From Lytechinus pictus (taxonomy: Eukaryota): a stretch of 64,000 nucleotides of DNA. Shown one piece after another: positions 1 through 64,000 of the stretch; position 1 is the stretch's first letter, and the number at the start of each line of letters is the position of its first letter. Position numbers and translations under genes: made by a program. The stretch spans positions 29,700,001-29,764,000 of the forward strand of contig NC_087245.1 of assembly GCF_037042905.1 (NCBI RefSeq), in the 5' to 3' direction. Under the pieces are notes generated by a model. That model ran no database searches. It saw only the letters and a list, made by a program, of their open reading frames with translations, and had not been told where the DNA came from.

Positions 1-277
1 TCCCCTTCCATAACTACTGAAGATTACAGAGCCTGGAACTAACATTCACAGTAACCTGTATCTATCGTTGACATGTTAAAGTAAATTTGTGAGATGAATA
101 CATGGTTACAGTTTCCTATCATTTTGTTTGCAGTAGCCCCTCTTTTTGTAACTCAGGGAGCATTGTTTGCATTGAGAGAAATCTACAACACTATAAAACT
201 CTGTTGTATGATTTTAATGAAGTCCATTTCGGGCAAATAAAAGGACACAATTTTACAATTTAAATTGTCTTCTCTTT

Positions 278-341
278 GGGGATGACTCGGTAGTAGAACG
301 CCCATTTCATGAACGGAAGGCTGCAGGCTCAATTCCTGTCC
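278..341 (+). mobile_element. Degenerate tRNA-derived SINE head
   Basis: A-box/B-box-like layout (ggtagtagaacgccc...tcatgaacggaagg...ggctcaattcctgtcc); resembles the copy at 60952-61015. Confidence 0.4.
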
Positions 342-968
342 AGTTCACCCCAACAAAAAGTTGATTTGAATAAGAGAAAAATCCAACAAGCATTACATTA
401 AAAATTTCATCAAAATCGGATGTAAAATAAGAAAGTATTGACATTTTCAGGTTTCCCTTAATTTCACAAAACAGTTATATGCACATCCTGGTCAGTATGC
501 AAATGAGCAGACTGATGACATCACCAACTCACTATTTATTTTGTATTTCATTGTATGAAATACAACTACATTTCATACATGAAATACATTTTTAAAATTC
601 TAATTTTCTCCTCATTGTCATATAAAACAAAAATGTATTCCTCCCTGAACTTGTGGCATTAACCATTATTTTAACAGTTTATGGTGAAGTTAAGTTGGTC
701 TCTATTGCCAAATCTGTAAAAATTGAAATATTGTATAATTCAAATAATAAAAAACAAAAGAAAAAGTGAGTGAGGAATATCATTGACTCTTATTTGCATA
801 TCACTGACTTGTGCATATAACTGTTTGGCGAAAAATAGGCTAAGCGAAAATTTAAAATGTAATAACTTTCTTATTTTACATCCGATATTGATGAAATTTT
901 CAGCGTTATGCTTGTTTGATTTTTGTCTATCGATTAAAATCAACAATTTTCTGGGGTGGACTTGATCT
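342..968 (+). mobile_element. Family A MITE (Kolobok/T2-like), left tip damaged
   Basis: Long imperfect TIRs (caccccaacaaaaagttgatttgaat...aaatttcatcaaaatcggatgtaaaataagaaag versus the reverse complement ending ggggtggacttgatct); matches four other full copies in the window. Confidence 0.85.
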
Positions 969-1479
969 ATTAAGACTAAAAGAAATCGGATCTTCTGTCT
1001 CAATGAAGAAGGGTAAATATAATGTGCATCTTCTTTAAAGCAAATTGCTCTGACGTTTGAGTCGTAATTTCTTGAATGTATTGCCATGCTTGTATAAAAC
1101 AAACTGTTCTACGATGAGTTGACATTTGAATGAGCATTACCTTAAAATGAAATAATTCATTGCAAGCAAACAAAAATCATTTATCACATTGAAACACTTC
1201 ATTTTATTGGAAAATCAAACTTCCAAATATTCATTTCTTCAACACTTCAAGTTACATTTTTCTTATGTAAAATAGTCATTGATTTCACAAAATCGATATT
1301 ACAGGAATAATCCAAACTTATCCTCTTTATATTGTGTTGCACAGACACTGCTGTTTTTTTTTCTTTGTGTAAACACACCTCACAGATTGCTAAATGTTAT
1401 TTGATGTTGACCATGCACTAGAGATGTGTCTACACTATGCTTGGAGCAGTCTGCTGGATGGTATGAATACTACAGAAAA

Positions 1480-2020
1480 GAAACAGACTACAAATAAAAT
1501 AATCCCTGACCAAATAAAGATGCAAAAGATTTTGGGATCTAAGGAAACTATAATCCTCTACTAGACAAGAAAGAACAGGTTTTTCTAAAATGAATTTCTC
1601 AAACAAAATTTAAAAAGTATTTTAAAAATAGTCAAAGCTATCAACTAATATTTCTTGCCTTAATCTTTTCAAAGGTAGCAAGTTTTTTTCTACAGTGGTC
1701 CCTTCAAATATGCTCCATCAAAAGTGAAGTTCATTTGAATTTAATCAAGTTCAGAATTCTCACTTAAACCTAAAATGCACTGCATACAGAATTGGCAACA
1801 AACCTTTAGTCTCTACAGACTTCAAATGAAAAAATCCCAGAATACGTAAAGAAACTGATTTTGGGATCTAGAAACTATAAACCTATAATGAATATAAATG
1901 GAAACCAGACTTTTCTCTGTATAACTGAATTTTTCAAAGTTACAATTCATAGAGAAATCCTTTCATGATGAAAGGTGATGTTTTTTCCTTTCATTAATAA
2001 TTCTTGCCTTTATCTTTACA
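1480..2020. repeat. Degenerate local duplication, about 330 bp period
   Basis: agact..aaat...aatccc...gattttgggatcta..aaactataa and ttcttgcctt.atcttt recur at about 1484-1670 and 1817-2020. Confidence 0.5.
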
Positions 2021-2485
2021 TTAAAATATATGCAGAATAGTTTCATAAATATAATGAAATTCAGCCAATAATCTTAACAAATTACAGAGAGCAGGAAAAT
2101 ATTTTGTACATCAGTACATGTATATCTTTAGTCACTAATCTTTAATGGAGTTTTTCCCAAGGTAAAAAAAAATGCTTTTGCTATGAACTGTTCAACTCTC
2201 AATCACATACACAGCAAATATGCTGGTAATGAGTGATTGAAAACAATTCCTGCAACTTATCAATTTTTAAAGGAATGATATGAAAAAGCGAAAGCACAGC
2301 CCTAGAGTTTTCCATTAGAAAATTCTGGATATTTTACAATAAGGGAGCAATAGGAAAAAGTATTTTTGTTATGACAGATTTTGATGTTGCTGCACTTGTG
2401 TTTAACATTATTTGCCCAATTCTGTTCTTCTTTTTCATTAATGGTATTGGTAATGTTTTGAATTTTGTGAATTACTGGTAGAGTA

Positions 2486-2615
2486 CACTCTGTAAAAACT
2501 AGGGTGTTCAAACTGACACCAGTTGGTGTCGCTATAGAGGACCACACCCTGAGGTGTTAAAATTACACCGTAAAGATTGAACATAACACCAAAGAGGGTA
2601 AAATGGTGTTGATTC
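2486..2615 (+). mobile_element. CACTG-type (EnSpm-like) MITE fragment, family H2
   Basis: cactctgtaaaaact...ctgacaccagttggtgtc...ccctgaggtgttaaaattacacc; shared with 5699, 15196 and reverse copy 18875. Confidence 0.7.
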
Positions 2616-2640
2616 TGCTTTTGTGGAAATCTTGACTTAC

Positions 2641-2817
2641 CTTTGCTTCGGGATGAGACCGGGTGACCCTGTTGTCTTTGGGGTTGTAAGGGGGAGGGAG
2701 GGTGATCCCGGCTCTACCCGCAGTTACCCCTCCCCCTCCGTGCGCCAAACGGCCGGGCATGAAGTCAGTTCCTGGCCCCTGCACGGGCTGTGCAAACACC
2801 CGCAACTTCTTACTCAT
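2641..2817 (-). CDS. Putative alternative first coding exon, 59 aa (MSKKLRVFAQPVQGPGTDFMPGRLAHGGGGVTAGRAGITLPPPYNPKDNRVTRSHPEAK), ends phase 0
   Basis: GC- and CpG-rich island in AT-rich intron; strong donor AAG|GTAAGT at 2640; in-frame stop just upstream of ATG 2817; possible acceptor tttacag at 2858. Confidence 0.65.
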
Positions 2818-5698
2818 TGCAACAGTTGTTTGCACGAAACATTGTCATTTCTGGCATCTGTAAAGTGTTTATTCTCAATGCCAATCACCAATTTCAAAAT
2901 CATCTTGCCGATGTCTCTTGACGGCCAATGTCATCATACATGACAAGGTAAAGGACATCAAAATGTAGTATTAAAGGTTAATTTCCATCTAATTAATTAG
3001 GAGTTCTTGTCATGTGACGTGACCTTCATCCATGGATGAATGGAATATTTGATGAAATATCCATGAAGCCTAATTAATTCTTTCAACTTCAAATCAATGA
3101 TGACCCTATAAAAATGTATATCCTTGTCAGAAATCCCAAGGTCTTAGAAAATGCAGTGCAGGTTATTGATTGAACATGACTAATGTATCATTGTGATTGA
3201 GACAAATCAAAGTCCTCTCAGAGGGACAGAAACAAATTACACCGTGATCAATGTCACAACCCCAATCCAGTGATATTCAGTTGAAACTCTAATAGGAATA
3301 AATCAATTCCATTTGATATCTAGAGATTTGATGAATGCTCCATCGTATAGCTAAAATGTCCACTTTCCTTAACCCGAAGGTCAACAGATTATTTTTTTTT
3401 TCAATCCAAAATATGAAAGCTCTTTCATACTCCCCAGAAAACTATATCCTGAAAAATAACTTGTTCCTGGAATCATCAAGTCATGGTTGAGTTGAGATGA
3501 AAACAATTTTCGTTTCCAAAATAGCACTGCTTTAAAAATCACAGCTTCGATGAAAACACTAATGAATCCATCACTTGATCATCTGACGAGATATATGGCA
3601 CACATGGAGGAGCTGAGGAAAATGATACTTCCATCCAATTCATTAGCCAGCAGATCAGGGAGAAAGAGACCGCGAGGGAAGGTGTACGGACTGTCAGTGA
3701 AGCATGCAAGCGGACTGTATCGCAGTGGACTCGGAGCATTGATCACGGCCTGGTGAATGAATGGTTGGATTGAAGTCCATGAATGGGGGAGGGATGGGTG
3801 AATTGTCTCCCAGTCCTGGCACGCACTTTGTGGATGTGAATGGATGCCGTGAATGCAGCCAGGCTTAGCAGCCCATCTCATTGGTTGAGTGAGCTCAAGC
3901 CAAAGCTTTCTTTCTTCCCTCCGCTTTAATAGGTCGTCATCAGCAACCAGATAGTTTACAGGAGCTTAGTCTATTCAAGTCAGGCTTTGTATTTCCACAT
4001 GCCATGGTCAGTGGGAGGGATAAGGTAGCAAATTGGGAAAATAGCTATTACAAGGATTGCTGGTTCTGCTCTCTCTCTCTCTCTGAGAACCCAAATCCTC
4101 TACCTAGTTCAAGAATCAGTTGCAGAAATTTACAAATACAGTACAACATAAGTTACAAACATATCAATAAAAAACACAATGGGTCAGAATCCAAAACTGA
4201 AATATCAGATCAAAAAAATAACTCTCATGTCATTTTTTTTTTAGTTTTGTTTTCTGCTTAGATCCCCAAAGCATTTAAAATATCTTGACATGTAATGCTA
4301 TCTCTCTCCTTTCTCTCTCTTGATAAGTTCATCCACTTATTTTTGTTCCTCAGTCATTTTATGATGTAGCAAAGTGATTATTCAAAAAATACAACAGCTC
4401 TGATATCCCAAGGAATATACAAAATCATACATTCGATTTCACAAAATCACCTTCCCAGAAAGTCACAATACCATATCATAAAGCACCTAGCTGCATCGGC
4501 AGTGCTTCATTTACCAGCCATTTTTCATCCTCTTAAGCTGAGTTCTGAGAATACAAGAGTCATATATTGTTGATGACGTCATACGCAATGCAAACCAACC
4601 ATTGCATCCTTTACGTTCATTGTCCTCCCCTTTACACGTAATTCCAGAGAATAATACAGGACTCATTAATGACCTTCTTGTTTGTTAATCTCTTGCCTAT
4701 TCAAGTTAATAATTAGTGCAAGGATGTGGACCACTTTTGTAAGCTTATGATCATCATGATTATGGCACTGCCCACAAATTCAGTTAAAAGCTTGAGAATT
4801 CATATCAGTACTCACTGGTTTTACAGCACATGTTAAAATGTCAAAGTATATGAATTTTATAATCAAATTCATTCACTCATTTCTCCACCTAGCTACCACT
4901 GCATTATTATTATTTGAAACTGAAAATAATTCCATGAAATACAAAAAAGGATTGTGACCATTTTGTACCTGTTAGGCATCCAACCTTCAAACAAATCATA
5001 ATCACAACCAGTATAAATTATTTTATTTTCAGGGGCTACTTTTCGCATTCTACTCTGTAAATCTGCAACATTGGATAAGCTTTAACTTTGCAGTAAATTG
5101 GGATTTTCCAGGGCTCTTATGAGCCCCCATGTTATTTTTCCCTGACCACTATGCAAGAGAAATATACATCATGAGTGACCCTTTCATACTCCTTCTACAG
5201 TAACCACCATCACCAACAAAAAATATTGATTTTTCGCACATACAACCAGCCCACCCATTTTCCAATCATAATCGCCATTACCCACACAGAATTAACTGTC
5301 CATGTAATGCTACATGTAACAGAACACCAACAATGTGGTACCCATGTGATAAAAAAATGCTGCCTTTCTGGTTTTTAGGGTGATGTAAAATTAAAAGTGG
5401 ATTACTGTGAGTCATTGACATTGGAGCCCACTGTTTCTAGTGAAAAAGAAACAAAAGAGGACATAAGAAGATTTATGAGGAATCCATTGATTTCTTTGCT
5501 TGGGTTGGTGTATTGATCCAGAACAACAGGTTGGATAAAAGATCTTGCATTCAGTGTCTTTTAGTTCACAAAAGTGGCAGACTAATCAATAAAGACCAAT
5601 ATGTGGACATGGTCAGAGATCCTGCTTAGCCTGACACTTAAGACTGTATAAGGACGAGCACTTGAAAGTCAAGATGAGTGACAGAGATAGAGAGGATA

Positions 5699-5931
5699 CA
5701 CTGTATAAAGGAGGATGGTATTAAGCTGACACCAGTTGGTGTCCCTACAGGACCAAACCCTGAGGTGTTAAAATTACACCAAAGAGTTTGAACAGAACTA
5801 AAAACCATGCAAAAGAAACAACCAAAAGTGTTGTAATCAAACACCAAAGAGAAGGGTGTCAAAATAACACCAGAGTAAAATGATTGGTGTGCTGTTCTTT
5901 GTACACCAGTTGGCACTACATTTTTGCTGTG
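5699..5931 (+). mobile_element. CACTG-type MITE, family H2
   Basis: Starts ta|cactgta, ends tttttgctgtg|ta; same core as 2486 and 15196. Confidence 0.7.
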
Positions 5932-7054
5932 TAACAGGGAATTTAGAAATGGAAAATGAGCAGCCTGTGGAGTTCTTCATGGAAACATGATAATCATGAT
6001 TTTGGCATATGACAGGAAGTCATTCAATCATAGGCAGAAGTTTATATCTTTATATCTTATAACTTGAGTCTGCATAGAAAGACTAGAAAAGGGGTGTTGT
6101 CCACAGCCTTCACTCATACTCACTGAAAAAAGAAGAAGACACAAATGATGTAAACATAGGAAACTGTGAAAACTGATGGATGCGACAAAACCATACCTGA
6201 CACTTCTTTTATCTAACACCCTGGTACATTAGTATACATACTATTAAGTCATCAAAAATTTTACAAAGTTCCTTGTTCCTTTTTTTTCTGGTATTAAAAA
6301 ACATTCCAAATTCAACAGGATATTTCTCATGAAGATAGTGAACTTTACTTGGTAAAGCTTCAGGTTGAATCTCATAACAAATACCATTGATGTATTCTGG
6401 TAAATTAAAGTAGAAAAAAATCATATACAATGATCCAATAATCTCTCTAATTAATTTAATCATTAAGTTAAACAATGTTCTAAATACGTTGTAATCATTT
6501 GAAATGTCCAAAATCACATGTATTTCAGTAATCCCAAAGCTAAAACATTTCAACTCCACTGTACGCTTGTTCTCCCCCCCCCTCCCCCACATACATGTAC
6601 CTCAATCTTTGCAAATCTGCTCTGAAAAAGAGTCTATTCTTGATCCATTATCAAATGGCCTTAATTGCCCTCTTCTTCAGCGTGCCCACACATTTATTAT
6701 TTCCTGCATTCAGTCTATCTCTTGCCATTGATTTATAATTATATGCTATTAAAAGGTAATAAATAAGATCACCACTTTCCCCCATGCAAGCTATTCATAG
6801 AGCTGCTGGAGGGAGCTGGATGGAGCTGAAGATTGAAATGGTGATATAAAGGTCATATAATTCTTTTCATTTCTATTTTAAAGATTACCTGAAATTCACA
6901 TCTTCTTCATTTGTATCAAGAAGATCTGTTGCTGATGCTAATGAAAAAGCAATCCATTCTGAAAATGCAATTCTACAGTACAGTAGTAATTACAAATCAA
7001 TTGAATGCAACAGGAATCTCAATCATATTAAAATCTATGGCATCATGGTACTGG

Positions 7055-7599
7055 CCCGGGGGGGGGGGGGGGCACTCGACCAAAAAAGTGGTAGGGGTGT
7101 GCCGCGGGCGAGGCAAAAAACGGGGGCCTTGGAGCGGGCTTATTGTAAAAAGGAGGGTCCTCGGAACGGGCTTCGGAACTACAAATGTTTGTGAAAACGG
7201 GGGTCCTCGGAACGGATCTCCGTATCTCTGTGAGTGCGTATGCATCCCTATGGAACGGGCAATCGTGCATGACGCAGCTAGCACGGCCTGGTGCGCTCGC
7301 GCTTAGGCGATGGTCGAAAAGCGCTCTACGGCCGCTTTTCACCAAAATTGTAGCAGATCAATGCGACCGGAACGGCGTAACGAAAAATATGCGAAGCTAA
7401 TTTGGAGCGGATTTCTTTCTTCTTTTTTCTCGATAAGAAGGAAATGCTATGCCTTGGAGCGGCTTTCTTTGTTCTTTTTCTCAATAAGACAAAAATGCTA
7501 TGCCTTGGAACGGAAATTTGAGTGTAAAAATGGGGGTCCCCTCCGCGGCACATACCCACTATGCATTATATACTGAGTGCCCCCCCCCCCCCCCCCGGG
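7055..7599. mobile_element. Young non-autonomous DNA transposon with CCC(G)n-CACTC TIRs and 8-bp TSD
   Basis: TIRs CCCGGGG..GGCACTC and GAGTGCC..CCCGGG; exact direct repeat GGTACTGG at 7047-7054 and 7600-7607; CpG-rich interior. Confidence 0.85.
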
Positions 7600-10500
7600 G
7601 GTACTGGCCTACTCCCAGTTCGCACATGCATTGCACACATATAAGCTCAGTCATCCTGGCTTAAAAAATGTGTTGGTGAAAATTCACTTGAACTTTTGCC
7701 GCAGTCACTGCATTTTCTGTTTGCATTTTGATTTGTGATTTACAATGCCATTGACCAATAAACCACTGCAGAATCACCCCCCCCCCCCCCTCTTTCGCAT
7801 AAAAATACCTGTGGTATAAACCACCCAAACAATGAATTTCTTCCTAAATCATCGCAAAAACATTCAATTAAATTTTCCTTTTATAAGTCCCCAAAACAAG
7901 CTGCAATATTTCACAACTCAGATTTACGAGCTCTCTGCAGGAGGCAGCAAGCCCCTCAAGTTCAACCCCGGTTGACCCCCCTAAAAAATGTGGGCCATCT
8001 TGACAACATACTTGACATTAGGTCTACCAAGGTGACTGGTACCATACATCATGGAATCGCAACCACATGTGTCCCATACCTCATTCTTGAGGTGTGATAG
8101 CAAGGATTTTTCCTCCCATATGTTCCAAAAAAGGAAAGGAAAATGCTTTGAGACAAAGTTCTCTCCTTCCCCAATAATGCCCAGTGATATATCAAAACCT
8201 ATATGGTAACCCCCCCCCCATCTTCCAGTGAATATCATTATAAATCCAAATGAAGGATATGAAATGAAAATGAGTTTTAAAATTTTCATTTAGTAATTTT
8301 TGCAATTCAACATGAACATACATATTGATTGGGTGCTTGATCAAAATAAAGTATCCTGATTTTTTTTAATTATTATTATAACCAATCACTCAATGGATTT
8401 GAAAGACATGTATTGCAGACGATTTCCAGAGTAAAATAAAAATCATTACTGAGAAAGGGCCGCAAATAATCCCTAACAAAATTTTCACAAATAATCAATG
8501 GTTGAAAAAAAAAGGTTTAACTGACACTACATTTTTTGTAAGATTGGAATCATACTCAGAGTATAATTCAAATTATTGACCTTTTTACCAATTGCATCTG
8601 GCAGGCTTTTCAAACAATCTTTTAATCCTTTTCTTCTTAAATACCACAGGTTCACTTGGGAGGAGTATTCAAATATTCAAGAATGAGGAAAGAGTTGTCA
8701 TCAACTCATCATGTTCCCAGAACATTTTGATTTCTTTAAAGCTTTTAGTACAAGGGTGGGTGTCATTAAACACCAGGAATACTCACAAATCTTGGTACAG
8801 TTTACAAAGATCTTTCTAAAACAACTGAATATATGAAAATCCAACAAGAAGAGTGCAAGCATGTTCAAGTATTCAAATATCGTGGGAAATTCCAATTTCA
8901 AAACACATTTCAAGCGAAGAGTTCATGGGTTAAAACTCTGTACTACACAGTACAAACACAATACTGATACACTCTTTTAACACTATTCCAAATGAGAATG
9001 AAAGGGTTAAGAAGTGCTGCCCTGCCACCACCCCCCCCTGAAAGGGCCTTATATAGGGCGCGTGTGACAATCCAGGGGGTTAAGGAACGCAGCTGGAAAG
9101 ATTTTGTGGTTAAAGTCATGTTTTCCATCTTAAGAGCATTCTATTTAAATCTCAGCTTGAAAAAGCTACATAATTGAACGACTAGACAGTCCAAAAACAT
9201 TCATATTTCATTCAAAAAGCATGATGTAGCTGAATTTTATCACTTTCAAAGAAATGTGAAAATTATTTTGAATTGTACAGGCTGCTGTTAAATATTGGTA
9301 CAATTTTTTTTCTCAGTTTCATGCATAGATTGTTGATTTATGATGTTCCACGGTCTACTTTCAATATTGCTGTACGAATGGTTACAATCATAATGATATA
9401 GATTTTCAATTCAATTTCTAATGTTTAGCGACATACGTTAAAAGTCTTTGTGAAGTTTTGATAATTATCAAAATATTGGACTAAAATGATTACATTCAAT
9501 TCTTATAAATGACAATTGGAACAGTTTGCTTTTTGATGGGGTTTTTTTGCAATTTTTTTTTAATTTGACCATTAAATCAGTGATCTATTAATATTAATCT
9601 GACAATTTGCTTTATAATAAAGACCCTATGGAGATGTTTCTTTTATCAGGCGTAATCATTTGAGATAAGAAAATAATGAGAAAAAATTATCGGAATCCGG
9701 TTAGCCAATTTGTACACTTGGTTTAATAGACAATTTTGTAAACTCCACCTATTTTGATTTCACATCAAATCTTATAACACAACTTTCATGAAATGGTATA
9801 ATCTGACATTGATTTTTAACTCTGGGTTTACCAAAATCGATATGGGCCCTAACTCATACACATTATTAAAGACATTAATGGCCTCATAAGACGAAAGAAA
9901 ACAACATTGCAGTATAGTATGTGATAAAACCTTGACATTCAACAGAATTCAAACACACCTTCAATATATATCATGGCCATTACTAACACCTGTTTCATAG
10001 CATTGCAGGGGTCTATATTGCATGTTACACCTCATAATTTTCCAGGCTGTCACAAATTATGTCTAAAGCTAAAACACCATGATGAGTTTAACAAGACACA
10101 TGGGTCTATGGTGCGGGTGCTTCAGAGGGAAATAAAAAATGTTATGAGATAATGGCTTTACACAAATTTTGTGCTTAGAAACACGGTACCTGAATCATGA
10201 TACAATGCAAAGGGTTTTTTTTATTATTATTTCCCATAACCTATTCATAAAATCTTTTTATTGAAATTCAAGCAATTGAAATATCAATTGATTTAATTCT
10301 GATGCTAAATATTCTTAATGCTTATTATTAAGGGTGGTCATCTCGACAACCCCATCTGGGTTCTTATGTGCTATTGTGTTTTTATCTATATACTGTATTT
10401 TAAAGTATACTATAAGATTGCAACTGTCATGGCAATTGTAATCTTATTCTTTACATGTACATTGTGAATTGTTCCATTTTACTCCAGTTTTTATGCAATT

Positions 10501-10980
10501 GTAGGATATCTGTATGCAAGATTGGAATTGAATAAAAAATTTATTTGAACTGAATTGAAAACAATTTTGGCATGAGGCAATCATAAAAGTTTGGTAAATA
10601 CTGGGTTTTTTTACCAATTCAATTCTAATTTTGATACTGCTTATAGCAGTTTACGATATTGATGCACATTTCTAAATTCCTTATTTTTACAGAAACCTGC
10701 CTCTGCATATATCAGTTTATCTATTGTATAATCATGAGGGCACAGAATATAATTGTTTCACAAAATATTTCTAAACTCTAAATTCAGTAACATTGTTAAT
10801 GTTTTATCATTATTATTATTTTCATTCAGATATATCTAATTATTTTCAGTCTGGAGTGCCCTCATTTTTAAATGCATGCATGCTTATCCATCATAGAAAA
10901 ATTCACAGTTCATACTCATTGCAAAAGTGCCTTTGGCAATAAAAAATAATAAAGATACCATCCAAACATGAAAGATATAC

Positions 10981-11031
10981 CGCAGTCTTTCGGATAGCAG
11001 CCACGGAATACCATACCTTCGTGTCAAATTG
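10981..11031 (-). CDS. Putative 51-nt symmetric phase 0/0 exon QFDTKVWYSVAAIRKTA, with an internal donor giving a 15-nt micro-exon QFDTK (11017-11031)
   Basis: Acceptor gctgctttgtttag at 11032; donors GCG|GTATAT (10980) and AAG|GTATGG (11016); open frame; CpGs retained in a CpG-poor intron. Confidence 0.5.
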
Positions 11032-11726
11032 CTAAACAAAGCAGCTTTTGAAATACAAATCAACTTAATGTTAACTTATTACTTTTGGCTGTTTGTAACA
11101 TTTTTGTTGTTGATTCTTTGTTTTGTATATTTCTTCATGTAAATCATACAGAAACAGAGTAAAAAGTAAGAATATATTCACTTTCCAGTAGAATAGTGAC
11201 AAACTTTCATTGACTGCTTCTTGCTTTCGATACCTCGCAAATGCACATAACTGGTGCCATCATGATGTGTCTTTATTACCCCTAATTGTATGAAATATAG
11301 GCCTACAACAAAAAAATCTAACCAAACGTTAGCACAAATTACCTTGTTTTCATTAAACATTTCCACGATTTCATCCCATCAATGAAAACAGACCAACAAA
11401 AAGATATATTGGCCTGACTGGGCAGGCTCAATGCAGGGAATCAGAACAAGTCACAATTGGTTTCAATAGGTCTCGCTGGACAATGGGGTCATAAAATGGA
11501 TAACCAGTGTCATTTTTGCTGTTTTGGACAGTTATTTCTGGTGGATTCTTTGTTGTTTTGGACAGGAGTTTTATAGCCCTGGTTACCCGTAAACAGGTGG
11601 CAAACAAATAGGGATTTGGGGAGTCATTTTGATGTTTACAATTATACACTGATAGAGACAGAAGGAAGAAAAAAGAAATGAAAAATTTGCCCCCTTCCCA
11701 CCTGAAAATGAATTATGAATTGTTTA

Positions 11727-11877
11727 CCAGGGGAGTGTTTCATCAACAGTTGTCAGATCTGACATCTTTCTCTGATGTTGATTGGCTGAGAGGTACTGTT
11801 ACTATGGTAACTGTCGGATAAAATGGGACTTGTCGGATAAAACGTCCGACAAGTCCTTTCATGAAACGCCCCCCTGG
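11727..11877. mobile_element. Small CCAGGGG-ended MITE
   Basis: TIRs ccaggggagtgtttcat and atgaaacgcccccctgg; carries GATTGG and GTTACTATGGTAAC. Confidence 0.75.
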
Positions 11878-14103
11878 TCTTCACTACAAGTTTGCTATAG
11901 TAGATTAAAACAAGCCCCCCCCCAAAAAAAAAAAAAAAAAAAAAAAAAAAAGGAAATCAACTCAAACTGATATCATTATTTTTGTAAAAAAAATCAAAAA
12001 TAAATGATTTTTTTCAAAAATTACTGATTCATTTTAAAAAATTTATTTCATAGCTATAACATATTATGCAATCAGTTTTGCACTCAACTTGAAAATCAGA
12101 TGATAATCACGAGTGATATTATAACAGAATTCACTTTCATAGACAGGGATGTCACCAAGGTTTTAAAAACTTGTAATATTTTGTGATAAGAATTTTTTAT
12201 CTGTTTTCAGATATGTTAATCAGTGATACATCTTTACATATCAGTGGGTTTTAATGACAGTGCTCTTTGCATAAAAATTTAAAGCACATCTTACTGTATG
12301 TTTCTTTTCACCTGAACTTTTCTTGACAAGAATAAGAAATGAAAAAAGGAAGAGTGTACAGGATGAATAATTTGTGATGCCAGCAGTCAATGGTCTCAAA
12401 AAAAATTCTTTCATATCCTACTATTACCATGTTATGCAACTTCTACTACAATCGAAAGTTGTAAACATGATTTTATAGAAAATTGAACAAAATAATACAA
12501 TTCACAAACCATTATGAAGCTACTTTGAGAAGTGCTAAATGGACAATATCCCAAGCTTAAATCTAAAAGGCAACCACAGCAATTTCCTTATTTGTCACCA
12601 TTAAAGGCTTCTGACACTATATAGAATTTCGATTCTATTTTCCGCTGTTTTGAAATGCCTCTTGACATATTTTCTTCTGTAACAATTCAATTCCTTAGGC
12701 ATTGTAATGGAAGAAGCCTAAAATATCAATGACCTGATCAAAGCAAATGAATCCTACTTTTGGCAGGCATTTGTTCATTGAGTTATGAATGGAAATCACT
12801 ACCCTACTGGACTAAGATCCACCCATGGCAAAACACACTGAACAGTTATCCCATTTGGATTGAAACCTACAAAATATTCCTCATTTCAAACACCTAGGAG
12901 CATGCATTCCAACAAAGTGATTTAACGCCTTACTTATATCACAAGTCTCACAACCCAAATTGGCTGGCTTTATTCGTAACATTAGGATGGAAAGGGTTAA
13001 ATCAGGAGCATACCTCATGGACGCTCTCATTTATGATAGGGTAAATGAGAGGTAGACAGGAGGAGGAGCATATAAAAACAATGAAGACCAAGATAGACAA
13101 AGAAGACATGTGAGTGCATCATTTATCAAAAGGATTGGATTGAATGGATCCTTATAAAGCAAGGATATACATCTATCCAATGACAAGCTTTTATAATAAC
13201 CAACCCCAAAAGTTGGTTAAAATATGAAGTATGAACCAACCAACACCATTATATTTCACATCGAATCCTTTTAAAATGACGCCCAAACTTCCTGAAGCCA
13301 ATCATGACTTTTTTTCTATCATCATTTCAAACTCTATTGAAGTTTCAATAATTGCTGAGCAACAATGTGGTGATTTTCTTTTTTTAGCATTAGGGGTGGG
13401 TAGGGGGGGGGGGCAAACAGAAAGTTCATCTACCTGACGCGCAAGCAATGTGAATAAGCCAAAACATAGAGGCTCATGAGTGAGATAGGAATAGGCCTAC
13501 ACTTAAAAGACACAGTATAAAACTGAAGTGAAGTGCATGCATAACACAATTAAAAACAGTGCTTATTACCCCCAATAAATGCATTTAATTGCCCCACTCT
13601 GGAGTTTTATAGTACCATTATAAAGTTGATAATCTAGGGGGAACTCTTCACTTAAATTTACATGTAGCAAACAAATAACTTGTTTGCTACATTGAAACTG
13701 TTTCTTAAGCATTGACTGTGAGGCTGTGCTGTACAAGAATTGTGTAGAATTAAAAAAAAACATATAGAGCTGTATTTGGACAGCATTCAAATCAAATTGA
13801 AAAAAAATATATAAAATTCAACCACATTAGAAGCATAATGGCATCATATAATCCAGCAAAAATTGTACATTATAATCATGAATGACAAATGAATGATCAG
13901 TTTTTGACAAGATTTCAACTAAATATTGGACCACAAATCATTACCCTCACACCCTTCTAAAAACCAATGAAATGCAAAATTTTCTGCCTTCACACGGCTT
14001 TGGTTCACTCACATGTATTACTAATGAGCAAGCAGTTCTACAGAGATTTTCATTTCTTTACCATTCAAGTAAAAAAAATTATCCAGTAAAAATCAAGGTG
14101 ATT

Positions 14104-14215
14104 ATGACGATGGAGATGGTGTGATGTTGGTATTGATGATGGTGGCAGTGGCGGTGGCGACGACGATGGCTACTACTACTACTACTGTACTACTGCTATT
14201 ACTATTATTATTGCT
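14104..14215. repeat. Mixed trinucleotide low-complexity tract
   Basis: gat/ggt/ggc/tac/tta runs. Confidence 0.7.
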
Positions 14216-14611
14216 TTTGTAAAATCTAACAAAGTTTTTTTTTCTTTTTTCAAAAAGATAAAATCTCCGAGAGCTTGTGATGAAAGAGGAAAAGATTTTA
14301 GAGAAATCATCATCAGCTGTCAGTTTACAAGGCATGTCTTTAAGTACAGAGTATCAGAAAAATAAACATTGTTTAACAATAACAAGTGTTTTGAGTATGT
14401 CTTCAGAAGCACTCTTCCCATCTCAAGTGGGACTTGGGATCAACTAATCCACTTGTGAAAGGTGGACCTTTCCACTTGGACCTTTCCTTCAATCTAGACT
14501 ATTCCCTTGAGGGTCTTCACAGGAATGTGATTTTAAATATATTAAATGAAGATTTAAATGGTGGATAGAGCAGGGAGGATTAATCCCATTGTAAGGTTAT
14601 CTGTCACAATA

Positions 14612-15087
14612 GGTGGTTTCAAACCGCCTCGATCACAAGAATCCCCGTTAAATTACGAGAACTTTTTAAGGCTGAAAAATACCCATTAATTATTCCTGCA
14701 TTCACACCGCCCTGAAACATACCCTTCGGGATAAGTTCCTGAAGTTACGAGCATGCGCAGTATGGTCTGATAAGCAGCAAGGCGCGAAATTCAAAATCAC
14801 TAGCCCAGCAGCAACCCATGCACGGCGCCGCACCCAACGACACGCTGGGCTAAAAGTTCCCGTAATTTGCTTTCAGACCGCCAAAATACCCACGACCTTG
14901 GAAAAATCCCCGCGAAAGTTCTCGTAATTTCGCCAAGTACCTACTATTTATCGGGTATTTTCTTTCGGGGATATTACGCGTAGTTTGCTTTCAGACCGCC
15001 AAAATACCTGGTATTTTCTGATCGGGGTAAATTTCCCGATCAGAGAATACCTGGAACTGGCGAACTTCGAGGCGGTCTGAAACCACC
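14612..15087 (+). mobile_element. Family C MITE with GGTGGTTTCA(A/G)ACCGCCTC TIRs and TA-type flanks
   Basis: TIRs at both ends; internal repeats of ttgctttcagaccgccaaaatacc; near-identical inverted copy at 42340-42812. Confidence 0.85.
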
Positions 15088-15195
15088 TAAAGATTTGTTT
15101 TTGAGGCAACAAAACACAGCCAAAAAAAGATTTTAGAGGCTTAAATACCAGAACAATTCAGATGTTGAGATATGGACAAGCATCTTGAAAAAGAA

Positions 15196-15430
15196 CACTG
15201 TAAAATTCTGGGGTGTCTAAACTGACACCAGTTGGTGTCTCTAAAGGATACCCTGAGGTGTTGCAATTACACTCTAGATATTGATTATAACAGAGCGTTA
15301 AAAGTAACAACCAGAGGTGTTGTAATAACACCCAAAGGCATTGAACTAACACCAAATATTTAACACTGGATTAAAATGGCAAGTGTGGCCCTCTGTGTAT
15401 ACACCAATCAATGCCACAAGTTGTTGCTTG
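15196..15430 (+). mobile_element. CACTG-type MITE, family H2
   Basis: cactgtaaaattctggggtgtctaaactgacaccagttggtgtc...ccctgaggtg; right boundary approximate. Confidence 0.65.
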
Positions 15431-17574
15431 GTAGCGTTATCCCCTTTTTACTCAACATGTCACTGAAAAAGTTGTGAAGTTTCATTATGACAATTGCATT
15501 GTCAAGCTAAGAAAGTTAACCTGAGAGAAAAGAAATGGTCAATATAAGTCACATTATCAACTTAGATTTGAAAGGTCATCAAACATTAACAAGTATTTCT
15601 GAAAAAAAGAGTGGCAAGTATGTCATTCCCCTTATTATTTCTCCTTCAATGATCTTTTGTGTCACAAAAAAATGTTACAAATTTCTCACAATAAGAATTT
15701 ATTGATTAATAGAAATGTCAGCCTGAACAATAAGCATTGACAGGTGCAACAAGTCAAATTTAACAATTGAAATATAGAATTTATTGATTGAATAATACAA
15801 TGAAGTACACACAATACAAATAATCAATGTCACTTTACTGGCTGGAGAGTTTAAAAATCAGGTGCAAACATTTATTTTTCATCTCTGTATCTGATCATGA
15901 GTTTGTAAAAAGACAGCATATGATAAATTAAATCTTTTAAGGCTCGTCATAATAGTCACTTTAGTATCCACCATACTTTTTAAGATGGGTAGCCATAAAG
16001 GCTTTTGTTGAATGGTGTCCTTACTCATTGTAGATCTCAATATTCATTGCAAAACAGGAAAAAGAAGCAACAAAATAGTACAAATGCATCTCCATTTAAA
16101 TTGGATTTCAATACTGATTTATTACACGATTGTCAATTTTTTTTAGAACTTTCCAAAGTAGATCTAGTTTTACTACCTCTGATAGTGCTGTTGAGGTACA
16201 TGTATAATACTTCCACATGAATAAATAACATGATTATTGCACATGAAGTGTTTTGATCATGACAAATTCTAAAATTGATATGTGTATTTCATCCAACTAC
16301 ACAAAAAACATAGACATGCATTGTATGGATGATTTCAAGATTTTCATCTTTAAAATGTCAGTTAGCTACTAGCTACATCTATGCTCTGAAGAGAAATGAA
16401 ATGAAAATACAAATGAAAATGGGAAATCTTCTTTTTTTCAGTACAAAAACAACAATACAACAACAAAAAATGCAAAAAGAAAATAAAGAAGGCCTTCTAT
16501 AGTAAGGACAATAAGATACAATAGCAAATGGAGAATGGGTGAACATCTAAATTGTATTATCATTTACTACGTGTAAGAAAATAAACAAGTGCTGTTCATA
16601 TAAAGAGAAACACGATTTCAAATACAAACGTAAAGATTAGCAGCTAATATTAAAGCTCCTTATTCTCTGACAACATGGATAATATCCTGTATGAATTTTC
16701 TCTACATAGTCATTTTCCATTTTATCTTTCTTTAGTCCATGATAAGTAAGAAAATTTTGCACTTTTTTACATTACATGTATACTGTCTTTATGTCACCAA
16801 AATAGGATAATTTTATGATTATGAACAACAAAAGACAATTGTCATAATTGAGTTTTAAGAATGAAACTGTTATTTGAATTTTTGAAAAAATCACTTTCAA
16901 GAAAACTATATACGTGTAAGCATGTGCATTTTCTGTTACGAACCATATACTGTATGCAATGTAAAATGCTTGATTTCATTCGTCAAAAGTTAAAAACTAT
17001 CTTTAGAAAACATTCATGAAAATCAATATGTCTGTAATAACTGCATGGTTGTTTGTGTTTTCATGCTTAAACACTGATTCCTTGGATACTTCTGGATATA
17101 TTTATACTGACAATACTACTGATGAAAAAGCACCCGATGTATATAAGGAATAGTCGTCTAAATGTTTACACTATAATTAACATGGTCCAATTTTTGATAC
17201 AATTTATAAACTTTACAGTAGTTGTTAAACAATTTACAAAAGCATTAAATTCTTAAACAACAAAAGTATATTTCTAATATTTAATCTTCAATAATTTAAG
17301 CACAATTTTTTTAACCTTCAAACACTTGATTAAACTGTTTTACAACTGCTGTGAAATTTATGATGTAAGCGATGCTGTATACTTTTTTCATTAATACTGT
17401 AAAGGAAAGATGATATTGCTATACATGTACCACTATATGTGACCTTGTGATGATTCTATAGAAAATTAGTTGTATCATCTGTCAGGTAATAGGCTTATAC
17501 CTTGGAGACAGAAGTTTTTATCTCCATGCCTTGATGGGTTTAAGGACTCCAAGAAGTGAGACTTATACTGTTAT

Positions 17575-18104
17575 ACACCGTTCTCACTATACCTTCCTAA
17601 ACTAGTTTAGTGGAAACTAGTTTAACGTGTAATGAGAACGGTCAAAACGATCTTGGAAGGATCTTCCAAACCGGTTCATAAAACGGGGTCTTCTCATTAT
17701 ACTTTCTAAAACTAGTTTAGTGGAAGCCAGTTCAGGGAACCAGTTTGCAAGATCGCTTTGCTAGCATTCTCATTTGATCATCCGAAAGGGGTTGCTAATA
17801 CCACTTCACGTAAAGCGATCTTGTTGCTATGTGAACGCTCTCAGTGGGGGTGACATGTTTCGCGCGAAATTCGAAACCGCAGCGTAGACATTCTACACAG
17901 TGTGTGGAGTAGTGCGCTCAAAGTGTGTTAAAACCAGTTTAACGAGGCAAAGAGATCTTGAAAAATGTATTGCGAGGTGGTTTTCCGAACTGGTTTGAAA
18001 GATCACTTCCAAGACCTCTTCGACCATTCTCATTACACGTTAAACTAGTTTCCACTAAACTATTTTCCAGTAAGTGGAGTTTTAGGTCGGTGATGAACAC
18101 GAGT
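17575..18104. mobile_element. MITE with long subterminal inverted repeats
   Basis: tagtttagtggaaactagtttaacgtgtaatgagaa.ggtc (about 17602-17643) is inverted at about 18023-18062; CpG-rich interior; ends approximate. Confidence 0.75.
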
Positions 18105-18874
18105 CAAACTGTCCTATTGAATATCACAGGCTTTTCATGCAGCAGTATTTCAAAGAAGAAATGCATTAAAAAAATGAATACATTATCTATAGTCAATCTT
18201 AATTAGTAAGTATATAATCAAATATGTCTTTAGAGGTTTACTGTTATCTTTGATAGCCAATCACAGATCAGATTTTTTTTTCATGGTGTTTCTTCAATTT
18301 AGCTTCCCTGTATATTTAGTCTTCTGTCTAATCTTTCATTTGCTGTTGATAGAAAAGTACAACTTGAAAAAAAAAAGAATATGAGCATGTCTATGCATTT
18401 GTTGGTTCCAAACAACTTTTCAAGGTGTACATAATACAGTATATCAATCATTTGAAATGAATAAAACAATGGGTATAATCCCAATGCAACACATATATTT
18501 TGTTCCCCGTACAACATAAAAGATTCAATCAATTCCATTATCTTAATCTGTGTGAACTTATATGCCTCCCACTTTCAAGCCAAAGTCAGAAATTTTGATA
18601 CATGTTTCATTCCAAACATGATTGCATTTAAGATCAGGGTTGATCCAAACGACAGTTCTGAGGAAGCACAAATGCAACATCAAGTCTTGATGTCATTATG
18701 AATTAACGCATTTCCAGTTCGATCACAAGAGAACAATATGATATTGATTTGAAAAAGTGCACACCGTATTAAACTTGACCTCTTCTCGAAGCAAAAATTG
18801 TAGTCACTATTGGTTTAAGCACAGGACCACACGAGTCATTTTACTTCGGTATCAAATTTTTAGTATGAGTGCAA

Positions 18875-18997
18875 CATATACGGTGTTACAAGTTCAACAC
18901 TAGTGTAATTTTAAACTCTAGGGTGTAATTTTCATACCTTTGGGTGTGGGTTTTTCTAGGGACATTCACTGGTGTAAATTTCAACACCCCAGTTTTT
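18875..18997 (-). mobile_element. CACTG-type MITE fragment, family H2, reverse orientation
   Basis: ggtgtaattttcatacctttgggtgtggg...ctggtgtaaatttcaacaccccagttttt is the reverse complement of the H2 left part. Confidence 0.55.
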
Positions 18998-19895
18998 CTA
19001 ATTGGACATTGCACGCACCTAAAAAAAAAGGATTAAGTATATACTCGGTGGAACGGCATTATGAGTGTTAAGGAGTATCTTTAGACACTTTTTCTGAAAA
19101 AATATCCCTTGATCTATTGCAAGACACGTACAGAAAATTACAATCAATTGGAAAAATTTATTGTTACTGTATGCAACATCCAATTCCAAAGACATTATGC
19201 CCAAAAGTTGCAATAAAAATTATGACTGAATACATCAAAAGGAGTATAACAAATTTATTTTGAGAGCCAGTAATATTACACACTCAAAATCAAGTACCTG
19301 CATATCTTCATGTTCCAAGTGATTTAACTTATTCCCAGGGAATTTACCTTGTAATTGTCAAATTGTCAGCACATTTATCACATTCATGCAGCGCCGGTCC
19401 AGGCCAGGGAAAACTGTAAATTAAATTTCAGCTCTTGATGTGAAGGATGAGAGAGATGCAATTATTAAAGACAAGAGATACAAGTAACTCAATGTATTGG
19501 GAGGTTATCCTTGACATTCAATGAATGTTCTCCTGAAAAAAGTCAGTTTAAATATCATAGTCAAAGAGAAGGCATGTCTACAGGATGTGTGAAATGTGAA
19601 TCTAGCCTGCTGATAATGATTCATTTGAAAATGGCATGAAAGGCAGTCATAAATATGATGATTTTATATTTTCATTTATTTATTTTTTGTTTGCTTTTTC
19701 TTCTCATCTGTCCTTATATGATTTATCTGTATCAAAATTTGACTGCTTGGATTTCAGATATAAAGACTCCCTGAATTCATGAATGAATAATGTGGTCTCT
19801 CACATGGTTCTTTAAATTTACTGCGGATAATCTGACACTATTCAATCTGATCAATATTGATTTTACTCACCATATTAAATAAAAGCTTTTACACA

Positions 19896-20297
19896 TTAAA
19901 GATAAATTCCAGTTGTGGGAACGATCTCAAAATGACTTTTTACAGAATTTGATATAATGATCACCAAAGTGTCTGTTTGTACGAATAAAAAATATGTGCC
20001 AAAGGATTCTGGAAGAAATTGTGTAATTGCTGAGAAATAAGCAAAATAAGCGCGGATTTAGTCACTTCCGTCGGGTCTTTATTCCAGCAATAATAATACA
20101 CTGTCCCACGTGTGCCTATCTGTGTTGGCGATCTTCAGTGTGATCGTTTTTTAGCTAGATATTATGATTTCACAAAGTTCAGTTTATGTAACTGTACCAG
20201 ATCTAGATCCACGATGATATATCAATACTTTACCTTGGTTTTACAGACTTTCTCACGAAATCAGTGTTTTACTGCAACTACGTTCATTTAGCTTTAA
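19896..20297. mobile_element. TTAA-flanked MITE (Kolobok-like), family B
   Basis: TTAA|AGATAAATTCCAGTTG ... CAACTACGTTCATTTAGCT|TTAA; CpG-containing interior. Confidence 0.7.
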
Positions 20298-20781
20298 GAT
20301 TATGATGCAGGGGAACGATTACAGTGGGGCTTAGGGCAATTTCACCCTGAAATGTTCAAAAGAGCTATGGAAACTAAAAAAAGGAAGTTGAAAACCCTAT
20401 TCATTGCAATGTTAAAGCTAATCCACAGCTGCAAACCTAGACAGTAAGTTGTAAAAAGTTGACCCTTGAAATAAATTTAAAAAAAATAATTTTGGCCTGG
20501 TATGATATTCAAATAAATAGAAATTATATCAAATAGAAGAATAACACAATTTATATTTGCATCAAATTCGAAATAAAAAAAAACCGTCTGAAATATTTAT
20601 TCTATCCTTTTCCAAAATTATTTTTCAAATGGACTTTCTCTCTCCCTTTCTACTCTTATATTCATTTCTTACAATGCATACAGAATTTAATTTTACCGAT
20701 TGTCCTGTGAAATGAAAATATTCAAAAGGGATTGTTGTGGAGAGGTTAATAAAATATCAATTTTCTACAAATAATACTCAC

Positions 20782-20868
20782 CTCGATTCCCGTGGATTTA
20801 TTCTTAGGCTTTTTGAAAATAATAGCATGATCCATTCTACATAAACTTGAATTCCTCCTAATATACAT
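20782..20868 (-). CDS. Putative alternative first coding exon MYIRRNSSLCRMDHAIIFKKPKNKSTGIE (or starting at Met 20835), ends phase 0
   Basis: Strong donor GAG|GTGAGT at 20781; open frame back to a TAA near 20915; possible acceptor gttgttccag at 20901; local CpG retention. Confidence 0.45.
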
Positions 20869-22577
20869 TCCAAATGATCGACTAAAATCGTACCACCACT
20901 CTGGAACAACCAATTAATGTAATGATGGTGAGATAGGTCTTTACATTGTCCGTATTCTCAGATAAGATGATAAGCTGCAAGTGTACAAATGATGCCATAA
21001 AAATAATCTTGGCGTGGCTCATAAAACTAACTCCATCCAGACTCCTTTAGTATAACCTTCGATGGTGGAATTCACATGGTTTCTAGGTCTACTGATATAA
21101 TCTCGATCAAAGAAGGAAGTCATGTTCTTCAATTAATCTCCATTTGTTCTCAGGAAGTAAGCATGCCAATTCATGTAATCATGATCTGACTAGCTGACAA
21201 TTTTGCAAACACCAAAGATATTCAAAAGATGAAGAAATATACATGAAAATCCTATTACCCAAACGTAAGATAGACACTGCTTCTATATCAATCAAATGTT
21301 ATCACTGTTCCTCAGCCAGTTCTCATCGTCTAGAAGGATCTATATTTAAAATCTACATGCAGAATGGCTTCCAAACAACTAACAGGGAGAGGAACAATCA
21401 AGAGTGAAAAAATCAGCAAATTTAACTCTGGTTCTTGAGTTTTACGACTGGTCCTTTTGTGTCTGTGCATCTAGTGATTCAACAAATTACCCCAAAACAA
21501 AACTGCATTTTCCAGAATGAGAGAATGAAGATGAAAGCAGTGGTTTACCTGGTGCAGACTGCCACTATTATTGGGTGTAGAGTGATATATCAACTTCATA
21601 AAATTAATATGCAATTACATATAAGAAAAAATAACTTTGTAAATGAATCTTATATGATCAACTTTTGCCTGGATATTCCAAATATGGAAGTATAGCAGAG
21701 AAGTGGTTGTGATTCTCAGAGAGAATTTTTGCAAGTTCGAAGTCACCAATAAATTTGTTGATTATTGTACACTTTACTTGACAAGGGCAAAGAAATAATT
21801 GCATAATAATGATATTTCAATTTTAATATCACATTCCATTTTAAGGCTGGAAACTATTGAATTTATATCACATAATAATGGGGAAGGTGTTTGCATACGA
21901 CATCACACATTAAAAAAAAAATTAAACAAAAAATCACAACCCTCTGTTTATTTTTTTGACAGAGTTTTATCATTTTCAATCTGTAATTTTGCTGCTTTTA
22001 TTATTCTCTGAAACCTTTTAAAACAATACACTAATATTGTTATATCATGTGCTGCTGTATATTAAGGCCACTGAAGGGAAACAGAAAATTGGCTACTGGA
22101 GACACATGACCTTTATAGACAGGTTCTTTTAACACTTACCTTTCAAATGGGAGACATGTTTAGTGGCCACTAAGGAAAGGTTTTTTTTTTGCTATAGACA
22201 GGTGACCAATGAGACAGTTTTGATTATATCCTACATGAATTAAATTAGAGCATCATGCGACCAAACACATTCTCACTATTTTGTGATGATGTTGAAAATG
22301 AAACGGCCACTGAAGAAACTATTCCATAATGTCAATGATGCAATCTCTCTGGCGCACCGGTCAGCGAGGTGTCTCTATACTGGGCAAGTCCCGTGAAGAG
22401 ACGTTGCAGGCACAAATCCACCTTCCGCTGAGCGCGTGGCTTCAGGAAAAGTAGGTCAGTCAGCGCAGCGCGTTATCTATATTTTGGTTCAGATTTAAAA
22501 AGGAGGAACTACATGTACAAGAACTATATTATTATAAAGATCTGCTATTCTAACTTATTTAATGTAGGATAAAAATA

Positions 22578-22724
22578 TATACCAGGCCTTTATTTTCGAA
22601 AGTATAGAGGGAATTATTCATCCTCGGTTGTACTGGCATAATTACTATTTTAGCCCCTCGGGAAAAATAGTAATGCCAGTCCAATCTCGGACAAATAATT
22701 CCCGCTATACTAAAGCCTGGTATA
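22578..22724. mobile_element. Small palindromic MITE
   Basis: tataccaggc..agtatag.gggaattatt...actggcat..ttactatttt mirrored by aaaatagtaatgccagt...aataattcccgctatact..gcctggtata. Confidence 0.7.
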
Positions 22725-23611
22725 CTAGTATTTGTATACTATACATGAATACATCTCATAAATACATAAAGAAAATATATATATAGGCCTATGAGGATTG
22801 CATAATGCACTACCGCACTTTGTCTAGAATATCCTTGCAAGCATTCAAGTACGTTTCCAAGCAACGTGTGGGTACATTAGCAATTGCATGATGATTAGTA
22901 CGGCTTCTCCTTGGATATGAAGAAAACAATAAAGCAGTATACATGAAGGCATCAAGATTTGTTTAAAGGTGTGTCGTACGTGTATGTATTTGTGGGACAA
23001 TGAAATAAGACGAACATCAGAACATTATATAACGAGAGTCAAATCAGGGCAAACAAAGAGTGTAGAACATTTGTTATCAATGAAATATCCAAGGTTTGTG
23101 CTCAAGACTAAATCTTCAAGAATGATTTTAACACAGGTATCTCAAATTTAGGCCCGCATTCTAAAAAGCGGTTTACATGTATTTGTACCATGGTACAAAA
23201 CCATATACATAATTATATTCATTCAATCTCATACACTCTGAAAATTAATATCAAATTTAATGCATGTTTTTGGCATAGGGTGCTTGCTAATAAAAGGGAA
23301 ATGCACTCTTAAAAGAGAATCTGCATAAACCATGGTTTTGAAACCTCTTTTTGAGAATATGTATAATTGTACAAAATAATCACAATTGGTTTAGTCAAAT
23401 GCTGTAGAAATAAGGTCGTAGATTTTAAAAGGAGTGTAGCTCTTTAAAATGTTACAAGAAGAAGAAGATTTGTGAAATACATTTCTAAAATGAGACTCAG
23501 GTTAATTTCCAAATGTATAGTTTCACATCTTATGCTGATAGCAAATATCTTTGTTTTTTGAAGAGTGATTTAAGAAGTATTTGGCAAATAAATGCATCAA
23601 AAGAAGATTTT

Positions 23612-23857
23612 CATTATCATCATTATTTTCACCACCTCCTCCACCACCATCATTATGACCATCACCATCATCATCATCACCATCACCATCATCATCATCA
23701 TCATCATCAACATCATCATCATCATCACCACCACCACAACCATCATCATTACCAACACATCATACTAATTATGACCATCATCACCACTATCATCACTATC
23801 ACCACCACCACTACCACCACCACCACCACTATCATCATCATCATAATCGCCATCATT

Positions 23858-23889
<32 letters not shown>

Positions 23890-23890
23890 C
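23612..23890. repeat. (CAT/CAC)n trinucleotide microsatellite
   Basis: About 280 bp of cat/cac triplets; explains the poly-His and poly-Asp ORFs. Confidence 0.95.
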
Positions 23891-24760
23891 CTTCAAAACA
23901 AAGTTTTTTATGATATGTATACGCTTGTAAATCACATGCTCCAAGAACAATGACCCTCAAAATAATTTCAATGACACTGTATACAGCAGACAGCTTAAAG
24001 GAAATTAAGGGACAATGCCAGGAAAATGAAACAGACAAAAACATCATCTTATATACATGTACAAGCATTGGTAAAATTATCTTTCAATATTACCCATCTG
24101 CGGATATGGAAACAAATAACGAGAATATCTGCTTGATTGCATGTAAATTAGTTCTCTTAATCAAGCCTTGAAAGGGAACATAGGCATGATATACAGTAGA
24201 ACACAGCCGACCGCAAAATTTAATTGACAAATATAAACCAACAAATTTTTATGGCCCCAACATTTACCCAAACAATAAAGCAATTAACCTATTAATAAAT
24301 TTTTGATTGAATGGACATAGACAACCAAATCAATGTATTGCCTTGTACTGTAAGGCCTGGATACAAGCACAAGTTTGTTCTAAAAATATGATGCAATAGG
24401 TCTTATAAATACAAGGTCTATGCAGATTTTTTTTTTGGGGGGGTCCTGCTTTAATCCCCCATAGTTGAATATCCCCCCCCCCCCCCCCGTTGGATAAAAA
24501 CCTCATGAGTTTCAAATGTCAATGTACATGTAGTTTTCTTTACACTTTAAAAAGGCAGCTCAATCAAAGTCAGAATATGGTCCTAGGAGTGTGTCAAAGA
24601 AGCAAGTCTCCTACTTCAGATTCTGCATTATGCACTTTGTGAAAACCAAATGTCCATCCCTGCAGGTGAGGAGGAGGGGGTATCACAGACCACCATCATC
24701 CATCATGGGACTGAACTAAACTAACTTAGGCAAAATTTGTGCCATGGCATGGCATGAGAT

Positions 24761-24894
24761 CTGGGGGCTGTTTCATTAAACCTTTAAATAAATTTGCAAT
24801 AACAGTTTAAAAGCTACTGACATCATTCAATCTGATTGGCCGATTGTGATAGAAACAGTGCATTATAATCAAGTCTTAATGAAACAGGACCCTG
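24761..24894. mobile_element. Small C(T/A)GGG-ended MITE
   Basis: ctgggggctgtttcattaa and ttaatgaaacaggaccctg; internal gattggc as in the 11727 element. Confidence 0.55.
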
Positions 24895-25744
24895 AAGATT
24901 TTGTTCAGCATTGCCAAAGCTCAATGCTTTAGATCAATTAGCTATCAATACTGAAAAATATCTTAAAATGTTGTGACACCTGTGGGAATGTTCAGGACTA
25001 GTAGCATCGATATCAGGTTTTTCAAAGCTATAACCATGGAGATGAAAACATGTTATAACTATGGCCTCTCTCTTTTATGACAGCTCATGAACCTATTGGG
25101 CTGGTCACTTACCAGCATATGTTTACCTTGTATGTCACAAAATTTGAACACAATATTTGACCAGTTACACCAACTGAACCATTTAATATGTTTGTACAGC
25201 GTCAATGTTGACCAGCATGTCACTCCAAATTTGTTGGTTTAATATCAATTCCCCTAGGATATGAAAAGGTGCCTGAGGGTGTCAGTTTTTGACACACTTG
25301 ATAGAATTTCTATTCAATGTCGGCCAACTTAAGTTGCAAGTGTGTGAGTGTCTTATTTCCATGATCAAAGGCAAGTTTGTGATGACAAGTGGATATACAT
25401 TTGGTATTATTTTAGAGAAAGAATAGATGAGAGGGAGTGAGTGAGATCATGGGGGAAATAATGATATTGGTTATTTACACATATGAAACATGCATACCCT
25501 TCAGAAAATAAGATCAAGGAGCTCCAATACTAGTCTGCAGATGTACAGACCCTGATTGGATCTTTGATCAACAAATAGGTCTTCACTCGAGACTAGCACA
25601 AACCTTATGCACACCAGTCACTGTGACTTTAGACTGTGTATTCAGAGCACTTTCCACAAGTGAGGGGTTTGCACAGCAAACTTATAGAAGACAGTCATGA
25701 TATCAATGCATTTATTAAATTCATGTGATTAAAAAAAAACAGTA

Positions 25745-25981
25745 CTGTATATATTTGTGCCAAAAAAAAATTGTGAACCCCACCACAAGATGCACTCCTT
25801 CATGCCGCATGTTGAATGTAGACAACAACACTACAATGTTCGGTGAGCCCAGCGAAAAAAACTTTTTTGAATGTAATATTTCATCACCTGACTTCACAAT
25901 TAAATATCTAAAACAAAGCAGAACTTGAACATTTTATATGCTCATTTTCTGGTGGGGTTCACAAACTTTTGAGCAACACTG
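25745..25981. mobile_element. Tc1/mariner-like MITE, left end degenerate
   Basis: Right TIR ggtggggttcacaaacttttgagcaacactg|ta; left ttgtgaaccccacc. Confidence 0.6.
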
Positions 25982-26698
25982 TATTATATGTACATTACAT
26001 CAAGTTGCATAATATTTGCAAGCAATATGATCAAGGAGAACTTTCTGTTTGTAATTTCTTAGATTCTAATCATCAGGCTCACTAATTAGAATATATATGC
26101 ACTGCAGTGTACATATGTATGATGGAATAGCTTGCTTTCTGATAGAGATCTGTTTAATCATCACCTTCACATAGATGTAATAATTTTCCTCCAGAGAGGT
26201 CTTCCAATTATCAAAATTTAATGAGCTCTGTGTAATAAAGTTCTAATGGAAGTTTTATGATATCATCAATATCTCTTTCCCAATGAGTATAATGGAAAAA
26301 CTGTCAGCAGTCAATTCCCATATCATACATCATGGTTCATCAAAGAGTTGACTAACTTCTCGGCTGGTATTCCACGAACATCTGAAAATATGTCTGAAAA
26401 GATGACACAATTTTTACCCTATAAAAACTGGACTGCATAAATTCTAGCACCTCTGAAATTGAATTAACCCTTGGACTAATATTTGCAAACACTGTTGATT
26501 CTTACCCCATTCTGTTATGCCAAACGTCTGGCTCAGCAGGCGTGAAACAAAAAACGGGAGTTCATGTTCGAGAGGTCAAGGGGTGAAATTGAAGTATTAC
26601 CCACTAGTATTCTTTTTTTTTTCTTTGTTTTGTTTTATTCTTTGGGGAGGGGGGTAGTTTCTTGCATAGGTCTATGGTTCTTGGGTGTCTTGTATAGT

Positions 26699-26976
26699 CC
26701 AGGGCCCCGTCTTACAAAGAGTAACAATTGATCCAATCAATCGTAACTCTATGGAAATCCATCAGTGTCATAATTTTTCTACAGGAAATTTGCACAATGT
26801 CGTATGTAAACAAAGGAGAACACATCAAATTGTCAAGAAATCAATGAATTTATGGATATACATTCATATGTAGAGAATTTTTTTTAGCAAACATGCATTT
26901 TATATGTTGACTTTGCTGGCTTTCCATATTTGCAATTGATTGGATCAATCACAACTCTTTGTAAGACGGGCCCCAG
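26699..26976 (+). mobile_element. MITE with GGGCCCCGTCTTACAAAGAGT TIRs
   Basis: TIRs at both ends; inverted diverged copy at about 29895-30163. Confidence 0.8.
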
Positions 26977-27365
26977 ATTGTATGCAGCTCGAAACAATGT
27001 GGCTTGGCAATACGGACTGTGTTCATGAATTCAGAATTTGTCTACATTATGGTAAATGCACATCTAAGTCAGTGCAGTGCCTGCACCTGGGTAACCTAGG
27101 AAACGAGACCTTTGACCAGAGAGTAACTAACATTATTTGACAGTCCCATTCATGAATAAAAAAAAGAGATCGGATGTGGATCGAGTGCGACTTGAGTTGT
27201 CCTACAAGCAAAAGGAGGACTCAAATAATGCAGCTTATTCTGATCAACCTGACATGAATTAATATAACTCGCATCCATGAATTAATCAAAGGGGGTAGTA
27301 GAAGGCATCAAATTATTTGTGATTGGGTAACATTTTTAGGTTTTACAGAAGGTTCAATTCTAATA

Positions 27366-27512
27366 CCTGGGTCCATTTACATGTAACACAAGGGTTAGCA
27401 ATTAATTGTGCTCTTGATTGTCATGATTAATTGTACATTGTAGTTAATGCAATCAATCGGTAAAAAAAAAAGTTTATGATGATTGCTAAAGCTTTGTGTT
27501 ACGGGCACCTGG
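27366..27512. mobile_element. Small degenerate MITE
   Basis: gtaacacaagggttagcaat and attgctaaagctttgtgttac inverted ends, bounded by cctggg and cctgg. Confidence 0.5.
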
Positions 27513-29447
27513 AAATGGTATGAACCAGCAATGATACAACATACCGTAATCTTTCCCTGTCATGGCTTGAAAATATAGTAGTAAAGCACACAAACCAGAT
27601 ATGAGAAACTATATTACTTGAGTTTTATACCCATTGATGGTTTCTGACAAGACAGGGTTTGAAATGTCACAAGTTTCGGAGTTGTAAAGATTACTTTTGA
27701 CAAGAGCCTTCTCCCAATTCACTCTATTCCCCAAATTTTGCAAATTACATGTATATTTTCTTTCAAGAATACTGTAATCATATAACTGATGCCAACTCCA
27801 TCTCCTGTGAGCGTGTATCGGATTTGTAGGGCAGTAAAATCAACATGAAAAAAAAGTAATTTGATCCTGATAAAAGTAGTGGGATTTGTTTAATACTCTA
27901 TTTTGTTTTGAATTTGATTGACAAGCCGAGTATGACTGTGCCATGAAAGGATGTTTCATGTCAGAAATTGTTCCATGAAAATGCAGGAAAAAAGGGAAGT
28001 GGGTTTTAAAAGAAATTATGATTGATATTGAGGAAAACATAACCAATTATTGTTCTGAGTAATATAGAATAGTGTAAACCTTAAAAGGTTATCAATGTTT
28101 TGTTGTTGGTATAGTTAATCAGCTTGTATAATTGACAATGATAAAATATTTCAATAATAATATTCATAATAATTTATAATAGATATTAATGATATCTATT
28201 CAAAGAGAACTAAAATGCATTAAAAAATTGTCTTCTACACTTTAATATACGAATCAACATTTTAAGCAAAATTTAAACACCGGTATCCAGTTGAGTGACA
28301 ATGGTTCTACTATCCATTATTCATGAGGATTATACTTTATATTATTACATTATTTCTAGCTATAATACTCAAAGCAAGAGCTAGACTAATCCTTTAGACT
28401 ATTAAAACATATACAGTGCATTATCATGATGCAAGATGCAGAAAGTTTGTCAACATACCTCAAACATTGAGAAACTAACATTTATGAGGTTGATACTGTT
28501 TGTCACTTTTCATAAAGGAGGTATTATTCCTTACTAATATCTGGATTATCTGCCTCCAGATATTTGCATGTTCTTGAACTATCTTTATCCGACCCTCAAT
28601 AGCTATGGTAGAACTATAAGCTTTGATTGACATCAAGTATCCAAGTCTATAGACACATAATTGATGGGATACCTATGAATGACTTTCAGTGACAGCCCGA
28701 GGGTGCTCCAAAATGAAAAGTGCGGATGATACTCTTCAAGAGCGCATAGACTAGGAACTTCTTTTTTTCCTTTCAGGAGTACATGAATGTGCTGAATCCC
28801 CTTCTGATAGGAACAGGTGTGTAGAGTAATGCCTCCCAAGTGGTGGGATCAAACCAGGTGGGATAATACCAAGGGGTATAAAGGGATCACTCTATGGGGG
28901 TAATGTGACTGAGAATATGGGTGCAGAGAAGGGCGGGGCAGGGGAGCATTTCCCACAGGATTTTCTCAAGATCATGATATAGGCTACCTATCATACTATC
29001 ATATAATTTCATAATATTTGAAAGACAACATAAAAAAGCTGAAGAAGCTATTAGGGTGGGACAATTAAAAATCTTGAACTTCAAACTTCTCTCACAACTC
29101 CTTTATACCCCAAGGGAAAGGGGGAGGGGGGCACTCAAAGATTGGTTCTGTTGGGTTTTTAAAGCTGAAGCTACAAATCATTAGTTGTTTAATAGATGGA
29201 AGAGGGTACTCATTACATTTTTATTATTGATAAATTAATACCCTTTTAAAAACTTTTGTGGTGAAATGAGCAAAAATCAAACAGTAAAATGTCAAGCCCC
29301 ATAATAACAGACAGTTTTGTTTCTGGACCATCAGTTCAAATCAAACTTAATCGAAAACAAAGAGGTGACATTTGATGTTCTGTTCATCTTGCTCCCTCTT
29401 TCTCTGCCTGTCTCTATTGCATTTATTATTCTGATTAATATGCCTAC

Positions 29448-29532
29448 CTTATTCTTGGTCTGTGGAGGGGCATGTAGAGGTTTGATCATAGGAAGCATAG
29501 TCCGATAAGGGTCCCTCCTCTCAGAACCAGAC
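29448..29532 (-). CDS. Internal coding exon, 85 nt, phase 2 to 0: (x)SGSERRDPYRTMLPMIKPLHAPPQTKNK
   Basis: Acceptor ttttcttcaatgtttttgctgtctgtag at 29533; donor AAG|GTAGGC at 29447; only one open frame, and it fits both upstream phase-2 exons. Confidence 0.7.
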
Positions 29533-29894
29533 CTACAGACAGCAAAAACATTGAAGAAAATATACAAGGATTAACAACAAATCAACAATGACATTTAAAT
29601 AATAATAATAGTGTTGACCCTGAAACAACAATAATAAAGGGAATAATAACAATCAATATATACTCTAAAAACAACCTATTTAAATTTGAATAACTATTTT
29701 TTTAAAAGGATCGGTCAAAATAACCAATGATTTGATAAATATGTACCCCCATTGACAAAATTGGTCCAAATCAATAGTAGATTATCTACCAGAACACTAA
29801 TAACTTCGACCAATCCTTTTTAAGAATGTACTTATCAGACACTAAATGGCAATGCTTATAAAAAAACATTGATTTAACTTCTAAAAATCAAAGC

Positions 29895-30163
29895 TGTAAG
29901 TCCTGCCAAAGAGTAACGATTGATCCGATCAAGCACAACTATGGAAAGCCAGCAATGTCAACATCTTAAATACATGTTCAAAATATTTTCTAGATGTGAT
30001 GAATAATCATACATTCATTGTTTACTTGAAAATTCAGTGTGCTTCTCGTTGTTTACAAAGGACATCCTTCAAATTTCCTGGAGAAATAATTATGACATTC
30101 TTGGATTTCCATTTAGTTTAAATTGATCGGATCAATCGTAACTCTTTGTAAGACAGGGCCCTG
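29895..30163 (-). mobile_element. Inverted copy of the 26699 MITE
   Basis: Interior is the reverse complement of 26750-26930; ends ctttgtaagacagggccctg. Confidence 0.75.
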
Positions 30164-30856
30164 ATTGTTGTCTTTGTCTGTGATGTGTTGTAAAAATGGA
30201 TCCCAGAAACATTGTATCTCACTATCATTATTCAATCGCTTCAAGAAAGTGAAAATGTACAAATGCCTGAACGTACCATCCCAATTTCATTATACTATGT
30301 ATTACAATATAAGAGTCCCCAGCAAAAAATAATAAATGATGACTTTTCAGTCACAGATATCTTGAAAGTCTCTGCACACATTTGATTAAAAAATTGAAAG
30401 TGATTTTATTTGTGTAGGGGATCGATACATCATCAGATGAATCATTTCATACCCCCTTCCATATAGAAAAAAATATATTCCTCATGTTCCATAATAAATG
30501 GAATTTATGACATTTATATCTGGGAGCTGCTTGCATATGACATACATATTATAAAGTTTTAAAAAATATAGCCATGTATTTTAAACTCCCTTTTACTTTG
30601 ATGGATTTTCATCAAATATTAAACCAGCACAAATATATTGATCTTTTATTTTATTTTTTTAAATATTTCTTTTGATGTAATAAAAAACAACTTACCACTA
30701 TAACTTCCCCTTTTAAGTTTAAATTCAGATTGCTTTCCTTAAAAAAAAACAGAGTTTGTGTGTGCAGTACATGATACATAAGGTATTCTGCCCCATGGAT
30801 TGATCATGGTAAACCCAGCTTTAATAGCAATTTGAATTACCTTTTTCACCTCTATA

Positions 30857-31750
30857 GGGCCGTCTGCACCATCCCGAAGTTTCAAATTAGCGCGCTATTT
30901 CTGATCCGGCAAATTATCCCGATCTGAAAAATCTCGAGATAGTTGGCGGTGCAGACGCAATTATCGCGCTAGTTCGTAGGATTAATCTCGAGATTGCAAT
31001 CCCAAGTCAACTCGGGTTTATTTGCAAAATAGCGCGCTATTTTACGAATTATCCCGCTAATTCGTCGGTGCAGACGCACTCGAGATTGGACTCGGGGTAA
31101 TTTATTCATGACGTCAGTCCATAATGCAATTCGCGTTGTTCCACTTCCGCCTTGGTCAAAACATAAACACGTGCGAAAGTCAACTTTATACATGCGAATA
31201 GCGTTCATAAGCAACGATGGTGTCCCCACCAGTGAATGGATTTTGGGAGAGACCCCGGGAGAGACCAGACCGAAGGGGGAGGCGCTCATCGCATCGACGA
31301 TGGTCATATTCAATAACAACACTGACAGCAGTGTTGTCTTATTCCTTCGCAAAATGTGAGCAAATAGCATTTCTTTCCTCCTTCTCCCTCTCTCTCTCTC
31401 TGTCGTTGCCTCCTACTCCGCCATCATATTTCACGAAGAATACATCACTTCTTCACTCGCTGAGCTGAAAGGATTGTTGCATAACACCGGTTGAATTCGG
31501 CGAAAGTACTAGTGAAAGGAGTTCATTGCTTGCATATCGCGGGAAGTTATTCAAAAGCGCGGGCCGTTGAAACTCCAATATCCGAAAGTGCGCATGCCCG
31601 GAATATCGGGCTTGTTGCCTCGCTCGAGCAGATATAGCTCCTCGTGGGATGGTGCAGACGGGGTTTCTTGAATCTCGAGATTAATCGCGAAGAGGGCTGA
31701 TCGGGCTAAAATCTCGAGATTGAGCAAACTCGGGATGGTGCAGCACCGCC
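30857..31750. mobile_element. PIF/Harbinger-like non-autonomous element
   Basis: TIRs GGGCCGTCTGCACCATCCCGA and TCGGGATGGTGCAGCACCGCC; repeated ggtgcagacg and aatctcgagat subterminal motifs; CpG-rich; ta/tta flanks. Confidence 0.75.
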
Positions 31751-32048
31751 TTATTAGGTGTTAAGAACCAGGAATTACTGATCTATCTTTACATACAATA
31801 TCTGGTTAAGACCAATACCCTAATCATATCTTTGGGCTATGGAATGGAATTCTGAAGAATAAAACCACTAAAGGTCCAACAGATGAAGTTAAGGTATTTA
31901 AAAATGAATGAGTCAAATATGCATTCTGGCAAGAAACCTTTTATAATGAATGTAGGTACAAGTATTATTCAAGTACTTGTATAACTTCTTAATTACAAGA
32001 GCAAAAGGTTTAATGGCTACACAGTAAGAATGCTACTGTTTACAATAG

Positions 32049-32472
32049 CAGGGTGCTACATAACTTTTTAGAAGCACTTGCCCAGTCAGGCAAGTAAATT
32101 TTTTTAATAGTTGGAATATACTTGCCCAAAAATCTATTTCACTTGCCCCAAAAAATCCTTGAAAAAAAAGTTTTAACTCTTCACAAAAAAGTTTTGCGGT
32201 TTATAAACCATTGACCTTTTTCTCTCTTTTGTCATGAACTGATCTACCTTGTTATTGCATTTCTTTTTCCAAGGTGTTTTTATCTTGCCTGCTATGACCA
32301 AAATTAGGGTCAATATCACATCATATTGACCCTAATTTTGGTCATTCTACTGTGAGAATTTTGCTTGCCCAATTCGGGCAAGTTGCTTAGGTCTTTACTT
32401 CAAAACTTGCCCGACTCTAACTTTTACTTGCCCCGGGTAATCGGGGAAGTGCTTACAGTATGTAGCACCCTG
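32049..32472. mobile_element. CAGGG-ended (hAT-like) MITE
   Basis: TIRs CAGGGTGCTACATA and TATGTAGCACCCTG; repeated cttgccc/ggcaag motifs; flanks caatag and caacag. Confidence 0.75.
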
Positions 32473-32669
32473 CAACAGGAACCTTACAGTAGTTGTTTAT
32501 TAACAGTTTAAACAACCATCCTTCCTTTATTGAGTGTAGATGCTGTATCAAACAGACCATAGTCATGTTTGCTGTGACAGTAATATGCAAATGAAGTTTA
32601 ATCATCCTGACCAATAATTTTTTACACAAATTACACTTTATCGAGTTTATTCATAATATGTGAAAGTAT

Positions 32670-32733
32670 CATGGTCGAGTGGTTCAGACGAGCCCTTTAA
32701 ATCATAGGGTCATTGGTTTGAATCCCAGCCATG
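32670..32733 (+). mobile_element. Degenerate tRNA-derived SINE head
   Basis: tggtcgagtggt (A box) ... ggtttgaatccc (B box); no complete cloverleaf. Confidence 0.45.
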
Positions 32734-34360
32734 TAGCTACAGTACATGGAGGTGTTCCATGATAATCATCATCAATGAATGGGTACAGATCTCGAGCTAG
32801 CTGCACCAGACAAGTGGGTCAAATTGACTAGATCATTAGTCGACTGGGTAAAACTCAGATGTCATCGTATTTCTACCGTATCCTAGTCAGAAATGACTTT
32901 GATTTGGCTAGAAAATAGTGAATTAAAACAACAGTTGCAATTAGCAAATCTAGTCATTTTTTATTGATTTGTTTAAGAGCGCAGACTGTCCCATTTTACA
33001 ACTTTTTACAAGTCACAGGATCCAGCATTACTACGGAAGCACCTGTATTTACAGGAGCAGATGATAATCGCTTTGAAGTTTGTTTGCTATCTTCATGTAA
33101 TCCCTTTTGCAAAGTCATTAACATGCTTATGCAGAAATGGCTTCACAATTTAGTGCAAAAGATTTTGAAAAGAGCTTTTAGACCAGAAATGTTTTAATTG
33201 TAAATATTATACTTTACAAACTATAATATTAACAGCTTTTGTTGTTTGTAATAGAATACCGAAACATTCTTACTCTAATTGTACTGTTGTGTATATTAAA
33301 GATGTTCCATTTTACACTCTACGCACTGACATCACAATGGATGAACAGGCGATTAATCAGCTGTAGGATTGAGCTGAAAATGACATGGGTTTTGAATAAA
33401 GTGCAGCATTTATTGTACTTCTCAAGTTTGTTATTGAAATTTCACATTTTTAGATAATTGGCTTTTTGTTATCTTTCACATCTTTAAGAACTGAGAGTGC
33501 TGTTAGACTTAAAGGAGCAAACAAATAGCAATGTAAATGAATTATCCATCTTATGGATAAAATTATTTATTATTATTTATTATGCTAAAGTATCTATAGC
33601 AAAGTTTGGTGAAAATGACATGGATTTCACTTTAACTGTGAAATGTCCATCTCTCCCATGGGCTGTCTGCCTGTCTGTCTATGTCTCTTTATCTCTCTCT
33701 TTCTATTTGCACATGTTCTGATGTGTCCTTTGACCTTTGCAGCCAAAGTCTTTTACAGTGACAAGCTTCTAATATTTTGTTGAGAAAAGCACAAGTTATT
33801 ATATCAGCTCAATGAGTGGAAGTTATAAAGAGCCCTGTAATTTAATCACAACCTCTTCTGTAAAAAATCATGAAATTTTCATTGATTAGATATTGAGCAC
33901 ACATGCACTTATACTCTCCTCCTCTCACTTTCTGCTTTGTGACACAACAATCTTGGAAAGCAAAGAGAGCTTTCCTTCCACTTCCAGTTACATGACCCAC
34001 ACATACATCATTGTATACATGTAAGAATACATAAGTCATGGGTAGCAATTTCCATTTAAAAAAAAAAGTTTTTCAAACAAATAATTCAGATTTCTTACTT
34101 TGAGTGGATGTGAATATATTCCAACCAGTTTAATAATGCAATACTTTCTCAGCCTAATACATGTATGAACATATAAAGACAAAGTGCCTCTAAAGTTTCT
34201 TTCAACAGATACACAGTTAGAAAGGGAAAATCTCATCCGTGTGATAAGTACCCACTATAAAAAAGTACGGCAAACCACTAAATTTTAGATTATCGGCTTT
34301 GTGTCAAAAGGAAACCCCAAACTGATGTGAAAAGCCGATTATAGAGATGGTTTGGAGCTG

Positions 34361-34393
34361 CTGGCATTTGGTTGCCTGGCAACCAAATGCCAG
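34361..34393. promoter_or_regulatory. Perfect 33-bp palindrome centred on an RFX X-box-like site
   Basis: CTGGCATTTGGTTGCC-T-GGCAACCAAATGCCAG; core GTTGCC-N-GGCAAC. Confidence 0.5.
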
Positions 34394-35423
34394 GGACTAT
34401 AGTCTATACTGAAAGAGGAACTTTGTTGGGGTTTCTTTCAAATGACAGAAATTCCTCAAAGATCTAAATCATTCAGAGTTAATTTGGTGTTTATAAAACA
34501 TTATTGATTGTGATATTTGTACTTTGAAGGCGGCAAGATACTATCAATTATAGTTATGCATGGTAATGGAAAGGTTGTCATGGGAACAGCACAATCATTT
34601 TGAAATAATATTTTTATACACCAGGACAGGGTCAATTAAAGATGATCTATCACTCCAATCTGATAGAATTCATACAATTGAATAAAATATGAAGTACATT
34701 GTACAATTGTGTATGGGCCATTAGATGTTCAGCTATATCGTCAATAAAATATGTAACACTGTACATTTGATCCACCAATTATCACATGCACTCTAAAAAT
34801 AAGCAGTTTATTATTATCATGATAATTAAGATTGTCATCAAAGCTCTATATACATGAAAAATACCAATAGAGGGCGATTAACAGTATTGTTAGCTACCCC
34901 CCAAAAAAAATCTGTAACAGAGTAATTTATAGATGTTGAGACACAATTCCTGTAATCTTTTAAAGGGTGTACTAGACTAAAAGTTATGTTTGAGGCTTTT
35001 ATTTTTTAGAGGCATTTTCGACAAAAAAACACACACTCCTTTCTACCCAACATTGGGTAATTTTTTTTCATTCAACCACTGCTCAGAGGGTGCAGTCCTA
35101 CAGTTGATTCACAGTTTTAAGATTTCAACATGTTGATACAAGATTACTACAAATTTTGGGAGTCTAGACAGTTTTCTTTTGTCTTTCAAGTTTCAAGTAA
35201 TGAAATAATGATGATATTTACCAAGAGCCTGTATTATGATGAAGGGTGCCTGTGTCTGAGTCTGTCAATAGTGTCTCGACTGTACTTCAAAATACCAATC
35301 TAAAGACTTGACTGCTGGCAAACTTCTAGATTAAGCCGATTCAAGATATTTTTAATTAGATTTCAAGAAACATCTACTTGAATAGGAGAGGATTGGTAAT
35401 ATATGGGGGTGTCTCACAAGGAG

Positions 35424-36015
35424 TTAAAGGACAAGTCCACCCAAACAAATAGTTGATTGGAATATAAAGAGAAATATCAAACAAGCATAACACAGAAAAT
35501 ATCATCAAAATCAGTCGTAAAATAAGGAAGTTATGACATTTTAAAATTTTGCTTAATTTCACAAAAGAGTTATATGCACATCCTGGTAAAAATGCAAATA
35601 AGGGGACTGATGACATCATCCACTCACTATTTTTCGTATTTTACTATAAGAAATATTCTATTTTTTCCCCATTGTCCTGTAAAACAAAGTTTATTCCTCC
35701 CTGAACGTTTGGAATTATCACTGTTTTAACATTTTGTGGTTCAGTCAAGTTGGTCCTTGTTGTCAAATCTAAATTGAAATATTGCATAATTCAATCAATA
35801 AAAAACAAAAGAAATAATGAGGGACATCGTTGACCCTCTTATTTGCATATCCTTGAGTTGTACATATAACTGTTTTGTGAAAAATAAGCTTAACTTCAAA
35901 ATATCATAACCTTCTTACTTTACATCCAATTTTGATGAAATTTTCAGCATTATGCTTCTTGATTTTTCTCTAATGATTCAGATCAACATATTTCTGGGGT
36001 GGAATTGACCTTCAA
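35424..36015 (+). mobile_element. Family A MITE (Kolobok/T2-like)
   Basis: TTAA|AGGACAAGTCCACCC ... GGGGTGGAATTGACCT|TCAA. Confidence 0.9.
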
Positions 36016-36135
36016 GTGTGACTTTGAGTCATGTAACATGCAACCTTATTGATTAATATGCAGGAGCATGCATCCTCTTCGGCATGATTTGAATGCAGTG
36101 AAGTCTTTATACCACACAAACCTGGGAATTTAATA

Positions 36136-36510
36136 CCCCTTTCATAAACCCAATTATGCGGCTAATAGCAGCATAATTTGGTCGGAAATCGGAGGAGGAC
36201 CAGAGTTATCCGCATTATTTTGATGCTGCAATTATCCGCATAATAGCGGCATCGGGACCAGATTTTGACTTTATGAACGCATTTTCAAATAATGCGGATA
36301 ATTGCCATGGTGCGGTCACAAGGTCACCCTTTTCCAACACAACCGCATCGGAGGGGGCGTGTGCAGTTGTCATGACGATTATCCGCCTTTTTCAGGACGG
36401 GCGCTCGTAAAAATAGTGCGGATTATTTTCTGAGTTTGTGAACGCAATTTTTATTGTATTATCCGCATTACTCTTAGGCGGCTAATTGGAGGATGGGTTT
36501 ATGAAAGGGG
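36136..36510. mobile_element. TA-flanked MITE with CCCCTTTCATAAACCCA TIRs
   Basis: Perfect 17-bp TIRs; repeated attatccgcat/atgcgg motifs; CpG-rich, suggesting a young insertion. Confidence 0.85.
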
Positions 36511-37154
36511 TATAAGTGCAACTTCAAGTCACACTGAACTCTTTTTGAAACACCCCCTGGGTAAGTTTCTTCTTCCTCTTTGGAATAAGAGGGGTTTTTT
36601 AAGTTTGATCATATGATTGAATATTGAATGGAAAAATGAGAGAGTGGTCATTGAATTAATCTTGAAATTTCAAAGATGACTGAATTTTCATGAAAGTCTT
36701 AAGAACCCTTGAATGAATATACCCTCCTAGCAATTAGAATACAGATATCCTTCACATGATAAACATGGCACAACAGAAGCTAAAAATATATGCCTTGATC
36801 CTAGGTTTTTGGAGATTAGACTTTTCATTGAATAAACCTAATCTGTTAAGATGTAAACTCTCATCTTATCTGTATTAAGCTCTTTTACTGTAAATAGAAG
36901 AAAGATTTAATTCTTATCAGTAGTAATAAATCCTTCCATCTTTACCCATCAGACAGGAACCATTTCATGTTTTCATAATATCTGCACTCATCTTCTCTAC
37001 TTCAAAGCTGAATTGGGGCAGGTTCATAACAATTATTTAAGCCTGACACACAAACATGAATGTTTCCTTGGCAGGATGTTTCCTTACACCTCCAATTGCA
37101 TCAGTTTGATGACAGCTCAGAAATAGCTCTATCAGTCTATTATAGAGGTTTGAC

Positions 37155-37591
37155 TTACAGGGGAAGTGATGGTTTGAGAAAAATCCATGTAAGTTTAAGA
37201 AAGTTATTGAAATTCTATTTTTTTTTTATTTGTGATGTCATATACGAGCAGCTGCCCCATATGCTATATAATATAAATTTCAATACTTCGATCATTCATA
37301 CTGACTAAAAATGTTCTACTTCCAAAGATCGGGTGTAAAATGATTTGTATGTTGATATACTGAAGGTACAATAAAACAAAAAAAGAAAGATTGTTTTTAG
37401 AAAATGACATTTCATTGTTTATTTCAATTCATGATACATAGATAGACCCTGCTCACATATGCCATCCAAATAAAAAAAATAAAATTCTAATAACTTTTTA
37501 AATCTTTGATGGATTTCCCTCAAACCTTCATCAACATTTTTTCCATTCTTTTTTTATTTTTACTTTTTGTCAGGGTGAACTTCCCCTTCAA
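37155..37591. mobile_element. Old Kolobok-like MITE (AGGGGAAGT...ACTTCCCCT)
   Basis: ttac|aggggaagt and gggtgaacttcccct|tcaa ends; related remnant at about 30400-30716. Confidence 0.5.
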
Positions 37592-40500
37592 AGCCTCTCA
37601 TTAGTTTTGAGAAATTCCCAAACATGTTACTTTTTAAAGTAAAAACTGGAATGTGTGTAATAAAACAATTTGAAGGGGATGGTGTATTTTCCCTTTAAAA
37701 ATCACAAATCTATTCTGCACTGTGTCAGTCTACTTCAGGGACCCTGATATGGCTCTCAGAATTTGACACTAATGATCAATAGACTATACTAGGCATAATC
37801 TATACCAATCAAGAATGAAACTGGGAACCACTTGGCAAATCCAGATCTTAATTTGATCTTGAATAGTTCAACTGAGAAACAGTTTATGTAAATGTCATAT
37901 AAATAGCTATAAACTCAACAAATGAATCATTTATATGGGCATGTTGCAGACATGCAGAAAACATATTGGACCTTGATAAAGTTATTATACTACTTATTGA
38001 TTCTACATGTACTGTAGTTCACTCTTGTTTACTTTTAAGAAACCACTTTTATAAGTCTACGTACATGTACAATCATGTCATTAAAGAAATAGTGTGTATA
38101 TTGTGGTATTTATTAGGAAATATTGATATTCTATGAAATTCTAAATTGTGATTGCATGCAAAATGAATGCTATGTGAAAATAGACCCTACAAGGTAAAAT
38201 ATAGGTTAGGCCAACAATTTCATTTTTTTTGCCAACCTCCACTCTTAAAACAAATCAGTCAAATTAACTAGATCAGAAGTCAGCTGGGGGCAACTGATAT
38301 GTCTAGTCACATTTCTAATGTACATTCTAGTCAGAAAGAACCCTGTTTTTCATTTTCTTCATTTTGATCCACCTCTCTTCATTGCATTTAGAAGTTAAAA
38401 TCATTCATTATTTTTTCATGGGAACTTATATTTACAAGCTACTGTAGTACTGGTATACTTATTAATATATTCATCAAAGTTCATGTTATTGCATTTCTTT
38501 TGTCAAACAGTGAATTCTTGTCATTTAGTTTTAATATGTTAAAGATGAATAATATATATTTTGTAGAATGTGAAACAATAAAACCGGACAAAAAATCTCC
38601 CGATGATATAGTCTTTGAATCACAAAATGTCTTCTGGTATAACATTTTCCTTCATTTATTTGTTTCTCCTTCCTCTTTATTTAACTTGACCTTGTTCTAT
38701 TAATGATGTAATGTTCTTAATGTTCTCTTTGTGTCTTTAATGTGACTCATGTCAAAGCAGGGTGTGAATAGCTAAGCTTTTCATGCTCTAATAAAATGTG
38801 ATATGACTGCAAATCACGTTTCATCTGTTGTGTAAATAGACCAAATCAAAAAACCTGTTGGATCAACTCTGTTTTTTTACCTTTATTTGGCAATTGGCCC
38901 AGGAAGATGACAAGGTATTTGATCAACTCAAAATGGCAGGTACTATTGTTGCACCTGTTGCCATAGTGATGAGTGTAACTCAAGAAGAACTGTGCATCAT
39001 GAGTTTTCATTTTCTACTTCTTATTTGGAAATGAAGGTTAGAATTTTGTTGCTGATTACTGTACATACATTCAAAATCAATTTTTAACAGGAAAAGCAAT
39101 TCCAGCAAAACCTTCAAGGCTTCTACATGAAATACAAATCAAAATGTTTATTTCAATTTGCTTGCAAATTGAACACCAAAGCTTTATACTCTGCACTACT
39201 TAGCAACACCTTTTTAATGATTAGTTCTGGTATAAGATTCGTGATGGTACATTTAGGCCTAATTATTATCACAGCAACCAAAAAATTATGGTCTTCTGCA
39301 ACAATAATTACAGTATGAAACATCACAGCAATAAATACCAATATGATTATTTTTTCCCCAACAAATATTTTATTTACTTATTATATTTAGAATGAAGTTG
39401 GTGTATCCTAAATTCCACCATGTACCTCTCACACTGCGCGATGAAATGATAATAATTATGGCACTCATGCCGTTTTTATGAAAACAATAATTTTGATCGA
39501 TTGAATTCAACTAGGTATTCTATTTTCCTTTCAAGAAATATATTTAGGTGCATCTTCCCAAAATGTTTTTTCATCCCATCCTTAACAACTCTTGCCCAGT
39601 CTAGCAAGAGGATCAATTACAATAGCCAACCAGTTATCACTATACATCCATTGTCCCCCGCCCCTTTCTATTGTTTGAAGGGGTGCACCAGCAACCCCCT
39701 TAGTAGTACCACCAACAATTACCCCCCTCACAAGCACCAGACTATAAAAGAAACCCAATACCAATCAGCATTCTTCTTCTTCTTTTGTGCCATCTACCCC
39801 TTTCTCTTCCTTCAATTGTACCTTCTTTCATCATTTGACTTCCCACTTGTTAACAGTAGAGTAATTTTCAAAAGACATATTGACATCTCTGCTGATTGTG
39901 TTGTGTTCCCCACCAAAGGTTTGTTTAAATATTAGCAACAGGGAGATGCGACGTGTAATTTTCATATTGATTATTTCTTGGGTGTTGTTGCTATAGATAC
40001 ACTGGCCAGTGCAAGAGATTCAGTGAATAAAAAATATCTTTAAAAATGACTCCACCTTAAAGCTTTAGTATCATTTTCTTTAACAGAATAATACATATTC
40101 ATTTTTATTTTTACATTTTATGTCATTTTTCTTGAATTTGTTAATGTCATCAAGCAACTGTACTGAAAAGTTAGAAATAAGAATTCCAAAGTGATTTTTG
40201 GTGTGATGTCAATTTCATTTTCTAAATTTGTTCATGAAATTATATCTGCCCTTCAGTGTTTAATAAAATAGGAATAATTGTATCCAATTTATTTTGAGTG
40301 TAATTTAGATGTGTGTAATTGCCATCAAATGATTCCATTTTTCCCCCACGAATAAATCATGACTTGTGAAATGGATAGTGTAAATGATGCATTCTCTAAC
40401 CTAGATATTCTTTAACACTCTATTGTTAAATGTCATCTACATAAACACTGGTACATTCGAACAATGGCTACAGCAAGTAGCAACCAAATTGTTATCCTTT

Positions 40501-41572
40501 CACTGGAGCAAAGGAGAGGACAGGCTGTGCAATTGTGGAATAAATACATAATTGATGTAATTTGACAATTTCAAATTCTATGCATGTGCTCTACTAGAGT
40601 TACATGTATAAATAATTTTTGGAAAACATACATTTCAATGCAGACCTCCAAACATTTCTGATTGAACAATAAGGAAGATTTTGCTTGTAAAGTTAGTAAA
40701 AAAATGTTTTTGTATAAATGTGCATAGTAATTTGTTTTGTTTTTTAATAGGAAAGTCTTATCTTTAGAAACAATAGCTCATAATTATAAAAGTTCAGATT
40801 CCTTACGGTAAGTTCAGAAAGGTTGTGAAACTTTTGATGTCTACATGTAAATGCAATGAAAAAGAATTTGAGTTTCTGAAAAGCCTATATGTGCTTTTGA
40901 AAAAAAGCACATTCATTATTACATATTCATTCAAGGATTATAAATGATGACATTAATATGTCAATGAAACATGCATATTTGTGAGCTAGACTAAATACTG
41001 GTCATGATGTACAAAAAAGATCTCTCTACATACATGAATTCATAAAATTGACTTTTCTATTTTCATGGGTATTATGAAAGACCCCATGGAGAGCAGAACA
41101 TGAAGTTGATTCGTAATACAGTATTCATGACTGTGGCATGCATCAACATAAATATTGTCAAGAATTATGAATGACATACATGTAGTGGTACATGTAGTAT
41201 TGAAATGATGCCTTTATTCATCAGTCTCCAGACTGTTTTAATGAGGAATAAACCGAAATTAATCTGAATGGTAGTATTTCACTAATCATATCATATATTT
41301 CAGACATACAATCAGAGATGCCACCCTTCTTCAACAAAAAATTTTCTTAGAAGGAAAAAAATATATTTTAAGGGATTAAAAAAAAATTCCCTCACTGTAA
41401 TGATTGCCAGTCTATCGATGTCAGATGGCCCATCAAAAAGATGTGGTACAGTCACTGTATTTGGTCACTGTAAAGGATTGTGCAGGTCTTGAACGAAGCA
41501 TACATTTGCAGGTGCTGCTGCTTCATCTAAGAAAAGAAGGTCATGCATAAACTACGGCACATGATCAGAAAT

Positions 41573-42163
41573 TTATAGGACAACTCCATCCTAACAAAAA
41601 GTTGATTTTAATAAAAAGAGAAAAATCAAACAATCAAAACACTGAAAATTTCATCAAAATCGGATGTAAACTAAGAAAGTTATTACATTTTAAAGTTTCA
41701 CTTAATTTCACAAAATAGTATCCTGGTTGGTATGCAAATGGAGAGACTGATGACGTCATCCACTCACTATTTCTTTTGTATTTTATTATATGAAATATTC
41801 TTTTTTTTCTCCTCAGTGTCAAGTGAAACAACAATTAATTCCTCCCTGAGCATGTGGAATTACCATTGTTTAATACTACATGGTTCAGTCAAGTTGGCCT
41901 ATTTCTCAGATCTGTAAAAAAGGAAATAACGTATAATTCAAACAATAAAAAACAAAACAAATATTGAGTGACGGACATCATTGTCTCATTTGCATGTCAC
42001 TGAGTTGTGCATATCACTGTTTTGTGAAAAATAAGCGAAACATTGAAATGTCAAAACTTTCTTATTTTACATCCGATTTTAATGAAATTTTCAGCATTAT
42101 GCCAGTTTGATTTTTCTTTATTTATCAAAATCCACATTTTTCTGGGGTGGACTTGACCTTTAA
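41573..42163 (+). mobile_element. Family A MITE (Kolobok/T2-like)
   Basis: ttat|aggacaactccatcc ... ggggtggacttgacct|ttaa. Confidence 0.9.
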
Positions 42164-42339
42164 ACAGAAAAGCTATTAATCTGGTAAGATGAGAGGTGAT
42201 GACTTTTTACCTGATTGCTAAGACAGTATGAATGCTCGTAAACAAGCAACCAGATGACTGAAGGTATAAAGTCCTCTCCAAGGGGCCTGGTAATGGGAAT
42301 ACACACCTTTAATACCAAAGGGCACTGGAACACTCGTTA

Positions 42340-42812
42340 GGTGGTTTCAGACCGCCTCCAAGTTCGTCAGTTCCAGGTATTCTCTGATCGGGAAATTTAC
42401 CCCGATCAGAAAATACCAGGTATTTTGGTAATGTGAAAGCAAACTACGCATAATTTCCCCGAAAGAAAATACCCGCTAAATAGTAGGTACTTGGCGAAAT
42501 TACGAGAACTTTCGCGGGGATTTTTCCAAGGTCGCAGGTATTTTGGCGATGTGAAAGCAAATTACGGGAACTTTTAGCCCAGCGTGTCGTTGGGTGCGGC
42601 GCCGTGGGTGGCTGCTGGGCTAGTAGTTTTGAATCTCGCGCCTTGCCTGCTTATTAGACCATACTGCGCATGCTCCTAACTTCAGGAATTTATCCAGAAG
42701 TGTATGTTTCGGGGCGGTCTGAATGCAGGAATAATTAATGGGTATTTTTTAGCCTAAAAATGTTCTCGTAATTTAAAGGGGATTCTTGTGATCGAGGCGG
42801 TTTGAAACCACC
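42340..42812 (-). mobile_element. Family C MITE, inverted copy of 14612-15087
   Basis: Reverse complement matches the 14.6-kb copy along its length. Confidence 0.85.
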
Positions 42813-44941
42813 TATTGGGAACTGAATCCGAAACCCCCTCCCTATATACCCACTGAGCTTTAACACATCCTTTGGCATTATAGCTCAGTCAGCAGTGGGG
42901 CTAAAGCCTTTTTTTTGACCCCTTATCGCAGGAACCTACATGTACAAAGTAATCACTGCCAATCAGAGCATCAAAGGAACATTTATGATAAATATCTGAT
43001 TGCCAAGTACACACAGACACTTGTGTATAATTATACTACTAGAAATGTTTCATTAATGATTAATGACACTTGATTTTCAATACATATATGTACAAGGCAC
43101 TTATCAAACTAAGAACAATGACTTAATAACACCTTCATATTATCATTAATTCATAAGCTTTTCACACCAATGATAACATTCTGCAGTATCATTCAAGAGT
43201 GAGCAGAAACTTCCTTGAGGTACCACAGAGTTACTTTTTTCTAATTAAAAAATCATGAAAAGATAGTAAACTTAAAAAATTATCTTGCTTCATCACGCAT
43301 CAATGAAAGTAAAATAGTGCATTAGGGAAAACGCTCAAAATATTTTTCATAGACCAGCTGCCATATCTCCCGGTTACTTCCTTTCCTTTTTCTATATTCA
43401 TTGAAATTCACCCACAAGCCTAAATTTTTTTGGTTTTATTTCAATTCTATTTCACAGAGCAGCATAAAACTCTTATAATTGTGGGCCTACATGATGCCTA
43501 TTAAGGATATTTGCCTCATATCAAAAGTTCTTTCAATTTGCTTTATAGGCTGCAAATATCTCCATTAGCTCAGGGAAACCCAAATTAAAGTTTTTTATCA
43601 AAAGCTAAATGTAAGTTTGAGTATATAAATCTAATTTTGATAGGAGTGGTTGGAATCAATCCTTCAGTTTATCACAAGCCAGAATGCTTCAATTAGAACA
43701 ACAAAGTTAGAATAATTTAGGCTTGCTTGATATTGTATTGATTTAATTTCCAATTTTCCATGCTTTTCCTGATGTAGTAAACACAAGAAACAACATGTGA
43801 GACCACACTATAAATGGCAACACTTTTTCAGTAATTTTTCTGATCTTCATTTGCTCATTACTCTGTAATTATAAATTTTCTAGAAGAATCATTTGACAGA
43901 TATTATTCATATATAGTTTTTGTAATTCTGTGTAAGTTTTGTTCAATTCTGTAAACATTTCATTTTCTATTGTTTATTTTTAAAGCCTTTTTGCATTTTT
44001 TTCCTTTATTGCAAACTTTCCACATACATGTATGGATGGGCTCCAGTTTAATGCATATAACTGTTTCACTGAAATAAAGCAGTTTATCAATGACAACAGT
44101 TAACAAAACTCCTTAATTTTTCATCTGATTTTGATAAAATAATATTATAGTATGAATGATTTAATATTTCATTTTTCCCCAGATTTAACAATAAGGAAAC
44201 TCTTCATTGAATTCCAATGGGTTAAAGTATGACAATCCACATACATGTCTATACAGAGACAAATCAAACTTTTTTTACATTACAATGAGGAAAAATAAAG
44301 AAGTCTAATAATTCTTTTTATGAAATATAAAAAAGAGTGAATGTGTGACATCGTCGCTTCCATTTGCATTCTGACCGGGATGCACTTAAAGTCTTTAAGT
44401 GAAATTAAGCCAAACTCTAAAATGTCACAACTTCTTATTTTACATCCAATTTTAATGTTTTCACCAAAATGCTAGTTTTAACCTTATTATTTGATCTGTT
44501 TAAAACAATTTTCTCCTTTTATTCCAATAAAGATTTAACAGTAGAAATTATTCTCATATCTTTATGACAACAGAAAAAAGGGTTCTTAGAGGGTTATAAA
44601 CTTGAAACATTTAAAGGTTCTCAAAAGCTTCTAAAATTAACTTAAACAGCCACTTTGGAACCTTTTAAGGTTCTTTATAAAATTATAAGGTTCTTGAGCA
44701 TTAAGAACCTTTCTGGGAACCCTTTTTCTTGAGGGTTCTAAATAAGGGACAAAAGGGTTTCAATTCACAACAGTGTTAAAGGCATAAAATTGTATCACTG
44801 GACATTCAATTTATAAAATCTTTTGCAAGCAATTATCGAGTGTATGATTATCAAATAATGAAATAAAATGAATGATTGAAACGACACCACTGGAAAGATG
44901 TTAACACCCATGATACAAGGAATATGTCAACATATTTGATA

Positions 44942-45107
44942 CACTGTAAAAAATGAAGTGCTAATTTAGCACTTACAGTGCTTGTATAGTGACTGCACTA
45001 CGAGTGCTGATTTTTTAGTTCAAATTTAAACTAAAAAATCAGCACTCGTAGTGCAGTCACTATACAAGCACTGTAAGTGCTGAATTAGCACTTTATTTTT
45101 TACAGTG
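44942..45107. mobile_element. Near-perfect palindromic CACTG (EnSpm-like) MITE, family H1, 2-bp TSD TA
   Basis: 166-bp fold-back cactgtaaaaaatgaagtgctaa...ttagcactttattttttacagtg; second copy at 62117. Confidence 0.9.
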
Positions 45108-45120
45108 TAGGATATCTTAC

Positions 45121-45206
45121 TTGGTCCTAAGGATGGTGAAAAGGAGGCGGCTTTGATTCTCAACTGGATCATCCTCATGGTTCAGATTTGACTGCTTTCC
45201 AGACAT
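45121..45206 (-). CDS. Putative alternative start-codon exon (exon 45121-45327): MSGKQSNLNHEDDPVENQSRLLFTILRT, ends phase 2
   Basis: Acceptor ttgcactatttcag at 45328; donor CAA|GTAAGA at 45120; ATG context CAAACAATG; phase fits exon 29448-29532. Confidence 0.5.
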
Positions 45207-45465
45207 TGTTTGATTAAAATCTGTCTGAACTGACCACTTCTCATCCTTGTGATACACACTGTTTTATACAAGTTTCACATTGTGATCAGTAACAGCCTCC
45301 TGCCTGACTTTGGATGTCAACTACGAACTGAAATAGTGCAAATTCCTCTGTTCCAAATGATCCATCTTTTAAATCTTTTATGTGCAAGAACTAATCCAAT
45401 ATCATGAAATATACAAGTAACAGCCAAACCATTACATCATATTGTCAATGGTCCAGTAAAAAAAA

Positions 45466-46636
45466 CAAGTGGAATGCCTCTGGCGGTCTCACCTGCATCA
45501 CACGATTCAATATAGTAGCAGTGCTGACTTTGAAAACTACTATGATATAATTATTCACAAAAAACACCATTCATATAATGATACAATACTACGTTCATTG
45601 ATATTTGACCTTGATCATGTGACCTAAAACTTGTCAGTGATACTTGATTACCCCTATTTCCACATTTTATACATTATATCTATAAACTTTGAAAGTTATG
45701 ACAGCAATCTAATGATTATCTCTAAAATGACCTAAGTTCAATGAACTTAAATGACCTTTGACATTGGTCATGTGACCTAAAACTTTGACGGGATCTTGAT
45801 TACTCTTATGTCCAAGTTTCATGAATCAGATCCATAAACTTTCAAAGTTATGATGGTAATTCAACAAATACCCCCTACTTGGCCAAATTTCATTGACCTA
45901 ACATGACCTTTGACCTTGATCATGTGACCTGAAACTCACACAGGATGTTCAGTGACACTTGATTACACATGTACTCTCATGTCCAAGTTTCATGAATCAG
46001 ATCCATAAACTTTCGAAGTTATGATGGTAATTCAACAGATACCCCCATTATGGCGAAAGTTCATTGACCTTTGGCCTTGGTCATGTGACCTGAAATGCGC
46101 ATAGGATGTTCAGTGATATTTTATTATTCTTATGTCCAAGTTTTATGAACTAGACCAATAAAGTTTCAAAGTTATGATGGTAATTCAACAAATACCCCAA
46201 TTTGGCCAAAGTTCATTGACCCTAAATGACCTTTGACCTTGGTCATGTGACGCGAAACTCAGGCAGGATGTTCAGTAATACTTGATCAACCTTATGTCCA
46301 AGTTTTATGAACTAGGTCCATATATTTTCTAAGTTATGATGACATTTCAAAGACTTAACCTTAGGTTAAGATTTTGATGCTGATTCCCCCAACATGGTCT
46401 AAGTTCATTGACCCTAAATGACCTTTGACCTTGGTCGTGTGACCTGAAACTCAGGCAGGATGTTTAGTAATACTTGAGTAACCTTATGAACAAGTGTCAT
46501 GAACTAGGTCCATATACTTTCTAAGTTATGCTGTCATTTCAAAAACTTAACCTTTGGTTAAGATTTGGTGTTGACGCCGACGCCGCCGTCGGAAAAGCGG
46601 CGCCTAGATAGTCTCACTCTGCTATGCAGGTGAGAC
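45466..46636 (-). mobile_element. Helentron-associated non-autonomous element (HINE/DINE-1/pearl/Tsp architecture) with about 6 internal tandem units of about 150-190 bp
   Basis: Sub-terminal IRs gtctcacctgcat and atgcaggtgagac; short terminal hairpin; gcc/gac microsatellite; both ends in A/T runs; no TSD; second copy at 59557. Confidence 0.8.
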
Positions 46637-49600
46637 AAAAAAACCATCAGAGCGATTTCCAACATATTTCCAATCTCCACTTAACATGAACTTAATAGTT
46701 AAGTCTTTCCCATATCATCAGTACTGGTCATGAGACATAAACAATTTAGAAATCTAATATCTCCTGAAAAAGCTTTACTTCTCAAATGTTGAAGAATAAA
46801 ATTAGGGCAATCCAAAAATCTGATGAAATGCTCACGGGGGGCATGTGCAATGTAGAATCAATAATTGCAGAAAGCTCTCGTAAAAAATATGTAGAATCAA
46901 ACGCACGCCATCACAAAGTTTATTTTGAGAAGCCATAGACAAATGCATGAAACTACCATGTAGTTTCCATGTTTGATGCAACCATTGCAACTGAAGCAAT
47001 ACACACTCCGTTGATGAGCTCCCTCTTGCCACTAAACAAATCCTTGTCTAATCACCAGCTCTTGTTAATCATTTAATTAGAGTGAACAACCACCAATCGC
47101 AGAAATAGATGATAAACATGTAAATATATGGTCCAATCCAAGTATTGAGACAACACATATCAGAGATGGGAAGATATCATTTACATTGTAAGCTTTTCCG
47201 CAAACACTTGTTGTGTGATACCTTGAGACTTCAAACAAATTTTAACACTTTTTGTTTATCATCTGATATCCTTGACAATGGAAAAATATGTTCATGCACA
47301 TGACATACATTGTACATGTGTATGTTCTTTGCTTATCAATGATGAGGAATTATCATGGTACTTTAATCCTCATTCAAATTATACGATTGAATGATGTTTG
47401 AAAGCAAAAGCAAGTACTTGCAGTAGCCTGTACATGTAATCATGAATTTTGATTTGTCAAGGAGATTAAAGCCTGTATTTCAGTAGTTTGCTGTGCAAAC
47501 CCTTCACTTTTGGAAAATGGTCTGAACATGCAGCCCCTGGCAGTCCCTGCAGTCCCTGGCAGTGATTTGTGCACAGAAGGTCCCTAGACTTCTTCTTCTT
47601 CTGTCCTGTGGTATTAGCAACCAGTCAAAAAGTGACTATTTTAGAGGATGAAAAGCTTCTTTCCCTTCATCCTTTTTCTTCTATTTTACATTCTTTTTTC
47701 CCCTGCTCATCAGGTTTTTTTTTTCAGTTAATCATTCCTGTTTCTTTGTCTTTTTTTCTTTCTAGAAAGTTGTATTGTATTAGTCTTGTATCAAAACCCA
47801 CTTGTTCATCAAAGCTTCAATCAGAGTCTGTGCATGCAATTATTTCAATGATGGGAGCAAGGTCACTGTTCCCACTCTTTGAGATACGATGGGCTTTTAA
47901 CAGAAAAATAGTAGCTTATCAATTAATTAGAGAATCTCATTACTAAAGCACCTCTAATATGTCAATTAGGCAGCAAGCACAATTCATGTAACTCATCTTT
48001 GTCATTTTGGGGCATGATAATATTTATTTTTCAGAGGCATAATGAGCATTTATACTTGGTTTCCAGAAATCTAACATTAATATGAAAGGAGTATTGTATC
48101 TGGTTCATATGCCTAATAAGTATGCATGACTTTCATTTTCAGAATTCAGGCTCAAGTGAACGATTGTCTACAAAACAAAAATATTGAAGTGAAGTTTCGT
48201 TCATGGGTATTAATTGAACGCTGCCATCCGAAACATAATATAATGGTGTAAATCAAATATGAGTAAACATCAAATCTCATATGAAAATTTAGTGAGTGTA
48301 CATGTACGTTCTTTAGCATTCAAATATCAAATTAAGAACAGAAGTAAAAAGAATCAATGCATCAGTGCGAGTGTAATATGCTTTATGAAGAAAAAAAAAG
48401 AAAGAAAAGAGTTGTTTTCCCCACATTCACTGCCCCCCTATCTAATAACTGTTCTAGTCAATAAATGATTATTTTTATTATTTTATTTCTTTTTTGCTCT
48501 GATGAAAAAGTACAAAGATGCAATCATGGATCCTCAGTGGTAGGGCCCATGCAATATGTACTCACCTGGCAATACAAAAAACACCCCTCCCAATTACATG
48601 GGGGCTCAGGGTAATATTGCCCAAAAAATGCTAAAAAGAGCTTTTGAATTTTGTGTGAAGTCCCAATAAATCCCCACTCAATGCAATTTCAAAGCTTATC
48701 CAACACTGCATCTTGGCAATGTGTGAAAAGTAGCCCTTGAAAAAAAATCTGATTATTAATAACCCTTGAGACAATTACAGATAAGAAAATCTAATTTCTT
48801 TCGCAATTCCAATACATAAAGAATAGTGTAGCATATATCAACAATACATCCATCTATTATTAAAAGCATAATTGTTTGATAATGATAATCTAATCTTCAA
48901 TTGATATTAATGAGCTAATAATTCTGGGTAATTAACCCAATTAATAGGTTGTTCGATTAGCTTATTGATAATTTATCACTTCCTCAAAATACATATTAGC
49001 TTTCAGAATTCTAAAGGTGATAATTAAATGGTACTTGACAACACCAATATATTTACACTGCAATCAATTGATTTCATCAACAAATTAATAAAATTTGATG
49101 CATCTACAGGAAGCTATAAAAAACAAATTAAATTTATCTACAGTATGTGTATAGGAAAATAACATTTGGACCTTGCATAACTTCAGTTTCAAAAAGAAGA
49201 ACCACACAAAAATTTTCCAAAAATTATGTGTGTTTGAATAATATTGCATGCCAAAACTACAAAATCAAGAGTTCTTGTTGAAAATGATTCTACTTTAATA
49301 TGCATTATCCTCTGGGAGCAGCCCTGGACAGATCTTATTTTTCAAAGACTGGCCATCATCTTGTGTATCAACTGTCTCCCATCCACAGAAGCTAATAAGC
49401 ATTATTTCTCAAATCAATCTTTTTTGTTTCATGTTACCTCTAAATCCTAGAACATTTATCTAACAAAAAATAATAATGCCTCAATCTGCTGAGTGACAGG
49501 TACTGTGAGATCAATATTCATAGACAGACTGCTGTACCTGTTCCCCCACATATCTCTATTGTCATGATGAAACATTATTTTCTTCTCAGGCATATTGGGA

Positions 49601-50159
49601 TTAATAAAAAAAAAATGTGCACAAGGACTATTTGGAAGTTGCAAACTCAACCTTTGGAGCTTTGCCACTGATGTCTGTCCATAACAAGAGTTTAAGTTAA
49701 GTGTGTTGTGAAAGTCAGCCAAGGTGGCCAGATGTTGCACTCAATTGATCTCTTAATGAGGTCTGTAGTACATATGTACTTCACATTGACACCAAATTGA
49801 TCTTTGCACCCTCATAATGTGTCAAGTGTCTGCCACCATTTCAAATGGTTCACGCTCCGCTTGATGACACATCCAGTCCCATGACAACACAGTTGTTCAA
49901 CTTGTTCTCCAAGATATGATTTCAATATCAAACTAAAACCCAATAAAACAATTAGCAAACTCTCTGACAAAGTGAGACAAAAGAGTGGCACATTCTCAAA
50001 TCTTACATAAAATCATGGCATCCACAACAAAATTACAACTGACTGAAATTCCCATCAATCCATACCTAGCCAAGATCATTTTTAATATATGCGGCTACTT
50101 TATAAGCAGAATGCACAATGTAGGCATACTTCTTCGACACAAGTGAATTTGTCCATGTG

Positions 50160-51379
50160 ATGTTACTAAACTGGGTTCCAAAAGAAACTTATCAAACTTC
50201 ACAAGCGCACTACAAACACTCCACTCACTCAAAATGAACAAAATTTTGACGCAAGCTTACTTCAATAATCTTTCACTAAGCACATGGCAATAATTAAAGA
50301 TTGGTTTAATATCAGAGGCTGTAGCCCCTCAAATCGATTGGTTCAGGAATCCAAAGTCACAAAATGTCAAAAGAAAGACCAATGAAAATGAGATGGGATT
50401 AAACAAATTTTCAAGTTTATAAAAGTTCACAGTATGACCATCAGCATGTTTAATTGATTGCCTCAATAAATAAGAAGTTACAGGAAGTTAAAGGTCAAAG
50501 TCCACCCCAGAAAATTGTTGATTTGATTGGATAGAGAAAAATCAAACAAGCATAACGCTGAAAATTTCATCAAAATCGGATGTAAAACAAGAAAGTGATT
50601 AAATTTTCAAGTTTCACTTATTTTTCACAAAACAGTTATATTCAGAACTCAGTGATATGCAAATGAGAGAGTCAATGATGTCCCTCACTCACTATTTCTT
50701 TTGTTTTTATTGTTTGAATTATATATTTCAATTTTTACAGATTTGACAATAAGGACCAACTTGACTTATCCATAAACTATTAAAATAATGATAATTCTGT
50801 ATGCTCCAGGAGAAATACAATTTTTTTTCACATGACAATGAGGAGAAAATTAGAACTTTTTACATTAAAAAAAATAAAATACAAAAGAAATGGTGAGTGG
50901 GTAACGTCATCAGTCTGCTCATTTGCATACCAACCAAGATGTGCATATAGTTGTTTTCTTATCCGATTTTGATTAAATTTTCAGTGTTATGCTTGTCATA
51001 TATCTCTCCTTTTATTCAATTCAATTTTTTGTTAGGGTGGACTTGTCCTTTAAAATTCACATTTTATACTCACCTATTGAGGTAAAAAAAAAGCATAATG
51101 CATGAATGGACTCAATCATGTCAATAGCAGTCAAGCAAAGAATGACCGTTTGGTTGAGACTAAAACTAAGAATTTGTGACTTTGGATTCCGGAACAAATT
51201 AATTTTAGGGGCGACAGCCTCTTTATTATTAAACCTAATTATAAAACCAATCTCTCAATTATTGACATGTGCTTTATTATATTGAAGCTAGCCTGTGTCA
51301 AAATTTTGTTCATTTTGACTGAGTGGAATTGCGCTTGTGAAGTTTGATAAGTTTCTTTTGGAGCCCAGTTTATTAATAC
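50160..51379. mobile_element. Old fold-back element with about 200-bp imperfect arms, containing a nested family A MITE
   Basis: 50160-50365 (taaactgggttccaaaagaaacttatcaaacttcacaagcgca...gaatccaaagtcacaaa) is the reverse complement of about 51172-51379. Confidence 0.75.
50488..51053 (-). mobile_element. Family A MITE, reverse orientation
   Basis: TTAA|AGGTCAAAGTCCACCCCAG ... GGGTGGACTTGTCCT|TTAA. Confidence 0.9.
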
Positions 51380-51380
51380 T

Positions 51381-51984
51381 TTAAGGTCAAGTCCACCCCA
51401 GAAAAATGTTGATTTGAATAAATGGAGAAAAATCAACTAGGATAATGCTGAACATTTCATCAAAATCGGATGTAAAATGATGACATTTTATAGAGTTTTG
51501 CTTATTTAAAAAAAAACACTATGTACAACTCAGTGACGTGCAAATGAGACAGTGGATGATGTCCCTCACTCACTATTTCTTTTGTTTTTTATTGTTTGAA
51601 TTACAATATTTCATTTTTTAAAGATTTGACAATAAGGACCAACTTGACTTCATACAATAAGGACCAACTAACTCCACATGTTCAGGGAGGAATTAATCGT
51701 TGTTTCACTTGACAATGAGGAGAAAATTAGAATATTTCAAATTTTATATACGGTATTATAATAAAATACAAAAGAAATAGTGAGCGGATGACGTCATCAG
51801 TCTCCTCATTTGCATACTGACCAGGATGTGCATATTACTGTATTGTGAAATTGAGCGAAACTTTAAAATGTCATAACTTTCTTATTTTACATCCGATCTT
51901 GATGAAATTTTCAGTGATTAGGCTTGTTGGATTTTTCTCTTTTTATCCAAATCAACATTTTGTTGGGATGGACTTGTCCTTTTA
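51381..51984 (-). mobile_element. Family A MITE, reverse orientation
   Basis: ttaaggtcaagtccaccccag ... gggatggacttgtccttttata. Confidence 0.9.
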
Positions 51985-54449
51985 TAGTTTGCAAAGTGGT
52001 CATTAAATCAATGATTTTCAGCTTATAAAAAGTATGATGTACATGTAGTTTGTTGTGCAAAGTTGCAAACACTTCACAGGGAATTTTTCTGAATTAACAT
52101 GCAGCCTAAAGTCCTTGGAGTGGTGGTGACTTGTGTGTAGAAGGTTCCTCTCAAAAAGAGAAACTTGTATTTTGTGCCAGTCTTGTGCGAAGACCCACTT
52201 GGTGATCAAAGTTTCAATCAGGGTCTGTGCCTGCAGACAAGGTATGATCCACAGTCTGAAGCTTGTCCCAGGGTTTCGAGAGATAAACGCTAAACAAATA
52301 CTTCAAAGCAAACCACTCCAATGTATTGAGCTTTAGACCTGAATGTAAACATGTTTCAACAGGATTTACTGATTCTGAAGTTCAACTGCATGGGCACTTG
52401 TATAAAAATATTGTATCAACTCAAGTACATGTACTTATCATTCTCATGATGTCCAAGCCAGATTTGAAATCATAGGGTACTTGGGGGAAATTCCCACAGG
52501 AAAATTCACTCAATCCCTCTAACTTGACCTATAGATGGGACAAGTCAACCTACTCAAAAATCAATTCTCTGCCGTATTACTACTTGTTCAGGGCTTACTA
52601 CATCTAGATATCTGATTTCCCTCTAATGCTTTATGCTACATACATATTAGTTTGAGCAGGGACATCCCTGGTTTGAGGCACCTTTTCAAAAGGTTCATCT
52701 TTCAATAATTCTCAGTCATTCACCTAACTTAACAAGGGGGAGGGGGGGTTAAGGTGTAGCTTTACTTTTTGCACCAAACATAAGTTAACAAGGAATTTTC
52801 TTGGAGAAAATTCCTTATTATGGTGACTTCTAATATGATTTAACATTCATATTAGTTATTTTGCCACTTTCATAAATGTCTCATTCCTCCCTTCTCTCTC
52901 GCTCCATCTCTCTCTATCTTTCTTTTTCTCTCAGTCTCCCTTCAGTGCCAGTGCCTTTCTGATTATTTCACACTAAACAAAACTTCTGCCCTCTTAAGCA
53001 TCTTCTATGCACAACTTTTTTTTCCCTCTCCTTGATGGTTCACATTCCCCCCCCCCCCCCCGTTATTTCTCTAAATTCCAACAGAAGACATTTTGATTTT
53101 GAGGACGGATCACTCCTCTCCAAAATCTTGGGAGACATCTACCCCACACAGCCAAACTCTGACCCAGATGTCATCAGCTATCAAAAACAACAAATTTTGT
53201 TTCAATACAACTGGCTTGTTCTATACATCATGACCCATGTTACAGGTGAAGTTGTATTCATGAGATCACAACTTGTTGTATCATTTCATACTGCATATCA
53301 AATCAAACTATTGTAAATCCACATTAAAATCATCTATGAAATATCAGCTTTCCTAAAAAGTTAACCAATTTTGAACTGATTCTAATTTATAAAAAAAAAC
53401 TGCATATACATACATATACAATTAGTATGTGAATGCATTGCATTATCTCATTAAAATATGAAAAATTTCAAGCTCCTTAAAATGATTTTTACTCACACAC
53501 TTCATACATACGTATTGTTGAAAAAACCCTGTAGCCTGTATCAAACCATTAGAATTCAGACAAAATGAAGAGTCATACATGTACATACATGTAGTATGGA
53601 TTTGATCTATCAGTATCAAGCAATATAATATTCCAGATAAAGAACTTTATTGCAATAATGTATGAGCTCAGTGATTCATAAACTGAGCTTGCAATATTTT
53701 GAAATAAATAGCAATAGGGTACAATGTACCGTTACCACTATAAAAGTGCTACAACTTCATTTACGGTTCAAATTTTTTCCTCATGTACATTATATGTAGG
53801 CCCTATGTTATTGTAAAACCCATTCAAATTGAGAGGGTCATGGTATCATTAACTAGTGATTCAATAACCTATAAAAAGAAAACATTTGTGTAGAAAAAAA
53901 TGATTTCGAAACCATATTCAATTCTAGGACGACAAGTGTTTCTAAAATGTTTTCTAAAAACATATTCACAGTAGCATGTTGATCCCCTATTCCTAATGCA
54001 ACATGTTTTCTAAAATTAATAATTTTTTAGGTTATCAACCAAGAGTTGGAAACTGAAGATTTTAGCTTAAGTCTAAGTTACTTGTAAAAAAAAAGAGACA
54101 AGGGGGAAAAAGGGGGTATCTATCATCTATCATCTCAATGTTCAATGTTACTTTCTTAAAATCTTTGTACAAAAAATATTTATAGATTATAGGTCTAGGT
54201 CCAAAGCTATTATAGTCTAGGGCAAGCATAGGAATATGATATTACAACTGATATTGAGATAGGTTCCTACATGTATAAAACCAAGGCAAATGCACAAACC
54301 TGAAATGAAGGTGAGATGTAATTTCAAATAATCAGTAAAAAATGGAAATGGCATGAAATAAATTATTTTGAAATCTTGTTAACTTAAAAACCAACCAAAA
54401 ACAAAGCCAAAACAAGGTAGATCTGAAGTAAAACCTAAGTAATACTTAC

Positions 54450-54490
54450 TCCTTGCCCCCAAACAGATGGTGATGATGGTAGCTGCTCAT
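54450..54490 (-). CDS. First coding segment MSSYHHHHLFGGK(E), ends phase 2, within exon 54450-54694
   Basis: Acceptor ctttttctttcag at 54695; donor GGA|GTAAGT at 54449; GA+G joins in frame to exon 29448-29532. Confidence 0.6.
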
Positions 54491-54694
54491 AATGTATCCT
54501 TTCTCCTAATCCATGATCACCTCCAAGTTGGCAATTAATTATTTGTAAGGTATCCTGATCATGGCATTGTTACTATGTTGGCTTGAAAAGTTGTATTATC
54601 ACGATGCAAATAGTATCAAATTGTGTTTAACTGTCACTAAATTTGTAAGTTAATCTGGCCGAGTAAAATCATGTGTCAGTTTTAACATCTGTTG
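54491..54694 (-). other. 5' UTR part of exon 2 with five short uORFs
   Basis: Minus-strand ATGs at 54688, 54672, 54567, 54562 and 54514, each closed by a stop before 54490. Confidence 0.55.
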
Positions 54695-54999
54695 CTGAAA
54701 GAAAAAGCCAAAGGATACCAAAGCCAAAGAGTGATGTATGAAGCTGAAGTCTAGCAAAAGTAACTTATTTCTGAGTATTAACTGTAGTGTTATACTCTAA
54801 TTTGTGACTGTCTCTGTCATCTGACACTGTCAGGAACAGTGACAGAACCGTCCATGGGCATAGCATAGGCAAAAGCCCAACCTCAGTCCTTATAGCTTCA
54901 TCAATGTAGGAGGCACGAATAAAAAAAAATCATAAGTTCAGAATACAAAATCAAACACGGAAAACAACACAACAGGAACAGGAGAATTAGTCAGTGTCA

Positions 55000-55460
55000 T
55001 TAATAACTCAAGTGGAACAAATCTGAATGAAAATTATATGAACGGTTGGTTAGCACGCGAGTCAGACAGAGCAACGCTTCCTTGACAACGAGGCCCCCGG
55101 TCTCTTCCCGCGGTGGCTGAGTCTGTCGTCGAATGGTTGTCAGCCGCTGAACTCGGTATCCATTCATGTAGGCCTAATTAAAAGTAAACCAAACTGCTGA
55201 ACATCTCAATGCACTTACATTACGAGTTCGTCGTCGTCGTCGTCACGGTCCAAAAACTCCTCAAATAATTAATGTCGTAAACTCTTGACATTTCAGATAT
55301 TTGGCGACAATCTAAATACGACGAACAAAAAGGAGGACACGCATCAGTTTGGCGATTCCTATTGATTATCGATAACGGATGCGCGATGCTCTGCTGATGA
55401 TATCGCTGTGTTTCTCTCCTTTTACATGTTTTAGGAGTTTAGCTGAGAGCCCAGCCCAGG
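55000..55460 (-). promoter_or_regulatory. CpG-rich promoter / TSS region of the minus-strand gene
   Basis: Abrupt CpG enrichment in non-repeat sequence around the first donor, at the edge of the CpG-depleted domain. Confidence 0.55.
55219..55400 (-). other. Putative non-coding first exon (5' end approximate)
   Basis: Donor AAT|GTAAGT at 55218; CpG-rich with (GAC)n; a 524-nt intron to the acceptor at 54695. Confidence 0.55.
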
Positions 55461-58024
55461 CCCAAAGTTCTTAATATCTTAGCTTTTAAAATACATGTTT
55501 TAAGCTTATGCACTTTGTTTTCTCATAGTGACAGGAATCATAGGATTGGATTGATAGCAAGATGCCGGTGAAGTGATACCCGGTAATGGGGACTAACTTT
55601 CTTTGCCAAATTTCAATGAGGTTTTTAGTTTTTCTCAGTAGAAAACAGACAACTATGTCAAAGTCCACAAAAGTATTTTTTTTAACATATAAAACTTGGT
55701 GTAGGGTCTTACATGGGCCCAACAGACTCCAGTAAGCCCCCAGTAAGCATCGGATCAAAGGAAATAAAAGCTGTGGTCTTAAAACTGACACCGTGCTGTC
55801 CCTGTCGGAATATTACACCTTTATCTTTCGAACTGGTTGCTTCTTAGTTTTTGAGGGACAGAAAATGGGGTAAAATTTACAAAAAGTTGTGAGCGAGCGA
55901 AAATTTGGACAGAGTATTTATGAATTTGTATATCACATTTCACAATTTTTAATTTCATTTTCGCCGTTTCTTGGTTGTGGAACTTAAAGGATGCACCCCG
56001 TCACCCCCCCCCCCCCCTCATCTCCTCTGCAAGTGACAAAGCAGACTCAATGGTGAATTAGCCACAAATTTAGAGGAAGTGAGACGTGGCGTAAGGGGCA
56101 AAATTTATAAAAAGCTGCTACGAGCTATATAGGCCTATAGAGCATAAACTTATCTACTCTTTCCTTTACTTTTCTATCCCTCTTTCCATTTTCTTGACTG
56201 AGAAACTTGACAGTTTTACTCGATGTTGATCATTTATATTTTCCTCTATTTTATATTCCTATACATAATTTTTGCGGTCTCATTTTGGCGGGCCACAGTG
56301 TCAGAACGCGGGCCCTATATACCAAAGGGTGCATTTAATTTAAGTAACAAGTAATATATCAGTATGACACTAACACCAACAAATTTACCGCTAGTGTAAA
56401 ATGACTAATGTAACACCACGGAATGCTGTGTGCAACGACCTTTAGAAACATTCTACGGGCCTAAGTTAACAACTTTTAAGATGTTTCAGAATTAATCATA
56501 ATGATTTAATTTTCACCTTTTAAGATCTTAAGTGTTCGATGTCAGTATATTGCTGAATAAAATCGAGCAGGTATATAGCCTCTAGGCGTTTTTTTAATAT
56601 TCTGTTGTTAATAAGTTAATCAATAATGGTTCAAATCAGGCCTAAATTGACATTCATAATTTATTGTGCCATCTTGTTTATTAAAAATATTGCTTTCTGA
56701 CCAATTTGCATGAAGCTAATCTTCGGTTCGACATTAAACTTTAGTATAAAAAAAGGGGGATTTGGGGGCCACAGCTCAAAAGTTCCTCCACTGAGAAAAG
56801 GATAAGAAAATCAAAGAAAGGAAGTGAAACTGAAAGGTAAAATAAAGTCTCACAAACTATAGTTTGGATGCTTTTTTTTCACTTTCAAATACTAGGGACA
56901 AATCCTTTAATCAAATATTGATTTCCCTCCTTTTTATCTTTTTGTATTTTTGCACCCCCACAAAGTGCTGCTCGGGAACGTTTCCGCCCCCCCCCCCCCG
57001 GATAATCAAAATGGTTTGGATGACTATGCGCCTTTGATGCCATACAATACACCTGCATTAGCCGAATTTCTCAGGACCTAAGATATACTTTTATAAAGTT
57101 TGTCATTTCACCATTTTATCTTTTAATGATGATTCAACTTTCTTCTCCTGTTTCAACACTATATGCCTATTGCCTACGGTGATTTAAGCTTTCTAATCTT
57201 ACAGTTTAAAAAAATACTTTGATAAAAAAAAAATGCGCAGGCCTATAATTACTATTTTATCAAAATAATGATATAATAGTGAATTCGTCTTGAGATGGGG
57301 GAAATCTCTAATTATATCAGATCAAATGAGATGAACCTTCTCTTCATATATCGGAGAAGATTTCTTTCTTTATTTTTCATTTATATTGTTTAGGATATCC
57401 TTAAGTCCTTTTTGCATCTCATGATCAAGATGTAACGCATTTATCTAATCGGCCTATGTTCTTTTGATGTGAGTCTTTTTTTAATCCTTTTAAATTCGAA
57501 GCCGCCTTGTATTGACCTTCAAGAGTATTTACAAACCTATACTCGTCTATTTTTTAAAATCCTAAACACCAAAATAGTCAATAAAATCATGCAACAAAAC
57601 TCAACGTGTTGACCTCGATCGGCTAATTATAGGCCTCAAGAATAGGATGTACCGTAACATGGGTTATGGATGCTTACTGGGGTATGAATGTATCGGGTAA
57701 ACAGAAAACAAAAGAAGTTACAGATACACGAAAAGATGAGAGAGGAAAGAAAGATGGCGATGATCGATAAAAATGTTCCTCAAAAGCGTGATCGATTGTG
57801 CTACTGGACATCAAATCAATATTTCCAAGCCGATGCTAAGAAACGTTGAAGAAAGGGGTATTTTGGTGGCTTCATTGTTATTATGCAATTTTATTGTGCA
57901 TTATTTATTATTCTAGTCAGTTCGTACGACGTGCACACTGAGATTAAAAAAAGTACAAATTTACACCCTTCACAATATGGTTCCTTTTGGGAGCAACTGT
58001 GCACCCTTAAGGCAGCTCTCTTTA

Positions 58025-58575
58025 TAGTGCGTCCAAGAAAAAAAAAGGAAACTGGGATTCCCATATCATTTTTCTTCAAAGGCAAATTAATCTTAAAATG
58101 CCATTGATATCATCGTACAATAATCAATAATCCTCTTTATTTTGATACCTAATAATGTGACGAATATTCACGCATTAATGAGCAAGACGAGTTTGAAATT
58201 TTAATGTCAAAATCAGGTCGCGCAGAAAAATTGGACAATATTATTTCGTGATATACGACTACCATGCTTATTCGACGATTGGCTCATTAGCATTTCTCTT
58301 TTATTTTTTATAAAGTTTATCTCACTGATCCCTGAAATGAGAGTGGATTCAGATTAACACGTGAGTTTCTGCGCAATTCGTTTCTGATAGGCCTCAATAT
58401 TTATCGTTTGTAATTGGACATGCGTGGATGATGTGCTAAGCTGTTGGTCTCAAATTAAAGATGAGATTCCTCTCTTACCACAGGCATGACATGTATCAAA
58501 TTCATAGTAAAAACGTGTTAGATTATTGTAAAATCTATCTCTGAAAACGGGTTTCCTTTTTTGTGGGACGCACTG
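58025..58575. mobile_element. Tc1/mariner-like MITE, TA-flanked
   Basis: ta|tagtgcgtccaagaaaaaaaaaggaaac ... gtttcctttt..gtgggacgcactg|ta. Confidence 0.75.
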
Positions 58576-59556
58576 TATACCTTGTCCCATGCAATACCCT
58601 CGCCATTTCCCCTCTCTTCCTTCTTCTCAGCAGAGCTAGGGGTGACGCTTTCCACCCTTATAAAAAATGTTGTTATCCCTTGCCCCTTTTATAGGGCGAT
58701 TTACCCCTTTCCATCCCTTCATTTTTAGAGTGTTTCTATCCCCCTCTCTATCTTTTTAACATCTCTCCTCTTCTCTCTCAAATCGGATTTTGCCCCAAAT
58801 TGCACTTTTCCGATATATATTTATCTACCCCTCAGTCATTGCCATTCCCCATCCCTCCCACGCACCTCAGTCCATGTTGCAAACTGCCTTCTAGATGAAG
58901 TGACTGTCTGCGGGAGGCCGCAATATACATTTTAACACGTAGACAAGCACTCCGGTTGCTAAGCAACGTGTCGCCAACTTCTTACTTTTTTCTTAGCATA
59001 TTATCTTTATGTATTATGATTGAAATGCATAAATATCCTCCGTATCAGACTTCAATTATTGCTTTTAGCTTGCGGCAAGCATATCCAGCAGTTGTGGAAA
59101 AATTAAATTTTGCCTGTCAAATAAAAAAAACACCTATTTACCAAGGCAGAAAATGAATGACTGATTATTTTATATAATTTTAAAAAGTTTGACGCTCAGT
59201 GGAAGGAGATAAAGGTAAATTTTAGAAAACAAAAGAAAACTAGAAATTATGATGTTTAAAATGTATAGTCCGAGGTCTTACCGAGGTCTTCCGAAGTGAA
59301 TAATAGTCTGCTCCTCAAATCTCTCTTTTTTCTACATAAAATTCATGACCACCGCTCCAACCTGATGTTGAATCCCTAACGTATCGGACTGGAATTGATA
59401 TACTCGTTTCTGAGAATCTCCAAAACAGTGGAGGGATCACCTAAGAGACAGATTGAAACGATGTTAGGTTTAAGAGGAAGGAAAAAATAAAGTCGCCAAA
59501 CATAAATTATTATACTGCTCTAAATGATTGTGGCAAGTTACAAACAACTATTAAAA

Positions 59557-60880
59557 CAAGTGGAACGCCTCTGGCAGTCTCGCCTGCATTACGATATAGC
59601 AGCAGTGCTGAATTTGAAAACAGCTAAATAATTATTCACAAAAGAAAACACTCATATAAAATACTATGTCCACTGACCCAACATGACCATTGACCATGAT
59701 CATGTGACCTAAGACATACAATCATTCATATACCCTTATGTCTATGTTTCATGAACTGCATGTGTAGATCCATAAACTTTCTAAGTTATGATGCCAATTC
59801 AACAAATACCCCAACACGGCAAAAGTTCATTGACCCTAAATGACCTTTGATTTTGGTCATGTGACCTGAAACACGCACAAGATATTCAGGGATACATGCA
59901 TGGTCCCAGGTTTCATAAACTAGATCTATAAGCTTTTAAAGTTATGATGGCAATTCCACTAATACCCCCAACATTTTCGAAGTTCGTGGACCCTAAATGA
60001 CCTTTGAACTTGGTCATGTGACCTGAAACTCGCAAAGGATGTTCAGGGATACTTAATTGCTCTTATGTCTAAGTTTAATGAATTACAAAGTTATGATGAC
60101 AATTCCAAAAATACCCCCAAAATTATCAAAGTTCGATGACCCTAAATGACCTTTGACCTTGGTCAAGTGACCTGAAACTAGCACAGGATGTTGAGGGATA
60201 CTAAATTTTTCTTATGTCTAAGTTTCATGAAACAGATCCATAAAATTTCAAAGTTATGATGACAATTCAACAAATACCCCCAACATGGTCAAAGTTTGTT
60301 GACCCTAAATTACCTTTGACCTTGTTCATGTGACCTGAAACTTGCACAAGATGGTTAGGGATACTTAATTGTTCTTATGTCTAAGTTTCATGAAATAGAT
60401 CCATAAAATTTCAAAGTTATATGAAGACAATTCAACAAATACCCCCAACATGGTCAAAGTTCATTGTCCCCAAGTGACCTTTGACCTTAGTCATGTGACC
60501 TGAAACTGTTCATTAATACTTGATTACCCTTATGTCAAAATTTCATGAACTAGGTCCATATACTTTCGAAGTTATGAGGATATTATAAAAACTTAACCTT
60601 GGTTAAGATTTCGATATTGATTCCCCCAACGTGGTCTAAGTTCATTGACCCTAAATGACCTTTGACCTTGGTCACGTAACCTGAGACTCAGGCAAAATGT
60701 TCAGAAATACTTGATTACCCTTATGTCCTAGTTTCATGAACTAGGTCTATATACTTTCTAGGTTATGATGACATATCAAAAACTTAACCTTGGTTTAGAT
60801 TTCAATGTTGGCGACGCTGCCGCCGCCGTCGCCGTCGGAAAAGCGGCGCCTATAGTCTCACTCTGCTATGCAGGCGAGAC
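59557..60880 (-). mobile_element. Second Helentron-associated element with about 7 tandem units
   Basis: Same ends as 45466-46636 (caagtggaacgcctctggcagtctcgcctgcat ... atgcaggcgagac|aaaaa); units start near 59668, 59825, 59982, 60131, 60294, 60459 and 60640. Confidence 0.8.
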
Positions 60881-60951
60881 AAAAATGATAAACTACTTTT
60901 AAAAAATTAATAAACGAAGCAACTTTCTGCTTGCGAATCAGCAACCAAATA

Positions 60952-61015
60952 TGGTTCAGTGGTATATAGCGCAGCCTCATAAACGGAAAACGTCGAGACT
61001 TCGATCCCCGGCCGA
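60952..61015 (+). mobile_element. Degenerate tRNA-derived SINE head
   Basis: tggttcagtggta ... cctcataaacgg ... ttcgatccccggccga. Confidence 0.45.
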
Positions 61016-61324
61016 ACATTATTATTTTAATATGCATTGTCCGCAGAACAGTTAATAAGAGTTGAAGTGGTTACCCGTGGGAAAATTTGAATAATTATTA
61101 CAACCAGAGGACCAACGGTTCTCCTTCCATTCAACAGACATTATGAAGTCGATTATCATAACAGTCATATTAATGCCCTATGACAATGCATGACATTAAA
61201 CTTTTTTTTACCTGGTCAACCATGCTGGACAAAACCATTCCACAATTACTCTTCCTTAAAATGTTTATGTTATTAATCTTTTTGCAGTCATTGATTAAGG
61301 ATATACATAATATTCATAATGCAC

Positions 61325-61589
61325 CAGTGGCGGATCCAGGGGCGAGGGCACATCCGGCCTGTGTGCCCCCCCCCCCCCCCCCACCTGAGAGTCATAGTCA
61401 CTATTTTTAATATAAATATGTCGTTCATACACAAGTTTGCCCCCCCCCCCCTTGAGAGTAACAGCAAATATTTTTATTGGGAATATGTCGTCCATACACA
61501 AGTGAGGACCTTCTTTTGTTTTCGCTTGTCAAATTTTCCTGGGAAAATATGTCCCCCCCCCCCTTTGGAGAATCCTGGATCCGCCCCTG
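61325..61589. mobile_element. hAT-like MITE with CAG(T/G)GGCGGATCCAGG TIRs
   Basis: cagtggcggatccagg and cctggatccgcccctg; poly-C interior; flanks taatgcac and atacgcac may be a decayed 8-bp TSD. Confidence 0.75.
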
Positions 61590-62116
61590 ATACGCACATC
61601 AATAATCATTGAATATTTCATCCACTCTCTCCAAAAGAAATTACCGCAAAATGTTCCTTTTGTGTTTTGTTGTATAAGTTTAAAGGCAATTATACTACTA
61701 GAAATCAATTTACCATACACCGATATATTTTTTGAAGAGGAGTGGGTTTCATATTTCCATCGATTTTCATTACATTTTTACAAACTTTCTTTTTGAAGAG
61801 GAGGAGAAAAGTTATTTGTGGTGAAAGGAAAGGTACGTGATAGACCATAAATCATTAATGTGGAACATTCAAAACAAGTCGACATGAACTGTGATATATC
61901 GTCAAATGAAAATATGATTTGAAAATAGAAATATTTGACCCAGTCGGTTATAGATACAGTGGGAGAGTGATTCCTTTGGATAGGGGGGGGGGGGTGGGTT
62001 GGTGCCCCATTTTCGAGACAGGGATTTAAGCATGTACTTTCCAGACAACCACCAATATACAATCAGACGAACATCATTTCCACCATTCACATTTGGGGTA
62101 TTTTTGAAGGGGCACA

Positions 62117-62282
62117 CACTGTAAAAAATGAAGTGCTAATTTAGCACTTACAGTGCTTGTTTAGTGACTGCACTGCGAGTGCTGATTTTCTAGTTTAAAT
62201 TTAAATAGAAAATCAGCACTCGTAGTGCAGTCACTAGACAAGCACTGTATAGTGCTAAATTAGCACTTCATTTTTTACAGTA
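62117..62282. mobile_element. Palindromic CACTG MITE, family H1, 2-bp TSD CA
   Basis: Nearly identical to 44942-45107; flanked by ca on both sides. Confidence 0.9.
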
Positions 62283-62782
62283 CACTTCGTAACCAATTTA
62301 TATATTTTTAACTTATAAATTTGTGTTTCTGTCACTACAAATGGTTATTCAATATTTTACATCAACTAGTTAATAATCTACTATAACAATAAATGTCTTA
62401 TCAGCAAATGTATAACAAGATCAGTGTGAATATTATATAAGTCACGGTGAAAGTAATAAAAGGAAAACAAACAAATACGGCACCTAATTTTCGCAGCGAG
62501 CTTCTGGTAAAAATACTGTTCATACCTCAATAGAATGCAGTGCACACTAAAGGTATTAAACTCGATATCAAACACAAATCTCGGCAAAACGATCGAGCAA
62601 CATAATCTCCTCAATAATGAGGCCGCTTGCTTAATATATTTCACTCAGCATGGGGTAGCACCCCCCCCCCAAAAAAAAACAAAAAAAAACATGGTCAACA
62701 CATTGAGGGATGGAGAGGGAGTGGGGGGGGGGGGGGCTCTCATATTTGTTAATAATACTTTTTGTGCACAAGTCCCCATAAA

Positions 62783-62900
62783 ATAGATAGATAGATAGGT
62801 AAAGAAAGAGAGAGAGAGAGTGTGTGTGTGTGTGTGTGAGAGAGAGAAAGAGAGAGGGAGAGGGGGGGGGCATAAAAAGAAAGAAGGATAGAGAGACAGA
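62783..62900. repeat. Compound microsatellite (TAGA)n/(GA)n/(GT)n
   Basis: Seen directly in the sequence. Confidence 0.9.
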
Positions 62901-63262
62901 CAGTAACCGCCCCCCCCCCGAAAAATGTTGGAAAATAAATGAGCATGCAGAGAGATGCGATGGGGCAGGAGATCAATGTAAACTGTAAACAATATTGAAG
63001 AAGTTCTAAACATTGCAACCGAAAAATAAAACGTTTCTGTCTCGTCGTTATAACAACTGTTGGATTTCAAAGCACACAGATTCTAATTTGATTGGATTTT
63101 AACCGTTGCATACGTACAAAATTATTAGTGACAGATCTTATTATTATCGTTTGTTCTGTGTATTGTATTGTGATATCTTTACACAGACGTGAGAAAATGG
63201 CAAAATCGGAAACTAATAATTGTTTTTGAGAGTAGCAGTAAGGAGGAAAATAATAAGCACGT

Positions 63263-63327
63263 GGTTTTTATCATGGTTTAGAGCAGAGACGGGTTTTTAT
63301 CATGGTTTAGAGCAGAGACGGGTTTTT
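63263..63327. repeat. Exact 29-bp tandem duplication
   Basis: ggtttttatcatggtttagagcagagacg twice, plus a partial third copy. Confidence 0.9.
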
Positions 63328-63569
63328 GTCAAAAATTGAAACGTTAATAGTTTACAGTCCTTCGCGTTGGTCTGATTTTTTTTTATACTCATTTGGATTT
63401 GAACTTGGGAGGGGATAGAAACAGGTCGGTAAGGGGGATTTGCTGGCAAACTCTTCCAATTCTGTTTTACTCCGGGGTTTTACTTTATCCTATCCTTCTA
63501 ACTGTAGGCAATTTTATAATAAGCTATTTTCAGAAAGGGGTCAGCATTATGATTAGCGGATAATGGATT

Positions 63570-63974
63570 ATTGTCATTGCCAAAAAAGTAGTTTAATTGA
63601 TGAGACGATGTAAACAGTATCGTTATTTCATTTTTTTATTATTTAGTTTTTCAAAAAAACATTTTAAATTCTCAAGTATTTTATTCAAAAAATGTGTATG
63701 ATATATCTCCCTTGTAACGGAATTAGTTGCATCAATGAATATATCATTCCATTTCTTTCATTCTTGGTGGACAAAATTTAATTTCTTATAATAAGTTCAT
63801 TAATTGCACATTCTTGAAAACATAGAACTGTTTCACCGAAATAATACAAAGCTTTAAAATGTGATAACTTTGTTATTGCTTGTGAGATATTGTTGGAATT
63901 TTCAGTGTTTTGTTTGTCTGATTTAAATTTATCTGTTTAAATCATATTATTTTCAGCCATGAGTACCACTTTAA
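63570..63974. mobile_element. Remnant related to family A (TTAA-ended)
   Basis: ctttaaaatgtgataacttt...aattttcagtgttttgtttgtctgattt...gagtaccact|ttaa resembles the family A arm; left boundary approximate. Confidence 0.5.
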
Positions 63975-64000
63975 TTTAGTTACGGACTGACTGAAATTTG

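Follow-up and report, generated by a model that had tools for sequence, protein, structure and literature searches.

The window analysed here, a stretch of 64,000 nucleotides from Lytechinus pictus (NC_087245.1, positions 29,700,001 to 29,764,000 of the forward strand), has a GC content of 31-41% and carries many repeats. A comparison with Rfam gave no match across the window. Six segments on the minus strand are candidate exons: A (54450-54490), B (45121-45206), C (29448-29532), D (20782-20868), E (10981-11031) and F (2641-2817). A preliminary description had placed them at these positions, and in the sequence all six are open, have GT ends and carry the phases then assigned. Splice sites were scored with generic metazoan frequencies, not with a trained model, and ranks refer to the GT (n = 3441) and AG (n = 3437) sites of the minus strand. 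Look-alike frames with equal or better splice sites were counted on the plus strand as a chance control. The peptides were compared with 186 proteins, 17 of which are DYRK4 of the sea-urchin type. In this search, A, C and F matched named kinase isoforms (E 1e-9 to 1e-52) in the correct order, strand and phase. A frame of 147 codons (30972-31412) was considered as a further start exon but discarded, since it is part of a terminal-inverted-repeat element and lacks a donor at its end.

Exon F (2641-2817, minus strand; 177 nt, 59 codons, phase 0) is the protein-coding portion of the proximal first exon, starting MSKKLRV. Its donor ranks 4 among 3441. A search of 5.8 billion proteins with the 59-residue peptide led, among 34 candidates, to a single protein, a kinase of 764 aa whose source, a 3370-nt contig, encodes F followed by the kinase body. 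The identity was 95% over 98% of F (E 4.7e-28). The cluster of this kinase has eleven members, comprising the RefSeq DYRK4 isoforms X1 and X2 of Strongylocentrotus purpuratus, six older-style RefSeq models and three contig products. F is 95% identical over 58 aa to the start of isoform X1 (XP_030830805.1) and 68% identical to XP_071489393.1 of Diadema antillarum. A 75-aa product runs from F into the intron. Its divergence from the spliced form begins directly behind the last lysine and thereby pins down the phase-0 donor of F. A search of sequencing runs with 2600-3100 had no RNA run among the matches listed and was counted neither for nor against the exon.

The hidden minus-strand gene is, judged by its sequence relatives, sea-urchin DYRK4, a class II DYRK kinase whose front part is carried by the window. 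The Pfam kinase domain (Pkinase) occupies residues 246-542 of the 764-aa orthologue (P0001). The best solved relatives of P0001 are DYRK2 and DYRK3, which align from residue 171 and include the NAPA region, while DYRK1A aligns from about residue 223 only. Class II DYRKs have NAPA N-terminal of the DH box, and P0001 aligns with NAPA-containing crystal constructs of DYRK2. A CMGC kinase domain after a DH box and an activation-loop YxY are described as features of the DYRK family (PMC3677093). In another orthologue (P0006), hence outside the window, YxY lies at 386 and a stretch resembling the DH box at 209; both were read off the alignment. Seven of the ten top clusters looked up in a 50%-representative search are named DYRK4, one is a mosquito 'DYRK2' and two have no family name. 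Human DYRK4 has insect Dyrk2 as its stated orthologue (PMC10952393). For the urchin DYRK2 that appears in a preprint on the ciliary proteome, the accession list points to a separate record, taken as XP_030856015.1 (10.1101/2020.08.31.275511). The names of the top clusters, the alignment with DYRK2 and DYRK3 and the separate urchin DYRK2 accession together argue for a DYRK4 orthologue, an assignment made from automatic names and similarity.

The kinase body likely lies left of position 1 and would be entered in phase 0. Its first 20 residues reached a best score of 29 of 102 within the window, and no hit rose above background. A shared body beyond the left edge had been postulated in the preliminary description; in the orthologue isoforms, A+C and F alike run into the body in phase 0, in agreement with this claim. 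As the body is outside the window, its linkage to the exons described here rests on orthology.

Exon C (29448-29532, minus strand; 85 nt) is common to the distal isoforms as their second coding exon. Behind its AG acceptor (rank 92/3437), reading starts at the second base of the exon; entry is in phase 2 and exit in phase 0, through a donor of rank 14/3441. Over 28 aa, the peptide is 82-96% identical to its counterparts in orthologue isoforms, and it holds an internal Met, which serves as start in one orthologue model (P0007). The coding part of exon A (54450-54490, minus strand; 41 nt, phase 2, GT donor) starts MSSYHHHH. In the best case, XP_011672634.1, twelve of 13 residues (92%) match; Diadema and a contig of 999 nt have the peptide as well. 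A joined to C forms the start of a 746-aa urchin isoform, and the same join occurs in Diadema and in the 999-nt contig. Two phase-2 starts, A and B, had been proposed to join C; the join is seen in orthologue isoforms for A, whereas B has no orthologue match.

Upstream of the ATG of A, at a distance of 204 nt, lies an acceptor (54694) that ranks second among the 3437 minus-strand AG sites, with a further AG at 54688. A strong acceptor in this place is compatible with A having its own promoter. The likely distal first exon, N0 (55219-55400, minus strand, 5' end approximate), ends with AT before gtaagt, and its donor ranks 35 among 3441. Of the eight CpG-rich bins listed, 55001-55500 reaches the highest observed/expected ratio of CpG (1.28). 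The strength of acceptor 54694 suggests that A is likely not a first exon, but an internal cassette (54450-54694, minus strand; 245 nt, putative) behind a non-coding, CpG-rich first exon. The preliminary description of A as a start exon is thus probably wrong in this detail, the exon being more likely a cassette under a distal promoter.

Alternatively, A could be a genuine first exon driven by a promoter of its own, N0 a separate non-coding first exon, and translation could begin at the internal Met of C or further down. This arrangement is unlikely, although some of the models in relatives fit it. The older RefSeq-type model P0007 begins at the internal Met of C and the Diadema model P0014 inside the body, and automatic models pick the first ATG, which is no proof of its use. 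Against it stand the rank of acceptor 54694 and the position of the sole CpG-rich bin near A, which is that of N0, 500-900 nt upstream. The residues between the split ATG described below and the internal Met are conserved, which also speaks against a start further down, though A-type isoforms alone could explain it.

Splicing of N0 directly to C would build a start codon. The terminal AT of N0 and the first G of exon C (29532) would form an in-frame ATG followed by the C peptide, provided that the predicted junction is used. A start codon formed across the N0-C junction had been overlooked in the preliminary description. The Diadema isoform X2 (XP_072175396.1) begins with a Met that is immediately followed by the exon C peptide, as the only one of five Diadema models; no such Met was found among ten full-length models of the S. 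purpuratus type. N0 further contains an upstream ORF of 23 codons (55220-55291, minus strand), for which a functional role is only proposed. The last base of its TAA is the A of the split start codon. A translation switch built by splicing and conserved in euechinoid sea urchins may be imagined: the split ATG would exist only after splicing of N0 to C, initiation would follow as reinitiation after the stop of the upstream ORF, and cassette A would replace this start with a His-tract N-terminus. Which N-terminus is made and how translation is initiated would then depend on a single splice choice. The idea is speculative and improbable, and the split start codon with the overlapping stop of the upstream ORF is for now one curious, putative detail.

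The isoforms of related urchins support one long minus-strand gene with several alternative N-termini, as the preliminary description had it. The S. purpuratus-type cluster with ten full-length members combines six N-termini with one body: F, A+C, exon C starting at its internal Met, a single Met, and two further short sequences. Judging from the near-identical bodies, the older models XP_011672634-38.1 presumably belong to S. purpuratus. Nothing in the window corresponds to the two short N-termini from older models (P0004 and P0005; best scores 27/63 and 25/61), which would mean that first exons turn over between species or that some of the models are wrong. The Diadema cluster (n = 5) has four N-termini, namely A+C, Met+C, F and one that begins within the body. 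The 999-nt contig encodes A, C and the body in a single frame; since A and C are 24.9 kb apart in the window, it most likely derives from a spliced transcript in a related species. In relatives, C and F are mutually exclusive 5' exons, and either one stands immediately before the same residues of the body. All these joins come from relatives, mostly from automatic gene models, and the junctions in L. pictus are inferred from them. A homologue search with the N-terminal region of A+C+body gave only two proteins near the length of the query and one shorter protein. No N-terminal match outside sea urchins was among the best 150 of the 50%-representative search.

The remaining segments B, D and E bear on the full model of the preliminary description, according to which A, B, D and F are four independent coding first exons with their own promoters, and E is an additional cassette. 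The phases of all segments fit this model. Exon B (45121-45206, minus strand; 86 nt, phase 2, GC 45%) is a candidate start exon beginning MSGKQ with a donor of rank 50/3441. Three ATG-to-donor frames like B occur on the plus strand, and B alone on the minus strand; among the 186 proteins it had no match (best E 0.42). Exon D (20782-20868, minus strand; 87 nt, phase 0), a candidate start with a lysine-rich end, has background GC (32%) and the second-best donor of the strand (rank 2/3441). No frame like D was counted on the plus strand, and no match was found among the 186 proteins (best E 3.2). Some short N-termini of relatives are not common between species and are missing from the window, which makes species-specific first exons of the kind of B and D plausible. 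As a real start exon, B is conceivable but somewhat doubtful, and D is to be judged with the same reserve. B, D and E were absent from all homologues obtained with A+C+body. Against B and D this counts only weakly, as the collection seems to be without the DYRK4 of this species.

The proposed 0/0 cassette E (10981-11031, minus strand; 51 nt) has a donor of rank 510/3441 and an acceptor of rank 754/3437. Frames of the 0/0 type with sites at least as good number 43 on the plus strand and 52 on the minus strand. E had no match at E<=5 among the 186 proteins, and none of 16 body-containing urchin sequences has an insert at its place. With chance-level sites and neither a protein match nor an insert in relatives, E was rejected as an exon, and a functional cassette at this position is quite improbable. 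The full model is weakened by this result, by the plus-strand look-alikes of B, by the lack of matches of B, D and E in all 186 proteins and by the strong acceptor upstream of A; taken as a whole it is very improbable. Its core, a likely multi-promoter locus that would swap N-termini, persists for A, C and F, three of the six exons, which are matched in orthologue isoforms. That all segments are chance open frames beside GT or AG in intronic or intergenic DNA is hardly credible, since this explanation applies to E, and possibly to B and D, but is refuted for A, C and F by the kinase-isoform matches (F at E 4.7e-28).

The exons of the window thus match N-termini of DYRK4 isoforms, and it is quite probable that at least two promoters and one cassette swap short N-termini onto one body left of the window. 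A distal, CpG-rich promoter near 55400 would give transcripts with the non-coding exon N0. Direct splicing of N0 to C would place the ATG across the junction and yield Met plus the C peptide, and the passage through cassette A would yield the MSSYHHHH start (N0-A-C-body). A proximal promoter, about 52 kb downstream, would lead into exon F and then into the body. C and F would both lead, in phase 0, into one and the same exon of the body, and B and D may add further N-termini. F ends at residue 60 and the DYRK2 alignment starts at residue 171; the exchange point lies more than 100 residues before the block of NAPA, DH box and kinase domain, and catalysis would stay unchanged. Activation by NAPA-assisted tyrosine autophosphorylation has been described (PMC3677093), and this step would be common to all forms. 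The N-termini probably tune localisation, partners or stability, or may just follow the tissue of expression.

Alternative promoters and N-termini are ordinary for the DYRK family, and the isoforms are already present in RefSeq for two other urchin genera. The main gain is one of annotation, as a gene head missed by ORF tracks receives a name. The A+C and F N-termini are kept between Strongylocentrotus-like and Diadema urchins, two lineages that separated about 200 million years ago. This conservation argues against pure noise and suggests that the two N-termini may do something, despite their distance from the catalytic block. Urchin embryos would permit a test of isoform localisation. DYRK4 is described as the least studied DYRK (PMC5831797).

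The expression of DYRK kinases is reported to be regulated via alternative promoters, resulting in differing 5' UTRs and N-terminal regions (review, PMC7465136). For human DYRK4, the localisation is stated to depend on the splice variant (PMC5831797). Human DYRK2 occurs in forms of 601 and 528 aa by inclusion of exon 2, which adds 73 N-terminal residues (PMC7658070); general background is given in PMC11811199. The literature search, which had partial coverage, gave nothing on sea-urchin DYRK4 isoforms or on a junction-split DYRK start codon, which is not proof that such work is unpublished. The human class II kinases DYRK4 and DYRK2 have the strategy in common with the urchin gene but, as far as tested, not the exons; the urchin N-terminal peptides had no non-urchin match among the 186 proteins. 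DYRK4 of S. purpuratus (XP_030830805.1, X1; XP_030830806.1, X2; older models XP_011672634-38.1) is closer. As predicted for L. pictus, F, A+C and the internal Met of C start one body that is entered in phase 0. In contrast, two of its N-termini are absent from the window, B and D are absent from S. purpuratus, and none of its models has a junction-split start. The DYRK4-like proteins of Diadema (XP_071500473.1, XP_071489393.1 and XP_072175395-98.1) were compared at the protein level and are more divergent (F 68%, C 82%). They start with A+C, F or Met+C, and the last of these is the product expected here from splicing of N0 to C.

Strong donors mark the minus strand upstream of the candidate start exon B of the DYRK4 gene. 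The donor at 48566 ranks first among 3441 minus-strand GT sites, and another is located at 45493, 287 nt upstream of the ATG of B. Both possibly mark 5′ UTR exons. A good acceptor was sought between the donor at 45493 and B on the minus strand and was not found. A further non-coding first exon could lie 1.3 kb upstream of the candidate start exon D, where a CG-rich patch (22140-22500, minus strand) precedes a near-consensus donor at 22140, which ties in score with the donor of the proximal first coding exon F. Two Diadema records begin within the kinase body, a pattern consistent with non-coding first exons.

Several repeats are interspersed in the window. A CpG-rich element (30860-31743) carries perfect 16-nt terminal inverted repeats (30860-30875 and 31646-31661) and an additional repeat arm (31730-31743). 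It is likely a non-autonomous DNA transposon; a 147-codon frame inside it is rejected as spurious. A near-perfect palindrome of 170 nt (44940-45109) starts 12 nt past the donor of B, has a 93% copy at 62116-62212 and is MITE-like. A dispersed family with inverted ends comprises at least five copies in the window (352-980, 35424-36024, 41568-42171, 50487-51991 and 63843-63982). Two tandem arrays, 45604-46566 and 59783-60810, belong to a single family with a unit of 152-192 nt. Histidine-tract matches at a CAT microsatellite of about 81 units (23642-23890) are false.

Should D (20782-20868) prove real, the lysine-rich stretch at its end would match a short basic pattern for nuclear localisation and mirror a finding on human DYRK4, whose localisation reportedly depends on the splice variant.
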